NCBI GenBank assembly: GCA_003152105.1
Contig: PLZJ01000002.1
Span: 108,257-172,256 of the forward strand
From: Candidatus Levyibacteriota bacterium
GTDB lineage: Bacteria; Patescibacteriota; Microgenomatia; Levybacterales; UBA12049
Length of the DNA: 64,000 bases
Direction: 5' to 3'
Shown: piece after piece, positions 1-64,000 of the stretch
Layout: each line of letters starts with the position of its first letter
Position numbering within the stretch: the first letter of the stretch is position 1
Translations under genes and position numbers: made by a program
The notes under the pieces: model-generated
Told to the model about the DNA's origin: nothing
The model's database searches: none
Seen by the model: the letters and a program-made list of their open reading frames with translations, nothing else

Positions 1-135
1 TGCAGCCTCGAGTTGCTTTGTGGTCTGAGTCATAACATTTTGCTTCTGCCATAAATCATAAATTGAATGCGCGAGGTCATTAATTATGAATAAACATATA
101 GCAATTGCTGTGAAATATGCAACTTTTTTAATCAT
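1..135 (-). CDS. hypothetical protein, N-terminal fragment (hydrophobic signal-like N-terminus); runs off window start
   Basis: Reverse strand reads ATG at 133-135 then MIKKVAYFTAIAICLFIINDLAHS... with no stop to the window edge. Absent from the ORF track because it is open-ended. Confidence 0.25.
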   Translation of the reverse strand, partial: MIKKVAYFTAIAICLFIINDLAHSIYDLWQKQNVMTQTTKQLEAA

Positions 136-155
136 AGGCAATTTAAAGCTGCTTG

Positions 156-184
156 TTGACTATTGTACGTAAAATTGATATTAT
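156..184 (+). promoter_or_regulatory. sigma70-like promoter (TTGACT-N17-TATTAT) upstream of recombinase gene
   Basis: ttgact at 156-161, 17-nt spacer, tattat at 179-184; ATG at 200. Confidence 0.4.
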
Positions 185-199
185 AGGCTATCGAATTCT

Positions 200-1060
200 A
201 TGCAACCTATTAAATTGCGCGATGCGCACGAACAATTTAAGAATTATTTAAAAGGCAAGAATCATTCAAGTGCTACTATTGTAGCATACGGTAAAGATAT
301 TGATCAGCTTGTGGGTTATTTACAAGATCTTCAAAAAAACCAAATACATGAAGTTTCAAAAGAAGATATTGAAGGATTTTTGGCTTCAATGAGTAAACAA
401 GGCTATACGCCAAAATCAATCTCAAGAAAAATTAATTCAACTAGAACATTTTATAGATTCCTAAAAGTCAGTGAATATATTACTGACGATCCATCGTTAT
501 TAGTAGCTCACCCACGATATCAACCCGCTACTCCGCGTATTTTAACTCCTACAGAATACAGAGCACTTCGAGATGCAGCAAGAAATGATGCTCGAATGTT
601 TGCGATAATTGAATTACTATTACAAACTGGAATTCGCATTGGCGAACTTGCTGAACTCCGCATCCCTGATATCAAAAAAGATTCGCTTTATATTCGTCCA
701 TATGAAAAGCATCAAGCTCGAGAAGTTCCCCTTAATAAATCCGCCAAATCAGCACTAGATAGATATCTTTCTCAGAGACCAGAGGTCACTGAAGATCGTG
801 TTTTTGTTACTAAATCAGGAAGGCCATTTTTAATTCGCAACATACGAACTGCAGTTGAAAGATATTTCCGTCTTGCAGAAATAAAAGGTGCAAAAGTTAA
901 CGACTTACGACACACTTTTGTGGCACATCATTTAAAACATGGCGTATCATTAGTAGTACTTTCTAAAGTTCTTGGACACAAAAGATTATCTACAACAGAA
1001 AGATATCTTCAGTATGTTCCAGAACGTGGTAAAGAAACCTCTGTTCTTACGGAACTTTAA
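200..1060 (+). CDS. tyrosine site-specific recombinase, XerC/XerD/phage-integrase family
   Basis: Core-binding N domain plus C-terminal catalytic signature R...HxxR...Y (LRHTFVAHHLKHG...GHKRLSTTERYLQY). Confidence 0.85.
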   Translation: MQPIKLRDAHEQFKNYLKGKNHSSATIVAYGKDIDQLVGYLQDLQKNQIHEVSKEDIEGFLASMSKQGYTPKSISRKINSTRTFYRFLKVSEYITDDPSLLVAHPRYQPATPRILTPTEYRALRDAARNDARMFAIIELLLQTGIRIGELAELRIPDIKKDSLYIRPYEKHQAREVPLNKSAKSALDRYLSQRPEVTEDRVFVTKSGRPFLIRNIRTAVERYFRLAEIKGAKVNDLRHTFVAHHLKHGVSLVVLSKVLGHKRLSTTERYLQYVPERGKETSVLTEL

Positions 1061-1109
1061 TTTATCCCCTTATAGCAGTATTTTTTCTATGCACTTGGTA
1101 ACGATTGGG

Positions 1110-1182
1110 GTGGGTCAGGATGGGATCGAACCATCGACATCTACTTTATAAGAGTAGCGCTCTACCACTGAGCTACTGACCC
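1110..1182 (-). tRNA. tRNA-Ile (anticodon UAU)
   Basis: Reverse complement folds as canonical cloverleaf GGGTCAG-TA-GCTC AGTGGTA GAGC-G-CTACT CTTATAA AGTAG-ATGTC-GATGG TTCGATC CCATC-CTGACCC-A. Anticodon loop is CTTATAA; 3' CCA is not encoded. Confidence 0.65.
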
Positions 1183-1263
1183 GAGGACACTATCATACCA
1201 AATACTTCTTATTTTTCCAACTTAATGAATTCATTGCGATACTTAGTAGAATAATAAATATAA

Positions 1264-3654
1264 TCAAAGCCTTGCTCTTTGAGAAATCTCTGCTTCAACT
1301 AGCTGTACGTCTTTTGCGTACTTTAGAGAAGATAATTCCTTGACCAGCTCTGCTACACGAGGATTCTTCGCAGCATTTTCTACTGTCATATCTTTTCTAA
1401 GATCTAGAGAGAAAGGACTAACAGGTTCGCCATCGACAATTGTTTTAATATATGCGTTATATTTATCTACATTAATTAAATCAACCTCATTAAAAATAGG
1501 TTGAAATTCATGCTGCAAATAATTCGCGTCAGTTACTCCAACTCGAAACGAAACAAGAGAACCTACATTACCAAAAATTGCATTCTTTACCTCTTCTTCC
1601 ATTTGGCCAATAAATTGATTTGCCACTATTAAATTTAAACGATATTTACGAGCTTCAGATAAAATTGCTGCAAAGTCGGGAGTTGCAAAGTTTTGAAATT
1701 CATCTACATACAGAAAAAAATCTTTACGTTGATCCATTGGAATATTTTGCCTAGACATTGCAGCGATTAAAATTTTTGGTACTAATATCAAGCCTAAAAA
1801 ACTTGAGTTTTCTTCACCAATAATACCTTTTGATAACGATATTAACATTATTTTCCCTTCGTCCATTATTTTTCTGAAATCAAAGGATGATTGCGATTGC
1901 CCAATAATATTTCTCATAAGCTTATTAGTTGTAAATCTTGAAAATTTAGAAACAATATAATCGAGTACTTCTGATTTATGGAAATCTGAAGTTTGTGCTA
2001 TTTGATCAGTCCAATATCGTCGTATTATAGGGTCAGTAACTTTTGGTAATAATTCTTGCACAAAGCTCATATCGGTTAATGCACGTTGCACCTCAATGAA
2101 TGTAGAGCCAGGTTCTGCCATAACCGTTAACATTGCATTACGTATTGAATGTTCTAATCGAGGTCCCACAATACCAGTCTTATGTGGATCATAGAGTTTA
2201 TAAAATAAACCTATAATTGACGATACTACGTAATGCTTCTGCTCTTCAGAATAGGCTTCCATAATATTTAAGCCCATTGGTCTTGAAGTATTTGCAGGAT
2301 CAAATAAGATAACATCTTCTGCTCGCTCAGGAGGCATCATTGATAATATATCTTCGATTAAATCTCCGTGAGGATCAATAACAGCCATGCCTTCGCCATT
2401 CTTAACATCCTGCATTATCATATCTTTCAAAAATTCTGTTTTACCCGTACCTGTTTTACCAATAATATACATATGCCTTCTTCTATCGTCTTCGCTTATA
2501 AATACTTTCTTCTCTAATCCTCTGTACGTACTCTTTCCAAGAAATAACCCTGAATCTGGAATTTTTGCTGGTGCAGGAGCTCGCTTTGACGTAACCCAAA
2601 AAATATTTGGCGTAGTTACTGATTTGTTTGGAAGATGAAATATGGTTGCTAATTCTTCACTAGAAAGTATTGGTATTCTCCCACGAAGAGGTAAATATCT
2701 ATAAATAAAATCAGTTAAAAATGGCTTTTTGAAAATCAGTCTTTCTTTCGTAAATGAATTTACGCTATCAAACTGAGAAAAAGCACTTCGCATGTTGCTC
2801 AGATGAGATTCAGCCATTTCCTGAGATGTTGATGATACAACCATACGTATAGTTGTGTGAAATCCTGATTTACTTATTTTATTTTCTACTGCCTCGAGTT
2901 CTTTAGCATCTGAGGAGTATTTCGCAGTGTCGGGATTGGATTCATTCTTCTTTGTTTTAGCAATATATGATCTCCCATGTTTTTTCCAAGAAGTAGATGC
3001 AGGAGAAATTATTATTTGTATAGCCGCACCTTCCCCTTCTGTCATTTTGGCCAGAACTGAAGTTATTGATGATAATGGATCTACAGCAAGATCCTTATAC
3101 GCTTTAATTGGCATATAATCAGTACTTGTGAGTTTTAAAGAACAGAAAGCTACCTTTCCTTTATCAGAAAATATATTGTATTCACCTCCAATGAATTTTT
3201 GCGTTTGTGGATCATCTCCTACTGGGGTAATTTCAGCATCAGGATAAGCACCGTTAATTTGCTTTTCAACTAAGTCACGGAGGTTATTTGGAGTATATAC
3301 ATAAAACCTAATATCTCCAGGGAATCCGACAATTTCAAATGAAATATGAGGCTGATTTACCAAAAAAGATAGTTTTAAAAATCTTTTTAAAGAATATCTC
3401 TTTAAGCGTTTAATGGCAGCAAGAGACGCAAACAGTTGCTCTGCGGCGTCTATTTTTATTTCGTTTTCTCGAGGTAAGGCTATTTGTAAAAGCGTTGAAT
3501 TTAACGCATCTTGCTCTCTACCTCTATTTTTTCTCCAGATATAAAAGACGTAACCACCCAAATATAAAATCCCACAAAGTACTACTACAGCCAATAATTC
3601 GACCAAAATAATATTTAGTGAACCCAACGAAAATCCCGAAGTTATGTCAATCAT
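1264..3654 (-). CDS. type IV secretion coupling-protein-like ATPase (VirD4/TraG/TraD family), N-terminal TM anchor
   Basis: N-terminal TM helix. Walker A IIGKTGTGKT; Walker B LYVDEFQNF followed by a TraG/TraD C-terminal-like region. Confidence 0.6.
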   Translation of the reverse strand: MIDITSGFSLGSLNIILVELLAVVVLCGILYLGGYVFYIWRKNRGREQDALNSTLLQIALPRENEIKIDAAEQLFASLAAIKRLKRYSLKRFLKLSFLVNQPHISFEIVGFPGDIRFYVYTPNNLRDLVEKQINGAYPDAEITPVGDDPQTQKFIGGEYNIFSDKGKVAFCSLKLTSTDYMPIKAYKDLAVDPLSSITSVLAKMTEGEGAAIQIIISPASTSWKKHGRSYIAKTKKNESNPDTAKYSSDAKELEAVENKISKSGFHTTIRMVVSSTSQEMAESHLSNMRSAFSQFDSVNSFTKERLIFKKPFLTDFIYRYLPLRGRIPILSSEELATIFHLPNKSVTTPNIFWVTSKRAPAPAKIPDSGLFLGKSTYRGLEKKVFISEDDRRRHMYIIGKTGTGKTEFLKDMIMQDVKNGEGMAVIDPHGDLIEDILSMMPPERAEDVILFDPANTSRPMGLNIMEAYSEEQKHYVVSSIIGLFYKLYDPHKTGIVGPRLEHSIRNAMLTVMAEPGSTFIEVQRALTDMSFVQELLPKVTDPIIRRYWTDQIAQTSDFHKSEVLDYIVSKFSRFTTNKLMRNIIGQSQSSFDFRKIMDEGKIMLISLSKGIIGEENSSFLGLILVPKILIAAMSRQNIPMDQRKDFFLYVDEFQNFATPDFAAILSEARKYRLNLIVANQFIGQMEEEVKNAIFGNVGSLVSFRVGVTDANYLQHEFQPIFNEVDLINVDKYNAYIKTIVDGEPVSPFSLDLRKDMTVENAAKNPRVAELVKELSSLKYAKDVQLVEAEISQRARL

Positions 3655-4078
3655 AATTAGTTAGCTCCTTTCTATTTCTTTTTTTAATTAATTTTATGAG
3701 TATTGAAGCAATCCAAAATATTGAATCAGATGTATTATTGTCGTGTATAGCTTGAGTTGCCTGTGCTGATGTTAAGGGAAGTGTAATTTCTTGGGCAGGT
3801 TCTTGTCCAGCTGGAATTGCCTCACCCTGCAATGCAACGCCGCTATGTCGTACCACTTGAGGAAGAGTTGGAGGCTTATTTACTTCAACGCCTGCCTCTT
3901 TTACTTCTTGAGGCAACCGAGGCTCAACTTCGCTTGGATGCACATACTCTACTTTTGTTTCCTCAGTTCGAATAGGAGCATGCTCCTTATGTCCTCCACT
4001 TATTGGCTGTTGAGGGATTTGTGGCTGTATAGTTTGAGCATTTTGATCATTTATAGGTTTTTTATTCTGATCGTCCAT
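3647..4078 (-). CDS. Pro/Gln-rich small protein with C-terminal hydrophobic anchor, hypothetical
   Basis: ORF of 143 aa whose stop overlaps the start of the coupling-ATPase gene by 8 nt (operonic). C-terminus IFWIASILIKLIKKRNRK. Confidence 0.4.
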   Translation of the reverse strand: MDDQNKKPINDQNAQTIQPQIPQQPISGGHKEHAPIRTEETKVEYVHPSEVEPRLPQEVKEAGVEVNKPPTLPQVVRHSGVALQGEAIPAGQEPAQEITLPLTSAQATQAIHDNNTSDSIFWIASILIKLIKKRNRKELTNYD

Positions 4079-4156
4079 AGTGTAATCATACCAAATACAC
4101 CTGCCTCACACAATGAAAATTAGCTTACATAAACCTAACAAAATAAGTTTTGTGTT

Positions 4157-4330
4157 TCACAAAGCATCTTGTATATTAGAACTTTTGTTTGGTATCCAAC
4201 CACATATCGGACAACTCGAAAGTAATCCTTTTTGTATTTTATTTACATCTTCTTGATTAGCAATCCAATTACAACGAGCACATTTAATTTCGTAACATAT
4301 GTCACATTTTTTTTGAGTTATTTGATTCAT
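4157..4330 (-). CDS. small zinc-ribbon protein (57 aa, two CxxC pairs)
   Basis: ATG at 4328-4330 overlaps the upstream gene's TAA stop (TAATG). Translation MNQITQKKCDICYEIKCARCNWIANQEDVNKIQKGLLSSCPICGWIPNKSSNIQDAL; below the ORF-track size cutoff. Confidence 0.45.
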   Translation of the reverse strand: MNQITQKKCDICYEIKCARCNWIANQEDVNKIQKGLLSSCPICGWIPNKSSNIQDAL

Positions 4331-5571
4331 TATGTTTTACCGCAAGCAATATTTGTTTTACCGCAATGCTGACATTCCTTAACATAACCTCCAAGTGGTC
4401 GCTCATTTTCCTTATTGCAATCGGGGCATTTTGGATACAACGTTCCTTTACCATCTGGGCCTTCTTCGGTTAACAATGAGAATGATGCACTAAGCATAGT
4501 AATTCTTTGTTGTAGTGATCCAGGATTTGCAAGCATAGTTCGAACTGCAATAGAAAACATAGCAATAGGATTATTTGCTACATCTTCACCTGATAATCCA
4601 CAGGTCGTAGCAACATTTTTTATTTCATGATCATAACTACTATATCTTGCAAAAACCGATTTATCTTTATCTGCTTTTTCCGAAGTTGAATATCTCCATT
4701 CATCCTTTGTGTTGAAATCTGCACCACTGGATAAATCATATAAACTTCTTTGTGCAAAATTATATAATATCCTCAGTTCTGATTTAAAATCTTCCTCATT
4801 TTCCCCTTGCATAATTCTAGTACTTATTGTGTCTATCATTTCTGTTAGATCTTTATGTGCACTATGCCAGATCGTTTCTCCGTGCAGCATAAAATCCTGC
4901 ATCACCATGGGTGCATAGAGAGGAAAGTTTCTTAATCTTTTTTGATAAACTCTTTCAAGTTGTTTATATATGTGCTCAAAACTATTAGCATCAGAACTAC
5001 CATTTGGATTAAGTAATATTGATTCTTCAGTTGCATCAACTACATTGCTTCCTGAAATACCATTTAAAAAGTCAGCTTGCTCTTCCTTGCTAAACTCATT
5101 TATGTACGACAACGCTTTTATTGTTCGTTCTCCAGGCCTCTCAGATGGCGTAATATGATAAAAGTACATTAGGTTATATCCTGGATATCCAGGGATTTCT
5201 TTATCTGGAGCAGGTGAACAAAGCACTACCGTTGAGTACAAAGGCAAGCTTTTCAATTGCTCTTTAACTAAAGAGTATCCTCTATTTTCAAGCGTATAAC
5301 GCTGTGCTATCGTATCACCATATTGTTCTTTTGCTTTTCCCACAGAAAGTGCATATGAGTTATCAAGATCACCACGATGCTCAAATCCATTTGCAGTTAC
5401 TGAGCCATTTGCTAAATGGTGTAATTCAAATGAATTCCATGATCTTTCTCGTTCAGTAAGAGCAGCTCGTAGTTGAGCACGAAGTGAAGGCAATACATTT
5501 TCCGCATTTTTTATACGTTCTTGCTCATCGTTAAAATTAAATGCGCTCCTTGTTTCTAATGTATTATTCAT
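4330..5571 (-). CDS. hypothetical soluble protein (413 aa) with C-terminal zinc ribbon (CPDC...CQHC)
   Basis: Long ORF with no family recognised by eye. Last gene of the nrdR-nrdJ-pduO minus-strand run; SD sequestered in an upstream hairpin. Confidence 0.6.
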   Translation of the reverse strand: MNNTLETRSAFNFNDEQERIKNAENVLPSLRAQLRAALTERERSWNSFELHHLANGSVTANGFEHRGDLDNSYALSVGKAKEQYGDTIAQRYTLENRGYSLVKEQLKSLPLYSTVVLCSPAPDKEIPGYPGYNLMYFYHITPSERPGERTIKALSYINEFSKEEQADFLNGISGSNVVDATEESILLNPNGSSDANSFEHIYKQLERVYQKRLRNFPLYAPMVMQDFMLHGETIWHSAHKDLTEMIDTISTRIMQGENEEDFKSELRILYNFAQRSLYDLSSGADFNTKDEWRYSTSEKADKDKSVFARYSSYDHEIKNVATTCGLSGEDVANNPIAMFSIAVRTMLANPGSLQQRITMLSASFSLLTEEGPDGKGTLYPKCPDCNKENERPLGGYVKECQHCGKTNIACGKT

Positions 5572-5697
5572 AAAAAAAGCTCCTTTTCCGAGGAGCTATT
5601 ATGCATCTGCTCGGATGTCCGTAAATACGGACCTCGGGGATCGGACTGTAACCGTTACGGCATAGTTGCGAAATCTCATCGCATTCACCCGCGAAAT
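5572..5697 (-). promoter_or_regulatory. structured 5' leader with SD-sequestering hairpin (candidate riboswitch / cis-regulatory RNA)
   Basis: On the minus strand the RNA ends ...AGCUCCUCGGAAAAGGAGCU-UUUUUUU-AUG. The AAGGAG Shine-Dalgarno lies in the 3' half of a 7-bp hairpin (plus-strand coordinates 5578-5597). Upstream CCCCGAGG (plus-strand 5632-5639) can pair with the hairpin's 5' half as an alternative structure. Shares the motif gttacggcatag...attcac with the leader at 6250-6473. Confidence 0.35.
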
Positions 5698-6249
5698 TTA
5701 CTTTACTAATTCTGATTTACTTTGAATCCAATTTGTTTCTTTTTTATTGTTTAGCATATTTGCATATCTTGCCATTGTAAAAAAAACGTCTGAAAGCCTG
5801 TTAAAATACATTAAGAGATTCTCGTCAATCCTATCTGCTTCATATAATGCAACTACTAAGCGCTCTACGCGCCTACAAACTGTACGAATATAATGTAGAT
5901 TAGCCCCACTTCTTCCACCTCCAGGTAATATAAAATTTTGTAAGAGAGGTAGCTTCTTTGTAAGCCTATCTATGTATTGTTCTAAAAATAATAAACGATT
6001 ATCAATTCCCTTTAACGGTTCTGCATTAGGATTTGCAAGTTGAGCGCCTATTGCAAGTAAATCATATTGTATTTTTAGTAATTCCTTTTTCAAAAGACTA
6101 TCTTTAATATCAACTAAAGCAACACCTAAAAGACTATTCAATTCATCAACGCTCCCATACGCATCTACTCGCTTATTTGATTTTGACACTCTCTTTCCAC
6201 CAAATAATGATGTTTTACCCTTATCGCCAGTTTTTGTATATATTTTCAT
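5698..6249 (-). CDS. pduO: PduO-type ATP:cob(I)alamin adenosyltransferase
   Basis: N-terminal TKTGDKGKTSL motif and overall PduO-type architecture (183 aa). Confidence 0.8.
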   Translation of the reverse strand: MKIYTKTGDKGKTSLFGGKRVSKSNKRVDAYGSVDELNSLLGVALVDIKDSLLKKELLKIQYDLLAIGAQLANPNAEPLKGIDNRLLFLEQYIDRLTKKLPLLQNFILPGGGRSGANLHYIRTVCRRVERLVVALYEADRIDENLLMYFNRLSDVFFTMARYANMLNNKKETNWIQSKSELVK

Positions 6250-6473
6250 AGTAATGTTAAAGCGGACTTTTTAAGTTGTTTTTTTCATAAAAAAATCCCT
6301 CTTTGCCCAAGAAGGATTCATTAACAATATCACAATTCCTGCTCGGGAAACGTAAAGGAAGTTTTCTGGCTGTACAGTTACGGCATAGCCACGGAATTGT
6401 GATAATTACATTCACTTCACCGTGATTTCCTTACCCTTTACGACAAATTCAATATAACTTTAGTGTAACTTAG
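6250..6473 (-). promoter_or_regulatory. structured intergenic leader upstream of pduO-type gene containing shared motif and a 5-codon mini-ORF
   Basis: Inverted repeat atcacaattcc / ggaattgtgat encloses tggctgtacagttacggcatagcca. On the minus strand AAGAGGGAUUUUUUU-AUG AAA AAA ACA ACU UAA (MKKTT) precedes the pduO ATG by 24 nt. Confidence 0.3.
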
Positions 6474-8939
6474 CTAGCACTCTGAGTATCCACACCCATA
6501 GCACTTTTTACACCCCTCTTCATACGCTAACGTAGACGATCCGCAATCAGGACAAATATCAAATAATCCCGTTGATGATGCAGCATATAATTCTTCGGTT
6601 TGAGGAAGCATTGCAAGTTGTCCTTTGACTACAACCTCTGTGTTTACAGGTAAAGCATGCCCATTTGCTATTTCTGAACTTACCCCGTTACTTTGAGAAC
6701 TTATAGTTGATTCAGTAACTGTACCAAGGGGTGCTGACATAACTTCTGAAATTATTTCTTTATCTTCAACTTTTCCATTTACCCTAAACTCCATGTGTTT
6801 CGCAAGCACTTTCGCAATCGCATCAGGCAATGAACGCACTCTGTTTTCTCCAAATCCGACACTTCTTGCGCCCCCTATTCCAGATAGCTCTGATACAATC
6901 TCTCTGATACGTTCTCTTTGTGGCACTGGTGAGTGTATTCGAAGAACAAATGATATCATTCTTCCTAATGCATCTGACATTGCCATCAAATCTGAACCTG
7001 ATTTTCCATTATTAATAAACACTTCAAATGGCTGCCCTTTTTCATCATTATTAATATTTACATATGCTTTTCCAGTTGGACTTTCTGTTTTATACGTAGT
7101 TCCATGTAAAACAAGTGGTCGAGAAACACGAGCTGTTGCAGGGATAATAGGCGCAACTACTTCTTCTTTCTTCTCTTCAACTCGTTGCAAAACCCCAAGT
7201 CGTGAACCGTCACGCATATAGGTAATCCCTTTGCATCCCGTATCGTACGCTAACATGTATAATCTTTTTACATCTTCAACTGTATGAGCGTTAGGAGCAT
7301 TTACTGTTTTAGAGATTGAAGCATCAACATATTTTTGTACCGTAGCTTGCATTTTTACATGATCTTCGGGAGTTAAATCATTTGCGGATACAAAATAATC
7401 TGGCCTCTTTTCGGTCGGATGTTTTTCTTTCCATTCACCAAAAAGCTTATGGAATACAACTTGTTTTCCGAGTCTACCATTATGGGTATATTCGAATTCA
7501 TAAACTGGTTCTACTCCTGAAGAGGCTCCTGAAAGCAAACTAGTTGTTCCAGTAGGTGCTGCTTGTAGAATCATGGAATTTCTAATTCCGTTATCTTTAA
7601 TCTTTTCTTTAATTTCTTTTGGAAGTTGCTTTACAAAATATGCTTTCAAATGCTTATCTGGTTCACATTTTGGAAACATCCCCTTTTCTTTGGCAATGTC
7701 AGCTGATGCTTCATAAGCAGCATCTCTTATTGTCTTATATATCCTGTCTACTACTTTTTGAGATTCATCACTGCCATATCTTAGATGCAATTTAATTAAT
7801 GCATCAGCTAAGCCTAATGTTCCAAGTCCTATTCTTCTTTCTCCTTGATGCTGCATTTGTTCTATTTCTTCATAAATATACTGATCCGCATCAACTACAT
7901 TATCTTGAAATCGAACTGCGATTTTTGCATGATCTGCTAATGATTCGAAGTCAAACCATCCTGCCTTATCAGTTTCCGCATCTTTTACAAATGCTGATAA
8001 ATTTAAGGAAGCCAAATTACATACTCCCCAAGCAGGTAATCCCTCTTCTCCACAAGGATTTACACAATTAATCGTATTCCAATACCAATTGTTATACCAT
8101 TTATTGTATCTTTCCATAAATACTAAGCCAGGCTCAGCACTTTTCCATGCAGCTTCACAAATTTTTTGCCAAATATCTCGAGCCTTTACCGTTTTATAAA
8201 CTTTTACTTTTTTACCTAGTTTTTTCCAGTGATCCATGATGCCGTCCCATTTTTCATCATATTCTGGGTCGTCGAGATCAGGAAATACCAAATCCCAATC
8301 AGCATCCATTTTTACTGCTTCCATAAATGTATCTGAAACACAAACAGATAAATTAGCACCATTTATTCTTGATAAATCTTCTTTAACAGTAATAAATTCC
8401 TCTATATCTGGGTGCCAATCCCAAAGCATTAACATCAGCGCACCTCTTCTTGAACCTCCTTGTTGGATAATGTCATGCGTTGCGAGTGAGTACATTTCTG
8501 CCCAATTAATAGGTCCCGAAGAAAATCCATTTACTTTTTTTACTCTAGCTCCCCTTGGTCTTAGTGAAGAAATATTAATTCCTACACCTCCGCCTCTTGC
8601 CATAATTTCAATCATATTAGTGAGATTTGTCATAATCCCATCTCGTGAATCTTTTGGAGAAGGCAACACAAAGCAATTATAGAAAGTAACAGCATATCCA
8701 GTTCCTGCCCCAGCCAATACTCTTCCTCCTGGTACAAACTTGAAATCTTCCATTGCTTTATAAAATTTATCAGCCCATTCTTTTTGTTTTTTTGGGGTTT
8801 TTTCAACACTTGCAATAGCGTCTCCGACGCGTTTCCACATTTCTTCCGGGGTTTTTTCAACAGGATCACCGTTTTTATCTTTTACAGAATATCTATCTAA
8901 AAATACTTTTTCTCTTACACCATCAAGTTTCATAGGCAA
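6474..8939 (-). CDS. nrdJ: adenosylcobalamin-dependent ribonucleotide reductase, class II
   Basis: 821-aa RNR-like ten-stranded barrel protein with C-terminal Cys cluster (CPDCGSS...CKKCYGCGYSEC). Immediately downstream of nrdR and upstream of a cobalamin adenosyltransferase gene. Confidence 0.85.
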   Translation of the reverse strand: MPMKLDGVREKVFLDRYSVKDKNGDPVEKTPEEMWKRVGDAIASVEKTPKKQKEWADKFYKAMEDFKFVPGGRVLAGAGTGYAVTFYNCFVLPSPKDSRDGIMTNLTNMIEIMARGGGVGINISSLRPRGARVKKVNGFSSGPINWAEMYSLATHDIIQQGGSRRGALMLMLWDWHPDIEEFITVKEDLSRINGANLSVCVSDTFMEAVKMDADWDLVFPDLDDPEYDEKWDGIMDHWKKLGKKVKVYKTVKARDIWQKICEAAWKSAEPGLVFMERYNKWYNNWYWNTINCVNPCGEEGLPAWGVCNLASLNLSAFVKDAETDKAGWFDFESLADHAKIAVRFQDNVVDADQYIYEEIEQMQHQGERRIGLGTLGLADALIKLHLRYGSDESQKVVDRIYKTIRDAAYEASADIAKEKGMFPKCEPDKHLKAYFVKQLPKEIKEKIKDNGIRNSMILQAAPTGTTSLLSGASSGVEPVYEFEYTHNGRLGKQVVFHKLFGEWKEKHPTEKRPDYFVSANDLTPEDHVKMQATVQKYVDASISKTVNAPNAHTVEDVKRLYMLAYDTGCKGITYMRDGSRLGVLQRVEEKKEEVVAPIIPATARVSRPLVLHGTTYKTESPTGKAYVNINNDEKGQPFEVFINNGKSGSDLMAMSDALGRMISFVLRIHSPVPQRERIREIVSELSGIGGARSVGFGENRVRSLPDAIAKVLAKHMEFRVNGKVEDKEIISEVMSAPLGTVTESTISSQSNGVSSEIANGHALPVNTEVVVKGQLAMLPQTEELYAASSTGLFDICPDCGSSTLAYEEGCKKCYGCGYSEC

Positions 8940-8952
8940 TTATTATTTATTA

Positions 8953-9402
8953 TTAACCAATTAAGCGTTTTACTTCTTTTTCGAAATCTTCAACATCTAC
9001 AAAGCGTTTAAATACACTTGAGAACCGAATATATGCCACTTTATCTATTGTTTTTAAATTTGCTGCTATCATGCTTCCTATCTTACTGCTTTCAATTTCA
9101 CTTGCTTCTGTGGTCCTTAGTTCTCGTTCTATATCATGCACAATCTTATCTATTGCTTCTAAGCTTACTGTTGTTTTTTCGCATGCGCGAAGAATTCCGT
9201 TTTTTAATTTATCTCTACTAAACTGTTCCCGAGTCTTATCTTTTTTTATTACATACAAGTTGATATTTTCAACTCTTTCGTATGTAGTAAATCGTTTTGA
9301 GCAAGTAACACAGGCTCGTCTTCTACGAATCGTTCCTAGGTCATCACTGTCTCTTGTCTCTACAACTTCTGTTTGTCTACCTCCGCAATATGGACATCTC
9401 AT
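8953..9402 (-). CDS. nrdR: transcriptional repressor NrdR (zinc ribbon + ATP-cone)
   Basis: MRCPYCGG...CVTCSKRFTTYERVE N-terminal zinc ribbon; 149 aa, typical NrdR length. Confidence 0.9.
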   Translation of the reverse strand: MRCPYCGGRQTEVVETRDSDDLGTIRRRRACVTCSKRFTTYERVENINLYVIKKDKTREQFSRDKLKNGILRACEKTTVSLEAIDKIVHDIERELRTTEASEIESSKIGSMIAANLKTIDKVAYIRFSSVFKRFVDVEDFEKEVKRLIG

Positions 9403-9405
9403 ACC

Positions 9406-9453
9406 TGCTATATATAGTGCTCTCTATCATAATATTGCACTACATATAAGGTG
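9406..9453 (-). promoter_or_regulatory. two NrdR-box-like palindromes spaced ~32 bp centre to centre upstream of nrdR-nrdJ
   Basis: Box 1 gcactatatatagc at 9406-9421 (reverse strand); box 2 cactacatataaggtg at 9438-9453. Both resemble the 16-bp NrdR consensus acaCwAtATaTwGtgt, and tandem boxes three helical turns apart are typical. Confidence 0.35.
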
Positions 9454-9547
9454 TCAACTAGAAATATCTATATCATATATAGTCACTAGCTTTGGGGCAT
9501 TATTTTTTCGCTAGCTTACTCACTTAATGGAAACAAAAACTGAACAA

Positions 9548-10111
9548 TTAGTTATTTTTGTGCACTTTATTTGACGACAATGCGTCTACCATTTTTTGTA
9601 AAATTAATACCCTATTTTCAATTGATACAAAAGATCTTTTTAAGAGCGGCGATGATCCATTTTCAATTTGTCTTAAAACTTCATAATGTTTTTGCGACGC
9701 TAATGTTAATCTTGACTGTAACGTGTCGATATTTAACCCTTCACTTTTTGCAAGAGAAGCAGTATCTATTGCTTCATTAAAATAGTTTTCTGCTTTTGAA
9801 GCGGTTGAAATTACTAAAATATCGTTTTGCTTATGCTCATTATGTAAAAGTACTGCTGCATTTAGTCTCTTATCTGCTTGAAGTAGTTCTAGTTGAGATT
9901 TTTTTATTGGATCAGAAATCAAAAATATTATAAATTTATCACGAATAACTTTTAATACATATAAAGGGTTATCAGGTAATATACCTGGATAAGGCAAATC
10001 GTATTGCACATCCTTTATGGGAGCTGTGCTAACTGCATACACGTTTCCAATAGAAATAGCATAAAAACAAATACCTATACAGATAAATAATATGACTACA
10101 TAAATACGCAT
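9548..10111 (-). CDS. secreted/membrane-anchored hypothetical protein (DUF5667-like PGILPDNPLY motif)
   Basis: N-terminal hydrophobic segment. The motif LPYPGILPDNPLYVLK is remembered as the DUF5667 signature common in Patescibacteria. Confidence 0.4.
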   Translation of the reverse strand: MRIYVVILFICIGICFYAISIGNVYAVSTAPIKDVQYDLPYPGILPDNPLYVLKVIRDKFIIFLISDPIKKSQLELLQADKRLNAAVLLHNEHKQNDILVISTASKAENYFNEAIDTASLAKSEGLNIDTLQSRLTLASQKHYEVLRQIENGSSPLLKRSFVSIENRVLILQKMVDALSSNKVHKNN

Positions 10112-10293
10112 ATATTAAATAGTTATTATAACTAAGATGTAATGATTAAGAAGTAAATAATTTTCATATAAAAATAGTAGTAATGTGCCACGATTGTAAC
10201 GTATGAATAGAACCATTGCAAGTAAGAAAATAGCGATTAAAATCTATAAAAATACCTTACTTAAATAGAAGATAAAACTTGCTATTAATTATT

Positions 10294-10887
10294 CTATTGA
10301 GGATACCTAATTGATTCTAAAGCTATGCGAAGTGTTTCTTCTTGATTATGGCTATATGTATTAATTACTAAATCATAATATTTTTTATCCCAATATACCC
10401 ATTCTTGGTCGTTTTGTACATATAAACGTCTAAATTTTTCTAAGTGTTGTCTTTCTCTTTCTTTTACTTCAAATTTTGCTTCTTCTACTGAAACTTTATC
10501 TCTATTAACTATTCTATCTATCCTGATATCTGTTTTATCTTCACCGGTCTCGTCTTCACAAATAACTAATATTTTAAAAACACCATCTATTCTTTCTGCA
10601 TCAAAACCTGCTAAATGACTTTGTACAATTTGATGAGATTCGCTCTTGAGCATTTCCTTAATTCTATTTTCGTATTCTAAATCAAAATGATCTGGTCGTT
10701 TTTTTGTATCTACAATGCTATGACCTGCTTCTGAGGCAATTTTACGAAATAACGCTCCTCCATCAAGCATTTTCCAGTTTAATTTTTCTGCCAGTTTTTG
10801 AGCAAGAGTCGTTGCGCCACTTGCAATTCTTCCTGATACAGTTATATTACGAATACTATCAAGATCAATTGAAGAATGTTTATCCAT
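10294..10887 (-). CDS. cytidylate kinase-like P-loop NTPase family protein (degenerate P-loop)
   Basis: ITVSGRIASGATTLAQKLAEKL resembles archaeal-type CMP kinase N-termini, but the Walker A lysine is replaced (GxxxxGATT). Confidence 0.4.
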   Translation of the reverse strand: MDKHSSIDLDSIRNITVSGRIASGATTLAQKLAEKLNWKMLDGGALFRKIASEAGHSIVDTKKRPDHFDLEYENRIKEMLKSESHQIVQSHLAGFDAERIDGVFKILVICEDETGEDKTDIRIDRIVNRDKVSVEEAKFEVKERERQHLEKFRRLYVQNDQEWVYWDKKYYDLVINTYSHNQEETLRIALESIRYPQ

Positions 10888-10890
10888 AAA

Positions 10891-11943
10891 TTATTGAGCG
10901 CTAGAGGCAGTTTGAGCTTTATTAAATAGAAGTACTTCTTCTACTAAACGGTTCGCATAACCATACTCATTATCATACCAAGCAATTACTTTTATAAGAT
11001 TGCCCATGGCCTGTGTTAACGATAGATCTACAATGCAGGAATGTGAGTTTCCCACAATATCTGATGAAACAATAGGATCATTTGTTACCTCAATAATTCC
11101 CTTATACGCATCGTTTTCTGAAGCAGTTTTTAACGCTGCATTTATCTCATCAACCGTAGTTTCTTTTTTCAAGAGAAATGTAAAATCAGATAATGAGCCA
11201 ACGATTGTTGGAACACGTATTGAAATGCCTTCGAATATTCCTTTTAGAGGTGCGTATGCTTCACCTGCTGCTATAGTTGCGCCTGTCGAAGTTGGGATAA
11301 TATTATGAGCAGCTGCTCGTGCTCTCCTGTAATCTTTATGACCCCCATCCTGAAGCTCTTGATCTGATGTGTAGCTATGTATTGTTGTCATCATTGCTTT
11401 TTCAATTCCAAAGGATTCATTGATTACTTTGGCAACTGGCGTTATGCAGTTTGTCGTACATGAAGCATTTGATATTAATTGATCTCCTTTAAAATCAGCT
11501 TGGTTAATTGATAAAACATAGGTTGGAATTTCTCCTTCTTTAACAGGCGCTGAAAGCACGACAGCTTTTGCTCCTGCAGCTATGTGTGGATGTAATTTTT
11601 CAGCAGTTGTAAAATGACCTGTTGATTCAATTACGACATCAACGTCTAATAGTTTCCATGGTAATAAGCTTGGATCTTTTTGTGAATAAACAGGTATTTT
11701 CTTATCATTGATAAGTAAAGATCCAATCGATCCTCCAGCAGTAGAAGTATCAATACCTAAGTTAAAATTTTGTAATGACCCATAAGAGGTATCGTATTTT
11801 AATAAATACATCCAGCCCTTCAAATCTGTAGAAGAGCCAGCATTTATCGCAACTATTTCAATTTCTTGTGCATGTTTTTCTAAAATTACTCTATGCGCTA
11901 CACGTCCTATCCTTCCATATCCATTAATTGCAACCTTTAACAT
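10891..11943 (-). CDS. gap: glyceraldehyde-3-phosphate dehydrogenase
   Basis: N-terminal INGYGRIGR Rossmann motif and catalytic NASCTTNC. Confidence 0.95.
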   Translation of the reverse strand: MLKVAINGYGRIGRVAHRVILEKHAQEIEIVAINAGSSTDLKGWMYLLKYDTSYGSLQNFNLGIDTSTAGGSIGSLLINDKKIPVYSQKDPSLLPWKLLDVDVVIESTGHFTTAEKLHPHIAAGAKAVVLSAPVKEGEIPTYVLSINQADFKGDQLISNASCTTNCITPVAKVINESFGIEKAMMTTIHSYTSDQELQDGGHKDYRRARAAAHNIIPTSTGATIAAGEAYAPLKGIFEGISIRVPTIVGSLSDFTFLLKKETTVDEINAALKTASENDAYKGIIEVTNDPIVSSDIVGNSHSCIVDLSLTQAMGNLIKVIAWYDNEYGYANRLVEEVLLFNKAQTASSAQ

Positions 11944-12021
11944 ATAGTTAGTATAAAAGGTATTGTGTTTTAGAGCAAGGGGAAAATAATATATGTATTT
12001 ATTGAAGGCAAAATTACAAAC

Positions 12022-13095
12022 TTATTTTTCACATAGTGCAATTAAACCAGGTAATTTTTCCCCACTTAGCAATAGCAACATTGCACCGCCTCCTGTAGAA
12101 ACAAACGAGAATTTATCTAAGATATGTAGTTCTTGCAAAAATTCCGTAGTATCTCCTCCTCCTAAAATTGTATGAGCCGACGAACGCGATACTGCATCTG
12201 CTATCACACGCGTGCCATGTTCTGTCTCAGGCATACCTTTTCTGTCATTTGTTGGACGAATTAAACCCATAGGACCATTCCAGACTATCATATTAGCAAG
12301 CTTAATGACTTGCAAAAAGTTATCAATACTATTTTGGGTAATATCGGTTCCTTGTTCAATCAAATCAGCTACCAAAACTACATTGCCAGTATCAATCTTT
12401 GTAACTTTTTCTAAAACCTGCGTTTCAGCGGCAATCTTTCCTCCAACCAATACATAATCAGCAATAGCATGCATTTTTTCTACCAATGGCAACTTGGTTT
12501 CTAATTTTGCTCCACCAATAATAACAACTAAGGGATGTTTTGGCTTTTTAAAAACGAGATCCAGTTCTTCAACTTCTTTCTGTAAATGTATTCCTGCATA
12601 ATGGGGCAATTTTTTACACACGCCAGTAATAGAAGCGTTATTTCTGTGCGATACCGCAAATGCATCATTGCAATAAACATCAGCAATATTTGCTAATTTA
12701 TTAACAAGTTCTGGACTATTTTTATGTTCACCTGGATCAAAACGCAAATTTTCCAAAAGATAGAGTTTATTGCTCAATTGCCAACCACTTAGCTGACCAA
12801 TTGGTTGTTTAGTGGATGTAAATTGTAAGCCTAGCTTTTTAGCGAACCATTTAGCTACTGGGTCAAGCGAGTATGCATCGTCTTGCCCATCTGGCCTCCC
12901 TAGATGTCCACATAAAATTATCGTAGCGTTTTGGTTTTGAAGATAAGTTATTGTCTCGAGTGAGGCGTGCAATCGAGAATCATCTAATATATCTTTATTA
13001 TGTAGGGGAACATCGATATCTACCCTAAGAAGTACTTTACGATTATGAACTTGTGCCTCTTGAATTTTTGGTAACGTCATAACAACTAATTGCAA
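12022..13095 (-). CDS. pgk: phosphoglycerate kinase
   Basis: N-terminal RVDIDVP...HLGRP; C-terminal STGGGAMLLLLSGEKLPGLIAL. Confidence 0.9.
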   Translation of the reverse strand: MQLVVMTLPKIQEAQVHNRKVLLRVDIDVPLHNKDILDDSRLHASLETITYLQNQNATIILCGHLGRPDGQDDAYSLDPVAKWFAKKLGLQFTSTKQPIGQLSGWQLSNKLYLLENLRFDPGEHKNSPELVNKLANIADVYCNDAFAVSHRNNASITGVCKKLPHYAGIHLQKEVEELDLVFKKPKHPLVVIIGGAKLETKLPLVEKMHAIADYVLVGGKIAAETQVLEKVTKIDTGNVVLVADLIEQGTDITQNSIDNFLQVIKLANMIVWNGPMGLIRPTNDRKGMPETEHGTRVIADAVSRSSAHTILGGGDTTEFLQELHILDKFSFVSTGGGAMLLLLSGEKLPGLIALCEK

Positions 13096-13189
13096 GTAAT
13101 TCTTTACTATTATAGCGTACTCTATGGTGTATGAATACTATTTTATTGTCAGATGTCAAAACAAATGTTATTATAGTTTGGTGAAAAAG

Positions 13190-15328
13190 ATGCCTAAAAT
13201 TATGAAAAAACGCCCGAGAATTAGGTATGTAATTGTCTCATTACTGATTGTGAGCATTGCTTTATTTTATTACTATATACTCAAAGACCTCCCTTCTCCT
13301 ACTAAACTTGGCAGTACAAATTTTCCCCAATCTAGTCAAATATATGATCGAAACGGCGTTCTTCTATATACAATTTATGGCAATAGAAATCAAATATTCA
13401 TTCCACTTTCAAAAATCCCCAAGCAACTCCAACAGGCAACCTTATCTATTGAGGATAAAAACTTCTATAATCATGGAGCAATTGACATTCGAGCCATACT
13501 TCGTTCTTTAGTTTCAATTATTACGCATAACGAATTACAAGGAGGGTCCACATTAACTCAGCAACTCGTAAAGAATAGTTTATTAACTCCTGAAAGAACT
13601 ATTCCTCGTAAAATTAAAGAAGTAATACTTTCTTTTGCAACTGAAATTATATATCCAAAAGACAAGATATTAGAGATGTACCTAAATCAATCTCCGTATG
13701 GTGGGACTGCATGGGGTGTCGAGGCAGCTTCAGAAATGTATTTTGGTAAACACGTCTACGAATTAGATCTTGCTGAATCTGCCATGCTTGCAGGTTTACC
13801 AAATTCACCAACCAGCTATTCCCCTTTCGGAGCACATCCAGATTTAGGAAGACAAAGACAACTCGAAGTACTCTCTCAAATGCTACAACAAAATTATATT
13901 ACCAAGTCCCAATATAATGCTGCAGCAGCAGAACAACTGCATTTTCAATCCTTAGCTAGAAATGATATTAAAGCTCCGCACTGGGTATTCTATATCAAAG
14001 ATTTACTAACAAAAAAATATGGACAATTACTTGTAGAACAAGGAGGTTTAAAAATAACCACAAGCCTAGATCTTAACCTACAAAATTATGCCCAAGCAAC
14101 TGTTGCCGCTGAGGTTGAAAAATTGGCTGGCTACCATGTTTCTAACGGAGCAGCACTGATAACGCAACCAAATACTGGCGAAATACTCGCAATGGTCGGC
14201 AGCAAAGATTATTTTGATACGGCAGATGATGGAAACGTAAATGTGACAATTTCTCTCCGACAACCTGGCTCATCTATTAAACCTGTTAATTATGTGGTTG
14301 GTATTATGAATGGTTACGGAGCTAATACGCCATTTATTGATCAACCGATTTGCTTCGGAGTTACTTATTGCCCACATAATTACGATGGCAAGTTTCATGG
14401 AGTAGTTACTATGAGACAAGCTCTTGGAAATTCCTTTAATATACCAGCTGTAAAAATGCTAAAAGTGAATGGACCTGCAGCAATGATTTCAACAGCAACT
14501 GCAATGGGAATTTCAACATTTAATAATCCTAATTGCTACGTATTGTCACTAACGCTTGGTAGTTGTGATGTAACTATGGTAGACATGGCCACCGCATTTG
14601 GAGTTTTTGCAAATGGAGGATATAGAGTAGACCTACATCCCATCCTTAAAATCGTTGACAAGGATGGAAAAGTACTTGAAGAATACCAACCATCAGATAG
14701 TGGCTTTTTTGGACAAAAAGTAATATCACCTGGTGCTGCCTTTATTATTTCCGATATATTAGCTGATAATAATGCTCGATTACTCGAATTTGGTCCTTCA
14801 TCATCTCTTCGTGTAGTCGGACAACATGTATCAGTTAAAACAGGAACTACAAATGACTTTCGTGACAATTGGACAATTGGCTATACGCCAAGCTATTTAG
14901 TCGCAACATGGGTTGGTAATGACGACAATACGCCAATGGAGGGTCTCGTGTCGGGAATAACTGGAGCTGCACCAATGTGGCATGATTTAATGACACACAT
15001 GCTTGAAAATAAACTTCCTGAAAGCACTGTGATACCATCAGGTGTTATAAAAAGAGGCGTTTGTGTAGGAGCGGGACAACTATCTTCCGATCCAAATGCT
15101 GCAAGCAAATGTCCTGAAAGCTATGATTATACGCTTTCTGGAACACCACAACATTCATATGTTTCTCAACAAAAAGTATTTATCGATACAACAACTAATG
15201 ATTTAGCTAAGCCTGGACAAACTGCAAATGTAGGCCAAAAAGATGAAACTATCCTTACCGATCCATCAGGAGATAAATATTGCTTAAGTTGCCCTCATCC
15301 GTCCCCCTCTCCTACTCCCACTCCATAA
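13190..15328 (+). CDS. class A penicillin-binding protein (PBP1A; GT51 transglycosylase + transpeptidase)
   Basis: GT51 motifs EDKNFYNHGAID and GGSTLTQQ; transpeptidase motifs SSIKP (SxxK), SFN, KTGTT. Start at MPKIMKKRP (weak GGTGA SD) is preferred over the track's upstream M at 13124. Confidence 0.85.
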   Translation: MPKIMKKRPRIRYVIVSLLIVSIALFYYYILKDLPSPTKLGSTNFPQSSQIYDRNGVLLYTIYGNRNQIFIPLSKIPKQLQQATLSIEDKNFYNHGAIDIRAILRSLVSIITHNELQGGSTLTQQLVKNSLLTPERTIPRKIKEVILSFATEIIYPKDKILEMYLNQSPYGGTAWGVEAASEMYFGKHVYELDLAESAMLAGLPNSPTSYSPFGAHPDLGRQRQLEVLSQMLQQNYITKSQYNAAAAEQLHFQSLARNDIKAPHWVFYIKDLLTKKYGQLLVEQGGLKITTSLDLNLQNYAQATVAAEVEKLAGYHVSNGAALITQPNTGEILAMVGSKDYFDTADDGNVNVTISLRQPGSSIKPVNYVVGIMNGYGANTPFIDQPICFGVTYCPHNYDGKFHGVVTMRQALGNSFNIPAVKMLKVNGPAAMISTATAMGISTFNNPNCYVLSLTLGSCDVTMVDMATAFGVFANGGYRVDLHPILKIVDKDGKVLEEYQPSDSGFFGQKVISPGAAFIISDILADNNARLLEFGPSSSLRVVGQHVSVKTGTTNDFRDNWTIGYTPSYLVATWVGNDDNTPMEGLVSGITGAAPMWHDLMTHMLENKLPESTVIPSGVIKRGVCVGAGQLSSDPNAASKCPESYDYTLSGTPQHSYVSQQKVFIDTTTNDLAKPGQTANVGQKDETILTDPSGDKYCLSCPHPSPSPTPTP

Positions 15329-15705
15329 CCATTTCCTGCTTTTCAAGGCATACCCCCTGTTGTATAATGCAGGCGTCCCAATCTGCTTATGTAATCGTTA
15401 TGCAAATCTTTGTCAACATTATTGTCTTTTTATTGCTTGTAATGATAAAAATCGGCGATTTGATTCTCCTGACGGTAGAAATCTTACTAAAAATATGTAG
15501 AAAAATATTTTTCTTATGCTTGAGGCTTATTGATTTTATCGGATTACTATTCTATAAATTTTTCGGTTTGTTATTTACCATAATTAAAACTGATGCGCAT
15601 AACATCAAGAGTGCATTTTCGAAGATACAGGAAGATGTAAAAAATACTGGCTCTTCGCCATATAAATTGGCAAAAAAGAAAAAAGCAAAAAAACATAAAA
15701 CTAAC

Positions 15706-17697
15706 ATGCATGTTAGTTTTCACTTAGGTTTTTTTACTAAAATACGCTATTTTATTACAGGAGGGATATTCTCACTAATCATCATTGGCGCTCCTCTAAC
15801 GTTTTATGTATTTATACAAAGCCTTCCAAACCCTAATCAATTAATTACCGAACAGATACCGCAAACTACGAAAATTTACGACCGGAATCATGTTTTGCTT
15901 TATCAAATTTATGCAAATCAGAACAGAACTTTGGTTCACTTACGAGATGTTCCCAACTATTTACGAGAAGGCACTATTGCAATCGAAGACAAAGATTTTT
16001 ACACTCATCCAGGTTTTGATATAACGGCAATTTTTCGTTCTTTTCTTCAAGATGTTTCAGGCAAGCAACTGCAGGGCGGATCAACAATTACACAACAATT
16101 GATAAAATCAACACTTCTTACACCTCAAACGAGCATTACAAGAAAAATAAAAGAAATTGTGTTAGCTTTTTGGGCAGAACGCATTTATTCGAAAAATCAA
16201 ATCTTAGAAATGTATTTTAACGTAGTGCCTTATGGTGGAACAGCGTGGGGAGTAGAAGCGGCATCTGAAACTTATTTTGGAATTCATGTCTCTGATCTTG
16301 ACCTTGCGCAATCTGCTTTTTTAGCTGGATTACCACAAGCACCAACTATTTATTCTCCTTTCGGATCAAGCCCAAATGCATGGAAGGCAAGACAAAAAGA
16401 GGTTTTAGATAGAATGCAGCAACTTGGATACATATCCAAACCACAAGAAACCCAGGCGTTATCTGAACAATTGCAATTTCAAAGTCCGCAAACTCCTATT
16501 CTTGCACCACATTTCGTCATGTACGTTAGAGATTTACTCATTCAAAAATACGGCTTACCTTTAGTTGAAAAAGGAGGACTAACAGTCATAACATCACTTG
16601 ATACCAATATGCAAAATGAAGCACAAAAAATAGTTTCAAATGAAGTGCAAAATGACGCGTATTTAAATATTTCTAATGGTGCAGCACTTATTACGAATCC
16701 TTCAAATGGAGACATACTAGCAATGATAGGTAGTAAGGATTATTCTGACCCTAATTATGGCGCGGTAAATATCGCTACGTCACCACGTCAACCTGGTTCT
16801 TCAATAAAAGCAGTTACATACTCATCTGCATTAAGTAATGGATTTACTGCAGCAACAATTCTTGACGATTCCCCTGTTACATATACCGACCCTTGGGGTA
16901 ATTCTTATTCACCAGTCAATTATGATGGTAAATTTCACGGAAAAATCCCGCTTCGCATTGCACTTGCAAATTCATTTAATATTCCTGCAGTTAAAACATT
17001 GAATCAAATTGGTATACCTACCATGATCAGTTATGCTAAACAAATGGGAATTACCACATGGGGAAGCCCAAGTAATTACGGATTATCAATAACACTAGGA
17101 GCTGCTGAAGTAAAAATGACAGATATGGCAGAGGTATATGGAACGCTCGCGAATGGGGGTTTACATGTTGGTTTAAATCCTATTCTAAAAATTTCAGATG
17201 CAAATGGAAATATTCTAGAGCAAAAAAATCCAGACAACATTACGTCTCAACGAGTATTAAGCCAAGGAGTTTCATATATAATGTCTGATATTTTAGCAGA
17301 TAATAATGCAAGAACATTAGAGTTTGGACCAAATTCTCCGCTTTATATCCCAGGAGAATACGTATCTGTAAAAACAGGAACAACAGATGACAAGAGAGAT
17401 AATTGGACTGATGGCTATACAAAAAATAGAGTGGTTATCACGTGGGTAGGTAATAACGATAATACTCCAATGAGCCAAGCCCTTGCCTCAGGCATTACTG
17501 GCGCAGCTCCAATTTGGCACGCAATAATGACAAGTCTTTTACAAAACCAGGTAGCTTCAAAGCCACCTGCTCCAGAGGATATAGTTAGTAAACAGTGTTA
17601 TGGTCATGTGGAATATTTTGTAAAAGGAACTGAAAATAGTGTAAATTGTAGCTCATATCAATATGGGACTCCTACTCCAACAATTAAAAAATCTTAA
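15706..17697 (+). CDS. class A penicillin-binding protein paralog (PBP1A-like)
   Basis: Same GT51 (EDKDFYTHPGFD, GGSTITQQ) and transpeptidase (SSIKA, SFN, KTGTT) motifs as the upstream PBP. Start uncertain: 15706 gives the canonical short tail + TM; in-frame alternatives lie at 15442 and 15367. Confidence 0.75.
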   Translation: MHVSFHLGFFTKIRYFITGGIFSLIIIGAPLTFYVFIQSLPNPNQLITEQIPQTTKIYDRNHVLLYQIYANQNRTLVHLRDVPNYLREGTIAIEDKDFYTHPGFDITAIFRSFLQDVSGKQLQGGSTITQQLIKSTLLTPQTSITRKIKEIVLAFWAERIYSKNQILEMYFNVVPYGGTAWGVEAASETYFGIHVSDLDLAQSAFLAGLPQAPTIYSPFGSSPNAWKARQKEVLDRMQQLGYISKPQETQALSEQLQFQSPQTPILAPHFVMYVRDLLIQKYGLPLVEKGGLTVITSLDTNMQNEAQKIVSNEVQNDAYLNISNGAALITNPSNGDILAMIGSKDYSDPNYGAVNIATSPRQPGSSIKAVTYSSALSNGFTAATILDDSPVTYTDPWGNSYSPVNYDGKFHGKIPLRIALANSFNIPAVKTLNQIGIPTMISYAKQMGITTWGSPSNYGLSITLGAAEVKMTDMAEVYGTLANGGLHVGLNPILKISDANGNILEQKNPDNITSQRVLSQGVSYIMSDILADNNARTLEFGPNSPLYIPGEYVSVKTGTTDDKRDNWTDGYTKNRVVITWVGNNDNTPMSQALASGITGAAPIWHAIMTSLLQNQVASKPPAPEDIVSKQCYGHVEYFVKGTENSVNCSSYQYGTPTPTIKKS

Positions 17698-18332
17698 GTG
17701 TGAAGAAGATTATGTAGCGTTTTATATTGTGTATTTGGATCGTGTTTAAACAAAAAGCTCGTGGTCACAAATCTATTTGCTCCTGCATTTTTCGCCGCAA
17801 CAATAGTATCGTCATTAATTCCACCATCAACTTCTATTGATACATGTTTGTTACTCTCTAGATCCAGTTGCTTAATTTTATTCAATCGATCATTCTTAAA
17901 CATTGCATTTGAAAAACCAACACGGTCTGCGGAATAAATTAATAGTGAATCAACTGCATCTAGTGGTGTTGATATCTGAGATATGGGAGTGGGTCCATCA
18001 ATAGCTAGTCCAGCATTACCATATTTCTTAGCTCTATTTAAAAATGACTTCTGATTACTCATTTTTTCAATATGCCCTAAAAACCTCCTAAATCCTGCTT
18101 TTCCAAAACTATCTATGTATTGCTCTGGTTCTTCAACCATCATATGTACTTCCAATATAATATCTTTTGCGTATTTATGAAAAGGAGTAGGATCTATAAA
18201 TGTTTTATTTTTGATAAATATTCCATCAATAATATCTATATGAATGCTTTTAGCAAAAGGGCGCACAAGATTAATTTTATGTTCGATCTCAAACCAACTA
18301 CTTTCTAAAATTCCTGGAATTATTTCAAACAT
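17694..18332 (-). CDS. rpe: ribulose-phosphate 3-epimerase-like
   Basis: HIDIIDG (metal-binding), VHMMV, IEVDGGIN, matching Rpe TIM-barrel landmarks. Confidence 0.7.
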   Translation of the reverse strand: MFEIIPGILESSWFEIEHKINLVRPFAKSIHIDIIDGIFIKNKTFIDPTPFHKYAKDIILEVHMMVEEPEQYIDSFGKAGFRRFLGHIEKMSNQKSFLNRAKKYGNAGLAIDGPTPISQISTPLDAVDSLLIYSADRVGFSNAMFKNDRLNKIKQLDLESNKHVSIEVDGGINDDTIVAAKNAGANRFVTTSFLFKHDPNTQYKTLHNLLHT

Positions 18333-18837
18333 TACTCATTTCCTTTTCAAGTCTAAGAATTTTATTAATTCTTCTCGTGTGTCTTTCCTCAGAAGGAAAA
18401 GGAGTATCTAGCCACAGCTTAATTATATGACAAGCTTCTTCTAAAGATACAAAACTAGCTCCAATAGAGAGCATATTTGCATTGTTATGTTCTCTAGTTA
18501 ATCTAATCATTTCATAGGGATCGTGGCTCTCTCTTCCAGAAATATCCGCAGATTTAATCGGGACTGCTTGACCATAATATAAAACGCATCTTACATTAGC
18601 AAACTTATTCGCAACTATTGCTTCACCTTGACCAGAACTACCAAATATTATTCCTCGAGATTGAGTATCCTCTGATACTTTTTTTGCTGCTTTACTAATA
18701 TAATCCGGGTAATCATCATTTTTATCGAACGTAAATGCCCCGCTATCTTCAACTTCATACCCTTTGTCTTTGAGAAATTGCTTTACTTTTTCTTTAAGTT
18801 CAAAACCTGCATGATCTGTTGCAATATGTACTTTCAT
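18325..18837 (-). CDS. rpiB: ribose-5-phosphate isomerase B (RpiB/LacAB family)
   Basis: MKVHIATDHAGFELK... and GIIFGSSGQGEAIVANK, typical of RpiB. Confidence 0.85.
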   Translation of the reverse strand: MKVHIATDHAGFELKEKVKQFLKDKGYEVEDSGAFTFDKNDDYPDYISKAAKKVSEDTQSRGIIFGSSGQGEAIVANKFANVRCVLYYGQAVPIKSADISGRESHDPYEMIRLTREHNNANMLSIGASFVSLEEACHIIKLWLDTPFPSEERHTRRINKILRLEKEMSNV

Positions 18838-18887
18838 ATGAAGCTTGTTAAAAGTGTATGCTTGAGAAAAAGAATTGTCAATAAGTA

Positions 18888-19478
18888 CTACTGACCAATG
18901 ATGACAACAGCGTCTGTGGAGCTTGATTCAGGTAACGTCGCAGTTGCACTTCCTACACTATAATTTGCACTTATATCACTTTTTAGTTTAGGCAATATGG
19001 AGCTTTCACTCTTCTTAACTTCAATGGTAACATTTGTATAGTTAAAATTGTCAGCATTTGTGGTACTTACAACTGTATAGCCAAGTCCCTTTAGAAAAGT
19101 AGCCATTTTATTTGCAACGCCTGCTGTGCCGCTACCATTTTCAACAGTTATTGTTGCACTACTCTTTGTTGGAGTTGCAGATGGAGATATCGATACTTTT
19201 CCCGATGGCGCTGGTGTACCCGAAACAGAAGGGCTTGGAGTCAACTTACCTGATGGAGCTGGAGTGTCGGTTGGAAAAATATAGTCTGTTGGAGTAGGCG
19301 TTGTTTTGGAAGATACTGGAGCAGACGCTTTAGTTAAAAATTTTGCAGCTACTACACCAATTCCAACTAGAAGAATGAGAAATATTACAAGCACAATCCA
19401 TTTTTTTGAACGCTTGGATCTTCGTGTTGGTGGAGAGTCAAAAAATTGCGTGTCATCCATATGCGTGCAGTATAGCAT
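18888..19478 (-). CDS. membrane-anchored LytR_C-domain protein with Pro/Ser/Thr-rich linker
   Basis: N-terminal TM, PST-rich spacer, then C-terminal ITVENGSGTAGVANKMATFLKGLGYTV resembling the LytR C-terminal domain. Confidence 0.5.
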   Translation of the reverse strand: MLYCTHMDDTQFFDSPPTRRSKRSKKWIVLVIFLILLVGIGVVAAKFLTKASAPVSSKTTPTPTDYIFPTDTPAPSGKLTPSPSVSGTPAPSGKVSISPSATPTKSSATITVENGSGTAGVANKMATFLKGLGYTVVSTTNADNFNYTNVTIEVKKSESSILPKLKSDISANYSVGSATATLPESSSTDAVVIIGQ

Positions 19479-19525
19479 AAATAAATTGGGAAAACTACAC
19501 TATCTGCTATAATAAATAAAGCTCT

Positions 19526-21271
19526 ATGAAAAAGATTTTCCCCGTTTTCTTAGCTAGTTTTTTTATATTCTTTTTGTTTCATTATGTATCGTTTAGTTTA
19601 TCTGATCAATTGGATGTTATTAATCAACAATTGGCAACTTTACAAAATGAATTAAATCAATCAGTGAATGCAACAACTCCTCTTGTTTCACAGGTTAATG
19701 CTATGCAAAATCAAATAGCTGCAATTAAGACACAGGTTGCTGCAATAGATGCAGATATAGTGGTAAAAAAACAAGACATACAAACAAGAGAAACGCAACT
19801 AGCTAAACAAGTAAATTTACTCAACGAAGCTCTTAGAGATTATTATATTAAAAGCTATACAAGCACCCCAATCCTTTTGATATTATCATCTTCTTCAGCA
19901 GCAGACATAACACAACTTGCTGCCTATCAAAAAGCCGCCACCGATCAAGACCAGTCAATCATAACAAATACGGTAATAACGCTCCAGGATCTTGAAATAC
20001 GCAAAAAAAATCTTGAGTCAGAAGAAACTCGCCTAACTGCAACCAAACAAGATCTTGATGCACAGTCTGCTAAACTCAATGCAGTTATTACGCAAGCAAA
20101 ATCATATCAATCAACTTTGTCGGGTCAAATCGCTGCACTTACTTCGCAACAACAACAACTTATAGCGCAGAAACTTGCAAGTCTTAATATCCCACAAACT
20201 GCGTATACTACGCAGGGTGGTTGCTCTTCAGATATAAATGTGGATCCTGGATTTTCTCCTCGTTTTGCTGTTTTCACTTTTGGAACACCAAACAGAGTAG
20301 GCCTAAATCAATATGGAGCAAAAGGTAGAGCTGAAGCAGGTCAAAGTTATAACGATATCTTAAATGCATACTATGCAAACATACAAATCACGAATATGAG
20401 TACTTCATCAACCAATATCACTGTAAATGGCACAAATGATTATGGAGAAAGCTTCGGAAATCAACAAATGAGCGTAGAAGATTATCTGAAACATATTTAC
20501 GAAATGCCCAGCAGCTGGCCTTCCGAAGCATTAAAGGCACAAGCAATTGCCGCTAGATCCTATGTGATGCATGCGATAGCAAGTGGGCAAACAACAGTTC
20601 CTCCAAACCAAAGTTTTCAAGAAGTTAAAACTGAAGAAAATGCGCAACCCTGGCTAGATGCCGTTAGTGCAACAGCTGGGCAAGTAATAACCTCAGGTGG
20701 ATCTCCAATTGAAGCATGGTTCTCTTCCACGCATGGTGGCTATGAATTTACGTCTGCAGATATTGGGTGGTCTTCAAATTCATACACAAAAGAAATGTAT
20801 GATGGAACAGGGAGCGTATCGAGTTTTTCTGACTTAATGAATAACGCATACGACAAAGAGTCTCCTTGGTTTTATTGTGACTGGGGTTCTCGAAGCGAAA
20901 ATAATAATACAGCGTGGCTACGTCCAAGCGAACTCGCAGATATTATTAATGTAATTTCACTAGCAAAGGCAGATGGAAGTACTGTTTCGCATCTATCGCA
21001 ACCAGATAAGCCAAACCCTGACGGCACTGATACATGGGACGCAAATCGAGTAAGACAAGAGTTACAAAATAGAAATCTACCAGCATTTACCACAATCTCA
21101 AGTACGACAATTAATTGGGATCATGGTTCCGGACGAGTTACATCTGTATCTGTTTCTGGAGATGGAGGCAATGTTAGTTTTGATGGCTCTTCATTTAAGA
21201 CATTTTTTAACTTACGCGCACCTGCTAATATACAAATTGTAGGTCCGCTTTATAATATTGAACAAAAATAA
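19526..21271 (+). CDS. secreted coiled-coil protein with SpoIID/LytB-like domain
   Basis: Signal peptide and long Q/A-rich coiled coil. C-terminal region with EALKAQAIAARSYV and WFSSTHGGYEF, typical of SpoIID/LytB. Confidence 0.55.
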   Translation: MKKIFPVFLASFFIFFLFHYVSFSLSDQLDVINQQLATLQNELNQSVNATTPLVSQVNAMQNQIAAIKTQVAAIDADIVVKKQDIQTRETQLAKQVNLLNEALRDYYIKSYTSTPILLILSSSSAADITQLAAYQKAATDQDQSIITNTVITLQDLEIRKKNLESEETRLTATKQDLDAQSAKLNAVITQAKSYQSTLSGQIAALTSQQQQLIAQKLASLNIPQTAYTTQGGCSSDINVDPGFSPRFAVFTFGTPNRVGLNQYGAKGRAEAGQSYNDILNAYYANIQITNMSTSSTNITVNGTNDYGESFGNQQMSVEDYLKHIYEMPSSWPSEALKAQAIAARSYVMHAIASGQTTVPPNQSFQEVKTEENAQPWLDAVSATAGQVITSGGSPIEAWFSSTHGGYEFTSADIGWSSNSYTKEMYDGTGSVSSFSDLMNNAYDKESPWFYCDWGSRSENNNTAWLRPSELADIINVISLAKADGSTVSHLSQPDKPNPDGTDTWDANRVRQELQNRNLPAFTTISSTTINWDHGSGRVTSVSVSGDGGNVSFDGSSFKTFFNLRAPANIQIVGPLYNIEQK

Positions 21272-21272
21272 T

Positions 21273-21980
21273 ATGGCTGATATATTTATTGCACCAGAAA
21301 AACAAGAAATTCCTATTCAATCAATACCTGCTAATGATACTGTTGTAGCAGAACAAGAATCGATAAATCAGGATATTCAAACGCAAAAAGCAAATGAAAC
21401 CATAAAGCAAGATAACTCCACTTCATTTTCTACACTTAAAATTTATCCGCACAACGTAAAATTTGATTCACAAGAAGCAAATGAAGAAGTTTTATTATTC
21501 TTGAGAAAACATATTATTACAAACGTTCCTTGGATTTTGATTACGTTATTTCTAATATTAGTTCCCCCAATCCTCTATTTGTTTCTCCGAGATAACCAAG
21601 GATTATTTCCACAACTATCTCAAATAAATGTATTAACACCTTTTATACTGAGCGCATTTTACTACCTTGTTGTACTGACATTTATTTTTATCAATTTTAT
21701 TACGTGGTATTACAACATTTCTCTTGTAACACAAGAGCGCGTACTCGATATAGACTATTCTGGCATTGTATACAAAAATATCTCAGCTACAAAAATGAGT
21801 CTCGTAGAAGATGTTAGCTTTAAAGAAATTGGAGCAATACGCTCAATGTTTGATTATGGAGATGTACTTATACAAACAGCTGGTACGCTCGATAATTTTG
21901 ACCTCTTAGCAGTTCCGCAGCCTGAAAAAATCGTACAATTTATTGAAGAACTAATTGGAAGGAATCGTCAAAATGCCTGA
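21273..21980 (+). CDS. membrane protein with bacterial PH (bPH_2/YdbS-like) domain
   Basis: Two TM helices then ...MFDYGDVLIQTAGTLDNFDLLAVPQPEKIVQFIEE. The track start at 21258 is a TTG; ATG at 21273 follows the upstream stop. Confidence 0.5.
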   Translation: MADIFIAPEKQEIPIQSIPANDTVVAEQESINQDIQTQKANETIKQDNSTSFSTLKIYPHNVKFDSQEANEEVLLFLRKHIITNVPWILITLFLILVPPILYLFLRDNQGLFPQLSQINVLTPFILSAFYYLVVLTFIFINFITWYYNISLVTQERVLDIDYSGIVYKNISATKMSLVEDVSFKEIGAIRSMFDYGDVLIQTAGTLDNFDLLAVPQPEKIVQFIEELIGRNRQNA

Positions 21981-22200
21981 TACATTTATTCAATTTTTTA
22001 ATAATCCAGAACATATCATTAAATTATTTTCTCTTTTAGTAATGGTTTTGTTCATGGTTTTTTGCCTTGTTATCGTAGGACAAATTCGGTCAATGAGAAG
22101 AATAATAGAGCTACCTACACAAAGCACCGTTCAAAATATTGGAATATTACTTTTGATTGTCAGTATTATGATTTTTGTCTTTAGTATTGTTATACTATAG
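21973..22200 (+). CDS. small two-TM membrane protein
   Basis: ATG at 21973 with GGAAGGAA about 9 nt upstream; the track start at 21955 is TTG. Start overlaps the upstream stop by 8 nt. Confidence 0.35.
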   Translation: MPDTFIQFFNNPEHIIKLFSLLVMVLFMVFCLVIVGQIRSMRRIIELPTQSTVQNIGILLLIVSIMIFVFSIVIL

Positions 22201-22204
22201 ACAG

Positions 22205-24001
22205 ATGAACGACATGCAAATTACATTTGGGAAAATAGTTGCCACGCCTACTCAAACTGCATGGTCACAAGCATATAATGCAGGGAAGCTATTTGCTGTA
22301 TTATCTCTCTCTAGCGAGGAAGACACACTTCTTAATGCCCTAGGAAAGGACATTGTCAAAACACTTGAAGAAGAATACTTTACATTAGAAGAAAAGAATC
22401 TTGAAGGTATCAAATCTGCTGTAACTACAGCGGTAGACAAAATTCCTGAACATATCAATCGTAGCTTTCTAGTTGCTGCAGTAGTTCATGACATTCTCTA
22501 TTTATATTTACACGGTGAGGGCTTAATACTTATTAAGCGTGGCGCATCATTTGGTAATTTACTATCGCACAGACATACTAATACGCGCGAAGTGCTATCT
22601 GCATCTGGATTTATAGAAAATAATGATGATATCATTCTACAAACAAAAGCGTTTTCAGATATTATTACTCGTACGCTACTCGAAGATGCGCTTGAAAATC
22701 CGTTACCAAGCGAAGCAGCAGAAATTCTCGCACCAAAAATTCATGAAAAAGAAAATGGCGCAGCTTCAGCAATAATTTTATCCTTCAAAACAACAAATGA
22801 AGAGGAGGAAGGCGAAAAGGACATAGACTTTAATGAAGACGAAAAAGCAGAAGTAGAAGAAGATGAATTACCTGAAATAATACCTCTGGCATATGAACCT
22901 CCTAAGACTGAGGTAATCGAAGAAGCAACACAAACCCACATAAAGCCTCCCAGAAAAGTACGCCTACCAAAATTTTCTTTTTCGGGAAAAAAATTACCTC
23001 ATATATCTCACAAGAAAAAGCTACTCCTTAGCATTGCAGGCATACTTTTATTGGTATTACTTTTTAGCTTGTATAGCGCTCGTTCAATTCAACAACGTAC
23101 ATCAATTCATACAAAATTCCAATCTATTTATACGCAAGCAAAGAAAAAGTATGATGAAGCAAAACTACTTAATGATTTAAATAAACCATTAGCACAACAA
23201 GACTTTTCAGACGCCAAACAAATTATTACAAACAATATAAATCAGTTCCAACCCGGAACATCAGAACGTACTCAAATTAATGATTTGCTTACGAATATAA
23301 ATAATGCACTCGGGCCAAATGAAGGACAAAGTTCAACAAACTCATTGGCAAAAGCAACTGTTACTAGTGGTATTTTAGTAGCTGAAAATAATAATTCACA
23401 AGCCACTTATGCTATCCTGAATGGACAAAATGTAGACTTACTATTAAATGATGGTATTTATCAAACCGATTTAAGTGGTAATAGCAAAAAACTAATAGTA
23501 AAAAAATCTGGAAACTATGCAAATGGCGGAGGGTTAGCAACTTATTTAACAAATATTTACCTTTTGGATAAAAATGCTAATCAAATATATAAATTTACTC
23601 CTTCTGATTCAGAGTATACAAAATCGAATTATCTAACTTCTTCTGAATCACCTGCTTTTTCCAAAGCAGAATCTATGGCAATTGATAGCTCTGTTTATGT
23701 ACTTTATTCAAACGGATCAATAGATAAATATTTACGTGGACAGAAACAAAACTTTTCATTATCTGGGCTTTCAAAACCATTTAAAAATCCATCCCGTATT
23801 TATACTGATGAAAACACCAATAACCTTTATGTTTTAGACCAGCAAAACAGTCGTATAGTAGTACTTACCAAAGATGGTGCATTTATAAAGGAATATGATG
23901 CTCGCGAACTACAAAATGCGAACGATTTCGAGGTACATGAAGCTGAAAATAAGATTTTTATCCTTTCTTCTGGTACAATCTACGAACTTGACTTAAAGTA
24001 A
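22205..24001 (+). CDS. hypothetical protein with central TM segment and C-terminal repeat/beta-rich region
   Basis: Long ORF whose track start is TTG; first in-frame ATG is at 22205 (MNDMQITFG). TM ~aa 285-305. No family recognised by eye. Confidence 0.5.
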   Translation: MNDMQITFGKIVATPTQTAWSQAYNAGKLFAVLSLSSEEDTLLNALGKDIVKTLEEEYFTLEEKNLEGIKSAVTTAVDKIPEHINRSFLVAAVVHDILYLYLHGEGLILIKRGASFGNLLSHRHTNTREVLSASGFIENNDDIILQTKAFSDIITRTLLEDALENPLPSEAAEILAPKIHEKENGAASAIILSFKTTNEEEEGEKDIDFNEDEKAEVEEDELPEIIPLAYEPPKTEVIEEATQTHIKPPRKVRLPKFSFSGKKLPHISHKKKLLLSIAGILLLVLLFSLYSARSIQQRTSIHTKFQSIYTQAKKKYDEAKLLNDLNKPLAQQDFSDAKQIITNNINQFQPGTSERTQINDLLTNINNALGPNEGQSSTNSLAKATVTSGILVAENNNSQATYAILNGQNVDLLLNDGIYQTDLSGNSKKLIVKKSGNYANGGGLATYLTNIYLLDKNANQIYKFTPSDSEYTKSNYLTSSESPAFSKAESMAIDSSVYVLYSNGSIDKYLRGQKQNFSLSGLSKPFKNPSRIYTDENTNNLYVLDQQNSRIVVLTKDGAFIKEYDARELQNANDFEVHEAENKIFILSSGTIYELDLK

Positions 24002-24445
24002 ATGAAAATTATCAACCGTAAAGCTACCTTCGACTTTGAAATTCGAGAAAAACTTGAGGCCGGAATACACTTATTAGGCTCTGAAGTTAAGGCTGTGCGC
24101 CTTGGGCATGCAGACTTATCTGGAAGCTATGTAAAAATAATCGGACTCGAGGCGTTTCTTGTAAACGCGAAGATCTTTCCTTTTCAGTATGCACGACCTG
24201 ATAATTATGATCAGATACGCACAAGAAAATTACTTTTGCACAAAAGAGAAATACTCAATCTAAAGCATAAAATGGAAGGAAGCGGTTTGACAATCGTGCC
24301 TATTGCGATGTATAATACGAAGAACCTCATTAAGCTTGAAGTAGCTTTAGGAAAGGGTAAAAAGGAATATCAGAAGAAAGAAGCGAAGAAACGTAAAGAT
24401 ATTGATCGAGAAGTAGCAGAAGAGTTTAAAAGGCATCTTCGATAA
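24002..24445 (+). CDS. smpB: SsrA-binding protein SmpB
   Basis: MKIINRKATFDFEI...LLGSEVKAV... and a basic C-terminal tail. Confidence 0.9.
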   Translation: MKIINRKATFDFEIREKLEAGIHLLGSEVKAVRLGHADLSGSYVKIIGLEAFLVNAKIFPFQYARPDNYDQIRTRKLLLHKREILNLKHKMEGSGLTIVPIAMYNTKNLIKLEVALGKGKKEYQKKEAKKRKDIDREVAEEFKRHLR

Positions 24446-24486
24446 AATCGATATTCGCCTTTACCAAATAGACATATTTAGTAAAG

Positions 24487-24849
24487 GGGGATGAATCGAT
24501 TCGACGAGAATAGTACTTTGAAAAACAGCAAGCCGACTTTGATATATAGTCGTTAAACAGGATCAAAACATAAATGCTGAAGGATTATCCTTTAGTCGTT
24601 ATAATGCTCAGCCAGCAATGGCCTTTGCATAAAGCGTATCTATAACTCCCTTTCTTTGCGGGACATATAGATATTTACAAAGCTAAGATATAGTAAAAAA
24701 TCTGGTTTCGTTTTTTACCGAATTTTGAAACCTTACTATTATTTTTCCTGTCAATTGGATCAAGATATTAGGAAGTTTAATAATTGACTACGCTTGTAGA
24801 CGTTTTTAACTGACTTTTTCGGACTCCGGTTCACTGCCGGACATCTCCA
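24487..24849 (+). ncRNA. ssrA: tmRNA (ssrA), tag reading frame ending ...NAQPAMAFA-UAA
   Basis: 5' GGGGAUGAAUCGAUUCGACG resembles the E. coli tmRNA 5' end. 3' T-arm CCGGUUCACUGCCGG followed by CAUCUCC-A pairs with the 5' GGGGAUG to form a 7-bp acceptor stem. Sits immediately downstream of smpB; ~363 nt. Confidence 0.75.
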
Positions 24850-24930
24850 CAAACAACGTTTAGATTGCTAAATCAATCTAAACTAATACATTATCAGATA
24901 ATTAATACCTTCATATTTAATCCTGTAGTA

Positions 24931-24959
24931 TTGACATTCCCAACTTGCTTTGATATACT
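24931..24959 (+). promoter_or_regulatory. consensus-like sigma70 promoter TTGACA-N17-TATACT
   Basis: ttgaca at 24931-24936, 17-nt spacer, tatact at 24954-24959. Points into the ssrA-distal insertion. Confidence 0.35.
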
Positions 24960-25217
24960 CCTATAGCTAAAAATAGTATATTTGGGCATAAGCTGCCAAT
25001 TTGTTACTGTTTATAGTAATTATTGCACGTTCACAAATTGCGAAGTTATATACTTCTATTCTTACCTTAAGCAAAGGCTACAGGTTGAGAAAATATTTTC
25101 TCTATCTATAGTCTTTGCTTGTTGCAATGAAAAACCTTTAAACGTATTTCAGTGTAGGGTGAGAAAGCAAAAGACAACTGCAGGAAGTTAGATCGATTAT
25201 ATCCAAAAGGAATAACC

Positions 25218-25328
25218 ATGATTCATTCACCTCCGAACAGTTCGCCTTCCAAGTATATGATGTTAGACATGACCTTCGAGTTCGACACGATCCCGGGCGA
25301 GGCCACGATCACCAGCACGCATCGCTGA
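25218..25328 (+). CDS. small ORF (36 aa) in GC-rich inserted segment
   Basis: AAAGGA SD 7 nt upstream of the ATG. Translation MIHSPPNSSPSKYMMLDMTFEFDTIPGEATITSTHR; atypically GC-rich codons. Confidence 0.2.
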   Translation: MIHSPPNSSPSKYMMLDMTFEFDTIPGEATITSTHR

Positions 25329-25517
25329 GGTCCGGCGCCGGCTCTTTACTCTTTTAGAGTAGTGAGCCAATAGCTCAAACCATTCTTGCGGGAGGAACAC
25401 CCTCTCCTGTAAGTTTGGTATTCCATTCTCGACAATTATCTACGGAAAACGTGGATTTAAAAGATATTGATCGAAAATCAGAATCGTGTTGTTTCTCAAC
25501 ACAAGAAAGGCTTAAAG

Positions 25518-25691
25518 ATGAGTCCTATTAAAGTAGGCCTTTGCCTTATAGTAGCGTTCTTTTTCACTGTAGCAGGAGACAACGTCCTACAAACAGCCCA
25601 CGCTCACGGAGTCTGGCCAATAGCGACATTCGCTGCTCTCGTTTTCTTCATCGCAGGAATGTTCACCAACTCCGACTGGAAAAAACCCTAA
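25518..25691 (+). CDS. small two-TM membrane protein (57 aa) in GC-rich inserted segment
   Basis: AAAGG SD; MSPIKVGLCLIVAFFFTVAG...WPIATFAALVFFIAGMF. GC-rich codon usage unlike neighbouring genes. Confidence 0.35.
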   Translation: MSPIKVGLCLIVAFFFTVAGDNVLQTAHAHGVWPIATFAALVFFIAGMFTNSDWKKP

Positions 25692-25726
25692 CACACCAAC
25701 ATCGCAACAAACCGAACAAGCACTCA

Positions 25727-25796
25727 TGAGGGGGATCAAGTCTGTAATGACTAATTCGTCTAAACAACGAAATAACTCAACACAGACTCCCCCTCA
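25727..25796. terminator. long imperfect hairpin between convergent genes (candidate bidirectional terminator or RNA element)
   Basis: TGAGGGGG-ATCA-AGTCTGT...ACAGACT-CCCCCTCA: 15 bp of pairing in two helices around a ~36-nt loop. Confidence 0.3.
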
Positions 25797-25835
25797 CATT
25801 TTTCCCAATTAAATAACAAGCTAAAGCTAATTTGA

Positions 25836-26264
25836 TTATTTGTTGTTAGGTTGGGAATCCTCAAAAGAATCCATACGAAGTTTTATTGCATCTTTTACTT
25901 TCCCAGGATTTGCTATATTTTTAAAAACTTCTGGTTCACTTGCATTAGCCGAGTAAATACCAATATCGCCATAACCAAAAACTAAACCAAGCATATTTCT
26001 ATACGTATTTATATTATTGATTTTTGAACATGGAATTTCATTCGTGTTACGCGTAAAAACCCCTCTCTTTACTACTAATGAATTGGCATGAAGCGTAAAT
26101 GATTCTGTCGAATAACGAAGAATTGTTAATACAATTAGCGGAATTCCGATAAATGCACCAATTATGGTTATTGTTAATAGAAAACCAAAAATTAAATGAA
26201 GTAATAACCAATTTTTTGAGTGTTTTAATATTATTTCTTCTTGCACCTGTTTATTATGCTCCAT
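25836..26264 (-). CDS. membrane protein with bPH_2 (YdbS-like) domain
   Basis: Two N-terminal TM helices then ...LVFGYGDIGIYSANASEPEVFKNIANPGKVKDAI. Confidence 0.5.
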   Translation of the reverse strand: MEHNKQVQEEIILKHSKNWLLLHLIFGFLLTITIIGAFIGIPLIVLTILRYSTESFTLHANSLVVKRGVFTRNTNEIPCSKINNINTYRNMLGLVFGYGDIGIYSANASEPEVFKNIANPGKVKDAIKLRMDSFEDSQPNNK

Positions 26265-26321
26265 AACCCTTGACTTGTAAATATTTTTAGCTTGGTAAAA
26301 ATGCTATAATAGGAATCAATT

Positions 26322-26409
26322 GGAGGAGTCGCATAGCCTGGTCCATTGCGAGGGTTTGCTAAACCCTTGAGCCGTAAGGCTCGCGCAGGTTCAAATCCTG
26401 TCTCCTCCG
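26322..26409 (+). tRNA. tRNA-Ser (anticodon GCU), class II with long variable arm
   Basis: Acceptor GGAGGAG/CTCCTCC; anticodon stem-loop AGGGT TTGCTAA ACCCT; variable arm TGAGCCGTAAGGCTCGC; T-arm GCAGG TTCAAAT CCTGT. Confidence 0.8.
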
Positions 26410-26424
26410 CAATAAAGTTCTATT

Positions 26425-26511
26425 GGAGAGGTCGCATAGTGGCCTAGTGCGGCGGTCTTGAAAACCGCTGTGGGTGCAAGCTCACCGTGGGTTCGAATCC
26501 CACCCTCTCCG
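26425..26511 (+). tRNA. tRNA-Ser (anticodon UGA)
   Basis: Acceptor GGAGAGG/CCTCTCC; anticodon stem-loop GCGGT CTTGAAA ACCGC; long variable arm; T-arm GTGGG TTCGAAT CCCAC. Confidence 0.8.
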
Positions 26512-26583
26512 CACCATTATTCACTTCCTGCATAGGCTTTTTAGCTTGACTAAGTTTTCTAATTCATTTACAGTTATTAGTAT

Positions 26584-27144
26584 ATGGAGAATAATGAAAA
26601 TCCCCAACCAGAGCATGAATCAGAACGAAGCTACACTCATGAACATTCCCATGTGCCCACAGTCAAAACGTTGATAGCATGGCACGCACCCGGAAGACCT
26701 TTTGCGAAACGCTCCAAGGAGTATTTTATTACGAGTGCCTTGATTGCATTACTTATTGAAGTAATATGTTTATTATTTGGACAATATATGTTAATGCTTT
26801 TAATAGCTTCATTTTTGTTTGTTGTATTTGTTCTTGCAACTATTCCTCCTCATAATTTTCATTACAGAATAAGCTCAGAAGGAGTCACCGTGGAAGATCA
26901 TTTTTTTCTTTGGCAGGAACTTTATGATTTTTATTTTAAAGAGATTCACGGTACAGACGTCTTGCTTATACGAACCATTGCATTAATTCCTGGAGAACTA
27001 ACCTTAACCCTTGGCGAAGTTCATAAAGAACACATTAAAACGATTTTGCTGCCATACTTACCTTTTCGAGAATATGTTCAACCCACTTTTGTTGAAAAAT
27101 TTGGAAACTTTATTGCAAAAAACTTTCCTCTCGAGAGATCCTAA
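26584..27144 (+). CDS. hypothetical membrane protein (possible bPH-like C-terminal domain)
   Basis: Acidic N-terminus, two TM helices, C-terminal soluble domain. Confidence 0.45.
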   Translation: MENNENPQPEHESERSYTHEHSHVPTVKTLIAWHAPGRPFAKRSKEYFITSALIALLIEVICLLFGQYMLMLLIASFLFVVFVLATIPPHNFHYRISSEGVTVEDHFFLWQELYDFYFKEIHGTDVLLIRTIALIPGELTLTLGEVHKEHIKTILLPYLPFREYVQPTFVEKFGNFIAKNFPLERS

Positions 27145-27189
27145 TAGATTGATTATTCTGCAACTATAAGATACAATAAAATCGTTCTT

Positions 27190-27262
27190 GTGCCCGTAGT
27201 TCAATGGATAGAACACCTGGTTGCGGTCCAGGCGGTTGGAGGTTCGATTCCTCTCGGGCACG
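27190..27262 (+). tRNA. tRNA-Arg (anticodon GCG)
   Basis: GTGCCCG-TA-GTTC AATGGATA GAAC-A-CCTGG TTGCGGT CCAGG-CGGTT-GGAGG TTCGATT CCTCT-CGGGCAC-G. Confidence 0.65.
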
Positions 27263-27384
27263 CATATAAAATATAATCCCAAAGCAAACTCCTCTAAATT
27301 CATATAGACGATCAATACTTGCATTCAAATAGATAAATACGAAATAATAGGAACGCCTAGAAATATACAGAAAGGAGGTAAAAT

Positions 27385-27831
27385 ATGAGCAAATACTCTT
27401 CAAATCAAATAATAACTGTGTTTGAAAAATGGTATAAAAAAGCACCTAAATTAGATAATAATGTAAAAAATTTAATAATCAACTACATACCGTGGGTTGC
27501 AATAATATTTGGCTTAATTGGCGTAATTCTTTCAGTGCCAGAACTTGGAGTTATAACTATTGTATCTCCTTTTGCAGCAATTGGTGGTATAAATGGCATT
27601 TCGTGGTTTGGATTACATTTTATACTAACGCTTATTATTTTAATAGCATCAGTACTTTTACTGGCCGCTTATCCAGGGACAAAAGCAAGAAAAATAAATG
27701 GATGGAAGTTGTTTTTCTGGAGCGAGTTTGTACAGGCTTTTTATTCTTTAATTACTCTTTCGTTACTTGGACTAATTATTGCAGGATTTATATTTTATTT
27801 GTTATTTCAAGTTAAGTCTCACTACAGTTGA
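27385..27831 (+). CDS. polytopic small membrane protein, hypothetical
   Basis: Strong SD AAAGGAGGT; four predicted TM helices. Confidence 0.5.
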   Translation: MSKYSSNQIITVFEKWYKKAPKLDNNVKNLIINYIPWVAIIFGLIGVILSVPELGVITIVSPFAAIGGINGISWFGLHFILTLIILIASVLLLAAYPGTKARKINGWKLFFWSEFVQAFYSLITLSLLGLIIAGFIFYLLFQVKSHYS

Positions 27832-27853
27832 ACAAAACTGAGCGTTTTCGATT

Positions 27854-29353
27854 ATGCTTCGGGTTAAAATAATTAATGCATTAAGTAGTATTTTTCCTTA
27901 TTCAATTTTAATTGTCTTATTTTATTTTTATTGTTTAAATTCTCTAGGTATTTTAGATTCAGATTTTGGATGGCATCTACAAACAGGTAGATATATCCTT
28001 ACTCATGGTATTCCAAAAACTGACCCTTTTTCATACACAATGCCATCCTATCAACTTATTCCCCATGAGTGGCTAACGCAAATCATAATAGCGAAATTAT
28101 TTCCGGTTTTAGGCACTATTGGACTTTCTATTATTTTTGCTTTCCTTGCGATTTTACCCATTGGTTTTCAAACGATTTTATACAAAGGGAAAACATTCAT
28201 TCCTTTACTACTTATGGAAGGCGGAGCGATGATAACTTTAATTGGACTTAGACCTAAGCAGCTTGATTGGCTATTTGCAGAAATACTATTTTTATTATTT
28301 TTATCGCAGAAACATTGGCGAAGTTTTCGATATTTCTTACCGATTTTAATGATTTTTTGGGTAAATTTACATGGAGGATTTGCACTTGGCATAGGTCTTA
28401 TATTCTTATATATCTTTTTACGCTTTGTATTCTATAAATCCATAAACCTAATTGATATTGTAGTGTTACTACTTTCAATAATTGCTACTTTTATAAATCC
28501 ATATGGAATTTATATGTGGAAATGGGTTTATATAACCATGACAGACACTAAACTCCATAGCCGTATTATTGAATGGCTCCCGTCATTTTATTTTATTAAC
28601 TTAATGCTATGGACATACACAGCAACTAGTTTATTTTTTATCTTTAAATATGCACGTCGATTTCCAAAAGATCAAATTGCCATGTATATAATTTTATTTA
28701 TTTTTGGCGTATCTTCGTATAGAAATATACCATTTTGGTTACTTTATTCCCTACCTCTAACCTATACAGCAATAAAGCTTTTTTCACTAGAAGTTGAAAA
28801 AATTAAATTTGGCAAAAAAAGGCTATTAATAATATACAGGTTATTTATTGTATTAATTTTAATAGTATTTGCACTTCAATATTATCCTTTATTCTTGCTA
28901 GGAAAAAAAACTTCTTTTTATCCTACGAGTGCAATAACGTATTTAAAAATACATCCATATTCTGGTCAATTATTTGCTCCATATGAATGGGGAGGCTATT
29001 TAATTTGGCAATACCCTGAGAAAAAAGTTTTTATTGATGGCAGAATGCCAAGCTGGAGACAACATACAAATAATCTACATGAGAGTAGGGATTCCTTTTT
29101 AGAGTATGAAAGTATCTTAAACGGAAAACTTCCATTCAGTAATGAGGCAAAAAAATACCATATTACCCGAGTTTTATTTTATAAACAGCTTGCATTACCT
29201 TCATCAACTACTATTCTTACGGACACATTCAGTCACTTACCACCTTGGTTACAATCGCATGACATAAATCTTCCATTACTTCATAAGCAAATTATTTCAT
29301 ATGGAATGCACGTTCTTTATGAAGATAATATTTCAGTTATTTATGGAAATTAG
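27854..29353 (+). CDS. large polytopic membrane protein, possibly GT-C-type glycosyltransferase (ArnT/PMT-like) with C-terminal soluble domain
   Basis: About 11 hydrophobic helices followed by a ~150-aa hydrophilic C-terminus. The functional call is architectural only. Confidence 0.35.
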   Translation: MLRVKIINALSSIFPYSILIVLFYFYCLNSLGILDSDFGWHLQTGRYILTHGIPKTDPFSYTMPSYQLIPHEWLTQIIIAKLFPVLGTIGLSIIFAFLAILPIGFQTILYKGKTFIPLLLMEGGAMITLIGLRPKQLDWLFAEILFLLFLSQKHWRSFRYFLPILMIFWVNLHGGFALGIGLIFLYIFLRFVFYKSINLIDIVVLLLSIIATFINPYGIYMWKWVYITMTDTKLHSRIIEWLPSFYFINLMLWTYTATSLFFIFKYARRFPKDQIAMYIILFIFGVSSYRNIPFWLLYSLPLTYTAIKLFSLEVEKIKFGKKRLLIIYRLFIVLILIVFALQYYPLFLLGKKTSFYPTSAITYLKIHPYSGQLFAPYEWGGYLIWQYPEKKVFIDGRMPSWRQHTNNLHESRDSFLEYESILNGKLPFSNEAKKYHITRVLFYKQLALPSSTTILTDTFSHLPPWLQSHDINLPLLHKQIISYGMHVLYEDNISVIYGN

Positions 29354-29373
29354 GTGCTATAATTACCTAGCTT

Positions 29374-29460
29374 GGAGGGGTCGCATAGTGGACTAGTGCA
29401 GCGGTTTCGAAAACCGCCATAAGGGAAACCTTATCGTGGGTTCAAATCCCACCCCCTCCG
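29374..29460 (+). tRNA. tRNA-Ser (anticodon CGA)
   Basis: Acceptor GGAGGGG/CCCCTCC; anticodon stem-loop GCGGT TTCGAAA ACCGC; long variable arm; T-arm GTGGG TTCAAAT CCCAC. Confidence 0.8.
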
Positions 29461-31164
29461 CAAAGTGAGATTTTCTTGATAGAGATACATCATTTGTGCT
29501 GTTATATCAACCTTTTCCTCAGGTTTGAACCGAGCAACAATTCTATCCGTCTCAATCTTTGCTTCCCGAATGGCAATAAATGGTTTTGGCACGGCAAGAC
29601 TGAGTATTTTGTCTTTTAATATAAGGTTTGAGCCAATGGTTGCAAGAATTTCTTTTTTTTCGTGATGTGATCCATGCTTAAACTTGAGACGTGCATAGCA
29701 CGCAAAGTTGAATGTTCTTTGTGATAGTTCTAACCATTCATCTGCTCGTTTGGCTAATGTTTTCTGCTCCTGTTCTAGATTTATCTTTTCTTTTTGGAGT
29801 GGTGTAATCTGCTTCTTAAAGTCTTCATCAGACAATACTGAACCATCAGAGTTCATAGGAGAAATTTTTAGCTTGATAAGGTTATTGATTCGCTCAAGAC
29901 AATCTCGATATTTTGTATTGATACTTTCAGCAATTGCGTCTTGTTCTCTTGCTTCTTGGTCGTGTAGATAGTTAAGGTGGCTAATTGCCCAATCCTTAAA
30001 TGCTTCTGGAATCTCAATTCTGGAAAGCAAGAAGTCAATCTGTTCCTCTAATGCCTCAAGGCGAACATATTTTTGCTTACACTTTATTGTTTTATTTTTC
30101 TTTGTACAGCGATAGAAAATGTAGTGAAGTATTGATGGATTAGCCATGTTCGCAATGGAAGTATTGCATTGGGTACAATTATTAGTGTTTTTTGATGAAA
30201 ACTTATTTTTACACTTCGTACAAATAACTTGCCATAATTCCTCTGCTGTTACTCTTGAGTCACATTCGCCACACCGAACCATTCCAGTAAACGAAAACTC
30301 CCTAGCTTTAGCTCGTTGTTTGCCTTTCCTACCTAAAATAATCTGCACTTTGTCATATTCTGCTTGTTCAATCATTTTGTCATGTTTTCCTTCATACCAA
30401 TTACCGCTACCTATTGGATACTCATACCAACCATAATAAAAGGAGTTCGTGAAGATTCTATACAAACCAGCACGAGACATCTCTGCACCACCTAATTTTT
30501 TTCGTTTTACTGTTGTATATTCCCATTCTTCATTCATAATTTTGAGTATTTGAGGAACAGTATAGTTTCCAGTAAGCAGTAAATCCCATGCTTTACGAAC
30601 TAATGAAAAACGGACAGAGTCAGTGATGATTTTTCTGTTACCTTTTTCTTCTGATTTATCATTCAAGTAGCCTTCTGGAGCAATACCTGGTCTCCAACCT
30701 TTTGTGAGCTTTGTGTTAAGTCCACGTTTTACATTTTTTGATAAGTCTCGTAGGAATTGGTTTGCTTGACCAAACTCAATGTTCAGGAGTAACACATTGT
30801 CTTGAGACTGATAAATCCTATGAGGGGTAACGATTACTTTTAATTTCTCTTTTTGCAAAAACCAGCTTAATGTTCCTGAATCTACAGGATTACGAGAGCA
30901 TCGTGATAAATCCCATACAACCAATCCTTGAATAATGCCATCTTCAACACGTTGCAGTTCTTCATTAAAGATTGGTCTACCTGGTTGTTTCGCTGACATT
31001 GATTCTTCTACAATCCGCTCAACCTTGAGTTTATTATCTTTGACCAGCTTTAATAACACTTCTTTTTGCGACTCAAGAGACGCAACTTGATGGTCAGCAT
31101 CATCGCTACTTCGCCTGATATAAACATCATATTTTAATTGTAATAATTCTGATGGAATATACAT
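29431..31164 (-). CDS. large serine recombinase (phage-integrase/TnpX-like)
   Basis: N-terminal resolvase catalytic motif YIRRSSDDADHQVASLESQKE, then recombinase domain, Cys-rich zinc ribbon (CGECDS...CTKC...CTQC) and coiled coil. The last ~10 codons (GWDLNPR*) are encoded inside the 3' end of tRNA-Ser(CGA). The track's upstream M (31326) overlaps the neighbouring gene, so ATG at 31164 is preferred. Confidence 0.85.
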   Translation of the reverse strand: MYIPSELLQLKYDVYIRRSSDDADHQVASLESQKEVLLKLVKDNKLKVERIVEESMSAKQPGRPIFNEELQRVEDGIIQGLVVWDLSRCSRNPVDSGTLSWFLQKEKLKVIVTPHRIYQSQDNVLLLNIEFGQANQFLRDLSKNVKRGLNTKLTKGWRPGIAPEGYLNDKSEEKGNRKIITDSVRFSLVRKAWDLLLTGNYTVPQILKIMNEEWEYTTVKRKKLGGAEMSRAGLYRIFTNSFYYGWYEYPIGSGNWYEGKHDKMIEQAEYDKVQIILGRKGKQRAKAREFSFTGMVRCGECDSRVTAEELWQVICTKCKNKFSSKNTNNCTQCNTSIANMANPSILHYIFYRCTKKNKTIKCKQKYVRLEALEEQIDFLLSRIEIPEAFKDWAISHLNYLHDQEAREQDAIAESINTKYRDCLERINNLIKLKISPMNSDGSVLSDEDFKKQITPLQKEKINLEQEQKTLAKRADEWLELSQRTFNFACYARLKFKHGSHHEKKEILATIGSNLILKDKILSLAVPKPFIAIREAKIETDRIVARFKPEEKVDITAQMMYLYQENLTLRRGWDLNPR

Positions 31165-31168
31165 ATTT

Positions 31169-31999
31169 TTATATTCTACTATTAAATCCACTGTCACGTT
31201 CAGCGTAAAATATAAGCTGATTATACGTTGTTTCAATCCATTTTTCATCTGCCTTTTCAGGTTTTTGTAAAAGCAGTGATTCTTGTTCTGCAAAGCGAAA
31301 CGATTTAGAACGATTGAACAACTCATATGTTTGAATTACGTTTATGATGCAAGTATTTTGCTTTACGATTACTTGATTTATAAACTCATCAATCTCTGTT
31401 AATAATCCTTTACGAGCTACAATTTGCATGCCATCAAATATCTTTAACTCAACCTTTTTTATGAGTGCCTGGTAATTTTGTAATTTCTGGATGAGTTCTC
31501 GTACTTCTGCAAGCGTATCAAAATAAGCAGCTTTTAATGAATCATTACAAAATAGCAGTGTACGATTATTACCTTCTAAATTATCTGATGAAAACGTGAG
31601 TATTTGTAACATTTCTAGAATGCGTGAATTTAAGTCATTTTCATCCTCATCAGTTTCAGATAGCACTAGATTCAGGACTCTTTGCCCTTGTAACAGTAAT
31701 GGACTAATTTTTATAAAGTATTGTAAATGAGACAAACATGCTTCCTGAACCTGCAAGTGCAAATAAGTTGTTTGATAATCAAGAATAATTTGTTGCACGT
31801 TCATATACATACGCCAGTAGAAACTGTATTCACTGATATTAGGCTGAGGAATAGCATCCACAATTGCTTGTATCTCATTCTCATAATCGCCTTCCCCTTC
31901 GTCCTGTTTCATTAAATACCCAATAACAACTTTTGCAGCTTCTTTTGACGTAAGCCCCTGAACAAGAGATGATAATTTTCTGATATTAAAATTTGTCAT
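31169..31999 (-). CDS. hypothetical protein (element-borne)
   Basis: 276-aa ORF with its stop 4 nt from the integrase start. Confidence 0.45.
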   Translation of the reverse strand: MTNFNIRKLSSLVQGLTSKEAAKVVIGYLMKQDEGEGDYENEIQAIVDAIPQPNISEYSFYWRMYMNVQQIILDYQTTYLHLQVQEACLSHLQYFIKISPLLLQGQRVLNLVLSETDEDENDLNSRILEMLQILTFSSDNLEGNNRTLLFCNDSLKAAYFDTLAEVRELIQKLQNYQALIKKVELKIFDGMQIVARKGLLTEIDEFINQVIVKQNTCIINVIQTYELFNRSKSFRFAEQESLLLQKPEKADEKWIETTYNQLIFYAERDSGFNSRI

Positions 32000-32001
32000 A
32001 G

Positions 32002-32430
32002 TTATTTCCTCACTTTCCTTTCTAAAATAACTCTGTCAATTGCTTCAATCTTTTTATCAATTTCAGAAACTTCAAATGCTTTTATGGCAATACCAAGTAA
32101 ATAACCAACCGTATTTGCGAGCTTTGGTGGCAATTTACCAGAGCGTAATTCATTGATTGTTTGTACGACTGCTATTACCACATCAGATGTATTTTTTATT
32201 TCAAATGGCTCAAGGTTAAGGTTTAGGGTTTTATACCCATCAGATGAACCACCTTTAGCAACAGCATTTTGCTTTGTCTCTTTCATTGATTCCTCATGGT
32301 TAATGCAATACTGTGAGCTTTGTACAGCATATGCACCGCACCTATCACCATTTTGTTTTATAAATTCACATTGTTTACTCATAGTTTTAAGTAAGCTACT
32401 TACTGGGTAGGGGTAGCTATAGCCCTTCAT
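32002..32430 (-). CDS. hypothetical protein with N-terminal Cys/His cluster (CEFIKQNGDRCGAYAVQSSQYCINH)
   Basis: 142-aa ORF packed in the element operon. Confidence 0.4.
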   Translation of the reverse strand: MKGYSYPYPVSSLLKTMSKQCEFIKQNGDRCGAYAVQSSQYCINHEESMKETKQNAVAKGGSSDGYKTLNLNLEPFEIKNTSDVVIAVVQTINELRSGKLPPKLANTVGYLLGIAIKAFEVSEIDKKIEAIDRVILERKVRK

Positions 32431-33961
32431 TTTCTGCTATTTCTGCATAGTTTTGTTCAGCAGGTGTTAAATCAGATATAAGCTCTGGTTGTGACACCTG
32501 TGACAGTAATGACACTGTTTCACCTACACCATTACTGTTATTAGCAGCTTGTAATTCTTGATGATTATTTGTGGGTATATCTGTTTCACTGTCACTACTG
32601 TCATTACTGACGGTGATACCATATTGTGTTATCAGCTTCTTAACCAATTCAGGATCATAATAAATGCCTCGTTGTCCTGCTGTTCTTTTTTTGATAAATC
32701 CTAAACTTCTTAAAATCTTGCCTACTGTTTCATTTTGTAATGTGAACTTTGCATCTTTACCTTTGTTAAATTCATTAGCGACAAGTTCAATTGGTAGGTA
32801 TGCACCAACAACATCATTTTCAAGTTTAATAACAGTTTCTAAAATTCGTGCTTCTAAAGAATCAGTTGCATCTTCTTTTTTCTGCATCGCTATATTGTTA
32901 AGCATCTTCATGAATGTATCTTTCTTGTTTGGGAAAAACGTAAAAATGATTTGAAATAAAGGACTGGTAATGTCACCAAGCCTTGCTTGTGCTGGCTTTT
33001 CAACAGTCATAATTTCTCTTTTATAATGTGCTGCTCGAAATGCAGTCAGTCTGTTCTTTAGTTCTAGTGCGCTCTCTGGCAGCACAGGATTACTAAAGAG
33101 CTTACTTGATGGCTTCATGTCTATAGATATACTTCTTGACTCTAAAATGTCATCTACAGGGCGATTGGTGGCAATAATGGTTGCTCCAAATAACTGATAG
33201 ACTTTGGTGTCTCTGAAAGCACCTTTTTCAGGCCACAAGGTACGAGACGAAGCTGAACCTTTTTCAAAACGAGCAAGAATTAAATCATCGCAATTTGCTC
33301 GTTCCATTTTTCTAGGAAAGTCTTTTATATCAAATCCAAGCGCTGCTTTATGGTCATTGCCCCATCTGATAATATCTGCTTCCCTGACACATTCAGTAAA
33401 CACACCTCGTCTTGCAACATACATTGCGCCTTTTGTGGTTCTGCTTTTGCCACGTTCTTTTACTGCATAGAGGTATAAGATCGGTGAGAAATGGAGCTTA
33501 TCCAGAAAGTAAGTATGGAAATCCCACATAACTAATAAATGATAAAAATGCTCATTTGGTAAATCAGATATTTCAGTGTGGTAGGTGAATAAATCAGTGT
33601 AAATGTTTTCGTCTTCCTCACAATCAATATCATCATGCCTTTCAATATGTCTCATTACCTCATCAGCGTTAGCAAATAAGTAAGGGCAGGCTTCTCGTGG
33701 TGGTGGAGTAAACATTTTATCCAAATACTCAATCTTATCCACTGTTTCATGATTTTCTGTTAAATATACAAGACGTTTACCAGTATCTAAAACATCAATA
33801 ACGCCTGGTAAGTCAAGCGCATAGTATATCTTTTTACTTTTTTCGTCTTTTTGTTTATCCTTATCCATATGTTTCTTATCGTCAGTAGTTTTGTTTGAGA
33901 CATCAAATCCAAATTCTTCTTTTAATAATTCCTCAACTGGTCTTGCATAGTTATTGTTCAT
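32417..33961 (-). CDS. hypothetical 514-aa protein, possibly replication/primase-associated (weak)
   Basis: Largest gene of the element module, with an acidic/Lys-rich N-terminus. No Walker A seen; assignment is by position only. Confidence 0.35.
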   Translation of the reverse strand: MNNNYARPVEELLKEEFGFDVSNKTTDDKKHMDKDKQKDEKSKKIYYALDLPGVIDVLDTGKRLVYLTENHETVDKIEYLDKMFTPPPREACPYLFANADEVMRHIERHDDIDCEEDENIYTDLFTYHTEISDLPNEHFYHLLVMWDFHTYFLDKLHFSPILYLYAVKERGKSRTTKGAMYVARRGVFTECVREADIIRWGNDHKAALGFDIKDFPRKMERANCDDLILARFEKGSASSRTLWPEKGAFRDTKVYQLFGATIIATNRPVDDILESRSISIDMKPSSKLFSNPVLPESALELKNRLTAFRAAHYKREIMTVEKPAQARLGDITSPLFQIIFTFFPNKKDTFMKMLNNIAMQKKEDATDSLEARILETVIKLENDVVGAYLPIELVANEFNKGKDAKFTLQNETVGKILRSLGFIKKRTAGQRGIYYDPELVKKLITQYGITVSNDSSDSETDIPTNNHQELQAANNSNGVGETVSLLSQVSQPELISDLTPAEQNYAEIAENEGL

Positions 33962-34151
33962 ATTGATTAAAAAGTTGTTCTTTTAATTCGTAATATGCTT
34001 TTTCCTTACTCTCATAAATCGTGTAATACAATTTTTGTTTCTTTTTGTCTTGTTCTTGAAAAAAGGCGATATGCCAATCAACCATATCGTTAAATGGTTT
34101 TTCAAGTTTTCCTAAAATTTCCATTACTTCACCTATGCTTAACTGTTTCAT
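33951..34151 (-). CDS. small hypothetical protein (66 aa)
   Basis: Overlapping start and stop with neighbours. Confidence 0.3.
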   Translation of the reverse strand: MKQLSIGEVMEILGKLEKPFNDMVDWHIAFFQEQDKKKQKLYYTIYESKEKAYYELKEQLFNQYEQ

Positions 34152-34366
34152 ACTCTTTTATGTTTTATACGTTTCTTATTTTGCTTCTTTTGTGGTACTA
34201 ACCAGCTTTTTGGAATCGGCTTATAAATAAGACCGAATAATCGCAAGAGTTTTGTTCCTTGTTCTCGTGCGTCATCATAAGAAATATCATGCCCAAATTC
34301 TTTTTTGTATATCTCCTGATACTCAAGGATTGCTTCTCGTGGTAATAAAGCGTTATCTGTTTTCAT
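34148..34366 (-). CDS. small basic hypothetical protein (72 aa)
   Basis: 4-nt overlap with the downstream gene; basic C-terminus KKQNKKRIKHKRV. Confidence 0.3.
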   Translation of the reverse strand: MKTDNALLPREAILEYQEIYKKEFGHDISYDDAREQGTKLLRLFGLIYKPIPKSWLVPQKKQNKKRIKHKRV

Positions 34367-34616
34367 ACAGCCTCGCTTTCACCTGACGTAACTGGGTAAA
34401 ATACATTTGAGGCTCAACCTTGAGTTCTCGTTTCCAGTAGGCTTCTACTAGTTGCTCAAGTTCATTACTTCTTTTGAAAAAGAAAACAGATTTTTGTGAG
34501 TTTGGAAGTTTTTCTACTCCTTCAAGTGGAAAATATAATGAGAGAGTGGTAGCAAGAGCTAAATCCTGCGTCTGATATAAAGTTGTAACTGATTTATATT
34601 CGTGTGTCATAGTCAT
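34353..34616 (-). CDS. small hypothetical protein (87 aa)
   Basis: 14-nt overlap with the downstream gene. Confidence 0.3.
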   Translation of the reverse strand: MTMTHEYKSVTTLYQTQDLALATTLSLYFPLEGVEKLPNSQKSVFFFKRSNELEQLVEAYWKRELKVEPQMYFTQLRQVKARLYENR

Positions 34617-34726
34617 TGCCGCTTTTGTGTGGCAATAACTAATGGCGAAAAATCACCGTGACAAAATAACCGATAAAAAAGAGCTTCAAAAAGCCTTTTC
34701 AAGGTTACTTTTATTTTACGGTGACG

Positions 34727-35920
34727 TCACTGACTATCTTTTTCATAGACTTCTTGTGATTGTTCTTTTATGTATTCTTCTATTCCAAGTTTATCATTTT
34801 CGGTATTCAATTCATTCTGTGAAGATTGTCCTGACTCTGGGATAAGATGAATCTTAATTTTATATGCTCTTTCTTTCTTATAATCGTAAAAGGGGTCTTC
34901 TGGTATTTGAAAATAAGCCTTTAGGGCTTCTGCCAACCGCTGCTTCTTCTTTTTGAAACTGTCTACCTCTCTTTTAGGCAATCCCAGTTTAGAGGTCATT
35001 TCCCACGATAACTCACCATCATGAAATGCAAGCAAGCGTAAAAAATCCCATTGCTTGTTTGGCAGTTTATTTTTACTGTTCTTAAATCCCATTTCTTCGT
35101 AATTCGTGTGACGTGTCTGGTCTTTTGCTTTTATAATCGCTTCATGTCCGTCAAGAAATTTGATAGTGATATTTTCCCAAGTAACATTGTCTGGAAACAC
35201 CTTTTTAACTGCCACCCTAGAGGTACTATCTGTTTCAAGTTCCTTATTGGGCGTCTGCACCAATTGTTTTAATTCGTTTAACCTTTCGACAACGTTTTGA
35301 GCAGAAACAGAAGGACTAAAAACGATACGAACATCACTTTTGGATTCGTTAAAATATGGTGTAAATCCGATATTCTTTCCAAGCAACACAAAGACTTTCT
35401 CTACGTCATCAACGCTAACGCCATTAGTAACAAAATCTGCTTTCGGAAATTTTAGCTCCTCTATATTGTTGGTCTGATTAGAAGTTACCCCTACCAGATG
35501 ATACTTTTGGATTAGTATTGTAATCACTTGAGAAATTTTTGATTTTAGGCTTTTGTCAAAATGCTCAAGACTAGAAGCATAATCTTTCATGTTTCTTTTT
35601 AAGACCTCATTCTCAATCGCTGTAAATAATTCATCAAATTGTGGTTGTAGTATTGTTATTGCGTACTCATCCATGCCAATAGCTACGACTTGTCCAAACT
35701 GAGGAATAAGACTCATTCTTATAGTACCTTTACGCTGTAGTTCGGACAGTATTTCTTCCTGCTGCTTAAATGTTGGTATGGCAGGTTCACTATGAAGAAT
35801 ATAAATTGGAAAAGTTACGCTTTTACTTTGTAGGTTCTTTTTAAGAAGTATTCGTTTAATTTCTTGTAGAACCCACCATACATTTTGAGCATGGTTTGAA
35901 TCAACTTGTGTCATATTCAT
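34727..35920 (-). CDS. hypothetical protein (397 aa), first gene of the element's minus-strand run
   Basis: Long ORF; start faces the divergent promoter region 35921-36013. Confidence 0.45.
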   Translation of the reverse strand: MNMTQVDSNHAQNVWWVLQEIKRILLKKNLQSKSVTFPIYILHSEPAIPTFKQQEEILSELQRKGTIRMSLIPQFGQVVAIGMDEYAITILQPQFDELFTAIENEVLKRNMKDYASSLEHFDKSLKSKISQVITILIQKYHLVGVTSNQTNNIEELKFPKADFVTNGVSVDDVEKVFVLLGKNIGFTPYFNESKSDVRIVFSPSVSAQNVVERLNELKQLVQTPNKELETDSTSRVAVKKVFPDNVTWENITIKFLDGHEAIIKAKDQTRHTNYEEMGFKNSKNKLPNKQWDFLRLLAFHDGELSWEMTSKLGLPKREVDSFKKKKQRLAEALKAYFQIPEDPFYDYKKERAYKIKIHLIPESGQSSQNELNTENDKLGIEEYIKEQSQEVYEKDSQ

Positions 35921-36013
35921 TTTACGCTAGTTCCAATCCGAATGTTACCAAAATTATACTCAAAATTGAAGAAGCATAACCATGTCAAAGTCTTCTTTGA
36001 TATAATGCAAACA

Positions 36014-36733
36014 ATGGCAGACCATCCACTAACCACTCTTTTTATGATTTCTTCCCTCGATGGAAAAATTTCTACTGGCGATATTGATAATTTAGATGTT
36101 GATAAGGATTTTCCTCGTATTGCAGGTATCAAAGAAGGCTTGCATCAGTATTACGATTTGGAAAAGACCACAGATAGGGTGTCTTTTAACTCAGGAAAAG
36201 TACAAGCAAAAGTGGGCGTAAATCAAAGAACATGGGATAAAGGACGAGATGATGTCAGTTTTGTTGTTGTAGATAATAAACCCCATTTGGATAAAAACGG
36301 AGCAGAATACTTTGCCAAAAGGTCAGACCATTTCTATCTTATTACTTCCAACAAAAACCATCCTGCATTTGCACTACAAGAACAATATCCAACCATGCAC
36401 ATACTCTTTTATGAGAAAAAAATTGATTTTGTAGATGTATTTCGTAGATTCAAAGAAGAATTTAGCATTGAAAGAATAACTATCCAAACAGGTGGTACAC
36501 TCAATGCTGAATTTTTACGTCTTGGGCTTATTGACAGAGTTTCTATCGTTGTTGCACCTTGTCTTATAGGTGGTAAGGATACGCAATCACTCATTGGTGG
36601 CGAATCATTACATACAGAAGAAGATTTGAAGAAAATAAAAGCATTAGAAATTATTAGGTGTGATGTATTAAAAAATTCCTATCTTCATGTGCAATATAAA
36701 GTAATCAATGATACAAAAGTTGAAAATCAGTAA
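36014..36733 (+). CDS. RibD C-terminal/dihydrofolate-reductase-like reductase family protein
   Basis: LTTLFMISSLDGKIS N-terminal motif typical of the RibD_C fold. The track start at 35906 is TTG. ATG at 36014 lies 7 nt downstream of an extended -10 TGaTATAAT (35998-36006), so it may be leaderless; alternative ATG at 36005. Confidence 0.55.
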   Translation: MADHPLTTLFMISSLDGKISTGDIDNLDVDKDFPRIAGIKEGLHQYYDLEKTTDRVSFNSGKVQAKVGVNQRTWDKGRDDVSFVVVDNKPHLDKNGAEYFAKRSDHFYLITSNKNHPAFALQEQYPTMHILFYEKKIDFVDVFRRFKEEFSIERITIQTGGTLNAEFLRLGLIDRVSIVVAPCLIGGKDTQSLIGGESLHTEEDLKKIKALEIIRCDVLKNSYLHVQYKVINDTKVENQ

Positions 36734-36736
36734 ATT

Positions 36737-37480
36737 ATGAGATTCAAAAATAAGGTAATTATTGTTACGGGAGCTTCAACGGGCATTGGTCGTGCTACTG
36801 CAATAGCGTTTGGCAAAGAAGGAGCAACAGTTATTTTAGGAGCAAGGTCATTGAAAGGACTGATGGAAACCAAAAAGAAGGTAAATGAAGCTGGCGGTAA
36901 AACAGAGGTTATTACCGTTGATTTAACAGATGAAAAACGTCTTCATTCGTTTATCAAAGAAATTAAAGAAAACCATAAGCAGATAGACGCTTTGGTTAAT
37001 ATCGCAGGTATCTGGCATGGAAAAGATGAGGTATATGCAGGAAGAGATTACGAAACATTTGACCAGAAAGTAATTGTTGATACTTATATGGTTGGTACGA
37101 TTTCTCCTTCCCTTCTTGCTCATGCGTTTATTCCTCTTATGCCTAAAGGTTCTGCAATAATGAATCTATCAGGTACATTTGAATCAGGAGCAAAAGGATG
37201 GTTACCATACTACGTTTCCAAACGTGCTATTGAAGATTTAACAGTAGGACTGGCAGAAGAACTGAAAGATAAAGGGATACAAGTGAATGGTATTTCCCCA
37301 TCTGATACAGCAACAGACGCATACAAGCATTATTTTCCTCAATACATCAAGGATGCCATAGAACCAGAAGAAATTGCTAAATTTGTGGTGTACCTTTGTT
37401 CTGATGAAGCAAAGGACATTACAGGTAAAATATATGTACTAAAGAAAGGTAAAGAACCTTTTGAGGCATTTCATTTTTAA
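36737..37480 (+). CDS. short-chain dehydrogenase/reductase (SDR) family oxidoreductase
   Basis: TGASTGIGRATA Rossmann motif; active-site YxxxK (YYVSK). Confidence 0.85.
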   Translation: MRFKNKVIIVTGASTGIGRATAIAFGKEGATVILGARSLKGLMETKKKVNEAGGKTEVITVDLTDEKRLHSFIKEIKENHKQIDALVNIAGIWHGKDEVYAGRDYETFDQKVIVDTYMVGTISPSLLAHAFIPLMPKGSAIMNLSGTFESGAKGWLPYYVSKRAIEDLTVGLAEELKDKGIQVNGISPSDTATDAYKHYFPQYIKDAIEPEEIAKFVVYLCSDEAKDITGKIYVLKKGKEPFEAFHF

Positions 37481-37483
37481 CCT

Positions 37484-37894
37484 ATGGCTACACTTAAACC
37501 TTCCTTTAAAATCTATACTGCTACATCTCATATTTCAAAAGCAGGCAGAGGCGTTTTCGCAGCAGTTGATATAAAAAAAGGTCAAACCATAGAACAATGT
37601 CCAGTGTTTGTACTTCCGAGAAAAGATTACCCTACTCTTAAACAAACAACAATGCGTGATTACTATTTTATGTGGGGAAAAACGACAGTTGGCGTCTGCT
37701 TTGGATTTGGTTCGTTGTATAACCATTCTTACCAAGCAAATGCTACATACAAAAAGTTGATAAAAGAACAAATAATCGAATTTATAGCAATAAAAGATAT
37801 TAAGCAGGATGAAGAAATTACCGTGAACTATAATTATGGCAATCCAGATGACAAAAGTGCTTTATGGATTGAATCAATAAAACCTAACTCATGA
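37484..37894 (+). CDS. SET-domain protein (putative protein lysine methyltransferase)
   Basis: GRGVFA, NHSYQANA (NHSC-like) and EEITVNY (ELTxDY-like) motifs in a 136-aa protein. Confidence 0.65.
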   Translation: MATLKPSFKIYTATSHISKAGRGVFAAVDIKKGQTIEQCPVFVLPRKDYPTLKQTTMRDYYFMWGKTTVGVCFGFGSLYNHSYQANATYKKLIKEQIIEFIAIKDIKQDEEITVNYNYGNPDDKSALWIESIKPNS

Positions 37895-38457
37895 AAGATT
37901 TTAAGATAGTTTTTATTCATGGATATACAGCTTCGCATCTTGCAGACTGGTATCCGAACATTTCAAAAGAATTAGACGCTCTTGGTATAGATTATGCTAC
38001 TCCAGATTTACCAGGAGGGATTCATTCACATGCTCAAGAGTGGCTTGATGTACTGCATAAAGTAGTTTCTCAAACAGATAAACAATTAGTTCTGGTTGGT
38101 CATAGTCTTGGTACTCGTACTGCACTTCTTTACCTTGAAAAATACCAACCAAAAGTAGAAGAGGTTTTTCTTATTGCTGCATTTGCCAACAGAACAGAAA
38201 ATGCAGATAGACGTGATGGAGAAGCGTATCCTGATTTTTTTAGCCATAAAGTAGATTTGGGAAAGATAATACCACTCGTTGGTAAGTTTATTGTTATGCA
38301 CTCCAAAGATGATAGTTCTATTGATTACGAGCAAGGCGTTGAGATCTCAAAAGATTTAGGAGCAGAGCTTATTTTATACGAAGGCAAAGACCATTTTAGC
38401 GAACCTAACAATGCTCCAGTCATACTTGAAGAATTGAGAAAGGAGTTAAATTTTTGA
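37891..38457 (+). CDS. alpha/beta-hydrolase (YdeN/RBBP9-like serine hydrolase)
   Basis: FIHGY...GHSLG nucleophile elbow, ~190 aa. Confidence 0.65.
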   Translation: MKDFKIVFIHGYTASHLADWYPNISKELDALGIDYATPDLPGGIHSHAQEWLDVLHKVVSQTDKQLVLVGHSLGTRTALLYLEKYQPKVEEVFLIAAFANRTENADRRDGEAYPDFFSHKVDLGKIIPLVGKFIVMHSKDDSSIDYEQGVEISKDLGAELILYEGKDHFSEPNNAPVILEELRKELNF

Positions 38458-38458
38458 T

Positions 38459-38905
38459 ATGAAAAAGGGCATTGATTATATTGGTGTTGGTGTAGGAGCA
38501 GCTATTTTTGACAAAAATGGAAAGCTATTTATTACCAAACGTGGTAAAGAAGCGAAAAATGAAAGAGGTAAATGGGAAATTCCAGGTGGAAGCGTAGAGT
38601 TCGGAGAAACCTTTAAGCAAGCAATAAAGCGTGAGATTAAAGAAGAACTTGGTATAGAGATTGAAATTATAGAGCTACTTGGTATCTGTGACCATATTAT
38701 TCCTGACGAGCACCAGCATTGGGTATCACCTACCTATATTTGCAAAATCAAAAAAGGAACGCCAAAAATACTTGAGCCTCATAAATGTGCAGAAATCGGT
38801 TGGTTTACCATAGAAGAAGCAGAAAAACTTTCACTTTCCATCGTAACCAAGTACGATATATCTCAGTTAAAAAAGAAGTATCCAAAAGAATTACATAGCC
38901 TATGA
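38459..38905 (+). CDS. NUDIX hydrolase
   Basis: NUDIX box GGSVEFGETFKQAIKREIKEELGI. Confidence 0.8.
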   Translation: MKKGIDYIGVGVGAAIFDKNGKLFITKRGKEAKNERGKWEIPGGSVEFGETFKQAIKREIKEELGIEIEIIELLGICDHIIPDEHQHWVSPTYICKIKKGTPKILEPHKCAEIGWFTIEEAEKLSLSIVTKYDISQLKKKYPKELHSL

Positions 38906-39534
38906 ATGACCAAAAACAACACTGGAATCAACTGCATTCGCAAGGGGCAATTAAAGATTATGCTAAAAAGCAAACAGATTTTGCAGAAGAAGTTAGTAAA
39001 ACTTTTCCTGCATCGGCAGCGGTTCTTGAGTTAGGTTGTGGATTAGGTAATGATAGTTTTTTCTTTGCAAAAAAGGGACATGCTGTAATATCAACTGATT
39101 TTTCAGAAACAGTAATAGAACAAAATCAAAAACACTATCAAAAACAACAAAACTTGAGCTTTCAAGTTATTGATATGAGTAAGCTGCTTCCTTTTAATGA
39201 CGTTCAATTTGATGTCATCTATGCAAGACTTTCGCTTCACTATTTTACCGATACCATAACAAAACAATTATTTACTGAGATTCATAGAATACTCAAAAAT
39301 GGAGGATTACTCTGCTTTATCTGCAAATCTATTGATGATTCATTATATGGTCAGGGTGAACAAATTGAAAAAGATATGTTTCAATTCAATGGTCATATAC
39401 GACACTTTTTCAGCGAAGAGTACGCCAAAGAATGTTTAACTGATGAGTACAAGATTAAGGTATTAGAGACTGGTGAAGAAGATTTTTATGGTAAACAGTC
39501 TGCTTTTGTAAAGGTTGTTGCTCAAAAGATTTAA
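38902..39534 (+). CDS. class I SAM-dependent methyltransferase
   Basis: Motif I VLELGCGLGND; motif post-I VISTDFS. Confidence 0.8.
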   Translation: MNDQKQHWNQLHSQGAIKDYAKKQTDFAEEVSKTFPASAAVLELGCGLGNDSFFFAKKGHAVISTDFSETVIEQNQKHYQKQQNLSFQVIDMSKLLPFNDVQFDVIYARLSLHYFTDTITKQLFTEIHRILKNGGLLCFICKSIDDSLYGQGEQIEKDMFQFNGHIRHFFSEEYAKECLTDEYKIKVLETGEEDFYGKQSAFVKVVAQKI

Positions 39535-39537
39535 CGG

Positions 39538-40575
39538 ATGAAAAAATATGTTTTTAAGCCATATAACCCAATCTTCCCAATACTTTTTGAGAAAGAAAAA
39601 CTACGTTTACAAAAGTATTTAACTGGAAGCTATCAAATTGAGCATATTGGCAGTACGGCAATCCCAAAACTTGGTGGAAAAGGAATTATTGATATTTATA
39701 TCGCTGTACCAAAAGGTCAAATGAAGCAAACCTCTCAGGAGATACAACAAGCTGGTTATGAGTTTAGAATGCAAGCGAGTAAAATGCACCATCACTTATT
39801 CCACAGAATTTATCTACCAGATGACTTAGAAGGAATAAGAACGTATCATGTGCATATAACCTATCCTGAACAACAGGACTGGATAAATACTCTTGCGTTT
39901 CGGGATTACCTACGGACACATCCACAAGACGTAAAAGAATACGCTGAAATCAAAAAGAAAGCAGCCACAGAAGCAAACGAAGATAAAGATGCTTATATGA
40001 CAATAAAATCCCCTATGATGCAAGAGATTCTTCAAAAAGCTCTAGCATCATATGTGTCAAAATCATTAGTAAACCAGCTAACCAATCTAATATCACCTGA
40101 ACTTTGTATAAACAATAAAATGTATGAGGATTTTCTTGCCCTGATAAAAGAAGGTAAATTAACAAGAGAAGAAAATCCTGAGAACCATTGTTGTGTTTTC
40201 TTTATTCCCTATAACCCACAGACAAAACAGATTTTTATTGTTCATCATAAGAAAGCTAAGCAGTGGGTTGTACCAGGTGGACACATTGAAAAAGGAGAAA
40301 TACTGGAAGACGCTGTAAAGCGTGAAGCAAACGAGGAATTAGGAATAAAAATAGAAAAAGTAGTAAAACCATTCTTATTTTCCATTATGTATATCCATAA
40401 TGAAGGACAGCTTTGCAAAGCTCATCACGATATTTGGTATCTAATACCAACGAAAGATAAACTAAACATAGATTTTACCGAGTTTAATGACGTGAAATGG
40501 GCAACTATTTCAGAAGCAAGAAAGATAATTACGCATAAAACGTATTTACAGGCTATTGAAAGGATTGAAAAATAA
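39538..40575 (+). CDS. GrpB-family (nucleotidyltransferase-fold) protein fused to a C-terminal NUDIX domain
   Basis: N-terminal HIGSTAIPKLGGKGIIDI (GrpB/UPF0157 signature); C-terminal VPGGHIEKGEILEDAVKREANEELGI NUDIX box. Confidence 0.6.
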   Translation: MKKYVFKPYNPIFPILFEKEKLRLQKYLTGSYQIEHIGSTAIPKLGGKGIIDIYIAVPKGQMKQTSQEIQQAGYEFRMQASKMHHHLFHRIYLPDDLEGIRTYHVHITYPEQQDWINTLAFRDYLRTHPQDVKEYAEIKKKAATEANEDKDAYMTIKSPMMQEILQKALASYVSKSLVNQLTNLISPELCINNKMYEDFLALIKEGKLTREENPENHCCVFFIPYNPQTKQIFIVHHKKAKQWVVPGGHIEKGEILEDAVKREANEELGIKIEKVVKPFLFSIMYIHNEGQLCKAHHDIWYLIPTKDKLNIDFTEFNDVKWATISEARKIITHKTYLQAIERIEK

Positions 40576-40578
40576 CAA

Positions 40579-41299
40579 TATGCAAATTAAAGTTGTTTCT
40601 TGGAACATTTGGCAAGGGTATCACCTGAAAGAAGTAATCTCCTTCTTAACGAAGAGTAATGCTGATGTGATAGGTTTGCAGGAAGTCATAGAAAAAGATG
40701 GAACAAATATCGCTGCTGTTATTGCAAAGGAGCTTAGTTATGAATGTGCCTACCATAGAGCAATTGATAAGACACGACTAGGATTTCCACAAGGCAATGC
40801 AATTTTAAGTAAATATCCGATAGAAAAGAGTATACCTCACATGCTTAGTGATATGAGCTTCTACAAAGACACAGCAGAAACAGAGCCACGACTTGCAGTA
40901 GAAGCAAAAATTAACATAAAAGATAAATTACTTACTGTCTTTACAGTTCATCTTGCGTATTCTCACAAATTTCAAAATTCAGAAATGCGGAATTTGCAGG
41001 TAGACAATTTAATCAAACTACTTTCCGACACAAGAACAGTCCTTATTGGTGATTTCAATTCTCATCCAGACAGTTCATACATGGCAAAGTTAAGCGATGT
41101 TATGGTTAATACTGACAAGGATTTAACAACTCCAACGTGGACAATTTACCCATTTGACTACGAAGGATTTAAGGAGACTGAACTGAGGCATAGATTGGAT
41201 TATATTTTCGTCAGTAAGGATATAAAAGTAGATTCATTCAAAGTTGAAGACTCCAAAGGCTCAGACCACTTACCAATATCTTCAATAATAGAAATGTAA
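40579..41299 (+). CDS. endonuclease/exonuclease/phosphatase (EEP) family protein
   Basis: VVSWNIW...VIGLQEV N-terminal motif, with a C-terminal SDHLPI motif. The track start at 40556 is TTG. Confidence 0.8.
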
Positions 41300-41331
41300 T
41301 TCCTCATTAACGATACACAACTTTACCTCAA

Positions 41332-42588
41332 ATGATATACTTGTCTACGCACGATATGAAAATAAGTTATTCTTGGGAAGAAACAGAAACCCTATGGCAA
41401 TCCCGCTACGAAACTCTAGCGCAAGAAGCAGGTATTTCTTCTGATACATTAAGAGCTTCTAGGGCACAATTATTAGTTGCGTTTGGCGAAGTCTGGTTAA
41501 AACAAGAATATGAAAAATCCAAGAAAACTTCTAAACCACTCCACGAAATGTTAAAACCAAGTCTTGTTGGAATGCTTTCCAACCCAGTCATCAATAACGC
41601 AGTCCAAATTGTTGAGTTAGCAAAATACCTTACTGTCCTGAGAGACCAAGAGAAACTGAATGAAACATTAACAATGCTCAAAGCACAGTTTGAAGCAGCA
41701 AGATTAAATATAGCGGTGGCATACAGGCTTCATAAAGTTGGATTTGAAGAATTGTCCATAGAGCCAGACTCTCCCAGAGGTAAAGGCGATGTAAAAGGCA
41801 AGTTTCTTAACGTGCCATTTTTCTTTGAATGTTCCATTATTGAGGAAAAGAATTTAGAGTTCTTGTTTCAGAGCCTTCTTGAAGAAAGGCTATCAAAAGG
41901 AATGAAAGATCAAGCATTACAAGTTGGCTTTGAGGTAGAATTCGTTAAAGCAGTTGATGCGACTGGCATTAACGAGACAGTTGAAGCAGTCAAACAAGCA
42001 AGACATATCTTTGGCAAACAGGAGAAACTTTTCGATACTCCTTTCAAATCCTCTGTAGCAAGAGGGAAAGTTTTCCGCTTACAAGAAGAGCATAAAAAGT
42101 CACCTCCCGATATGGAGAAATGGGATGCTGTCTTTTCATTAAGCTATGAAACTCCTGTGGAAACGAGAAACATTTACACAATTGACCTTGACGTTCCACA
42201 TAATGCTACTGGACGACTGTTTATAAAAGGGCTTCATTCTGCTCAACAACAAAAATCCATGTATGAACGAATGAAAGCGAAGTTGGAAGAAAAAATAGTA
42301 CAGACGCACAATGTGCCAGACAAAAAAATCTTTGTAATAATGACGGAAAAAAGAATAGAGGGTTTTAGCTGGAAAGACATATGGAAAAGCATGGAGTCAA
42401 ACCTAAAAACTAGACCAAACATCGCTGGCGTGTTCTTTGTAGATAGGCGACAAACAGAACTGGATGGTAAAATGAGATTTGCATATCCGCTTGCATTTTT
42501 CGTTAACATCTATGGCGACATGCCTGAATTACATCCATTGTTCGAGAATCTGAAAAAACTAGAGAGGAGTGATTGGTTAGCAGCATGA
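41332..42588 (+). CDS. hypothetical protein (418 aa)
   Basis: Long ORF with no recognised family; 16-nt overlap with the downstream gene. Confidence 0.45.
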   Translation: MIYLSTHDMKISYSWEETETLWQSRYETLAQEAGISSDTLRASRAQLLVAFGEVWLKQEYEKSKKTSKPLHEMLKPSLVGMLSNPVINNAVQIVELAKYLTVLRDQEKLNETLTMLKAQFEAARLNIAVAYRLHKVGFEELSIEPDSPRGKGDVKGKFLNVPFFFECSIIEEKNLEFLFQSLLEERLSKGMKDQALQVGFEVEFVKAVDATGINETVEAVKQARHIFGKQEKLFDTPFKSSVARGKVFRLQEEHKKSPPDMEKWDAVFSLSYETPVETRNIYTIDLDVPHNATGRLFIKGLHSAQQQKSMYERMKAKLEEKIVQTHNVPDKKIFVIMTEKRIEGFSWKDIWKSMESNLKTRPNIAGVFFVDRRQTELDGKMRFAYPLAFFVNIYGDMPELHPLFENLKKLERSDWLAA

Positions 42589-43124
42589 TAGAAGACAAAG
42601 GAAAAAGATTGGCGAGGTTTCAAAATGGTTCACCGATAGAAATTATAGAAACACTTCTCAATTCTATTGCAAACTTTTATAATGGGGAAATTGACCAAGC
42701 TGCAAGTTCTCAACTCTGGCTATTGGTGATATTAGGTATCCATTCAGTAGCTTTAACTATTTCAGAAGGCATTTTTGACAAAAAAGGGTTAACTGGATTT
42801 ACTTTCTTTTTAGAAAACTTTATGGATGAAGACAAGGAAGGTTTTAAGTTTTCAGAGATAGCAAAACAAATACACAATTACAGAAATGTTGTTGCCCACC
42901 ATTGGTTATCTGCTTCTGGATATGATTTTGGCATAGACGGAGGTATGACAAAAGGATGGGAAGAAAGAGAGAATGTTATTTACTTCAATCCAAAGGTATA
43001 TTACGAGACTTTCAAAAACGCATTTGGTGGTGGCGGAAAAATTTGGGACTACAGACAGTTGCTTTCTCCCGAAGAATTGGAAACAGTAAAGGCAAGGTTA
43101 TTAAAGAAATACGAAACCCGATAA
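42573..43124 (+). CDS. hypothetical protein with Rx4HH motif (possible HEPN-like)
   Basis: IHNYRNVVAHHW fits the HEPN Rx4-6H signature; 183 aa. Confidence 0.35.
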   Translation: MVSSMIEDKGKRLARFQNGSPIEIIETLLNSIANFYNGEIDQAASSQLWLLVILGIHSVALTISEGIFDKKGLTGFTFFLENFMDEDKEGFKFSEIAKQIHNYRNVVAHHWLSASGYDFGIDGGMTKGWEERENVIYFNPKVYYETFKNAFGGGGKIWDYRQLLSPEELETVKARLLKKYETR

Positions 43125-43286
43125 AACTGTTGGCGTATTATATATTAAGCATAATTTGGGATATAATACTGTTGGGAAGCTGGTAATTGTGCGTAAAAAG
43201 CTCGAACATCGTCTACGAGCTTCCGCTATATCATTTAAAAATTTGTTTAAAAGAAAATAATTTCAATTTTAAAACTTAATAATCGT

Positions 43287-43712
43287 ATGAAACAACTTAT
43301 AAGTGCAGGTGGCGTAGTATTTACTAAAAAAGATGGCAATTTATGCATATTGATTGCACAACATGCTTCTCATCATGGATGGGTATTCCCAAAAGGTTTA
43401 GTTGGAGATCATATCGCATCAGAAAGTAAAGAACATACAGCTATTCGAGAGGTACAAGAAGAAACAGGCATTACTGGAAAAATTCTCCATACTCTTACTC
43501 CAATTTCTTATTCATACACTGATAAGGAAGATCATATAAATAAAACTGTTTATTATTATGTTATGCAATTTGTAAGCGGAGATATACGTAATCACGATGC
43601 TGAAATGGAAAATGTTGAATGGATTAATAGCTCTAAAGTTTTGGAGAAATTGACATTCAAATCAGACAAAAAAGTTTGGCTTGAAGCTGCTAAAATTATT
43701 AACCAAGCGTAA
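43287..43712 (+). CDS. NUDIX hydrolase
   Basis: NUDIX box PKGLVGDHIASESKEHTAIREVQEETGI. Confidence 0.8.
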   Translation: MKQLISAGGVVFTKKDGNLCILIAQHASHHGWVFPKGLVGDHIASESKEHTAIREVQEETGITGKILHTLTPISYSYTDKEDHINKTVYYYVMQFVSGDIRNHDAEMENVEWINSSKVLEKLTFKSDKKVWLEAAKIINQA

Positions 43713-43715
43713 TTG

Positions 43716-43802
43716 CGGAGAGGGCGGGATTTGAACCCGCGATACCTTTACAGGTATACAGCTTTTCCAAAGCTGCGCACTAGGCCACTATGCGACCCCT
43801 CC
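43716..43802 (-). tRNA. tRNA-Ser (anticodon GGA)
   Basis: Reverse complement: acceptor GGAGGGG/CCCTCTCC region; anticodon stem-loop CAGCT TTGGAAA AGCTG; long variable arm; T-arm GCGGG TTCAAAT CCCGC. Confidence 0.8.
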
Positions 43803-43834
43803 AGTGTTTCTCATTATATAAATCGTAAGTTCTT

Positions 43835-43863
43835 TTGTAAACAATCCTTATCCTTTATACTAT
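43835..43863 (+). promoter_or_regulatory. sigma70-like promoter TTGTAA-N17-TACTAT
   Basis: Predicted start site lies essentially at the GTG (43868) of the downstream ORF. Confidence 0.3.
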
Positions 43864-43867
43864 ACGC

Positions 43868-45049
43868 GTGTATCTTAAAAAGAATCTTAAAAATATAGCA
43901 CAATATTATGTTTCCAATTTAATTGGTGGACGGAAAAATACTAGTGATTGGGAATTTGAAAAATATGGATTAAAAACTGAAGTGATTCAAAATAAACAAT
44001 TAGCTCTTGAATTAGAAAACGCATGCCAAAAGGATGGATATCTATTATTTTCAGAATTTTTACAAATTGATCAACACGGTAAATATGGATATCATTTAAA
44101 TAATAAATGGCATGGCGAACAACAACTATATAGGTACTGGGGCAAGGCTATTGCAAAGTTATGTCAATATGAACCCATAGAAAGGGTTTTAGATTTTGGG
44201 GCAGGTAATGGAGATTTGGGTATTGCAGTAATTGATGAAGCAAGAAAATTACACTATAAAATAATCTGGAGCGGAATCGAAATTAATGGAAATTTAATAA
44301 GTACGATTCGTCAAGCATTTAAGCGCAAAAAATATGAAGAAAACTTACTCCAAATATCTCCTTCAATTAATAAAATCTTGTCCAGTTCAAAAAAGAGTTT
44401 ACTCGTCTTTTCATATAGTCTAGATAATCTTGCACCCGAAATGTTTATCAATGAAAATCAAGATTTACATTACCCCACTAATCTAATGGGAGTAACAGTT
44501 AAAAATGGAGTTGTAAACGAAATAATATTAACAAATGAACAGCTTTTAAAAAAGAAAATTCAATATAAGAATGGTGTTTTATCGCAAAATGGAACTTCCT
44601 ATAATCTTCATGGCTGGAAATTAACGCACCTACAACGCGCTTGCATCCCAATAACAGCTGCTAAAATACTCCTGCAATCAAGCAAGAAAGTAAAACAAAA
44701 CTCAATGCTTCTTATTATTGACGAATTTTCTGAGCCAAATTATGCAAGAAACGAAAAACACTTGAATTTTCCTAAAGATTTAACTGTATTTGACCGAATA
44801 TTTAAGAATACAACAAAACTTTATAATCAAGCAGGAAATAATCTATTGTACTATCCGACCTACCTGTTAGCTTACGAAAGCATATTACAGTCGCTTGGAT
44901 ACACTCAACTGCAAATTGATAATGAGCGTACATTAGCAAATATACTCGCAAAAAAACACATAATCCAAAATATTCCCGGACTTTGCTTTGGCATCTTAGC
45001 GAAAAAAACCTCAAAAACAGTAAATCCAATTACTATTAAAGCCTATTAA
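43868..45049 (+). CDS. putative SAM-dependent methyltransferase-like protein
   Basis: VLDFGAGNGDLG motif-I-like. The track start is GTG and no in-frame ATG lies nearby, so the start is uncertain. Confidence 0.4.
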   Translation: MYLKKNLKNIAQYYVSNLIGGRKNTSDWEFEKYGLKTEVIQNKQLALELENACQKDGYLLFSEFLQIDQHGKYGYHLNNKWHGEQQLYRYWGKAIAKLCQYEPIERVLDFGAGNGDLGIAVIDEARKLHYKIIWSGIEINGNLISTIRQAFKRKKYEENLLQISPSINKILSSSKKSLLVFSYSLDNLAPEMFINENQDLHYPTNLMGVTVKNGVVNEIILTNEQLLKKKIQYKNGVLSQNGTSYNLHGWKLTHLQRACIPITAAKILLQSSKKVKQNSMLLIIDEFSEPNYARNEKHLNFPKDLTVFDRIFKNTTKLYNQAGNNLLYYPTYLLAYESILQSLGYTQLQIDNERTLANILAKKHIIQNIPGLCFGILAKKTSKTVNPITIKAY

Positions 45050-45103
45050 AATAGCTGATATTTTCTTGACATTTATTACATTTTACTTCACACTTAATCA
45101 AGT

Positions 45104-46801
45104 ATGAAACTCCGTGCCCTGCTCATATTATCCTTATTTATTGGCATTTTTTCTTTTTTCGCCTCCGGAGGACCAGCATTTGCGCAACAAGACTCTTCAT
45201 TTGCAAATCCTTCACAGAATAATCCATATTTACAACTTAATTTAGATAATAATGTTCCAAAAAATTTCCACACCTTCACACAAAGCTTAGTTCTTGAACT
45301 TCTGTCTAGTTCAACATGTTTAATTGCTGGCGTAGATGCATCAAACCCTAAGCAAGGTTGTTTAGGCACAAATCCTAAAACAGGAAAAATAGGATACGTT
45401 AAAAATGGAGGAGCTATTGAAGCAATGGGAACAATGGTTGGCTCACTCTATACCCCAACAGTTTCTTCCGGTGATTATATTGGATATTTAAATAAAAATT
45501 TTCAGGTAAAAAGTGCTTATGCGGCTACAGGTAGCTATGGGTTTAATGGCTTACTTCCTTACTTAAATGTATGGGTAGTTTTTAGAAACCTTGCGTACTT
45601 AGTTTTTGTCATATTATTTGTGGTGGTAGGATTCGCAATCATGCTAAGGCTAAAAATTGACCCACGTACCGTAATGACTATACAAAATCAGATTCCAAAA
45701 CTTATTGTATCCATACTTCTGGTAACTTTTTCTTATGCAATTGCAGGACTACTTATAGATTTAATGTGGACAAGCACGTTTTTGGTGATCAATATCTTCC
45801 ATGAAGCTCAACCTGCAATCAGCTCAACAGACGCATACAACAATATTGATAATCAACCTTTTGGATTTGTGAATGCTGCAGCTGTCCCAAACGGAGGGAA
45901 TATAGTTAGTCTTGCTGGACAAGGAGCTGGGGACGCAAAAGACGTCATCATTAGCATGTTTTCAAATAGCAGTCCAATTGTAAAACAGGGCACCGTTTTA
46001 AATGGAGGCACTATTCTAGGAGGTGCTGCAGTAGGTGCCGCTGGAGGAGCAGCAATAGGCGCAGGAATAGGAGCTTTTGCTTTTGGAGCAGGAGCTATAC
46101 CTGGAGCCGTAATTGGAGGTTTGGTTGGTGCAATTGGAGGAGGCCTTTTTGGAGCTGCAAATGGAGGCGTGAATGTTAATGCACTTGTTGGAAATGTTCT
46201 GACATTTATAATTGGCTACGTTATTTCTATTCTTGTATTTCTTGTATTGATGGTGGCACTTCTAGTTGCTCTTTTTAGATTGTGGTTTACCTTATTAAAA
46301 GCGTATGTGTTTGTACTAATTGGAGTTGTTCTATCCCCTTTATGGTTCTTAATCGGCACTTTGCCTGGAAAAAATGGATTTAATATGTGGCTAAAGTTTA
46401 TGCTGGGTAATCTGGCTGCATTCCCTGCAGCTGTAGCAATGCTACTGATGGGTAAATTATTTATGGTTTCTGGAGCTTATGGTGCAACATTTGTACCTCC
46501 TCTTATTGGAGATCCAAATGGTGCTTCTTTTTTGCCACTTGTCGGCATAGGATTTATATTAGCTACTCCAGGCGTAGTTGAGCTAACAAAATCAGTTATG
46601 AGCGGAAAAGGACCACAAGGCATTCCAGGTCTCGGAGGATCACTAAAATCAGGGCTTGCTGCACCAAGTAGAATACTAAGTGGAGGCGTCTCTTACTTTA
46701 CCAACCCACACTACAGTAGCAAAGGAGGCACAGACAAGAAAGGTGGCATTGTTTATCCAGGATCGATGTTCACCCGTCTATTTGGAGCTTTTAAAAGATA
46801 A
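45104..46801 (+). CDS. VirB6/TrbL-like polytopic membrane protein (T4SS inner-membrane component candidate)
   Basis: Signal peptide, ~120-aa extracytoplasmic segment, at least 6 TM helices and a Gly/Ala-rich stretch (GGAAVGAAGGAAIGAGIGAFAFGAGA), co-located with other T4SS-like genes. Confidence 0.4.
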   Translation: MKLRALLILSLFIGIFSFFASGGPAFAQQDSSFANPSQNNPYLQLNLDNNVPKNFHTFTQSLVLELLSSSTCLIAGVDASNPKQGCLGTNPKTGKIGYVKNGGAIEAMGTMVGSLYTPTVSSGDYIGYLNKNFQVKSAYAATGSYGFNGLLPYLNVWVVFRNLAYLVFVILFVVVGFAIMLRLKIDPRTVMTIQNQIPKLIVSILLVTFSYAIAGLLIDLMWTSTFLVINIFHEAQPAISSTDAYNNIDNQPFGFVNAAAVPNGGNIVSLAGQGAGDAKDVIISMFSNSSPIVKQGTVLNGGTILGGAAVGAAGGAAIGAGIGAFAFGAGAIPGAVIGGLVGAIGGGLFGAANGGVNVNALVGNVLTFIIGYVISILVFLVLMVALLVALFRLWFTLLKAYVFVLIGVVLSPLWFLIGTLPGKNGFNMWLKFMLGNLAAFPAAVAMLLMGKLFMVSGAYGATFVPPLIGDPNGASFLPLVGIGFILATPGVVELTKSVMSGKGPQGIPGLGGSLKSGLAAPSRILSGGVSYFTNPHYSSKGGTDKKGGIVYPGSMFTRLFGAFKR

Positions 46802-46804
46802 AAA

Positions 46805-49800
46805 TTATTGAATTATTCCTTCTGTAAGTGCTGATGAAGAATCAATTCCAATTTTCCCTGCTTCTATAAAACCTATTACAAATGCTCCAAAAATCGCTGT
46901 TAAAATTCTCCTACTAGCTATATCTTTACCCATGACCCTTAGCATTACTTCAAGTTCATGATAATATTTTTGCGTTTCTTTATATTTCTTTTTCATACCT
47001 TTATGTCGTTCTTTATTGAATTTTCCTTCGGCTTTTACTCCATATTTTTCGATCCTATCATTTCTTTCTTTTTCAGTTAATTGAGCCCATGTTTGCGCAC
47101 TTTTTTCCATACTTCCTGTTAATAGCTGTCTAATATGATCCAGCTTGACTCGTAATTCGTCTCGAGATAATGGTGTAGCTTCATGCCCATAAATTCTTTC
47201 GATTTCAGACATAGATTTTCGAAGTGGTAATTTACTTATACCTAATGAGTCAAAAACTAGAGGCATACGAGAAGCTAAATACCATGTTCCTAATGTATAT
47301 CGAACACCTTTAGCTCTTCCATTATCTTGTCCGCTATATTGACTTATGGCTTCCCCAAATTCTTCAGCATGTTTTGCCTTTGATTCAATATCTGAACCAT
47401 GTGATTTAATAAACGCAATTAACGCTTGTGCTGCTTTAATAGCGTTACCAAAATCATTATAGTTACGCACTAGCATATCTGAACCTGGTTCTGACGAAGC
47501 TTCTCGAGATACAGGAAGCATGTTCCAATTATCAGGAATATTTTCAATTTGATCGAAGAGTCCATCAGTTACATCTAAAGTTCTGACATAGATATCTTCG
47601 AATCTTGGATCCTTTATTAAAGCATCAATTACACTCATTCTACCTTTCCCTACTACCTGTATACCGTTACTTTCAATAAAGGACTGCATTGATTTGTATA
47701 CCTTTTCAATAGCTTCCCCAGCTCCTTCCTTACCTGTAGCTTTATTTAAAAATTGTTTGTCTTCTGCACTTAAGCTTCCGAAATTAATCTGTCGAGGAAC
47801 AGCTTCATGAAATCCTTTATCACGCAATAATCTTATTTCTGCTCCGTATTGCTTTCTAAATGCATCGTAATTTTCAAATCCATAAAGCTTCATCTGTGCA
47901 TTTAAAGCAGAAATTTGATCAGGAGTACGATCGCGTACTAGTTTTATTATTTCTTCTGTTTTGAATTTAGCTACTTTTTCCCAGAGACCTGTTAACTTTT
48001 CAGTTCTTCCTTCTTTAGATGCTCCCGCAGCTTTAATTTGCATAAATAAACCAAAGTTGGTTGCCTCATTAATAAATCTTTTTGGATCCTCTTCTTTAAA
48101 CCTTTTAATTTCTGCACTCAATGTTTCTTTGGGTATAGCTGCGATAATTGCATCATATTGTCTTTTATACTCTAATGGATTAGATTCTAATAGATTTTTA
48201 TGCTCACTTACCCAACCTGCCGTCAATGATTTCTCTGCAGTTCTGTGTTCTAATACTTTTTCTAGATTTTTTCTAAACTCAACCATTCTCCATCCTGAAG
48301 AAAAGAAATCAGGAACTGCATATAGATCACGGAATAATTTAATTCCTAATTCGTGCTTTTCTTCTTTACCCATATGCGACATATGATTATCTTTCATATA
48401 TCCGTCTGCCAAATCTTCGTATGTATAATCCATGTATTCCTGGTCTTCTTGATTTAACAGATCAAACTTTGCAAGTGTCATATCATGAATGTTATAGATA
48501 TTTGCAAATACTCGTGAAGGATCATTTCCAAAGGATTCAACGCCATATAAATGGTGATTTCTAGCAGATATTATTCCAAGTCTTCCAGAGCTAACAAATA
48601 TGTCATACGCTGTTCTGGATGCACGTTCAATTGCCCTTTTTAATTCTTCCTCTTTTGCAGTATCATCCCCAAAAGTTCTACTCCAAATTTCTGCAAATGG
48701 CCCTATTCCCGATTGAGCAAGTCTTTTTTGAATTTCTAATTGTTCACCCTTTATTATGTTTACTATATTTGCAGCAACTTCTACCTCCAATCGCTTATTA
48801 GGATCCTGAACACGCATATCATCAGAAAGCTCGTCCATGCGATTTATCATGTATTGGGTTGTTGAATCATATTGAGAAAGACCATACAGTAACCCCTTTG
48901 CCATTAAATTTTTTGCACTTCCTTGAGCACCCTCAAAATCATGTCTATCTAAAGTTGAACGCATAAATATTAAGCTTAATCTATTGCTGAAATTAACGGA
49001 AAAATTCTTAAGTACCGCGTTTTTTTTATCAATTTGCGCTTGTTTTTCTCTCATAAGCGTCACATAGTTTGTTTTTAGCTTTGCCTGTTCTGATTCAGGG
49101 CTCCCATCGAAACTTCCTTGTGCTTGAAGCTTAGAGTATTCTTCAGAAAGCTTTCTAAAATCATTCATGTCTATATGTACCTGCGTATCAAGATGTGTTT
49201 CTGCTTCTTGTACTAATCTCTGTACTGACTGGACATGATCAGAGCTGAGCTCATTTCCTTGATCTGCCATTTGATAGATTCGGTCAAACTGCGTATCAAG
49301 CCACGCTTCCGCATCTGAATTTAAGCTTTCTTTTGCTGAAGCTGTAAGTAAAAAACCAACTCTTTCATCTCTATCTTTAAGAGCTTCAGCTCTCTCACGA
49401 TCTATATATTGAAAATTTAACTTTTCTAAATACTTAATAGCCTCGTTACCAACATCGCTATTCATTCTTCCTTCATCGATATTTGTACGAATTCGATTTA
49501 TTTGTTCTGGAAGACTAGCCATGAAAGATTTAGGACTAATGTTGTAGGAGTTAGCTAATTCATTAAATATTCCAGCAGCAATACTATAGCTTGCCGCTTT
49601 TTTTTGATCTGTTTGTGCATCAAAGCTTTTTCCAAAATATGACTTCGCGAATTGCTCTAACTCACCTTCTTCTGGACCAAATGAGCTTTTTTGATCAAAA
49701 TTTCGAGGTTTTATTAAAGGTGGTTGATTTTCAGGTGTACTTGTCGAACCTTCTGGCATAAAAACTACTCCTCTGTTCATTGTAGTTCCAGCTGTATGTG

Positions 49801-49858
49801 CTGTCAATTCAGGCTCCGAATTTCGGATAGTAAAATTTGGTCGTTCAGTCATAGCCAA
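46805..49858 (-). CDS. large (1017 aa) acidic hypothetical protein with single C-terminal TM anchor
   Basis: Only one hydrophobic helix, at the extreme C-terminus (ILTAIFGAFVIGFIEAG). Convergent with the VirB6-like gene, stops 3 nt apart. Confidence 0.5.
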   Translation of the reverse strand: MAMTERPNFTIRNSEPELTAHTAGTTMNRGVVFMPEGSTSTPENQPPLIKPRNFDQKSSFGPEEGELEQFAKSYFGKSFDAQTDQKKAASYSIAAGIFNELANSYNISPKSFMASLPEQINRIRTNIDEGRMNSDVGNEAIKYLEKLNFQYIDRERAEALKDRDERVGFLLTASAKESLNSDAEAWLDTQFDRIYQMADQGNELSSDHVQSVQRLVQEAETHLDTQVHIDMNDFRKLSEEYSKLQAQGSFDGSPESEQAKLKTNYVTLMREKQAQIDKKNAVLKNFSVNFSNRLSLIFMRSTLDRHDFEGAQGSAKNLMAKGLLYGLSQYDSTTQYMINRMDELSDDMRVQDPNKRLEVEVAANIVNIIKGEQLEIQKRLAQSGIGPFAEIWSRTFGDDTAKEEELKRAIERASRTAYDIFVSSGRLGIISARNHHLYGVESFGNDPSRVFANIYNIHDMTLAKFDLLNQEDQEYMDYTYEDLADGYMKDNHMSHMGKEEKHELGIKLFRDLYAVPDFFSSGWRMVEFRKNLEKVLEHRTAEKSLTAGWVSEHKNLLESNPLEYKRQYDAIIAAIPKETLSAEIKRFKEEDPKRFINEATNFGLFMQIKAAGASKEGRTEKLTGLWEKVAKFKTEEIIKLVRDRTPDQISALNAQMKLYGFENYDAFRKQYGAEIRLLRDKGFHEAVPRQINFGSLSAEDKQFLNKATGKEGAGEAIEKVYKSMQSFIESNGIQVVGKGRMSVIDALIKDPRFEDIYVRTLDVTDGLFDQIENIPDNWNMLPVSREASSEPGSDMLVRNYNDFGNAIKAAQALIAFIKSHGSDIESKAKHAEEFGEAISQYSGQDNGRAKGVRYTLGTWYLASRMPLVFDSLGISKLPLRKSMSEIERIYGHEATPLSRDELRVKLDHIRQLLTGSMEKSAQTWAQLTEKERNDRIEKYGVKAEGKFNKERHKGMKKKYKETQKYYHELEVMLRVMGKDIASRRILTAIFGAFVIGFIEAGKIGIDSSSALTEGIIQ

Positions 49859-49960
49859 AGTATATGCAGTATGCCTATATATAACTTGACATTAATCTAT
49901 TAGTTACATTACAAATTCCTAACAATACATATTTTTTTAATCCTATGCTACAATTCGACT

Positions 49961-51286
49961 ATGGAAACACAACACTTTGAGGCTCTTTATCCAAAAGATT
50001 CATATGGTAAAGAGATTAAAAAATTGCATACATATATTAAGGAAGGAAATTCTATCCAGGTCATTGGATTGCCAGGTGTTGGTAAATCAAACTTATTAAA
50101 GACTTTAACTTATAACAAAGTTGTTAGAAGCACACAATTTAATAAAGGCCAGGAATGGATTCATTTTGTTTATCTAAATTTTGCTGAAATTAGAGAAAGG
50201 CCTCTACTTGATGTTACAAAATTCATTTTTATCTCACTTTTAGATTCAGTTGCTGAACGACAAATGACAGAAGTATACGAAAAATTAAATCAATTATTTA
50301 AAGAGGTCTTGTTGTTTCAAGATGAACTTGTTCTATTTCAAGCTCTTAAAAAAGCAGTAGATATTATTGCAATTGAAAATCAATTGACTATTGTATTATT
50401 ATTTGACAGATTTGAAGAATATATACCGAGTGTGTCGAATGTATTTTTTTCTAACTTAAGGGTGCTTCGAGACAGAGCCAAGTATCGCTTTTCTTGTGTA
50501 TTTGCAGTAAATAGACCGCTCGAAGATGTTCTAGATACTTCTATAATTGCAGATTTCTATGAATTTATAGCTGGACATTCTCTTTTTCTGCCTCTTTATG
50601 ATAATTCTGTACAGTCATTTAGAATTTCTTATTTAGAGAAGACTACCGGGAAAAAAATTAGTCATTCACAGTTAGTTAAAGTTTTTGAATTAACAGGCAG
50701 GCACAGTAAGCTGACACGAATTTGCATTGAAGTATGCTTAGAAGATGAAGTGAAAAAGGATAATTTAGTTGAATTCTTATTAAAGCAACCGAATGTAAAC
50801 GGAGTGTTAAAAGAAATTTGGTATGCGTTAACTCCTGCAGAGCAAACGCATCTAAAAAAGATGACTTCAAAAGATTTACCAAATGATACTCATGAATTTT
50901 TAATACTATCAGGCCTTATTAAAGAAAATACAATCCAAATTCCGCTTTTAAAAGATTATATTAAAAATCTACATAAAATTGGAGAAGAGACTTATTTCTA
51001 CAACAACACTACCCACATAATAACTAATGGGCAACATAATATATCAGACTTATTAACTAAAGCTGAATTTAAACTTTTAAAAATTCTCCTCGAACATAAA
51101 GATGAAATAGTTGATAGAAATACAATTATAGCAACTGTCTGGGATGAAAATAAATCAACTACTGGAATAACTGATCAAGCGCTTGATCAGCTAATTTTCA
51201 GGCTTCGGAAAAAAATAGAAGAGAATGTTAATTTACCAAAACACATTATTACCATTAAAGGTAGAGGAATTCGTTTTAATCCTTAA
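49961..51286 (+). CDS. AAA+/P-loop ATPase fused to C-terminal OmpR/PhoB-type winged-helix DNA-binding domain
   Basis: Walker A GLPGVGKSNLLKTL. C-terminal ...LTKAEFKLLKILLEH...IITIKGRGIRF (trans_reg_C-like). Confidence 0.6.
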   Translation: METQHFEALYPKDSYGKEIKKLHTYIKEGNSIQVIGLPGVGKSNLLKTLTYNKVVRSTQFNKGQEWIHFVYLNFAEIRERPLLDVTKFIFISLLDSVAERQMTEVYEKLNQLFKEVLLFQDELVLFQALKKAVDIIAIENQLTIVLLFDRFEEYIPSVSNVFFSNLRVLRDRAKYRFSCVFAVNRPLEDVLDTSIIADFYEFIAGHSLFLPLYDNSVQSFRISYLEKTTGKKISHSQLVKVFELTGRHSKLTRICIEVCLEDEVKKDNLVEFLLKQPNVNGVLKEIWYALTPAEQTHLKKMTSKDLPNDTHEFLILSGLIKENTIQIPLLKDYIKNLHKIGEETYFYNNTTHIITNGQHNISDLLTKAEFKLLKILLEHKDEIVDRNTIIATVWDENKSTTGITDQALDQLIFRLRKKIEENVNLPKHIITIKGRGIRFNP

Positions 51287-51327
51287 TGCTTGCAATTTAC
51301 TGCTTGCTTGTTTAGGATAAAGATAGA

Positions 51328-53103
51328 ATGAAATTCTTCTTAAGAACTCTTTCCGTTTTTGCTATCACAAGTATTTGCTTATTCGTATTTACCTTTACTG
51401 CTAAAGCAACATTTGTCCGTGGAGACCCAAGTTGTATAAACATTCCTGTATGCGTATACTACAATGATATCGCTAAGAGTGGCACTGACGTGCTTTCGTC
51501 AGGAGACACTGTTCCCAATACGGTTAATCAATTGCAAGTTGGCATTACAACACATAACCCGACAAAAAACTATACTCCAACTATTCCAATTAATAAAGTA
51601 ATTATTTTGGTTCGTGACAGTGAAAAAAATTATGATCCAACCGACGAAAACAACCCATTTGACAATAATAGTGCAATAATAAATTATGTTGTTTACAACA
51701 CCGGAGACTGTAGTATAGATTTAAATGGGGGCACATCGGTTTGGACAAAGGACACAAGTTCAGCTTGTTCTACAAATGGAACTTCAAACATCCACTTCAG
51801 TGATAGTATTGATATAACAAAATTGTTTCAAGATAGCCCAATTATATCCGGACATACTTATGAAATTGACGTTTATGGTGCGCATAGCCTTTATGACACT
51901 AATTACTATACTGTTGTTAAAGGAGGCAGCGGGGAGAATTGTAAAACTATTGTATGGGGAGATAGTGATGGAAATGATTATTGTGATTTTCCAACTACAA
52001 ATATGTCGCTAAAATTTGTAGTAGAACCTCCTAATTTTAAATATGTAAGTGACAAGGCACATTTTGACTGGAGCGATACCACAGTCTCTCCAGATACAAA
52101 CGCATTACTAGGTAGAGATGTAATAATTCATATTCCGGAAGCACTAAATAGACCTGATTCTGGTGTAAGTGATGGTAATTCAGATAATTCGGTAACGTAT
52201 AAATATGCTATTGAAGGGTATGGAATTAGCTACACCGAAGGAAATTGCTCTCAACCTGATTGCTATCAAACATATACGCTCCCCAATATTAGTACGATAC
52301 CCAAAGGAGTAAATAGCTTAGATTTATATATTTTCGGTCCAAATTCAGAAGGACATTATCAAGATTTTGTTAACCATCCTGGTGAGGCGGCAAACTTAAA
52401 AATACTCTCAATCAGTATTGATAATGCATATAGCTACATACTCGCAAATGATCCGGATGGAAGAAAAGAAAATGATTGTATATATGAAAATCCTCCTTCA
52501 ACTTGTCCTTTTAGACCTATGCCCACAAATTATCCCAATTATAAACCAGGTCAATATATTATTGCAGGAAGTCAAGAGAATAGTAAACACGCAGTGTTAT
52601 CATGTCACGGACCTGGAATATATCAAAATTCAAATGAGAATTCTTACATTTGCAATAATGAAGACACTTATGTAGCTTGTAATGGAAATCCTTCTTTAAC
52701 ATCTGTTAAACAGAATGGTCAAATTGAATATAACAATATTCGGTGCGTTAAAAGAAGCGATATTAAACCTCTTTCTCCCTGCACTCACCCAGAGGTAAGC
52801 AAAACTGATGGAGAGATCTCATGCGCAGGGGTCCCAACTGCACTCGGCACTCTTCCAACAGATCCTGAAGGTCTGGTTGCAGCTATATTTGGGATCTTAC
52901 TTAGCCTGTCTGGAGCAATTGCCCTTTATTTAATAGTTAGAGCTGGCTATAGAATTATGACTTCAGAAGGTACACCAGAAAAAATTACTCAAGGGAGAGA
53001 AGAATTGGTTTCAGCAATAACAGGATTGCTATTCATTATATTTTCGCTTGTGCTTTTTGAGATTATTACTCATTCATTTTTACATATCCCGGGCATATTA
53101 TAA
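51328..53103 (+). CDS. secreted ~500-aa Cys-rich extracellular protein fused to a C-terminal T4SS-pilin-like two-TM module
   Basis: Signal peptide, Asn/Thr/Cys-rich body, and a C-terminal 70 aa (AAIFGILLSLSGAIALYLIVRAGYRIMTSEGTPEKITQGREELVSAITGLLFIIFSLVLFEI) that aligns with the three downstream small proteins. Confidence 0.5.
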   Translation: MKFFLRTLSVFAITSICLFVFTFTAKATFVRGDPSCINIPVCVYYNDIAKSGTDVLSSGDTVPNTVNQLQVGITTHNPTKNYTPTIPINKVIILVRDSEKNYDPTDENNPFDNNSAIINYVVYNTGDCSIDLNGGTSVWTKDTSSACSTNGTSNIHFSDSIDITKLFQDSPIISGHTYEIDVYGAHSLYDTNYYTVVKGGSGENCKTIVWGDSDGNDYCDFPTTNMSLKFVVEPPNFKYVSDKAHFDWSDTTVSPDTNALLGRDVIIHIPEALNRPDSGVSDGNSDNSVTYKYAIEGYGISYTEGNCSQPDCYQTYTLPNISTIPKGVNSLDLYIFGPNSEGHYQDFVNHPGEAANLKILSISIDNAYSYILANDPDGRKENDCIYENPPSTCPFRPMPTNYPNYKPGQYIIAGSQENSKHAVLSCHGPGIYQNSNENSYICNNEDTYVACNGNPSLTSVKQNGQIEYNNIRCVKRSDIKPLSPCTHPEVSKTDGEISCAGVPTALGTLPTDPEGLVAAIFGILLSLSGAIALYLIVRAGYRIMTSEGTPEKITQGREELVSAITGLLFIIFSLVLFEIITHSFLHIPGIL

Positions 53104-53144
53104 TATTGCAATATGATTCGGATTTTTTTATTATAATGTAATAT

Positions 53145-53492
53145 ATGACCAATCAAATCGCTCTTACTTTACCTGGATACCCTAGTACTTTTCCACAACC
53201 AAATGGACTTCCAAATTCACTAAGCAAAAACTCTGGTGCATCAGGTGCAGGAATTATAAGCTTAGGATTAACACTACTTCTACTTATGGCAATATTTTAC
53301 GCACTATTCCGAATTATGGTAGGCAGCATACGTATTGTAATTTCTAGAGGCAATAAAGAGAAATTTGAAAATGCTAGAAAAACAGTAATTTATGCGGTAA
53401 TCGGACTTTGTGTGGCTTTTTCATCGTTTTTCATAATAAATTTACTTGGTAACTTTGTAGGGATAAATCTTCTAAATACAATACCTAAATAA
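53145..53492 (+). CDS. T4SS pilin-like protein (TrbC/VirB2-type two-TM hairpin)
   Basis: TM1 - FRIMVGSIRIVISRGNKEKFENARKTVIYAVIGL - TM2 ...IINLLGN; the shared pattern is Y.I..G.R.I.SGGD..K....R..I..A.IGL......IN. Confidence 0.5.
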   Translation: MTNQIALTLPGYPSTFPQPNGLPNSLSKNSGASGAGIISLGLTLLLLMAIFYALFRIMVGSIRIVISRGNKEKFENARKTVIYAVIGLCVAFSSFFIINLLGNFVGINLLNTIPK

Positions 53493-53525
53493 AATAGTAC
53501 TTGACAACCTTAACAATATGTTACT

Positions 53526-53960
53526 ATGATAAATAAGATGAAAAAAATTAGTTCTATTGTAATTGGCATATTTCTACCCCTAGTAATGGCAGTACCTGCT
53601 TATGCAGATTCAGCTTGCGCAAATTCAGGTTCAGGATTTAACTTTTATCTTCTTTGTCAATTTGGTCAACCTGGTGGCACCTTGTCTACAGGTTCAATAA
53701 TAGGTAGAGTAGTTGCACTACTGCTTTTAGCAGCAGTTTTAGTAGCTTTAATATTTTTAGTAGTCGGGGGTATTCGTTGGATAACTTCTGGAGGAGACAA
53801 AACAAAATTAGATTCTGCGCGAAGTCACATCGTAGCAGCAATAGTTGGTCTTGTTATAGCACTACTTGCATACCTAATAATAAATGTAATTCTTCAGGCA
53901 TTTGGACTAAATGCAGGAGGAATCAGCAACTTTAATCTCCCAAGTATAACCGGAAAGTAA
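53526..53960 (+). CDS. T4SS pilin-like protein paralog
   Basis: Signal peptide; IFLVVGGIRWITSGGDKTKLDSARSHIVAAIVGLVIALLAYLIINVIL. Confidence 0.5.
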   Translation: MINKMKKISSIVIGIFLPLVMAVPAYADSACANSGSGFNFYLLCQFGQPGGTLSTGSIIGRVVALLLLAAVLVALIFLVVGGIRWITSGGDKTKLDSARSHIVAAIVGLVIALLAYLIINVILQAFGLNAGGISNFNLPSITGK

Positions 53961-54002
53961 TCGTTATTGCATTCCTCTCTCTCCTTTGTTACGCTTAATA
54001 TT

Positions 54003-54335
54003 ATGAACTGGAATTCTTTCGCAGGTTGTATTTATTCGGGAGATCCTAAAGATCAAGTAGCTACAATTAAATGTCTCCCTGCAGTCTTCTATAATGTTAT
54101 AAGTGCCTTAATTATCCTAGGCGGTGCTTTTGCAGTATATTACATTATTTATGCAGGCTTAAAATTAATTCATTCTGGTGGAGATCCTAAAGAAGTCGAA
54201 ATTGGAAGAAAAACACTTCAATATGCATTTATTGGATTAATAGTTGTACTTGGTTCTTTTTTATTAATTAATCTCGTTGCACAAGTTACTGGCACAAACT
54301 GCATTACTGCGTACGGCTTCTTAAAATGTAGATAG
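54003..54335 (+). CDS. T4SS pilin-like protein paralog
   Basis: YYIIYAGLKLIHSGGDPKEVEIGRKTLQYAFIGLIVVLGSFLLINLVA. The track start at 53967 is TTG, so ATG at 54003 is preferred. Confidence 0.45.
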   Translation: MNWNSFAGCIYSGDPKDQVATIKCLPAVFYNVISALIILGGAFAVYYIIYAGLKLIHSGGDPKEVEIGRKTLQYAFIGLIVVLGSFLLINLVAQVTGTNCITAYGFLKCR

Positions 54336-54368
54336 TATCAAATATTGTTGTTGAAGAAATTTTACTCT

Positions 54369-56159
54369 TTATAAAAGTGGTAACACACCCAAAGCACCAG
54401 CTCCCAATCCAGCTGTTCCAAGTGCTGCTGCGACTATAGCTCCAGTTAAAAACTTTTTCCCGTGCTTACGAATTACAAAATCAATTATCTCTCTTCCAGA
54501 ATGACCTTGGATTGCACCCTCTTCTTTAGCTTTTTGTATCTCATCATCAAGCGCTTTATTTTTTGTTAACGATTCCGTGATTAACCCCTCACCCCATGAG
54601 CTCAAGGTGACTTTTTCTGCTTCAGCTTCGGTAAGCTTTCCATTCTTCAATCTATGAGAAAGAAGAGTTTTACCAACTTCTCTACCTTTTTTTGCAACAT
54701 AATCTGGATCCTTATTGAATTTTTCGTCTATTTCTGCTTGACTGATTCCGGTTCCTGGTGAGGTTAAAATTTTAGTTAATAATGCTCTTTCACCATTTTT
54801 CATTAAATCTTCGAAATCTGCATTTATTTCAGGTTTTTTACGTACCAAAACTTTTCTTCTCCTTATTATACCGTGGTTATTTCGAGTAGGCATTTCTGTC
54901 CATCGATCCAGTAATCCCTGAGATAAAACTGTGTCTATTCTTGTTAATGCATTATCGGATTCAGTTTTTAAACGGCCGACTTCTGCAGCATCTGCTTCTG
55001 AAAGACGACTATATATTAAATCCTCAGATGCCTCTGAAAATGCGTTTCCTAATTTTAGTTGCAATTCCATTTCTTTTTGCGCATGATCCCTAACCGCAGC
55101 ATCATAATCAGCTCTAGCTGATAAATATTCAGTATGTGCAGTTCTATCTTCTAAAGAAGCGTCCGGTTTTTGACCCTCAAGTCTCAGTTTATTTTCATTT
55201 AATTCCGTTTGATTCTTCAATAAAGCTTCTCTGTCTGATATCATTTTCTGAGTTACACCAATTTCTCTATAGTTATCGTCCAAAACTTGAACTGCCGCAT
55301 CTAATTGTCCTTGAAAAGTAGCTATGGTAGCAGTTGCTTTTCCGGAAGTTACCGCGTCATCTAAATCTTTTTGCAATCGCTTAACTGCAGCTGAGTAAAT
55401 TCTCGATTTATCTTGTTGTGCTTGCAATAAAGGCTCACGACTTCTTAAAGCTTTATTAAGTTTCTCGAGTTCCACTTTCTTTACTCCGGGAACTCCTGCT
55501 GTGTCTCCATATTCTGCCAACTGACTATTTATATGTTTTATTTCTGCATCTATTCCACTTAATTTTGTGTGTGCAACATCATATTTTATTTTAGTAACGT
55601 CTCTATTTTTTACGGCGTCTAAGGAGATATCTTCAATAGAAGTTGATGTTGCGCTTCTTACAACTTCTTTTAATTTATATTGGAATCGAGGTTCTTTTAC
55701 AAATGCGTCTATTACAGCAGTTTTTTCTGTGCCCGATAATGAATCAAGAAAAGTAGCTGCTTCAGGAGATGACGCATATATACTGTGCTCAACGATGTCC
55801 CTAACAAAACCCCTGTCTGCACTATCTGTCAATGCCGAAACTTCTCCACCTTTTTCTAAGAACTCCTGCACTCTTTTTAACTGTTTTTGAGCATCGACTC
55901 TTCGTGCTTCCTCTACTTTTGTAACTATTTTTGTCCCATCTGCTTTGCGCTCATGACCAAAGCTTTCATTAATACGCGCGTCTAACTGTCCGAAATCTAA
56001 AGGCTTATCCCTATGAGCTTCTTCAAGTGCGGCTTGATGACCTTTCTCTGCCATTGTTTCTCTAAGGGACTTTGCTTCGGCTTCAGACCCTGGCACAGCA
56101 GAAGTAATACCAGTATCTTTCACTTCAACGGCAGCTCTAACAGGTGCTTCTCTATTCAT
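54369..56159 (-). CDS. coiled-coil, Ala/Glu/Lys-rich hypothetical protein (596 aa) with C-terminal TM anchor
   Basis: Single C-terminal hydrophobic segment FLTGAIVAAALGTAGLGAGALGVLPLL; otherwise hydrophilic and coiled-coil-like. Confidence 0.45.
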   Translation of the reverse strand: MNREAPVRAAVEVKDTGITSAVPGSEAEAKSLRETMAEKGHQAALEEAHRDKPLDFGQLDARINESFGHERKADGTKIVTKVEEARRVDAQKQLKRVQEFLEKGGEVSALTDSADRGFVRDIVEHSIYASSPEAATFLDSLSGTEKTAVIDAFVKEPRFQYKLKEVVRSATSTSIEDISLDAVKNRDVTKIKYDVAHTKLSGIDAEIKHINSQLAEYGDTAGVPGVKKVELEKLNKALRSREPLLQAQQDKSRIYSAAVKRLQKDLDDAVTSGKATATIATFQGQLDAAVQVLDDNYREIGVTQKMISDREALLKNQTELNENKLRLEGQKPDASLEDRTAHTEYLSARADYDAAVRDHAQKEMELQLKLGNAFSEASEDLIYSRLSEADAAEVGRLKTESDNALTRIDTVLSQGLLDRWTEMPTRNNHGIIRRRKVLVRKKPEINADFEDLMKNGERALLTKILTSPGTGISQAEIDEKFNKDPDYVAKKGREVGKTLLSHRLKNGKLTEAEAEKVTLSSWGEGLITESLTKNKALDDEIQKAKEEGAIQGHSGREIIDFVIRKHGKKFLTGAIVAAALGTAGLGAGALGVLPLL

Positions 56160-56162
56160 ATC

Positions 56163-56510
56163 TTACTTTGCGTCTCCTCCTAATGCCGCTTTCGAGAGCT
56201 CTAATGCTTCATCAACTTTACCTTGCTTTGTAAGAGACTCTATGTCAGTTGCGGTACTCTTATCTTCTTTCACTTTTTCCTCACCCTTTTCGATAGTTAG
56301 AATTTTTTGAAAAATATCCCATTGAAAAGCTAATGCATATAAGAATTCTGATAAATCGGTTTTTGTTTGTATTCTTTGCATATTTTTTTGAATTTGACCT
56401 GAGATATCAACAGCTTCATCTTGCGTTAAGATGCCATTATGTAAACCATCAATCATTGCAATTGTTAATTTCTTTTCGATTTCATCTTTATGTTGCTGAT
56501 CTAATTGCAT
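56163..56510 (-). CDS. small acidic hypothetical protein (115 aa), operonic with the downstream coiled-coil gene
   Basis: Stop lies 4 nt before the start of the 54369-56159 gene. Confidence 0.4.
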   Translation of the reverse strand: MQLDQQHKDEIEKKLTIAMIDGLHNGILTQDEAVDISGQIQKNMQRIQTKTDLSEFLYALAFQWDIFQKILTIEKGEEKVKEDKSTATDIESLTKQGKVDEALELSKAALGGDAK

Positions 56511-56745
56511 ACTATATCAATAGTAATCTTTGCGCTTCTTAAATGTCAATAGAGCTACTGCAAATTTACATTTAGGCTTATTTAGTAACGTATATTTTCA
56601 CGATAAATTTACCTAGTTATAATCACATTTGACATACTTTGAACTGCTTGCATTGGAATTTTTCACGTATTACGATGATTTAAGCACAAGAATGATATAG
56701 TGCGAAACAGAAATCCTATATCTGGCTTTCTGCCCAAGACAGTAA

Positions 56746-58107
56746 ATGGAAAATCATCCTATACCGCAAGACATTACAGGTTTTCAGTTTAAGCTAATTG
56801 GCGAAATGACAGTCAAACAATTTGGCTACATTGCTGCTGGTGGAATACTTGCATGGATTTTTATTTTCGTTTTACCTCTTCCAGTATATATTAGGTTCCC
56901 TATAGGGTTACTATTTGCAGGGCTTGGATTATCCTTAGCATTTTTACCTATTGAAGGAAGACCAATGGATACAATGCTTGGCGCTTTTATGCTTACGCTG
57001 ATTCGACCTAATCAATATGTATTTCGAAAGCATGAATCACTTTTAACGCCAATTTTTGCGCAAAATATACCTCAGCCTTATGTAAAAACAGTATCTCAGA
57101 AGACACACTCAACTAAGTATACTGAGGAGCAAGTAGAAACATTTATTCAGAACTATCCCAAAAAAGCAAAAAATAAATGGGATGAAAAAGAACTGGCATA
57201 CAACAAAACGCTTGCAGAACTATATGTTCCACTTCCAGCTATAGATCAAAATCAGCCACCAATCCAGGAAACTGTAAAAACAATACCAATTCCTGTACCA
57301 CAACAAACTGCTCAAGGAATACCTCAATCGCAAATGTTGGTACATAATACTCTTAGTACTACTCAAGTTTCTGTTCAGCAACCTTCAGAAAAATCTAAAG
57401 CACAAGAAAATATTAATGCAGTTCTTGAAAATACACAAAGTTCTACCGAAAATAGCATTAAAAAAACTGATAACGATAAGTTAGAAAAGGAAAAAATTAA
57501 AAGAGAACTAGAGGTGGCAAGACTCGAGGAAGCAAATCAACAAAATGAATCACTTGCAAAAAATGCTCATGAGAAAGTCAATGAATTAGAAAAATTATTA
57601 AATGACAGTTCTACGCAAAAACAAAAGCTTGAACAAGAACTTTTACAACTCAAAAAACAATTAGAAGGTAAGAATCCAGATGTTTTCACTCCATCACAAG
57701 GACCAGAAAAGCTTCAAGAGACAAAAAATGTACAAGTAGTGCAAAAAAGCATGACAAAGGCTACCGGCCTACCTCAAGCTCCCGAAGCACCAAACTTACT
57801 AACAGGTATTGTTAGAGATCCAAGAAATAATCCATTACCAAACATCTTAATTGAAGTGAAAGACAAAGATGGAAATCCAGTAAGAGCATTTAAAACAAAC
57901 ATGTTGGGGTATTTTGCATCTGCAACGCCTCTCCAAAATGGCATATTTACCGTTGAGTTTGAAGACACGCAAAATGTTCACAAATTTGATGTCATTCAAC
58001 TTGAAACAAAAGGTCAAGTAATAATGCCTCTTGCCGTTACGTCTGTTGATGCTAGAGAAGAACTGCGAAGATCGCTCTTCACATCTCCTCAAGAAGGAGC
58101 AAATTAA
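56746..58107 (+). CDS. VirB3-like two-TM membrane protein extended by a coiled coil and a C-terminal beta-sandwich (carboxypeptidase-regulatory-like) domain
   Basis: Two N-terminal TM helices (FGYIAAGGILAWIFIFVL / IGLLFAGLGLSLAFL), positioned immediately upstream of VirB4. Central Q/E/K coiled coil; C-terminal GIVRDPRNNPLPNILIEVKDKDGNPVRAFKTNMLGYF. Confidence 0.4.
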   Translation: MENHPIPQDITGFQFKLIGEMTVKQFGYIAAGGILAWIFIFVLPLPVYIRFPIGLLFAGLGLSLAFLPIEGRPMDTMLGAFMLTLIRPNQYVFRKHESLLTPIFAQNIPQPYVKTVSQKTHSTKYTEEQVETFIQNYPKKAKNKWDEKELAYNKTLAELYVPLPAIDQNQPPIQETVKTIPIPVPQQTAQGIPQSQMLVHNTLSTTQVSVQQPSEKSKAQENINAVLENTQSSTENSIKKTDNDKLEKEKIKRELEVARLEEANQQNESLAKNAHEKVNELEKLLNDSSTQKQKLEQELLQLKKQLEGKNPDVFTPSQGPEKLQETKNVQVVQKSMTKATGLPQAPEAPNLLTGIVRDPRNNPLPNILIEVKDKDGNPVRAFKTNMLGYFASATPLQNGIFTVEFEDTQNVHKFDVIQLETKGQVIMPLAVTSVDAREELRRSLFTSPQEGAN

Positions 58108-58109
58108 TT

Positions 58110-58787
58110 ATGGCAAACCAAAAAAAAATTCAAGCTACCACTCAAAAATTCACCGAAATCAAAGCGATCGTAGATGACATTGTATTATTTCAAAATGATA
58201 CTGCGTGTTTAATCATAGAGGTTAGGGCTACAAATTTTGCGCTCATGTCCAAACAAGAGCAAGATATTAAAATTTATTCATATGCTTCGCTACTTAATTC
58301 TCTCTCATTTTCACTTCAAATATACATTCATAATAAAAAAATTGATATTTCATCATACTTAGGCTTGCTAGATGTAGAAATAAAAAAAACACAAAATAAG
58401 CTTTTGCAAGCAAATATGATGATGTATAGACAATTCGTAGAACAACTAGTTAAGGTAAATAGCGTGCTTGATAAACAATTTTATGTGGTCATTTCTTATA
58501 ATCCTTTAGAGAGAGGGGCAGTAAATACTGCTACAACATTAAAGGGGCAAGGAAAACAAAACGTCATTGACCAAGCTAAGGCTTCTCTTCACAGTAAGTC
58601 AACATCAATTTTAGCTCAGTTAGCACAACTCAATCTACCAGCCAAAACACTAATGGCAAATGAATTAATCCATTTGTTTTATGGTATTTACAATGAAGAC
58701 TCCATCGACTCAACAGAGCTAATAGCAGATACTAATACTCCTATTGTTAGATCTGTAATGCCATTACAAAACAAAAAGGAAACATGA
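58110..58787 (+). CDS. VirB4 N-terminal domain encoded as a separate ORF
   Basis: IVDDIVLFQNDTACLIIEVRATNFALMSKQEQD...SLLNSL matches the VirB4/TrbE N-terminal region. Its stop overlaps the next ATG (ATGA). Confidence 0.5.
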   Translation: MANQKKIQATTQKFTEIKAIVDDIVLFQNDTACLIIEVRATNFALMSKQEQDIKIYSYASLLNSLSFSLQIYIHNKKIDISSYLGLLDVEIKKTQNKLLQANMMMYRQFVEQLVKVNSVLDKQFYVVISYNPLERGAVNTATTLKGQGKQNVIDQAKASLHSKSTSILAQLAQLNLPAKTLMANELIHLFYGIYNEDSIDSTELIADTNTPIVRSVMPLQNKKET

Positions 58788-60778
58788 AATTACCAAACTT
58801 AAAAACAAAACTACCAAAAAATCGAAATATAGTAAAAAAACCCATAGGAGTTCCTCCGGCAATAGCCCACTTTGATAAAGGACTTGCTTCTATTCAAGAT
58901 ATCATAGCACCATCATCAGTTGAAGTAGATTTTCGACACATACGTATTGGAGAAACATTTTACAAAACATTATTCGTAGTAGGATATCCAAGATTTATAT
59001 CTCCAAATTGGCTTGATCCACTTATAAATTTTAATCACTCAGTCGACATCTCTATGTTTTGTTATCCAGAAGCATCCTCAGATGTCTTAACTGATTTAAG
59101 GAGAAAAATAGCAGAAATGGAAGCAACAATTTCTTCACAAATTGAAAACGGACAAGATGTAGATCCAAAAATTAGTGCCCAACTTGAAGATGCACTCGCA
59201 GTACAAGAACAATTAGCAAAAGGCGTGGAGAGATTTTTTCAGTTTGGCTTTTATATTACTCTCTCTTCTTCAACCACTCAGGAATTAGAAGAAATAACCA
59301 AACAACTTCACGCAACACTTTCATCTATGCTTCTCACTGCAAAAGCAGCTACTCTTCAAATGGAAGAAGGGTTTAAGTCCACAATCCCAATGGGAAGAGA
59401 CAGTCTTTATATAACTCGCAATATGGATACAACGTCTTTAGCATCAACGTTTCCATTTACTTCAGCAACACTCACGCAAAACAAAGGAGTTCTCTATGGC
59501 CTAAATGAACAAAATGGATCTCTTATTATTTTTGATAGGTACTCATTGGAAAATGCAAATGAAGTAGTTTTAGGAAAATCTGGAGCCGGGAAATCATATC
59601 TTATTAAATTAGAAACAATGAGGCAATTTATGTTTGGGACTGAAGTAATTATTATTGACCCTGAAGGCGAATATGACGCACTAGTTCAATCTCTCGGAGG
59701 CGAAAGGGTAATTTTTACTGCTTCTAATCCAGTTAAAATTAACCCTTTTGACTTATCGGGTATGTATGAACCTGGGGAAAATGAACTCGGATTAAAAATA
59801 TTATCTCTCCATGGATTACTTCGAATTATTATGGGAAATCTAGACGCAACGCATGATGCTATCCTAGATAGAGCACTTGTTGAAACTTACAGACAAAAAG
59901 GAATTACGCCAGATCCAGCTACTCAATCAAAAATACCTCCCACCATGCAAGATCTTTATAAAGTACTTCTTGGTTACGAAGATCCCAATGCGCAAGAACT
60001 TGCATTTAGATTAGAAAAATTCATTAAAGGTTCTTTGGCAGGAATCTTTAATCAACAATCAAATTTTGATATTTCAAATCCACTAACTGTTTTTGATATT
60101 AAATTTCTCGAAGAAGAATTACGACCGGTAGCAATGCATATAATATTGGATTTTGTATGGACTAAAGTAAGAAAAACTCTAAAAAAAAGATTGCTCATAC
60201 TTGACGAGGCATGGTATGTAATGAAGTATGAAGATTCAGCTTCTTTTGTATATGGCATTGCAAAAAGAGCCAGGAAATACTACCTGGGCCTTACTACAGC
60301 AACGCAAGATGTGGAGGACTTTTTGGCTACAGATTATGGAAAAGCTGTACTCTCCAATTCATCTATTCAGGTGCTACTTAAACAAGGAACTTCATCTAGC
60401 GAACAAGTCGGTAAAATATTCTATCTGACTGATTCGGAAAAGCAATTACTTCAATCGGCTCAAATCGGAGAAGGCTTATTTTTTGCAGGCCAGAATCATG
60501 TGATTATTCGTATTATTGCTGCCCCTCATGAACACCAAGTTATAACTTCAGATCCTAAAGAAAAACTAAAAATGGAACAAAAGGCTGTTCAAGATGCAAT
60601 ACCAGAAAAACCTATGAATAATACTGCGCAAACTAATCCTCAAAAAACGGCAGAATCATCACAAAATATCAACAGCACTGAAGCCATACGGCCACCTGAG
60701 AATTTAACAACGCCAATTATGCCGATTACAAACGAAGTTTCGAACGTGGCGTCTCCACCAAATAAACCAACTCAGTAA
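58784..60778 (+). CDS. VirB4/TrbE-family T4SS ATPase (ATPase domain)
   Basis: Walker A GKSGAGKSYL; Walker B RLLILDEAWYVM; conserved arrangement of the VirB4 C-terminal half. Confidence 0.8.
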   Translation: MKLPNLKTKLPKNRNIVKKPIGVPPAIAHFDKGLASIQDIIAPSSVEVDFRHIRIGETFYKTLFVVGYPRFISPNWLDPLINFNHSVDISMFCYPEASSDVLTDLRRKIAEMEATISSQIENGQDVDPKISAQLEDALAVQEQLAKGVERFFQFGFYITLSSSTTQELEEITKQLHATLSSMLLTAKAATLQMEEGFKSTIPMGRDSLYITRNMDTTSLASTFPFTSATLTQNKGVLYGLNEQNGSLIIFDRYSLENANEVVLGKSGAGKSYLIKLETMRQFMFGTEVIIIDPEGEYDALVQSLGGERVIFTASNPVKINPFDLSGMYEPGENELGLKILSLHGLLRIIMGNLDATHDAILDRALVETYRQKGITPDPATQSKIPPTMQDLYKVLLGYEDPNAQELAFRLEKFIKGSLAGIFNQQSNFDISNPLTVFDIKFLEEELRPVAMHIILDFVWTKVRKTLKKRLLILDEAWYVMKYEDSASFVYGIAKRARKYYLGLTTATQDVEDFLATDYGKAVLSNSSIQVLLKQGTSSSEQVGKIFYLTDSEKQLLQSAQIGEGLFFAGQNHVIIRIIAAPHEHQVITSDPKEKLKMEQKAVQDAIPEKPMNNTAQTNPQKTAESSQNINSTEAIRPPENLTTPIMPITNEVSNVASPPNKPTQ

Positions 60779-60800
60779 TAGTCTGATATGATATTGCAAT

Positions 60801-62933
60801 ATGGCAACTACATTACCTCCAGATCAAACTCAGAAAGATGAAAAAATCAGATCTGTAAAGAGTTTAATTACTTTAGCAAACAGAGATAGAACAGGAACGG
60901 TCTCAAGAATAATTAACAACCCTAATTTTATCGAAAGTCAAATTCAACTAAAAGAACTACTAAGAGTTCATCCAGAATACGATATTTCACTCGAGGCACT
61001 AAAGGATTATCAAGATGATCTCGGGAAAAAAGAAACTGAACCAAAAAGCGAAAATAATACAGAGAAAGACAGCCATGATGAGTCGCATTCAACTCACCAT
61101 GAAACTATTCACCTTCATGTAGAAAACGAGTCAGATACTAAAAAAGTGGATCCAAATGATTATTTATTAGAAGAAAATTATGTAGATGCTCCGAAGCTAA
61201 CAAAACAAGGCGTAGTCGATAGTTATTTAAATGATCGACATGTCGCTGAATATCAAAAAGTTATGGCAAAAACATTTTCTCATGAAAATCCAAATGCTAC
61301 GATCGAAACATTTTATGATGTATTTGCAAAAGACTATGCTCCTGAATTAGAAAAACAAGAAAAAATCGAAGAACAAAGAATTTATCTAAATCAACCTGAA
61401 AAAGACCCACTATACCAACAGCTATTAAGTAATATCGAAACAGAAACTACTATTGCACGAAAGATGACAGATGAAGGAAAAATAACTAAATATGGATCTA
61501 CTGACATGAAAGAGATAACCAGAATAATTAATGAGAGACATTTTTATGCTTTTATACGTAAATACCCAGGAAAGGTTCAATCACATATTTCAAATCCAAT
61601 AGTAACGAAAATAGTTGAACACATTAAAGATGTTGAAAGTCAAAAAAAACAAAAAGTAAAAGATAAAAAAACTCCAACTACCCAAGCAGCTCCGACTAAA
61701 ATTCCCATAGAAGTTAAAAGTCAGCAATTCAATAGCGAACATCCTAAAACTTCAAGCACAACTAGCTCTTATGCACACAAACAAACTTTTCGTCCACAAA
61801 ACGATATAAGTAACTTTTCTAGTCAACCTCTTAGCTCAACATTCAATTTTTTTAATAATTTTTCGCCCAGAATTAGATCAGTTTCTAGACCAACGGCAAG
61901 TAATGAAGCAAGAGGAATTAGAGTTCAATCTAGAACAGCTAGGTCTATAGCAAGAAATCCTTTGACCTCATCGCTACTTAGGGGTGCTACTAGAGTAGGT
62001 GGCGGTTTAGCATCCAATGCCCTCAAGCTAGCTGCTAGAACACCTTGGTTCTGGATAGTGATTGGTATTATTGTAGGCATTTTTATACTTATAGCAGTTA
62101 TTATATTAATAATTGAAATAATAACTGGCAAGTTACCAATAGGCGGAGGCGGAGGCGGAACACTTTTACCAGGTCAACATTTCTCGTTAACCAAAACAGC
62201 TTCGCCAGCATTTGTAACAATTGTTCCTGGACATGAAAAAGAAGCAAGAATTACCTATACGATCACTCCCGACTTTAACGGTGACGGTTCAGTAGATATA
62301 ACAGATCCTATACCCAATGGCACAAACTATGTTGATGGTTCAGCTTCGCCCGATCCAAGCTCCAAGCAAACGACCGGCAAAAATGTTACATCATTAACAT
62401 GGAATAATATTGAAAATGGAACTAGTATTACATTCCAGGTTCAACCCACGCACGATGGAGCGTTTACGAATATAGCATCTGGAACTCTCTCGGGAAATTC
62501 GGGCATAAGCCCAACAGCAAACACTAATACATGTAATGGTCGCTACACAACAGATATTCAAAATAACTACTTGCTTCATAAAAATTTTGGAGATCCCAAT
62601 TGCACCTTGATAACAGCAGCCGAAAGAAATGATTTATATAATTATATTAAACAGGTTGATCCTGCCAATGCTGACTGGTGGTTTAATACTATTATTCCTT
62701 GCGAAAGTGGATATGACCCAAACTCGTGGCTTAGCCCTCAAGGAGGAACTCCTGATCCTCATGGAGCATGGGGGCTTTTTCAAGACGGTAGTAGTGAGCC
62801 AACTCCAGGAGGGAATGGTAATGGATTAAACGGCAAATACGATAGAGGGGATGTTGAATGGCACCAGCAAGTATTTAATGCTGCGCATTTACTTCAAACA
62901 AATGGGTCTGGTTATTGGGCGTGTTCAGGCTAA
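60801..62933 (+). CDS. membrane-anchored protein with C-terminal lytic-transglycosylase-like (VirB1-like) domain
   Basis: Acidic N-terminal region, central TM (WFWIVIGIIVGIFILIAVIILII), Gly-rich linker. The C-terminal IIPCESGYDPN...GAWGLFQ resembles the SLT catalytic ES...GLMQ motifs. Confidence 0.45.
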   Translation: MATTLPPDQTQKDEKIRSVKSLITLANRDRTGTVSRIINNPNFIESQIQLKELLRVHPEYDISLEALKDYQDDLGKKETEPKSENNTEKDSHDESHSTHHETIHLHVENESDTKKVDPNDYLLEENYVDAPKLTKQGVVDSYLNDRHVAEYQKVMAKTFSHENPNATIETFYDVFAKDYAPELEKQEKIEEQRIYLNQPEKDPLYQQLLSNIETETTIARKMTDEGKITKYGSTDMKEITRIINERHFYAFIRKYPGKVQSHISNPIVTKIVEHIKDVESQKKQKVKDKKTPTTQAAPTKIPIEVKSQQFNSEHPKTSSTTSSYAHKQTFRPQNDISNFSSQPLSSTFNFFNNFSPRIRSVSRPTASNEARGIRVQSRTARSIARNPLTSSLLRGATRVGGGLASNALKLAARTPWFWIVIGIIVGIFILIAVIILIIEIITGKLPIGGGGGGTLLPGQHFSLTKTASPAFVTIVPGHEKEARITYTITPDFNGDGSVDITDPIPNGTNYVDGSASPDPSSKQTTGKNVTSLTWNNIENGTSITFQVQPTHDGAFTNIASGTLSGNSGISPTANTNTCNGRYTTDIQNNYLLHKNFGDPNCTLITAAERNDLYNYIKQVDPANADWWFNTIIPCESGYDPNSWLSPQGGTPDPHGAWGLFQDGSSEPTPGGNGNGLNGKYDRGDVEWHQQVFNAAHLLQTNGSGYWACSG

Positions 62934-62950
62934 TATGATATAAATAAATT

Positions 62951-63490
62951 ATGAACGAATATTCAAAGAGGCAAAAAATAATAATACTTACAGTGGGTAT
63001 AATTATACTTTTTGGTACCATTGGAGTTATTACATTTTTATTTCTTAGCAATATTAATAATAAAACTCAAAGCTACTTACCCACACCAACGACTAAGCCC
63101 GCTCTTAGAACAGTTCCGCTTGTTATTTATAATTCGAGTAAGTCAAACGAATTATTAAAAAAGCTTGAAAATAGACAAGCTCTAACACAAAACGATACCT
63201 CAATTAGACAAAAACTAATTAGTCCCTTAAATGGGCAGAGCGGAGATATTCAACTTACAAATGATTATGATATCCAATACCTAAGTAGCCCAGATCAATT
63301 CCAGGTAGAAATTCTATCTACCAATATTAGTTTAGCTAAACAAGAGGCTGTTAATTGGTTTATTGCTCAAGGAATGAGTCAAGACGGTATATGCAAATTA
63401 CCACTGAGTTTTTTTATGAATCATTCAGTCGCACAGCAGCTACAAGGAAAAAACATTACTTTCAATCCATTGCCTGATAATTGTAATTAA
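62951..63490 (+). CDS. bitopic membrane protein (N-terminal TM + ~140-aa extracytoplasmic domain), possibly VirB8-like
   Basis: Assignment by topology and position only. Confidence 0.35.
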   Translation: MNEYSKRQKIIILTVGIIILFGTIGVITFLFLSNINNKTQSYLPTPTTKPALRTVPLVIYNSSKSNELLKKLENRQALTQNDTSIRQKLISPLNGQSGDIQLTNDYDIQYLSSPDQFQVEILSTNISLAKQEAVNWFIAQGMSQDGICKLPLSFFMNHSVAQQLQGKNITFNPLPDNCN

Positions 63491-63491
63491 T

Positions 63492-64000
63492 ATGAAATTT
63501 TATTCAATAATTAAAACAGATTCAAAATATCTGCTTATTATTATACTTTCTCTCTTATGTTTTACGGTTATGCTTGGAACAGGACAGGTGTATGCTGATT
63601 CCAATAATACTGCGATAACGATAATTGGAGATTCAATAACTGTTAGATCTACTCCAGATCTCAAACAGTTACTTCCTAATGCTGATATCAACGCCCAAGT
63701 TGGTAGGCAATGGGAAACTGGAATTGGAGTATTGCAACAAATAAAAAATAGTGGAAATCTAAAAAACATATTAGTATTTGCTCTTGGAACAAATGGTCCA
63801 ATTACTTCAGCGGACGTAGAAACTGTTCTTAATATAGCTTCCGGGAAAAAAGTAATTTTTGTAACAATATTTGGATTAGGTAACCACCTGTCCTGGATGG
63901 ATAGCGTAAATAATGTTTTAAATTCCGAAGCCAGTAGGCACAACCAAATAACCATTGCAGATTGGAAATCTTTAGTTTCGTCTCATACAGATTGGATTGA
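63492..64000 (+). CDS. SGNH/GDSL hydrolase-like secreted protein, C-terminally truncated by window end
   Basis: Signal peptide then ITIIGDSITV (GDSL block I). The open frame runs to the window end. Preferred over the antisense track ORF 63500-63955. Confidence 0.5.
   Translation, partial: MKFYSIIKTDSKYLLIIILSLLCFTVMLGTGQVYADSNNTAITIIGDSITVRSTPDLKQLLPNADINAQVGRQWETGIGVLQQIKNSGNLKNILVFALGTNGPITSADVETVLNIASGKKVIFVTIFGLGNHLSWMDSVNNVLNSEASRHNQITIADWKSLVSSHTDWI

Follow-up and report, generated by a model that had tools for sequence, protein, structure and literature searches.

A family-less protein behind a predicted cobalamin riboswitch is a candidate B12-handling factor of ultra-small (CPR) bacteria

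What is the role of a gene of no recognisable family that lies beside the genes of a B12-dependent ribonucleotide reductase and a cobalamin adenosyltransferase? By ORF calls and Pfam matches, the minus strand of the window (the whole 64-kb stretch of DNA that was analysed) carries genes for the repressor NrdR (8953–9402; PF22811 and PF03477), the class II, B12-dependent ribonucleotide reductase NrdJ (6474–8939; PF02867 and a TSCPD domain), a PduO-type ATP:cob(I)alamin adenosyltransferase (pduO, 5698–6249; PF01923, E = 1e-55), a 413-aa soluble protein that we call X (4330–5571; ORF, homologues and structural model) and a 57-aa, cysteine-rich ORF (4157–4330), with pduO immediately upstream of X. 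Two NrdR-box-like palindromes and a promoter were found by promoter and sequence scans just upstream of nrdR (9406–9457), NrdJ is apparently the sole B12 enzyme in the neighbourhood, and the window holds no DUF4430 or DUF6580 (B12 uptake) gene. An earlier note on this DNA had described two overlapping genes with CxxC zinc ribbons, and both are indeed there: X and the 57-aa ORF have one base in common, in a TAATG overlap through which the 57-aa protein is probably translationally coupled to X.

The same note had proposed a structured leader that sequesters the Shine-Dalgarno sequence of X. The hairpin is real, but the note had recognised neither that the leader is a probable cobalamin riboswitch nor that a second copy precedes pduO. 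A class-II-like aptamer without a P6 extension occupies 5627–5703 on the minus strand, starting at the pduO stop codon, and scores 32.5 bits against RF01689 (E = 1e-4 in 7 kb, 1e-3 in 64 kb), 4 bits under the Rfam gathering score of 36.5. Its core, GGGTGAA..CTGTGCCGCAACTG..AGTCAGA.CCCC, is kept across orthologous leaders, and an alignment of 12 leaders (A5) contains 10 invariant core columns and double compensatory changes in six of the eight RNAalifold pairs. The aptamer is followed by a P13-like hairpin (CATC-CGAGCA-GATG, 5604–5617, minus strand; consensus CTTC-CGAGCA-GAAG) that is conserved in all leaders, with a compensatory change in its stem (CTTC/GAAG versus CATC/GATG); a kissing-loop partner (L5) of this hairpin was not identified.

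Between the P13-like hairpin and the gene lies an intrinsic terminator that is also the Shine-Dalgarno sequestrator (5572–5597, minus strand; terminator scan and sequence). It consists of the hairpin AGCTCCT-CGGAAA-AGGAGCT (stem at 5578–5597), with AGGAG at 5580–5584 in its 3′ arm, and a T-run (5572–5577), and it abuts the ATG of X. Nearly all orthologous X leaders place the Shine-Dalgarno sequence within a terminator of the same design; in one locus (L028), it sits in the P13-like hairpin itself. The 5′ half of P13, UCCGAG, complements CUCGGA of the terminator and is consequently a candidate antiterminator, and this complementarity co-varies between lineages (TTCCGAG/CTCGGAA, TCCCGAG/CTCGGGA and CTCTCGAG/CTCGAGAG). 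For repressing corrinoid riboswitches, an experimentally defined rule states that P13 is compatible with the terminator and that the antiterminator is built from P13 bases (PMC10327014); the expression platform of X, as read from the leader sequences, obeys it. We infer that the X leader is a cobalamin riboswitch with a repressing-type expression platform, its ligand and sign of regulation being deduced from this architecture. The possibility that the hairpin merely terminates pduO transcription was rejected, as it carries the Shine-Dalgarno sequence of X and is also present where X is not next to pduO.

In each of the 23 distinct loci with upstream sequence, X is directly preceded by a riboswitch of the cobalamin clan (Rfam CL00101), which was identified by the conserved core in four loci and stands ahead of a pduO-X pair in one. 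Eleven loci score above the Rfam gathering score, either with RF01689 (L001, 47.2 bits; L003, 44; L022, 46.4; L023, 48.4; L024, 48.4; L028, 41.5; L016, 36.9) or with RF00174, whose gathering score is 31.5 bits (L013, 35.3; L014, 35.1; L026, 36.9; L020, 32.5). Seven others, the window, L005, L009, L011, L012, L019 and L029, fall below the gathering score with E ≤ 0.05. The X leaders of L007, L010 and L021 have no Rfam match and that of L018 has one at E = 0.39 only, though the conserved core is present in each. An insertion at the position of the P6 extension comes and goes among orthologous switches, so that the leaders of some lineages match RF01689 and those of others RF00174 or RF01482. The locus search with alignment A1 found only two loci among GTDB species representatives and 11 in JGI metagenomes.

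The riboswitch stays with X when the gene order around it changes. X is almost always found within an nrdR-nrdJ-adenosyltransferase cluster in the loci examined; much of the synteny around it stems from the common descent of these related CPR genomes. In L014, pduO and X are separated by two glycosyltransferase genes, and X retains its own predicted promoter and riboswitch (35.1 bits). In L028, the neighbours of X are unrelated while the riboswitch scores 41.5 bits; this contig ends about 200 nt past X, in a stretch whose only ORF (62 aa) runs on the other strand, so that the genes usually found downstream cannot be judged. In L029, X remains with nrdR-nrdJ-pduO and the downstream genes differ. 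A TTGAC-type −35 element with a matching −10 element precedes the riboswitch in L012, L014 and L028, as would be expected if X had a promoter of its own. L017 has one riboswitch, followed by pduO and X, which overlap (ATGA), and in that lineage X is most likely translationally coupled to pduO.

The second cobalamin aptamer lies in the pduO leader (6351–6442, minus strand; RF01689, 29.1 bits, E = 1e-3). It is followed by a terminator and sequestrator hairpin (6293–6319, minus strand; terminator scan and sequence), a T-run, a 5-codon mini-ORF and the pduO ATG. Equivalents are found upstream of pduO or of a DUF4430-DUF6580-pduO group in L007, L010, L011, L013 and L017. The riboswitch of L007 and L011 precedes the DUF4430 gene of a group formed by DUF4430, the CbrT-like DUF6580 and pduO, and that of L013 precedes DUF4430-DUF6580, with a CobA-type adenosyltransferase gene just upstream. 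The regulon around X thus appears to concern B12 supply. Since pduO and X each own a riboswitch-terminator, the cluster is best described as a chain of separately attenuated units rather than one plain operon, and the earlier view that X had been appended to a single nrdR-nrdJ-pduO operon does not hold. The X unit is bounded downstream by the promoter of the next unit (TTGTGT-17-TGgTATGAT, 4085–4113, minus strand), which encodes a 143-aa protein and a DUF8128/TrwB-like ATPase; this promoter ends 6 nt before the ATG at 4078, as for a leaderless mRNA, and the extended −10 element sits 6–8 nt before the ATG in all ten orthologous loci.

X has 24 full-length homologues (31–42% identity), and hhalign places it in a wider superfamily (probability 99.9); both argue that X is a genuine gene rather than a chance ORF. 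The superfamily is small and found only in metagenomic, CPR-like contigs. An AlphaFold model (pLDDT 83.3, pTM 0.77) has an N-terminal alpha/beta and helical domain (residues 10–281), a beta-hairpin bearing C324, a disordered tether (347–377) and a C-terminal ribbon module. The ribbon cysteines (C382, C385, C400 and C403) follow the pattern CPxC-x14-CxxC, in the window CPDC-x14-CQHC, with an extra terminal cysteine, C410. Two CxxC knuckles 10–18 residues apart in a beta-ribbon fold characterise a C4 zinc ribbon, and the C-terminus of X has this arrangement, with Zn or Fe as the predicted metal. Across 50 sequences of the family, the four ribbon cysteines are invariant or nearly so and weak matches to zinc-ribbon families and eL43 recur; some members have six cysteines (C-x-CPxC-x14-CPxC-x7-C). 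The invariant residues are E40, R91, S119, P189, C324 and C403.

That X has no recognisable family, as the earlier note had held, is borne out by Pfam, NCBIfam, PHROG, PADLOC, PDB sequence and fold searches, all negative. Pfam and NCBIfam searches with X and 50 family members returned zinc ribbons only, with X below every cut-off; the PHROG and PADLOC searches, which cover phage and anti-phage defence, gave no match for X, the 57-aa ORF or the 143-aa neighbour. Family searches with distant homologues gave only zinc-ribbon noise, longer homologues contain no domain fusions, and a PDB sequence profile search found only eL43/L37ae-type ribbons and a sub-threshold SBDS match. The structural check that the note had proposed yielded a confident model with no PDB fold match: Foldseek, run with two models (pLDDT 75 and 83) against PDB and BFVD, found nothing below E = 0.01, the best matches being weak and PAS- or Cache-like (probability ≤ 0.21; best in PDB PAS-like, E = 0.5). 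Literature searches on cobalamin riboswitches of CPR/Patescibacteria and on novel B12-regulon genes contain no description of the X family, in keeping with its having been called not yet described. X also diverges faster than its neighbours, falling to 17–20% identity in deeper clades, whereas pduO keeps 42–57%, nrdJ 50–72% and DUF8128 64–71%. Core enzymes rarely evolve so fast, and a scaffold or binding protein would match this pace as well.

The 57-aa ORF encodes a predicted zinc-ribbon protein with six cysteines (CxxC-x4-CxxC-x19-CPxC). A homologue search with this protein returned only itself, and an exact copy is present in NCBI on a 1.15-Mb contig; local tblastn detected orthologues directly after X in five other loci (L011/L015, L016, L022, L023 and L024), all keeping the six cysteines within the pattern C-x2-C-Y-x-I-x-C-x2-C-x-W...CP-x-CG. 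Because of this recurrence and conservation, the 57-aa ORF, too, counts as a genuine gene. As a fixed partner of X, however, it fails: it occurs in six loci including the window, about a quarter of the lineages, and is therefore an optional accessory.

In silico, X is shown as a gene predicted to be transcribed and translated behind its own cobalamin riboswitch, and this marks it out as a strong candidate for a B12-handling factor, not described before, of ultra-small (CPR) bacteria. We favour, with moderate confidence, a reading in which X, along with the 57-aa protein where present, serves under B12 control as an accessory in the conversion of scavenged cobalamin to adenosylcobalamin for NrdJ. 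With corrinoid bound, the P13-like hairpin would be stabilised, the terminator would form, the Shine-Dalgarno sequence would be buried and X would be off, as the leader architecture suggests. When corrinoid is scarce, the P13 5′ half UCCGAG would pair with the terminator 5′ arm CUCGGA and X would be made; the PduO adenosyltransferase would be made together with it, under the same kind of switch. X would then act in the cytoplasm, beside the adenosyltransferase. There it may take over cob(III)alamin as it arrives, strip off or swap the upper ligand and/or provide reducing equivalents, before handing the corrinoid on to PduO. The invariant Cys324 and the extra cysteine on the tethered metal-binding ribbon could serve as a thiol ligand or as a thiol-disulfide relay. 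In favour of a B12-handling role, X carries an invariant cysteine and a cysteine-rich, tethered ribbon. Against it, searches of Pfam, NCBIfam, PDB sequences and Foldseek gave no sequence or fold similarity of X to cobalamin-binding or -processing proteins; X has no His-on/DxHxxG motif and no flavin- or nucleotide-binding motif.

The earlier note had suggested a role in either deoxynucleotide or cobalamin metabolism. The cobalamin half gains from the riboswitch that precedes X in every locus examined, also where synteny with pduO is broken, and from the coupling in L017; the deoxynucleotide half, including a reductant of the reductase, is disfavoured because a repressing-type platform would turn X off when corrinoid is plentiful. 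An NrdJ-directed X nevertheless deserves to be weighed, in which the target is the enzyme rather than the cofactor and X is either the physiological reductant of the cysteine-rich C-terminus of NrdJ or a factor that loads or repairs its cofactor. X almost always sits in the nrdR-nrdJ-adenosyltransferase cluster, and the NrdJ of the window ends in a six-cysteine array, CX2CX10CX2CX2CX4C, which has the hallmark of the NrdJd cysteine-rich domain (CRD), namely six cysteines at the extreme C-terminus arranged as CX2C-X9-10-CX2CX2C-X4-5-C. The native reductant of CRD-type NrdJ is reported as unknown, thioredoxins and glutaredoxins having failed (PMC5704485), and the zinc ribbon of X is tethered and accompanied by one or two further cysteines, six being comparably arranged in some members. 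With very low probability, X might even be the physiological electron donor that has long been sought for cysteine-rich-domain NrdJ enzymes. However, the need for a reductant peaks at high B12 and NrdJ activity, yet the leader has a repressing-switch architecture; this deduced sign of regulation disfavours X as a reductant. Moreover, X is regulated with adenosyltransferase and uptake genes and not via the NrdR boxes before nrdR-nrdJ, it overlaps pduO and not nrdJ in L017, and it is not near nrdJ in L028. Pfam and Foldseek revealed neither a thioredoxin-like fold nor a redox CxxC outside the ribbon, so that X lacks the marks of thioredoxin-, glutaredoxin- or NrdH-type reductants. We judge an NrdJ-directed X to be unlikely.

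Less probable still is that X belongs to the downstream module, a small membrane-anchored protein with the DUF8128/TrwB-like ATPase, or is unrelated to B12, the riboswitch-terminator mainly serving to end pduO transcription. The small protein and the DUF8128 ATPase do follow X in most loci, with no clear terminator between. Yet the module is absent after X in L029, and in other loci it is served by its own conserved extended −10 element, placed for a leaderless mRNA, so that X is not simply the first gene of the next operon; membership in an ATPase operon was rejected on these two grounds. In addition, the hairpin buries the Shine-Dalgarno sequence of X and abuts its ATG in nearly all lineages, promoter-like elements stand ahead of the riboswitch in L012, L014 and L028, and the ATPase is 64–71% conserved against 31–42% for X, indicating that the two do not co-evolve.

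In other bacteria, metE or nrdEF/nrdDG sit behind B12 riboswitches, and X could by the same logic be a back-up or sparing function that does not itself need B12 and comes on when NrdJ is unable to work; another route to deoxyribonucleotides would be one example. Repressing logic suits back-up genes as well as B12 supply genes, NrdJ is apparently the only B12 enzyme nearby, and X has an invariant cysteine at a beta-hairpin tip with a cysteine-rich tail. We nevertheless consider this highly improbable given the coupling to the adenosyltransferase in L017, a regulon shared with B12 uptake and adenosylation genes, a rapid divergence unlike that of a central metabolic enzyme, and Pfam and PDB searches that gave no similarity to ribonucleotide reductases, PFL-like barrels, kinases or deoxyribosyltransferases. 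Its boldest form, to which we give very little credence, has X and its small partner supplying deoxyribonucleotides independently of B12, induced by the riboswitch when NrdJ is starved of its cofactor, through novel chemistry in which Cys324 and a putatively redox-active tail cysteine are likened to the finger-loop cysteine and C-terminal shuttle of a ribonucleotide reductase.

Returning to X as a B12-handling factor, genes without an assigned function behind B12 riboswitches have, time and again, opened up new B12 biology, such as transporters, surface binders and decyanases. Here, a protein without a family or a PDB fold match is linked with a cobalamin riboswitch throughout the lineages examined, in bacteria whose minimal genomes oblige them to scavenge B12 for DNA precursors. 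If X does process, reduce or chaperone cobalamin, it would carry out the CblC/CblD or PduS step in a new way, unrelated by homology, and would explain how these symbionts keep their only ribonucleotide reductase supplied. Recombinant proteins and UV-visible spectroscopy would allow a direct test of this hypothesis, and the X-leader riboswitches form a natural series that gains and loses the P6 extension, useful for studies of corrinoid selectivity.

How does the proposed role compare with known systems? Like human CblC (MMACHC) and CblD (MMADHC), X is proposed to be a cytoplasmic factor that takes in arriving cobalamin, processes its upper ligand by thiol chemistry and hands it on towards the adenosyltransferase, and a cysteine is a known cobalt ligand in CblD; unlike them in sequence and fold, X has a zinc-ribbon module and a fold without a PDB match. 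PduS, a flavoprotein with two 4Fe-4S clusters, is the cobalamin reductase that partners PduO-type adenosyltransferases. X is likewise encoded beside pduO (overlapping it in L017), has predicted cysteine-rich metal sites and could supply electrons for cob(I)alamin; it differs in that it shows no motif for flavin, NAD or ferredoxin and matches no Pfam family. BtuM, for which cysteine-mediated decyanation of B12 is reported (PMC6072759), shares with X a conserved cysteine as a possible axial ligand or nucleophile and a context of B12 uptake and processing, but belongs among small membrane proteins of ECF S-component type, whereas X is a soluble protein of 400 aa without similarity to it. The CRD of NrdJd (PMC5704485) resembles the end of X in its terminal zinc-binding CxxC...CxxC, further cysteines near the C-terminus and flexible tether. 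The two differ in spacing (CX2CX9-10CX2CX2CX4-5C in the CRD) and in cysteine count, X having four ribbon cysteines and one or two extra (five in the window); the X module is attached to an unrelated domain and has no significant sequence similarity to the CRD. The 57-aa protein resembles the small zinc-ribbon proteins YnfU and FmdB in its size and CxxC pairs, scoring weakly and under the cut-offs against PF23499 (15.2 bits; cut-off 27), NF038384 (13; 36) and TIGR02605 (14; 31.3), while its six-cysteine pattern and position after X are peculiar to its own small family.

The leader, too, has known counterparts. It shares with class-II cobalamin riboswitches (RF01689; env8 HyCbl type) an aptamer core, covarying helices and a P13/L13-like hairpin after the aptamer. 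The window copy lies under the RF01689 cut-off, its orthologues vary at the P6 extension, and the ligand may be AdoCbl or else HOCbl/MeCbl. The platform is like that of the repressing transcriptional corrinoid riboswitch of Priestia megaterium metE, in which an intact P13 allows the terminator and P13 bases form the antiterminator (PMC10327014), and L028, with its Shine-Dalgarno sequence in P13, is like the translational class-II switches. The X leader also departs from these known switches in its terminator: the 3′ arm of this terminator also bears the Shine-Dalgarno sequence and touches the start codon.

The locus reads, on the (-) strand, nrdR (8953-9402; zinc ribbon and ATP-cone), nrdJ (6474-8939; class II RNR barrel and TSCPD domain, with a six-Cys array at its end), pduO (5698-6249; a PduO-type ATP:cob(I)alamin adenosyltransferase, PF01923, E 1e-55), the 413-aa ORF that we call X (4330-5571), a 57-aa ORF (4157-4330), a 143-aa ORF with a C-terminal hydrophobic segment (3647-4078) and a 796-aa TrwB/VirD4-like ATPase (DUF8128; 1264-3654). 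An earlier note had placed X and the 57-aa ORF correctly, together with their TAATG overlap, where the A of the second ATG is also the last base of the X stop codon, TAA. Exact copies of X, the small ORF and several neighbours lie on one 1.15-Mb NCBI contig without product names. The window (G+C ~35%) also carries a tmRNA gene (24487-24852, +; 113 bits) and several tRNA genes (1111-1182, 26322-26511, 27190-27262, 29374-29460 and 43716-43802).

Rfam scans returned two matches to the AdoCbl-II cobalamin riboswitch (RF01689) and, across the 64-kb window, no other riboswitch-like match. One lies within the 126 nt separating pduO from X (5627-5703; 32.5 bits, E 1e-4 in a 7-kb scan and 1e-3 in the 64-kb one) and the other between nrdJ and pduO (6351-6442; 29.1 bits), both a few bits lower than the gathering score of 36.5. 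When X was compared across the window and related loci from other genomes and metagenomes (L001-L029), a cobalamin-clan riboswitch was found ahead of it in all 23 distinct loci whose sequence extends upstream of the gene, above the gathering score in 11 and below it with E <= 0.05 in 7. L007, L010 and L021 have no Rfam match at X and L018 has only one with E 0.39, and at these four the core, hairpin and terminator are all visible before X. Since the CPR genomes behind most loci are related, adjacency by itself is weak evidence; the argument rests on the riboswitch link, on L017, where the riboswitch precedes pduO and X overlaps the pduO stop codon (ATGA), and on L014, L029 and L028, which are most informative because the usual neighbourhood is broken there. 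In L014 two glycosyltransferase genes intervene between pduO and X, which retains a promoter of its own and a 35.1-bit riboswitch; X remains with nrdR-nrdJ-pduO in L029, its usual downstream genes replaced; and the neighbours of X in L028 are unrelated, with a promoter and a 41.5-bit riboswitch still directly upstream. The association is universal among the 23 loci examined and independent of synteny.

Each window aptamer is followed by a short hairpin, a G+C-rich hairpin with a T-run and a start codon. In the X leader (-), the short hairpin (CATC-CGAGCA-GATG, 5604-5617) resembles P13, the regulatory hairpin 3′ of the aptamer, and the G+C-rich, terminator-like stem (5578-5597) holds the AGGAG Shine-Dalgarno in its 3′ arm, with the start codon one base past the T-run; the structured leader that the earlier note saw sequestering this Shine-Dalgarno is thus borne out. 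Across 12 aligned leaders the core is invariant, and 6 of 8 predicted pairs are preserved by double changes. In consensus, the small hairpin's 5′ half reads UUCCGAG and complements CUCGGAA in the terminator's 5′ arm and loop; the complementarity co-varies by lineage, as UCCCGAG/CUCGGGA in L013 and L026 and as CUCUCGAG/CUCGAGAG in L012 and L014. Experiments on a repressing corrinoid riboswitch have shown that a ligand-dependent kissing loop stabilises P13, so that the terminator can form, and that, without ligand, P13 bases go into an antiterminator (PMC10327014). Because the X leader has the same layout of P13, terminator and antiterminator, we infer that it acts as an OFF switch. The L028 leader lacks the terminator and carries its Shine-Dalgarno within the P13-like hairpin itself, as in translational class-II switches. 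As judged in silico, X would be regulated by a corrinoid-sensing RNA and co-regulated with the adenosyltransferase, to which it is, at one locus, apparently coupled in translation.

The leaders also vary in detail. Orthologous leaders all have their gene start at the ATG abutting the terminator T-run; in the window's pduO leader (6249-6319, -) that ATG begins a mini-ORF of just 5 codons (ATG AAA AAA ACA ACT TAA), and the true pduO ATG (6249) lies ~27 nt beyond it, with no visible Shine-Dalgarno. This arrangement may point to coupling or re-initiation, or else to a recent insertion. Orthologous X leaders differ by a ~20-110 nt insertion at the P6-extension position, between GCCGCAACTGT and AGTCAGA, which sets L007, L009, L010, L011, L018, L019 and L021 against the window, L001, L005, L016, L020 and L022-L024. 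Because of this insertion, some match RF01689 (class-II-like) and others RF00174 or RF01482, a natural series that may bear on corrinoid selectivity.

X itself has 24 homologues at 31-42% identity among 5.8 billion proteins, none with a Pfam domain; the closest named one belongs to Candidatus Levybacteria. When 1.84 billion representatives were searched exhaustively with a HMMER profile, 23 matched strongly (E <= 1e-30) and ~120 more weakly, many of the latter 370-470 aa long; 15 of these distant sequences align full-length with the core family (hhalign probability 99.9, E 6e-35). Across 50 sequences, E40, R91, S119, P189, C324 and C403 are invariant, and E95, G98, P120, Y129, L186, C382, P383, C385 and C400 nearly so. 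The AlphaFold model from this alignment (pLDDT 83.3, pTM 0.77) has a well-defined alpha/beta and helical domain (residues 10-281, pLDDT >90), C324 on a beta-hairpin, a disordered tether (347-377) and a C-terminal ribbon. Almost every member adds a fifth or sixth cysteine to the four of the ribbon, at the extreme C-terminus in at least 28 of 39 parsed members (C410 in the window) or, alternatively, as a CC doublet preceding the first knuckle. In silico, X is predicted to be soluble, with an invariant cysteine and a tethered, Cys-rich metal-binding module. The view that X has no recognisable family holds: all family libraries and a PDB sequence profile search recognised nothing beyond the zinc ribbon, Foldseek against PDB and BFVD gave no significant match, just a weak PAS-like resemblance, and the searched literature does not mention it. 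The protein family is new. By tblastn of L001-L029 against the window, X diverges much faster than any other gene of an otherwise well-conserved syntenic block (X 31-42%, nrdR 62-77%, nrdJ 50-72%, ATPase 64-71%), which could stem from relaxed constraint, from a role in binding or scaffolding, or from adaptation to differing corrinoids or partners.

The 57-aa ORF matched YnfU and FmdB models only below cut-offs. Local tblastn located orthologues directly after X in L011/L015, with the same one-base overlap, adjacent to X in L016, and 58 nt downstream in L022, L023 and L024, all sharing C-x2-C-Y-x-I-x-C-x2-C-x-W...CP-x-CG; none is present in L001, L003, L005, L007, L009 or L010. The small ORF is a genuine gene, but its partnership with X is optional.

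The C-terminus of NrdJ (6474-6560, -) reads CPDC-x10-CKKCYGC-x4-C, the NrdJd-type six-Cys zinc/redox array. Elsewhere, a LAGLIDADG intein sits within nrdJ (1179 aa) in L011 (2500-6039) and L015 (1497-5036), two tandem RNR catalytic-subunit genes (736 and 622 aa) occur in L012 and L014, and a group I intron matches L016 (8748-8938, 70 bits). Two NrdR-box-like palindromes, CACCTTATATGTAGTG (9438-9453) and AGCACTATATATAGCA (9406-9421), are spaced 32 bp apart (9406-9457, -). Because both overlap the nrdR promoter (TTGACA-17-TATTAT), NrdR appears to control its own gene and nrdJ, apart from the units under B12 control.

We lean, by a modest degree, towards X being made with PduO under B12 scarcity and aiding the conversion of cobalamin to AdoCbl by thiol chemistry; it would act on scavenged cobalamin through ligand removal, reduction or hand-off. 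The earlier suggestion of a deoxynucleotide or cobalamin role survives in its cobalamin half, favoured by the riboswitch at all 23 loci and by the pduO overlap in L017. Its other half would make X an NrdJ-directed factor, perhaps the physiological reductant, reported as unknown, of NrdJ enzymes with this cysteine-rich domain (PMC5704485); the sign of regulation, the overlap in L017 and the unrelated neighbours in L028 all disfavour this, leaving it improbable.

Less probable still is that X belongs to the downstream ATPase module, or has an unrelated role. Past the end of X, or of the small ORF, no convincing terminator precedes the next gene. However, in all loci examined (the window and its L001-L014 equivalents) the gene of the small membrane-anchored protein has a conserved extended -10 (TGnTAnnAT) that ends 6-8 nt ahead of its ATG (TTGTGT-17-TGgTATGAT at 4085-4113, -, in the window), a spacing which indicates that the 143-aa protein and the ATPase are read from a leaderless mRNA. 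Given this promoter and the gap in conservation between X (31-42% identity) and the ATPase (64-71%), X, alone or together with the small ORF, is treated as its own riboswitch-controlled unit. The 143-aa gene overlaps the ATPase gene by 8 nt (1264-4078, -); the ATPase is weakly similar to TrwB/TraD/VirD4 and the Ced DNA-import ATPase, its partner is just ~28-35% identical across loci, and the two form a widely conserved CPR gene pair.

In several lineages a second riboswitch heads DUF4430-DUF6580-pduO. DUF4430 is a relative of the transcobalamin beta-domain (best PDB match transcobalamin-1, E 0.43), the DUF6580 protein matches one PDB entry only, the B12 transporter ECF-CbrT (6FNP, E 0.22), and L013 has a CobA-type adenosyltransferase in place of the PduO-type; no further B12 genes were found in the 64-kb window. 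The riboswitch-headed cluster and the CobA-type enzyme thus make this a regulon of B12 acquisition and adenosylation; a B12-independent back-up function for X is the least probable reading of all. Compared with known systems, the riboswitch adds a member to a known class, and the genes are arranged as in a familiar type of B12 regulon, here one whose core includes a component not yet described.

Follow-up and report, generated by a model that had tools for sequence, protein, structure and literature searches.

Why does the gene of a large serine recombinase (LSR) end inside a tRNA gene on the opposite strand? The locus that raises this question lies in a 64,000-nucleotide stretch of DNA from Candidatus Levyibacteriota bacterium (GCA_003152105.1, PLZJ01000002.1:108257-172256), called the window hereafter, and the host is a candidate-phyla-radiation bacterium. 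The host gene for tRNA-Ser(CGA) was located by ARAGORN at 29374-29461 on the plus strand, with its T-loop TTCAAAT at 29441-29447. The minus-strand LSR ORF (29431-31326, 631 aa) terminates in LTLRRGWDLNPR followed by a TAA stop at 29431-29433, so that it shares the final 31 nt of the tRNA gene. The preliminary description had read this junction as attL of an integrated element carrying a large serine recombinase and a same-strand module behind it; the overlap (ARAGORN and ORF coordinates), the recombinase, attL and the module, seven further minus-strand ORFs up to 35920, are all upheld. The overlap is not a matter of chance, because it recurs in other genomes: among the readable GTDB loci of related recombinases, the LSR 3' end lies over an antisense tRNA in 37 of 76, the targets being Asn (20), Gln (5), Trp (4), Ser and Met (2 each) and Arg, Lys, His and Leu (1 each).

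The integrated, tail-swapped form of the LSR is encoded at 29431-31161 on the minus strand, as assigned from Pfam, PHROG 95 and homologs. Its likely start is the Met at 31161 (MYIPSELLQ...YIRRSSDD), which gives 576 aa, and an alternative GTG start at 31197 (588 aa) is used in public gene calls. Pfam recognizes the Resolvase, Recombinase and Zn_ribbon_recom domains (PF00239 with E 1e-16 over residues 68-210 of the 631-aa ORF; PF07508 and PF13408, both above cut-offs), and the PHROG 95 integrase matches with E 6e-51. In addition, the motif YIRRSSDD aligns to the invariant S18 of the family, the serine nucleophile of the resolvase domain, and four invariant Cys residues are kept. The AF2 model of a relative, P0011, has two long helices (372-419 and 431-482), a predicted coiled coil. 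The element contains no tyrosine recombinase, its sole recombinase being of the serine type. Serine integrases depend on a directionality factor for excision, and no recognisable one was found in it.

The true 3' end of this gene is found 13.8 kb away from the integrated end. At 43145-43225 on the minus strand, the tail HMM and the sequence identify a split-off LSR 3' end (RKLVDDVRAFYAQLPASQQYYIPNYA and TAA), which forms the P arm of attR. It is identical at 19 of 26 positions to the LSR tail of a circular relative (L003, described below) and has the same stop position, against 9 of 26 for the next best match in the window and 8-10 for shuffled windows. Joining the left side of attL to the right side of attR restores an in-frame LSR tail whose stop falls at the same codon as in that intact LSR. 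The attL and attR cores, both TCCGC (29457-29461, tRNA positions 70-74, and 43222-43226), were defined by attL/attR comparison; they are identical, and GCGGA is the only sequence common to the two sites. The core is 5 bp long in the window and 4-7 bp in relatives, and the minimum identity block across 12 attL/attR pairs covers tRNA positions 71-74. This comparison places the crossover within TCCGC at the tRNA tip, the exact dinucleotide being presumptive. The 31 nt common to the ORF and the tRNA gene therefore belong to the host tRNA, and they are translated in antisense as part of an LSR gene whose true 3' end was lost to it on integration. After the core Arg codon, the last 8 codons and the stop of the present ORF (RGWDLNPR) are thus antisense host tRNA, and the B arm of attL consists of the last ~22 nt of tRNA-Ser(CGA), that is, T-loop, T-stem, acceptor 3' strand, G73 and C74. 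Beyond attR lies the host DNA that once adjoined the tRNA 3' end (B' arm, TATATCATTTAAAAATTTG..., 43227-43286, plus strand, reconstructed from attL and attR); next come a NUDIX gene of the host (43287-43712) and tRNA-Ser(GGA) (43715-43802, minus strand, ARAGORN).

These junctions bear on the earlier proposal of a 6.5-kb element (29374-35920) of the classic tRNA-island kind, in which a copy of the tRNA 3' end carried by the element replaces that of the host and attR is an imperfect repeat somewhere between 35.9 and 43.7 kb. The LSR ORF does reach 31 nt into the 3' end of the tRNA, and gene orientation does switch at 35.9 kb. However, no copy of the tRNA 3' segment (13-28 nt) occurs in the window, apart from the other tRNA-Ser genes, or in 38 related loci, as is expected for a short-core serine recombinase site; the junction falls at tRNA positions 70-74, a free circular relative has no tRNA segment at that place, and the split-off LSR tail is at 43.2 kb. 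Neither a tyrosine integrase nor a distal direct repeat of at least 15 nt of the tRNA 3' end, by which tRNA-gene islands are classically recognized, is present. The classic arrangement is accordingly very improbable here: the tRNA owes its 3' end to the host and not to the element, and what serves as attR is the severed end of the LSR gene, not an imperfect tRNA repeat.

Related elements show both states of the gene. L003 is an 11,142-nt contig with an intact LSR (P0011) and no tRNA, and is judged circular because of a 30-nt terminal overlap; it carries a replication gene for a protein with a DnaG zinc ribbon and AAA_25, and ~5 kb of non-replication genes. L180, whose LSR is 82% identical, is its integrated twin: L003 8862-10590 aligns with L180 9880-11605, which ends at tRNA-Gln, and L003 10573-10791 aligns with L180 838-1051, 10.7 kb upstream, so that sequence continuous in L003 is split in L180. 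Of the 120 best homologs, the tail is tRNA-antisense in 45 and of a conserved kind, D-x-V-R-T-W...F-Y-I-P-S-F, in 43, and a further 19 end directly after the junction. In many loci the tail HMM detects a tail remnant upstream of the integrated LSR and in the same orientation. Intact-tail LSRs are also found on large chromosomal contigs (L014, L019 and L033, the last of 2.18 Mb), and the model accommodates these only on the assumption that they would prove to be part of a tandem array or nested in another element, as is shown for the intact-tail loci L058, L032 and L057. The hosts of the LSR family are mainly Patescibacteria.

It is therefore very probable that a ~13.77-kb element entered the chromosome by means of its own LSR at the outermost 3' tip of tRNA-Ser(CGA), with attP within the LSR gene. 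In the free circle, attP would lie inside the LSR gene 26 codons ahead of the stop, the P' arm being formed by the codons ...YQENLTL and the P arm by the codons RKLVDDVR(T/A), after which the conserved protein tail would run to its end, ...FYAQLPASQQYYIPNYA, and the stop. The tRNA tip would serve as attB, with acceptor 3' strand, T-stem and T-loop as B arm and the DNA downstream of the tRNA as B' arm. Strand exchange, presumably catalyzed by the LSR, would take place within TCCGC and leave the tRNA whole, fuse the LSR ORF to antisense tRNA (...LTLR-RGWDLNPR and stop) and leave the 25 genuine terminal codons at the far end of the element; on excision, an LSR of 593 aa would be restored. With the attachment site inside the coding sequence, integration removes the last 25 aa of the enzyme, and one 25-bp stretch must serve both as protein code and as DNA site.

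How the enzyme may find its target is suggested by the P arm, which contains a T-loop mimic, GTT[AC]GAAC, encoded by the tail codons V-R-T. The motif on which the T-loop reading rests is GTTCGAAC. In the window the mimic is GTTCGAGC (43200-43207), with one deviation that gives V-R-A in place of V-R-T. Its distance from the core exceeds that of the real T-loop in the B arm by 5 bp (19 versus 14 nt from position 73), and when the tRNA tip was compared with the P arm, an offset of +5 was the best of 16 tested in 10 of 12 attL/attR pairs, the window included, and tied with +6 in one further pair. This offset matches the published serine-integrase model, in which the motif of the zinc-ribbon domain is shifted by 5 bp between attP and attB and is closer in attB (PMC3783163). 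Furthermore, codon usage at V-R-T in 30 distinct P arms was well above background: Val is GTT in 23 of 23 (background 38%), Arg is AGA or CGA in 26 of 27 (46%) and Thr is ACC or ACT in 27 of 29 (54%). It counts against the model that no matching motif was found in the P' and B' arms. The 5-bp geometry would be expected if the zinc-ribbon domain of the LSR reads T-loop sequence in both attP and attB, an assignment of domain to motif made by analogy to the Listeria LI integrase. A universal T-loop as outer motif would also explain why the tRNAs occupied by close relatives are so varied, Asn, Gln, Trp, Ser, Asp and others having been used in turn (tRNA-Asp is occupied by an LSR 80% identical).

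The element extends over ~29462-43221 (~13.77 kb), twice the 29374-35920 estimate, and its end is not at 35920, the plus-strand enzyme block belonging to it as well. These limits find no support in base composition, GC being 0.355 within the element as well as in the remainder of the window. Behind the LSR, on the minus strand, lie genes for proteins of 276 aa (31169-31999) and 142 aa (32002-32430) without family match, a 514-aa replication protein with a helicase-like AAA+/MCM-type module (32417-33961; homologs, AF2 and Foldseek), two small ORFs without family match (66 and 72 aa, 33951-34366), an 87-aa DUF5659 protein (34353-34616, Pfam E 7e-10), which is also present in the related elements L001 and L180, and a 397-aa protein without family match (34727-35920). 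Homologs of the 514-aa protein are frequently fused to DnaG-primase/Toprim, Prim-Pol or DUF3854 domains, and the top PDB matches of its AF2 model (pLDDT 83.5) in Foldseek are the NrS-1 C-terminal helicase region, the SCCmec Cch helicase, PriRep1, MCM and ASFV PrimPol; the predicted structure thus marks it as a helicase-like replication protein of the plasmid/SCCmec/primase-helicase type. Between this module and attR, ten cargo genes occupy 36005-43124 on the plus strand (Pfam): a RibD_C reductase-like protein, a short-chain dehydrogenase, a SET-domain protein, an alpha/beta hydrolase, NUDIX, a SAM methyltransferase, GrpB-NUDIX, an endo/exonuclease-phosphatase and unknowns of 418 aa and 183 aa.

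The strand switch at 35.9 kb could also mean that there are two tandem insertions, one with the recombinase and replication genes (29.46-35.92 kb) and the other an earlier cargo island that has no recombinase (35.92-43.22 kb) and to which the remnant belongs, and arrays are indeed known in the relatives L032, L057, L058 and L081. This is unlikely, however, as the interval contains a single tail remnant and no second recombinase or hybrid site, and the remnant is of the tail type of the closest relatives of the LSR, L001 and L007. Moreover, L001 and L180 are laid out like the window's element, in that cargo, on the opposite strand or in leading position, separates the remnant from the regulatory/replication genes, and the ~5 kb of non-replication genes in circular L003 argue in the same direction. 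A prophage with structural genes diverged past recognition is scarcely credible: PHROG 95 is a phage family and many proteins of the element lack annotation, but the element measures 13.8 kb, the integrase is the sole PHROG match among the recombinase-side genes tested, 8 of the 10 cargo genes match ordinary enzyme families, and the replication protein is of the type named above. No PHROG or Pfam match to capsid, terminase, portal or tail was found among the genes tested, and the LSR family is nearly absent from IMG/VR (2.9 million viral contigs; best match 47% identical, next 33% or less). The element is an integrative, self-replicating one and not a phage, a free circular form being seen in the relative L003.

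If a single element was inserted by its own LSR, what does the exchange of tails do? Tentatively, it may act as a built-in state sensor, a reading that also includes the T-loop as the outer recognition motif of the enzyme. Full-length LSR with the D-x-V-R-T-W...F-Y-I-P-S-F tail, made from the free circle only, would integrate, and the integrated copy would give a tail-less LSR of different activity, stability or directionality, so directionality would be set by the recombination event itself and not by a separate directionality factor. On the other hand, the element may have arrived as proposed and then lost excision, leaving the truncated LSR a dead gene, which is possible though not favored. 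Neither an empty site nor an excised circle was found for the window's own element, a point that also weighs against the main model: public contigs with the flanking proteins are all in the occupied state, JGI metagenome contigs and IMG/VR contain neither of the rebuilt junctions (attB and attP), the rebuilt LSR protein is not in the protein collection searched, and the flanking gene has no ortholog closer than 51% identity, with synteny gone. The deviation in the mimic also fits a relic, as do the decayed copies common in relatives (an N-terminally truncated LSR in L007; remnant arrays in L072 and L081). Against this, the LSR ORF keeps its full length, its three domains and the catalytic-serine motif, both cores are intact, and the 26-codon remnant is an open frame to the ancestral stop, with synonymous changes against relatives at least as many as non-synonymous ones (4 versus 3 and 10 versus 7). 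The window's copy may still be mobile.

Serine integrases are the main tools for large DNA insertion into genomes, and the choice of site and direction is an active question. The present LSR family appears to read a sequence found in nearly every tRNA gene; T-loop recognition, if true, makes it naturally re-targetable among tRNA genes, and the at least 10 tRNA species used by close relatives are a natural series for the study of target re-programming. Remodelling of the enzyme on integration is a possible new route to directionality control. The arrangement, with attP within the LSR gene and the tail left at the far end, is common to many related elements, which are themselves common in candidate-phyla-radiation bacteria, hosts whose mobile elements are poorly known, and which bring cargo, often nucleotide-sanitising enzymes, into very small genomes. 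For annotation, LSR gene calls with ...DSNP-type ends are artefacts that arise by fusion on integration, and the apparent length of an element is about half the true one.

In phage-type serine integrases, attP is not known to lie inside the integrase gene, and attB is usually in a protein-coding gene or repeat; here, unlike these, attP is in the LSR coding sequence, the tip of the tRNA serves as attB, and integration alters the C-terminus. Like phiC31, Bxb1 and the A118/Listeria LI integrase, the LSR has three domains with a long coiled coil (predicted here) and short att sites with a core of a few bp and no long repeats, and as in these integrases the outer motif of attB is 5 bp nearer to the centre than that of attP (PMC3783163). 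SCCmec is likewise a non-phage island with large serine recombinases (CcrAB), an MCM-like Cch helicase, whose structure 5dgk is matched by the window's 514-aa protein in Foldseek, and cargo. It inserts at the 3' end of the conserved housekeeping gene rlmH, and differs in its recombinase pair, its att outside the recombinase gene and its protein-coding target. In the integration-dependent immunity of mycobacteriophages (Broussard et al. 2013), attP is reportedly in a coding gene, so that a regulatory protein acquires another C-terminus on integration and with it a different stability or activity; the split gene is said to be that of the repressor, the integrase to be a tyrosine recombinase and the effect to have been tested experimentally. 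Both systems alter a protein C-terminus, which here, as read from sequence, would be that of the LSR itself. Tycheposons of Prochlorococcus are likewise small, integrative and associated with tRNAs, and they carry cargo along with primase/helicase modules; they are overwhelmingly of the tyrosine-recombinase type with partial tRNA copies as flanks, and a large serine recombinase is present in 27 of 937; the passages on serine recombinases mention neither attP in the recombinase gene nor a T-loop mimic (10.1101/2020.12.28.424599). Similar in arrangement are the archaeal SSV-type "suicidal" tyrosine integrases, in which att lies within the integrase gene, integration partitions the gene and tRNAs are the targets, an arrangement called exclusive to archaea in a review that also discusses gene partition as possible directionality control (PMC8371274). 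No description of attP inside the own coding sequence was found in the literature for serine recombinases. The window's element likewise has att inside its integrase gene, a gene partitioned on integration and a tRNA target, but SSV-type enzymes belong to an unrelated class, and the present one is a serine recombinase with hosts mainly in Patescibacteria. Whereas the SSV-type gene is split in two large parts, the loss here is confined to the last 25 residues and spares the catalytic and DNA-binding domains, and the element would, if the tail swap does act as a state sensor, be a bacterial serine-recombinase counterpart of the archaeal "suicidal" integrases.

The tRNA-Ser(CGA) gene lies at 29374-29461 on the plus strand (ARAGORN), and the large serine recombinase (LSR) gene, an open reading frame of 29431-31326 on the minus strand ending in ...NLTLRRGWDLNPR*, reaches 31 nt into the tRNA, the stop codon lying at 29431-29433, as the preliminary description held. 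The likely start of the LSR is the Met at 31161 (MYIPSELLQ...YIRRSSDD), which gives 576 aa, and public gene calls place it at the GTG at 31197, which gives 588 aa. The protein carries Resolvase, Recombinase and Zn_ribbon_recom, that is, all three Pfam domains of the LSR class, and matches PHROG 95 'integrase' with an E value of 6e-51, and it qualifies as a large serine integrase in both sequence and site. The preliminary description also took the 3' end of the tRNA to be rebuilt by the element, in which case a diverged copy of that segment is expected at the other end, and none exists in the window or in 38 related loci; the overlap is host DNA. An attR in the form of an imperfect tRNA 3' repeat was sought between 35900 and 43720, and no such repeat was present. 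Queries of 13-28 nt from the 3' end of the tRNA, with as many as 4 mismatches allowed, returned only the other tRNA-Ser genes in the window, and nothing in the related locus L001 or in the 38 related loci, and a generic search for direct and inverted repeats over 29-45 kb gave nothing beyond the likeness of two tRNA-Ser genes. The 31-nt overlap is, by the junction sequences described below, the host tRNA read antisense by an LSR gene deprived of its last 25 codons.

Two other candidate signals were rejected. GC content is 0.355 both within and outside the element, and an apparent GC boundary was due to a local low-GC gene on the left side. A T-loop-like 10-mer, GGTTTGAATC, at 35893-35902 was judged to be due to chance; it is without flanking tRNA-like stems and falls within the opening codons of the gene for the 397-aa protein (minus-strand peptide VDSNH).

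The missing LSR tail was found with an HMM of the conserved tail, which was run on six-frame translations of the window and all loci, and which detected tail remnants in many loci, on the same strand as the integrated LSRs and upstream of them. The window remnant, RKLVDDVRAFYAQLPASQQYYIPNYA*, lies at 43145-43225 on the minus strand, stops at the same position as the LSR tail of the circular contig L003 and is identical to that tail at 19/26 positions, against 9/26 for the runner-up in the window and 8-10 in 20 shuffled windows. A regular expression for tail peptides had missed this remnant, as the window reads VRA instead of VRT; 'EYYVPTFA' at 57332-57349 was judged to be due to chance. On the recombinase strand, attL (the junction on the tRNA side) reads ...AATCTCACTTT-GCGGA-GGGGGTGGGATTTGAACCC... 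and attR (the far junction) reads ...AAATGATATA-GCGGA-AGCTCGTAGACGATGTTCGAGC..., so the sole sequence common to both is GCGGA, which is complementary to tRNA positions 74-70 and lies at 29457-29461 (attL) and 43222-43226 (attR). Joined in frame, the left half of attL and the right half of attR give ...YQENLTLRKLVDDVRAFYAQLPASQQYYIPNYA*, a 593-aa enzyme with the conserved tail of the family, while the remaining two halves give an intact tRNA-Ser(CGA) followed by TATATCATTTAAAAATTTG..., the NUDIX gene (43287-43712) and tRNA-Ser(GGA). The rebuilt junction string of the free circle (attP) is AATCTCACTTTGCGGAAGCTCGTAGACGATG, with 'TTTGCGGAAG' as the central sequence, and that of the empty site (attB) is CCCACCCCCTCCGCTATATCATTTAAAAAT. 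Because the junctions reconstruct at these cores, the element extends over about 29462-43221, the distance between the two cores being 13,765 bp, and the end formerly placed at 35920 moves to about 43221, given the attR remnant and core at about 43.2 kb. In this mechanism, integration would keep the tRNA whole except for the nucleotides past the crossover, remove the last 25 LSR codons and move them to the far end of the element.

In the rebuilt empty site, tRNA-Ser(CGA) and tRNA-Ser(GGA) would be convergent with a single NUDIX gene between them, and these two genes, each with 16 nt upstream, form a 106-nt inverted repeat (75%) at 29358-29463 and 43713-43818. The host DNA also contains a plus-strand tRNA cluster at 26322-27263, composed of tRNA-Ser(GCT), tRNA-Ser(TGA) and tRNA-Arg(GCG), of which the unoccupied tRNA-Ser(TGA) could be a secondary target, since its tip is likewise TCCGC and 26/28 nt of its 3' end match those of the occupied tRNA-Ser(CGA). 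In addition, a tmRNA gene with the tag peptide VKQDQNINAEGLSFSRYNAQPAMAFA is found at 24487-24850 (plus strand), SmpB being encoded directly upstream in the source scaffold (L172 6149-6592), and a gene run with weak T4SS_pilin matches lies downstream of the element at about 51.3-53.7 kb (L164 18042-20426).

A free form and an integrated relative were compared directly. The circular contig L003 is 11,142 nt long, and its ends overlap by 30 nt, therefore it is a circle; it contains no tRNA and encodes a DnaG zinc-ribbon protein, an AAA_25 protein and an LSR (P0011) which is 65% identical to the window enzyme and has the intact conserved tail ...NPTLLKTVDDVRTFYAQLSPSQQYYIPTFA*. The LSR of the locus L180 is 82% identical to that of L003 and is fused to tRNA-Gln(CTG). 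BLASTN breaks the continuous L003 sequence in two: 8862-10590 matches L180 9880-11605, ending at the tRNA, and 10573-10791 matches L180 838-1051, 10.7 kb upstream, which encodes LKAVDDVRTFYAQLTTSQQYYIPVFA*. This split is the product expected of attP x attB recombination with attP within the recombinase gene. Two further contigs with intact tails, L178 and L179, are not circular.

After the LSR, seven more minus-strand ORFs continue up to 35920, of which DUF5659 is the only one with a family, which agrees with the same-strand module of small and unfamiliar genes already described. Fusion to DnaG-type primase/Toprim, Prim-Pol or DUF3854 domains is frequent among homologs of the 514-aa protein, and the AF2 model of this protein (pLDDT 83.5) matches the C-terminal region of the NrS-1 primase-polymerase, the SCCmec Cch helicase, PriRep1, MCM and ASFV PrimPol, so the protein is predicted to resemble replicative helicases of mobile elements. 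The plus-strand block at 36005-43124, which encodes (Pfam) RibD_C, a short-chain dehydrogenase, a SET domain, a hydrolase, two NUDIX proteins, a methyltransferase, GrpB-NUDIX and an endonuclease/phosphatase-family protein, belongs to the element by position as cargo. This layout is shared by related elements, whose cargo is of the NUDIX, HAD or Ham1 type, and nucleotide-sanitising or housekeeping enzymes (NUDIX, HAD phosphatases, Ham1/ITPase-like, guanylate-kinase-like) recur in the window block, L001 3291-5339 and L180 1174-3944. No phage structural genes were matched in Pfam and PHROG scans, and among 2.9 million viral contigs the LSR family hardly occurs (best match 47% identical, next ≤33%). 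NCBIfam, PHROG and PADLOC scans of the proteins without a family gave nothing useful, and the NUDIX and methyltransferase matches to candidate defence models were set aside as generic domain matches. The element is best described as a small self-replicating integrative element with cargo. In L178 (6358-9853), an intact-tail family member adjoins TIR-domain and caspase-like (Peptidase_C14) genes, and these neighbours suggest defence cargo in some elements.

The LSR family is very large, with at least about 545 genome loci, and is found chiefly in Patescibacteria. Among the 120 best homologs, 45 have C-terminal peptides (e.g., ...LRRGWDSNPR, ...PRVDSNHEP, ...QGRRESNPQ) that are antisense translations of the tRNA acceptor stem and T-arm, 19 stop 2-4 codons past the junction point, and 43 have the conserved tail ...NPxxLRGxD[EKD]VRT[WY]IMxNxxxFY[IV]PSF. 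Eighty loci from species-representative genomes were examined; the ORF end was readable in 76, and in 37 of these the LSR overlaps an opposite-strand tRNA by 10-130 nt, namely Asn(GTT) (20), Gln (5), Trp (4), Ser (2), Met (2) and Arg, Lys, His and Leu (1 each). In a 690-kb contig, tRNA-Asp(GTC) is occupied by an LSR with 80% identity to the window enzyme, and a second, distant LSR of this locus sits on tRNA-Gly(CCC). The same recombinase/tRNA-Asn fusion also occurs in a contig labelled Pacearchaeota archaeon (L056 8445-8518), through either spread across domains or faulty binning. Intact D-x-V-R-T tails are also found on large chromosomal contigs of Aminicenantes and Latescibacterota (L014, L019 and the 2.18-Mb L033) and of Verrucomicrobia (L020, L024 and L026-L029), in none of which is there a tRNA within 10 kb of the LSR; the tails of the Verrucomicrobia group are of another, extended type (...AAALIYAHFKKEF...). 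A gene split on integration accounts for these only via tandem or nested insertion, and a tandem insertion could supply an older recombinase with a new intact tail. L058 shows such a tandem arrangement, and in both L032 and L057 a second LSR stands beside tRNA-Asn 8 kb downstream, that of L032 being a distant one. A third tail type past the junction, LLPL[VK][DN].F[RKC]N.E[IL]E..., occurs in L016, L021 and L032. At tRNA-Met of Gottesmanbacteria, L072 (312-2638) and L081 (120-2601) each contain three tail remnants about 1.1-1.3 kb apart, which look like stacked scars of successive insertion and decay at one tRNA. Furthermore, the decayed copy in L007 (9314-11440) has lost its catalytic domain (match from residue 131) and has a tail remnant only about 600 nt upstream and a second one at 1737-1808.

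The codons of the tail are also constrained as DNA. In 30 distinct P arms (the tail-codon half-sites), Val of V-R-T is GTT in 23/23 (background 38%), Arg is AGA or CGA in 26/27 (46%) and Thr is ACC or ACT in 27/29 (54%); since codon choice is much more restricted here than the protein sequence alone demands, the motif GTT[AC]GAAC[CT] is itself conserved. It is similar to the T-loop and stem read antisense, ATTCGAACC; the window mimic is GTTCGAGC, and its counterpart in the B arm, the tRNA half-site, is TTCAAAT. In the intact LSR of L033, the antisense of the tail codons, GGGTTCTAAC-TTCG-TCCCACCCTCGGAGCCA, corresponds to the T-arm, acceptor 3' strand and CCA, the loop containing additional bases. 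When the tRNA tip was slid along the P arm over 16 offsets with the motif as anchor, the best offset was exactly +5 in 10 of 12 attL/attR pairs, and one more pair was tied at +5/+6; in the window, the distance from position 73 to the start of the T-loop motif is 14 nt in the B arm, and that from the equivalent point to the start of the mimic is 19 nt in the P arm. In the serine integrase model based on the Listeria LI integrase structure, the zinc-ribbon-domain motif lies 5 bp inward in attB relative to attP (PMC3783163). The identity block in all pairs is tRNA positions 71-74, therefore the crossover dinucleotide must fall there. No convincing partner motif was found in the P' or B' arms, the only dyad-related candidate in P' being a codon-driven CAAAATC at a position unfit for a common centre, and an AF2 model of the intact recombinase, in which docking of the tail was sought, was uninformative (tail pLDDT 45-66). 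It is a tentative proposal that the tail swap might be an inbuilt switch of directionality or state and that the outer recognition motif of the enzyme might be the universal T-loop; the latter, if true, would explain the easy hopping among tRNA species.

The window copy may still be mobile. It has a full-length LSR and two intact cores, and its remnant reads open as far as the ancestral stop. Moreover, codon differences in the remnant are 4 synonymous and 3 non-synonymous relative to L001, and 10 and 7 relative to L003, and because synonymous differences equal or exceed non-synonymous ones, they suggest that the tail is under selection as protein. These features speak against a fixed relic, which seems rather unlikely, although such a relic would fit the failure to find an empty site, a circle, a rebuilt junction or a rebuilt protein for this element in the data searched: every contig found to carry the flanking proteins, in exact look-ups for the two genes, is occupied; the best ortholog of the 499-aa flank gene is 51% identical with synteny lost, no genome being near enough to compare; the rebuilt attB and attP junctions had no match in JGI metagenome contigs or IMG/VR; and the rebuilt 605-aa recombinase is absent from the protein collection.

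In the literature searched, neither this family nor a serine integrase gene with attP inside it nor a T-loop mimic is described, and no account of tRNA-targeting serine recombinases in these bacteria was found; this absence is not proof of novelty. For tycheposons, LSRs adjoining tRNAs are mentioned in 27/937, the passages on serine enzymes giving no site detail (10.1101/2020.12.28.424599). The archaeal SSV-type integrases, which a review terms 'suicidal' and exclusive to archaea, have the att site within the integrase gene (PMC8371274); this arrangement is common to them and the window LSR, but the SSV-type enzymes are tyrosine recombinases, whereas that of the window is a serine recombinase.

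Follow-up and report, generated by a model that had tools for sequence, protein, structure and literature searches.

Four pilin genes and no recognisable relaxase: a type IV secretion gene cluster in a Levybacteria-like genome

Does a group of type IV secretion-like genes that has several pilins and no recognisable relaxase encode a genuine secretion system, and is that system conjugative or unusual? Such a group, within a 64,000-nt stretch of DNA (the window), had been described in an initial annotation as a type IV secretion system (T4SS) of unusual gene content and order. We found that the genes at positions 45104-63490 do form a genuine type IV secretion cluster, in which four genes encode pilins and none a recognisable relaxase. 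ORF, topology and Pfam checks recovered all of the annotated genes at their coordinates, and Pfam searches for VirB4 and pilin families returned above-threshold matches (Table 1). We judge it about 85% probable that the region is a chromosomal, vertically inherited T4SS of a Levybacteria-like genome (Microgenomatia, Patescibacteria) within the published Patescibacteria T4SS clade. That clade derives from monoderm (MPF-FATA) conjugation machinery, and membership in it is judged here from best matches.

Table 1. Features of the T4SS region and the distant VirD4-like gene (window positions)
Feature	Position	Strand	Basis or properties
VirD4/T4CP-like ATPase, 796 aa	1264..3654	-	TrwB_AAD_bind, TraG-D_C, T4SS-DNA_transf above cutoff
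Divergent VirB6/TrbL-like polytopic membrane protein, 565 aa	45104..46801	+	Signal peptide, ~8 hydrophobic segments, Gly-rich loop (hydropathy)
1017-aa protein, fast-evolving family	46805..49858	-	Lacks signal peptide and internal TM; single C-terminal helix, weakly hydrophobic
P-loop NTPase with C-terminal OmpR-type winged helix, candidate locus regulator	49961..51286	+	PF00486 Trans_reg_C 1.7e-17
Candidate pilin-operon promoter	51290..51318	+	TTGCAA-N17-TAGGAT, ends 9 nt before ATG; inferred from sequence
Long first pilin, 591 aa	51328..53103	+	PF18895 at residues 516-579, 27.3 bits vs cutoff 26.6
VirB2-like pilin, 115 aa	53145..53492	+	PF18895 1e-6; two TM helices
VirB2-like pilin, 144 aa	53526..53960	+	PF18895 2.1e-7; signal peptide, two TM helices
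VirB2-like pilin, 122 aa from first TTG	53967..54335	+	PF18895 1.3e-10
596-aa coiled-coil-rich tail-anchored protein	54369..56159	-	Gly/Ala-rich C-terminal TM, residues 575-593
115-aa soluble protein, co-oriented with 596-aa gene	56163..56510	-	Pfam and topology scan; function unassigned
Conserved promoter/operator of prgI-trsD-virB4 operon	56595..56676	+	Alignment across loci
PrgI/VirB3-like protein, 453 aa	56746..58107	+	PF12666 31.6 bits vs cutoff 27
TrsD/TraC-like protein, free-standing VirB4 N-terminal-domain homologue	58110..58787	+	Existing PF26593 TraC-like annotation
VirB4 ATPase, monoderm (MPF-FATA, CD1110) type	58784..60778	+	PF19044 P-loop_TraG 2.7e-26
Bitopic lysozyme-like protein, 710 aa, VirB1 analogue	60801..62933	+	Topology and profile search
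Bitopic 179-aa protein	62951..63490	+	~110-aa domain (2 invariant Cys) joined by a Pro/Thr linker to an N-terminal TM
Secreted CHAP protein (peptidoglycan amidase/peptidase), 428 aa, 5′ part in window	63492..64000	+	Gene call, reading frame

Sequence analysis resolved a membrane translocon composed of a VirB6-like channel protein, PrgI/VirB3 and a VirB4 encoded as two proteins, the TrsD-like N-domain and the ATPase. The ATPase has its Walker A motif (GKSGAGKS) at residue 264 and its Walker B motif (LLILDE) at residue 470. It exceeds the curated cutoff of NF045971, the Firmicutes CD1110 VirB4 family (387 versus 325 bits), and its nearest solved structure is Thermoanaerobacter VirB4 (4ag5, 9.4e-46, versus 1.4e-4 for TrwK). 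More than 7999 homologues were found, those with names being from Levybacteria/Patescibacteria; identity to Levybacteria (Microgenomatia)/Patescibacteria proteins is 64-79%. The TrsD-like gene, missing from the gene list of the initial annotation, matches positions 97-276 of NF045975 (VirB4_plasma; E 1.1e-6), and the VirB4 gene spans the complementary positions 292-890. The VirB3-like call held, with an N-terminal PrgI domain containing a TM hairpin, followed by a long low-complexity/coiled-coil linker and a CarboxypepD_reg-like C-terminal beta-sandwich (PF13620 4.1e-5, below cutoff). The protein called VirB6/TrbL-like is divergent: it has no direct Pfam match, nor do most of its 916 homologues have Pfam matches, and 3 of 30 aligned family members match PF04610 TrbL (best 1.3e-7). 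The best four Foldseek PDB matches of its AF2 model (pLDDT 60) are all to TrwI/VirB6 of R388, weakly (E 0.24-0.64). These transitive family matches and the weak structural similarity point to a divergent VirB6-like protein.

All four tandem genes previously called pilin-like match PF18895 (T4SS_pilin) above the gathering score. The long first pilin has a signal peptide, a hypervariable extracellular domain of ~480 aa that is rich in Cys (16 residues), and a C-terminal VirB2-like two-helix pilin domain; its relatives, 59 to 647 aa in total length, align to residues ~480-590 only. The second pilin is 25-38% identical to its neighbours, and the third weakly matches NF045849, the Mycoplasma ICE pilin-like family. 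The public gene call of the fourth begins at 54003, giving 110 aa. At the position of the pilin-operon promoter, relatives show CTTGCA-N17-TACGAT.

A wall-opening module lies 3′ of virB4, consisting of a membrane-anchored lysozyme-like protein and a CHAP peptidase whose gene continues just beyond the window. The former, originally described as a VirB1-like muramidase, crosses the membrane once (TM segment 419-437), with an N-domain of ~418 aa in the cytoplasm and, outside, a region that has a lysozyme-like domain (C-type lysozyme/SLT superfamily) at its end. A profile of this domain, in which the catalytic Glu is invariant, matched C-type lysozymes in the PDB (3.4e-5); SLT was matched in 6 of 18 orthologues, and the gene is always the first after virB4 (43 loci; jackhmmer). 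The C-terminal CHAP domain of the 428-aa protein scored 4.8e-5 (24.2 bits versus a cutoff of 26); a listed ORF at 63500-63955 (minus strand) overlaps its reading frame and was rejected as spurious antisense. Gene calls past the window end, beyond the view of the initial annotation, add a 241-aa protein to the cluster, followed by dnaN and dnaA. For the 179-aa protein, the proposed VirB8-like topology stands (bitopic, N-terminal TM), but VirB8 identity was rejected because topology alone is in common: PDB and structure comparisons yielded no PDB match and no NTF2/VirB8 fold. Its AF2 model has a pLDDT of 77 (globular domain, 85-94), and its family has 1-5 paralogues per locus (71 matches in 46 loci). 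No VirB8 equivalent was identifiable among the locus genes.

Two large minus-strand proteins had been described as tail-anchored. Both have a C-terminal hydrophobic segment; that of the 1017-aa protein is weak and not conserved in relatives, being hydrophobic in only 5 of 27, and in the family members examined the last ~45 residues make up a segment that is hydrophobic or amphipathic. This protein gave no Pfam or PDB match and no detectable effector-like domain or enzymatic family. Relatives carry an 860-1330-aa minus-strand ORF in its place, always between virB6 and the regulator, and 24 of 29 sequences connect as one family by BLASTP. Identity to its closest relatives is ~28%, versus 70% for VirB4. 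The 596-aa protein, with no family or PDB match, is a rare insertion found in one other locus only (L017), which is also the only other place where it occurs together with the 115-aa gene.

The annotated AAA+/wHTH regulator combines an AAA_22/AAA_16/STAND-like P-loop part (AAA_22 1.6e-5; AAA_22/AAA_16 sub-threshold), bearing Walker A GLPGVGKS at residue 36, with a C-terminus that resembles PhoB/RpaB/OmpR effector domains. Upstream of prgI, a distal TTTTCACG box is followed by a TTTGAC-N4-TTTGA direct repeat and by a promoter made of a TTGCAT -35 (56648-56653), a 17-nt spacer with invariant ATTTTTCAC, and a TACGAT -10 (56671-56676). When 18 loci are aligned, 29 columns of the element are invariant, and the 7-mer TTTTCAC precedes prgI in 56 of 71 loci. 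TTTTCACR occurs three times in the 64 kb versus 8.8 expected, two of them within the operator. The element yielded no RNA structure and no Rfam match. The locus regulator may bind this operator, which is also present in loci with no regulator found within 10 kb (e.g. L019).

The cluster end adjoins dnaN-dnaA, beside the replication origin (gene calls past the window end), and GC content is even across the window (0.32-0.38). Synteny comparison revealed the same gene order across 80 related Levybacteria-like genomes/loci, with rates computed on loci with full flank (n = 48 upstream; n = 51 for dnaN/dnaA). Both prgI and trsD were found in 48/48 loci, pilins in 43-44/48, the regulator, on either strand, in 38/48 and a VirB6-like gene upstream of virB4 in at least 23/48; dnaN and dnaA lay next to the locus in 51/51, at a median dnaN-virB4 distance of 2.8 kb. 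Because this order is kept in 80 related genomes, the architecture is typical for the lineage, and the claim of unusual content and order fails; the architecture has also been published (PMC10633639, PMC12102498). The locus is a typical representative of the known origin-adjacent Patescibacteria system, not a new system.

No relaxase appeared among Pfam matches of called genes in the window and 10 kb past each end (~84 kb of the 1.14-Mb scaffold). The missing VirB9, VirB10 and VirB11, cited earlier against conjugation, carry no such weight, since their absence is normal for monoderm conjugative T4SSs. The VirD4-like ATPase reported ~41 kb away is present, with one N-terminal TM, DUF8128 and Walker A at residue 399; it matches DotL and TrwB at ~6e-5 in the Walker A region only. 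It lies by a tRNA-Ile (1109-1182) and a tyrosine recombinase (200-1060) and adjoins three unannotated ORFs. The recombinase is XerC/XerD-like and has divIC, murD, RNR, gap and pgk as flanking genes; given these housekeeping neighbours, we rejected recombinase and tRNA as the mark of a mobile element. That the ATPase is part of the T4SS is uncertain. Because a relaxase is missing and the chromosomal site next to oriC is fixed, the cluster is probably not a conventional conjugation system. The several pilins, the regulator in the locus, the lack of a recognisable relaxase nearby and the remoteness of the VirD4-like ATPase agree with the CPR/Gram-positive-like T4SS originally suggested.

Patescibacteria T4SSs published in 2023-2025 are monoderm-derived, with VirB2-like pilin arrays, TrsD and PrgI (PMC10633639, PMC12102498, PMC12857230), and the same composition, lack of relaxase, distant T4CP and dnaA proximity were reported across the group (PMC12102498). 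The nearest known counterparts are the systems of Quinonero-Coronel et al. 2025 (PMC12102498) and Southlakia epibionticum SEML1_0006-0019 (Wang et al. 2023, PMC10633639). With these systems the locus has in common a VirB4 of MPF-FATA ancestry with TrsD adjacent, PrgI/VirB3, VirB6, divergent VirB2-like tandem pilins (25-38% identity here; a mean of 25% in the published work), genes for a lysozyme and a peptidase 3′ of virB4, a far T4CP homologue, the lack of a relaxase and a dnaA/dnaN-adjacent location. For Microgenomatia, PMC12102498 describes a scarcity of VirB6 and only rare linkage of VirB3 to virB4, whereas here prgI is linked in 48/48 loci and, 8-12 kb upstream, there is a divergent VirB6-like gene. 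Its main text is silent on the regulator with P-loop and wHTH parts, the fast-evolving family of ~1000 aa, the long pilin at the head of the array, the family of small bitopic proteins with multiple copies, and the conserved operator of prgI. Small additions made here are the conserved prgI promoter/operator, the conserved regulator, the hypervariable N-domain of the first pilin and the fast-evolving ~1000-aa family.

Gram-positive MPF-FATA T4SSs (pCF10 Prg/Pcf, pGO1 Trs, the CTn2 CD1110 family, ICEBs1) resemble the locus in a minimal VirB1/B3/B4/B6(/B8)/D4 set without VirB7, VirB9, VirB10 or VirB11, in a VirB4 over the CD1110-family cutoff, in TrsD and PrgI homologues, and in lysozyme/SLT and CHAP wall hydrolases. 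The locus differs in having no relaxase or oriT, a coupling protein outside the locus, VirB2-like pilins where typical Gram-positive T4SSs have adhesins, and a fixed chromosomal site at oriC rather than a plasmid or ICE; its hydrolase domains are also on two proteins, the lysozyme-like one with its long cytoplasmic N-domain. As with the Mycoplasma ICE (Mbov_0395 pilin-like protein), two pilins weakly match NF045849, and TrsD and VirB4 jointly span the Mbov_0397 VirB4 model, all far below curated cutoffs; the pilin matches thus suggest a pilin-like protein in a wall-less monoderm system as well. The Mycoplasma VirB4 is one polypeptide and the ICEs are mobile, in contrast to the split VirB4 and fixed locus here. 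Archaeal Ced and H. pylori ComB are likewise T4SS-derived, relaxase-free and proposed to import nucleic acid; the VirB4-CedB match (5.3e-18, 65 bits versus a cutoff of 700) reflects shared VirB4 ancestry only, and no CedA-like or ComB-specific components were identified in the locus.

The same machine might instead export proteins, acting as an effector translocator that injects them into a host bacterium; we consider this possible but unlikely. Its substrates would be the 1017-aa cytoplasmic protein and perhaps the 596-aa protein, recognised by amphipathic/hydrophobic C-terminal tails. Known T4SS effectors bear C-terminal signals, and the family members examined have hydrophobic or amphipathic C-terminal tails; at least 27 loci also encode a large signal-peptide-free protein at a constant place, one that diverges much faster than its neighbours, although fast evolution is also expected of a structural protein under host or phage pressure. 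Protein export was raised as an alternative to DNA transport by Wang et al. (PMC10633639). It fits poorly with the lack of a detectable effector-like domain or enzymatic family in the 1017-aa protein and with a coupling ATPase, normally the recruiter of substrates, that is 41 kb distant and whose homologue is not essential in S. epibionticum.

That the pilus alone serves, as an attachment organelle without substrate transfer for which VirB4, VirB3 and VirB6 are only the assembly platform, strikes us as improbable. VirB4 has an established role in pilus biogenesis, one of the four pilins bears a large variable extracellular domain, and neither a coupling protein nor a relaxase is adjacent; however, type IV pili already serve Patescibacteria for adhesion, in S. 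epibionticum the T4SS is essential in its own right, and the retained wall hydrolases and VirB6 channel suit a transport conduit equally well. We give very little credence to a functional or recently decayed Gram-positive-type ICE whose relaxase would be too divergent to recognise or would lie at another site, such as close to the VirD4-like gene. VirB4 does exceed the cutoff of a conjugative-transposon family, the T4CP-like ATPase sits beside three unannotated ORFs and a tyrosine recombinase, and very different relaxases may still be undiscovered, as PMC12102498 concedes. Yet no relaxase family matched in the window or in the 10 kb past either end, the recombinase is of XerC/D type among housekeeping genes, and the constant site in 51/51 related genomes, a composition matching the surrounding chromosome and the tracking of lineage (VirB4 similarity; published intraclass inheritance) are unlike ICE behaviour and disfavour this reading.

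We therefore return to a vertically inherited, origin-adjacent T4SS. In S. epibionticum, the T4SS with its pilin array is essential and comEC is dispensable for growth (PMC10633639, PMC12857230), and a 2026 preprint describes acquisition of host RNA and, where parasite and host meet, tubular structures that are possibly T4SS pili. In the mechanism we propose, sigma-70-like promoters would drive the pilin operon and the prgI-trsD-virB4-hydrolase operon, the latter from within the conserved operator, a possible target of the regulator. VirB4, VirB3 and VirB6 would build a channel across the envelope and a VirB2-type pilus, passing through a hole that the hydrolases cut in the wall. The pilus would touch the host bacterium, with the variable long pilin as a host-specific adhesin. 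By analogy with relatives, we infer that the system would mediate contact-dependent macromolecule exchange needed for epibiotic growth, rather than conjugation; between import and effector export we lean slightly towards import, of nucleic acid or other macromolecules from the host.

The core of the type IV secretion (T4SS) locus is a VirB4 ATPase of predicted monoderm type. The ORFs named in the initial annotation were recovered where it had placed them, and its VirB4 call is borne out: the gene product matches the Pfam families P-loop_TraG/DUF87/AAA_10 above the gathering score, and it reaches 387 bits with NF045971, a Firmicutes CD1110 VirB4 family with a curated cutoff of 325. The nearest solved structure is that of Thermoanaerobacter (4ag5, 9.4e-46), compared with 1.4e-4 for Gram-negative TrwK. 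More than 7999 homologues are in the database, and the named ones at 64–79% identity belong to Candidatus Levybacteria/Levyibacteriota or to the "Patescibacteria group"; judged from these best hits, the nearest relatives are Patescibacteria and the organism is a Levybacteria-like member of Microgenomatia. The start of virB4 is overlapped by 4 nt by a gene that had been left unnamed, predicted here to encode a TrsD/TraC-like protein. Its product carries PF26593 (TraC-like) in precomputed annotation and matches positions 97–276 of NF045975, the Mycoplasma ICE VirB4 (1.1e-6), of which the virB4 gene covers 292–890. Because trsD and virB4 cover consecutive parts of this single-chain model, the pair reads as a split VirB4. 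The VirB3-like protein claimed in front of them matches PF12666 PrgI (31.6 bits; gathering score 27) and has a two-TM hairpin. This homologue is ~350 aa longer than usual, with a coiled-coil linker rich in Gln, Glu, and Lys and, at the C-terminus, a CarboxypepD_reg-like β-sandwich (4.1e-5, below cutoff); its orthologues are likewise long (269–473 aa).

Gene content and order had been considered unusual, and a synteny comparison of 80 Levybacteria-like genome loci, with per-gene counts drawn from loci with full flank, contradicts this: both are typical within the lineage. The shared order begins with the virB6-like gene, a large minus-strand gene, the regulator, and a long pilin with three short pilins, and continues through prgI, trsD, virB4, the bitopic hydrolase, and one to five small bitopic proteins to dnaN and dnaA, with a median virB4-to-dnaN distance of 2.8 kb. 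The sole local peculiarity is a gene pair, encoding proteins of 596 and 115 aa, inserted between the pilins and prgI; the two occur together in only one other locus of the comparison set.

Features of the window and their occurrence among Levybacteria-like loci with full flank
Feature	Coordinates	Strand	Loci
Tyrosine recombinase	200-1060
tRNA-Ile, anticodon TAT (UAU)	1109-1182	-
VirD4-like ATPase (T4CP candidate)	1264-3654	-
VirD4-like gene plus three co-oriented ORFs	1264-5571	-
smpB	24002-24445
tmRNA	24487-24850
tRNA-Ser genes (four)	26322-29461 and 43715-43802
Possible small element	29374-35920	-
ORF whose start differs in public gene call	29431-31326	-
virB6-like gene (near flank limit)	45104-46801		at least 23/48
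1017-aa protein gene	46805-49858	-
Regulator (441 aa)	49961-51286		38/48
Long first pilin	51328-53103		43-44/48 (pilins)
Second pilin	53145-53492
Third pilin	53526-53960
Fourth pilin	53967-54335
596-aa protein gene	54369-56159
115-aa protein gene	56163-56510
Predicted prgI promoter/operator	56595-56676	+
prgI	56746-58107		48/48
trsD	58110-58787		48/48
virB4	58784-60778
Lysozyme-like hydrolase	60801-62933
179-aa bitopic protein gene	62951-63490
CHAP gene, part within window	63492-64000	+
Antisense ORF, 151 aa (artefact)	63500-63955	-
dnaN	about 3-5 kb past window end		51/51
dnaA	about 3-5 kb past window end		51/51

The first gene in this order had been read as encoding a VirB6/TrbL-like polytopic protein. 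Its polytopic nature held (about eight hydrophobic segments, along with a signal peptide); its VirB6 identity was reached by way of homologues and weak structural matches. The protein itself has no direct Pfam match, and no PDB sequence was matched in a profile search. Its family comprises 916 detected homologues, nearly all without annotation, and Pfam TrbL/VirB6 was matched by 3 of 30 aligned members (best 1.3e-7). For an AF2 model (pLDDT 60, moderate quality), the four best Foldseek PDB matches were all TrwI/VirB6 of the R388 T4SS, at weak scores (E 0.24–0.64; probability 0.51 at E 0.24). With moderate confidence, we take the protein to be a divergent VirB6.

All four tandem genes claimed to be pilin-like match T4SS_pilin (PF18895) above the gathering score, and these VirB2-like pilins share 25–38% pairwise identity. 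The first is long in most loci; its total length varies from 59 to 647 aa, and only the last ~100 residues are conserved. A PDB sequence search with the long pilin gave no match.

Downstream of virB4, an orthologue profile bears out the proposed VirB1-like muramidase. The protein is bitopic, with a single TM segment at residues 419–437, and alone it has no Pfam match. When the C-terminal domains of 18 orthologues were combined into a profile, it matched C-type lysozymes (3.4e-5), with an invariant Glu aligned to the catalytic ES motif of lysozyme; SLT was matched in 6 of the 18 orthologues (best 1.6e-5). The protein is thus a predicted VirB1-type hydrolase at the superfamily level. For the next gene, a VirB8 topology had been claimed. 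The topology was recovered; the NTF2-like fold of VirB8/PrgL/TcpC was not found after the N-terminal TM helix of an AF2 model built on 4 sequences (pLDDT 77 overall, 85–94 in the globular domain). This small bitopic family accounts for 71 matches in 46 loci, with one to five paralogues per locus. The window belongs to a metagenomic scaffold of 1.139 Mb (ENA ERZ28653421, WOOD18-1 scaffold_5), from which gene calls for the flank were taken. There, the gene that begins at 63492 encodes a 428-aa secreted CHAP-domain protein (4.8e-5, just below cutoff) and continues past the window end; it is followed by a gene for a 241-aa bitopic Ig-like protein and by dnaN, dnaA, rnpA, yidD, and yidC. The 151-aa minus-strand ORF called at the window edge is an antisense artefact of the plus-strand CHAP gene.

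Two large proteins had been described as tail-anchored. A convincing C-terminal TM segment is present in the 596-aa protein, and the 1017-aa protein ends in a weakly hydrophobic helix. In at least 27 loci, a gene for a positional equivalent of the latter (860–1330 aa) adjoins the regulator gene and runs in the opposite orientation to virB4, and 24 of 29 compared sequences link into one fast-evolving family. Since the C-terminus is hydrophobic in only 5 of 27 members, tail anchoring is no conserved property of this family. PDB sequence searches with either protein gave no match, and a paralogous relationship between them was rejected, the sole match being 29 residues long at E 0.006.

The product of the proposed AAA+/wHTH regulator gene matches Trans_reg_C above the gathering score, and its N-terminal matches (AAA_22, AAA_16, STAND-type) are sub-threshold. 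Upstream of prgI, an alignment of 18 loci contains 29 invariant columns. In this element, a distal TTTTCACG box precedes a TTTGAC-N4-TTTGA direct repeat (10-bp spacing), which abuts a TTGCAT −35; then come a 17-nt spacer, in which ATTTTTCAC is invariant, and a TACGAT −10. Of 71 loci, 56 have the 7-mer TTTTCAC 5′ of prgI, usually as a pair of boxes 61–66 bp apart. For TTTTCACR, 8.8 occurrences would be expected in 64 kb; there are three, two of them in this element. An RNA element was rejected, as neither a consensus structure nor an Rfam match was found, and we predict that the element is real and acts at the DNA level as a promoter/operator. The −10 lies about 8 nt ahead of the prgI ATG in most relatives, which suggests a leaderless prgI mRNA. 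The predicted promoter of the pilin operon is TTGCAA-N17-TAGGAT, with 9 nt from its last base to the ATG. Neither 51313–51330 nor the relatives' prgI upstream regions contain a Shine–Dalgarno sequence, suggesting leaderless or near-leaderless mRNAs. We infer that the OmpR-type winged-helix regulator of the locus may bind the direct repeats of the prgI operator. TGCTTGC, considered as a regulator motif, was not enriched (15 occurrences, 9.8 expected) and was re-read as a piece of −35-like boxes; a generic promoter/terminator scan returned fewer sites than shuffled controls and was uninformative.

We weighed these features against those of a conventional conjugative element, that is, an MPF-FATA ICE or plasmid. 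As initially reported, no relaxase is recognisable: among the genes called in the window and up to 10 kb past either end, none matches a relaxase Pfam family. A coupling protein candidate is present where claimed, 41 kb from the locus and among housekeeping genes. It matches three T4CP Pfam families above cutoff and has one TM segment; its NCBIfam and PDB matches span the Walker A region only and fall far under cutoffs. Its gene is flanked by the XerC/D-like recombinase gene and divIC on one side and by the ribonucleotide reductase gene, gap, and pgk on the other, without genomic linkage to the T4SS locus. A repeat search within the locus found nothing above chance. The nearby tyrosine recombinase is XerC/XerD-like, GC is uniform across the window (0.32–0.38), and the locus occupies the same oriC-adjacent site in 51 of 51 relatives, so the boundaries of an element are not apparent. 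From relaxase, coupling protein, and boundaries alike, the locus is probably not a conventional conjugative element.

The VirD4-like gene (single N-terminal TM segment, DUF8128) lies in a run with three co-oriented ORFs of 143, 57, and 413 aa; none has a family or PDB match, and the 413-aa protein has a C-terminal Cys-rich, zinc-ribbon-like motif. Elsewhere in the window, a set of minus-strand genes may form a separate small element. It encodes a 588-aa large serine recombinase (phrog_95, 4.6e-51), the 3′ end of whose gene overlaps tRNA-Ser(cga), followed by seven co-oriented ORFs without known families, one of them DUF5659. Neither att repeats nor a recognisable relaxase were found in this element, and the recombinase alone matched in a PHROGs scan of its ORFs. 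The rest of the window is housekeeping, with ribonucleotide reductase, gap, pgk, two class A PBPs, SpoIID, SmpB, and tmRNA, and contains seven tRNA/tmRNA genes. The tmRNA gene lies directly 3′ of smpB, and four tRNA-Ser genes (anticodons gct, tga, cga, and gga) fall within 18 kb. The tRNA-Ile has the anticodon UAU, which is uncommon in bacteria; it would decode AUA directly and need no lysidine modification.

The system itself is already in the literature, and the locus is a member of it. In Southlakia epibionticum, the T4SS (SEML1_0006-0019) is essential and resembles Gram-positive conjugative systems (Wang et al. 2023, PMC10633639); it has an essential pilin series, and a coupling protein and relaxase are not recognisable (PMC10633639). 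In a survey of 3035 genomes (Quinonero-Coronel et al. 2025, PMC12102498), the VirB4 proteins of Patescibacteria formed a monophyletic clade within MPF-FATA; TrsD, PrgI/VirB3, VirB6, and VirB2-like pilins were widespread, and 441 arrays contained 2–11 pilins sharing about 25% identity. In Patescibacteria, relaxases are rare, T4CP homologues are mostly far from virB4, and loci lie near dnaA/dnaN (PMC12102498). A 2025 review (PMC12857230) and a 2026 preprint treat the T4SS as established. The present locus shares with this clade TrsD by virB4, PrgI/VirB3, a divergent pilin array, the lack of a recognisable relaxase in the window and its 10-kb flanks, and proximity to dnaA. It differs from what was surveyed in Microgenomatia, where VirB6 is scarce, VirB3 is rarely close to virB4, and VirB8 is essentially undetected (PMC12102498), whereas prgI is linked and a putative divergent virB6 is present here. 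The initial interpretation is supported in substance, and what is added is incremental: linked prgI and a putative divergent virB6 in Levybacteria, a conserved regulator and a conserved operator, a hypervariable long pilin, the ~1000-aa fast-evolving family, and the multi-copy small bitopic family, which is not VirB8-like.

By analogy with relatives, the function of the locus would be contact-dependent exchange with a host, in either direction. The accessory layer of regulator and operator, long pilin, ~1000-aa protein, and bitopic family is absent from the main text of published surveys. One joint reading, which we consider unlikely at roughly one chance in five, is that this conserved layer works as a cassette for host range, turning the machine on once a host is sensed. 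A signal-sensing P-loop/winged-helix regulator would act on the invariant operator 5′ of prgI, and the hypervariable Cys-rich ectodomain of the first pilin would be a host-specific pilus adhesin. The ~1000-aa protein would either be translocated as an effector or stand in for the missing T4CP as a lineage-specific coupling or scaffold factor, and the multi-copy small bitopic family, possibly resembling ring-building motifs, would replace VirB8.

A large part of bacterial diversity belongs to the Patescibacteria, which apparently live on other microbes. Of the possible means by which they draw macromolecules from hosts, the T4SS next to the origin is the leading candidate; it is essential in the only species in which it has been tested. 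The locus adds no new principle; it is a clean, complete Levybacteria example that offers candidates for parts reported to be scarce or missing in Microgenomatia (VirB6, VirB1, and a VirB8 substitute), and its conserved regulator and operator could help to find out when the machine is turned on.
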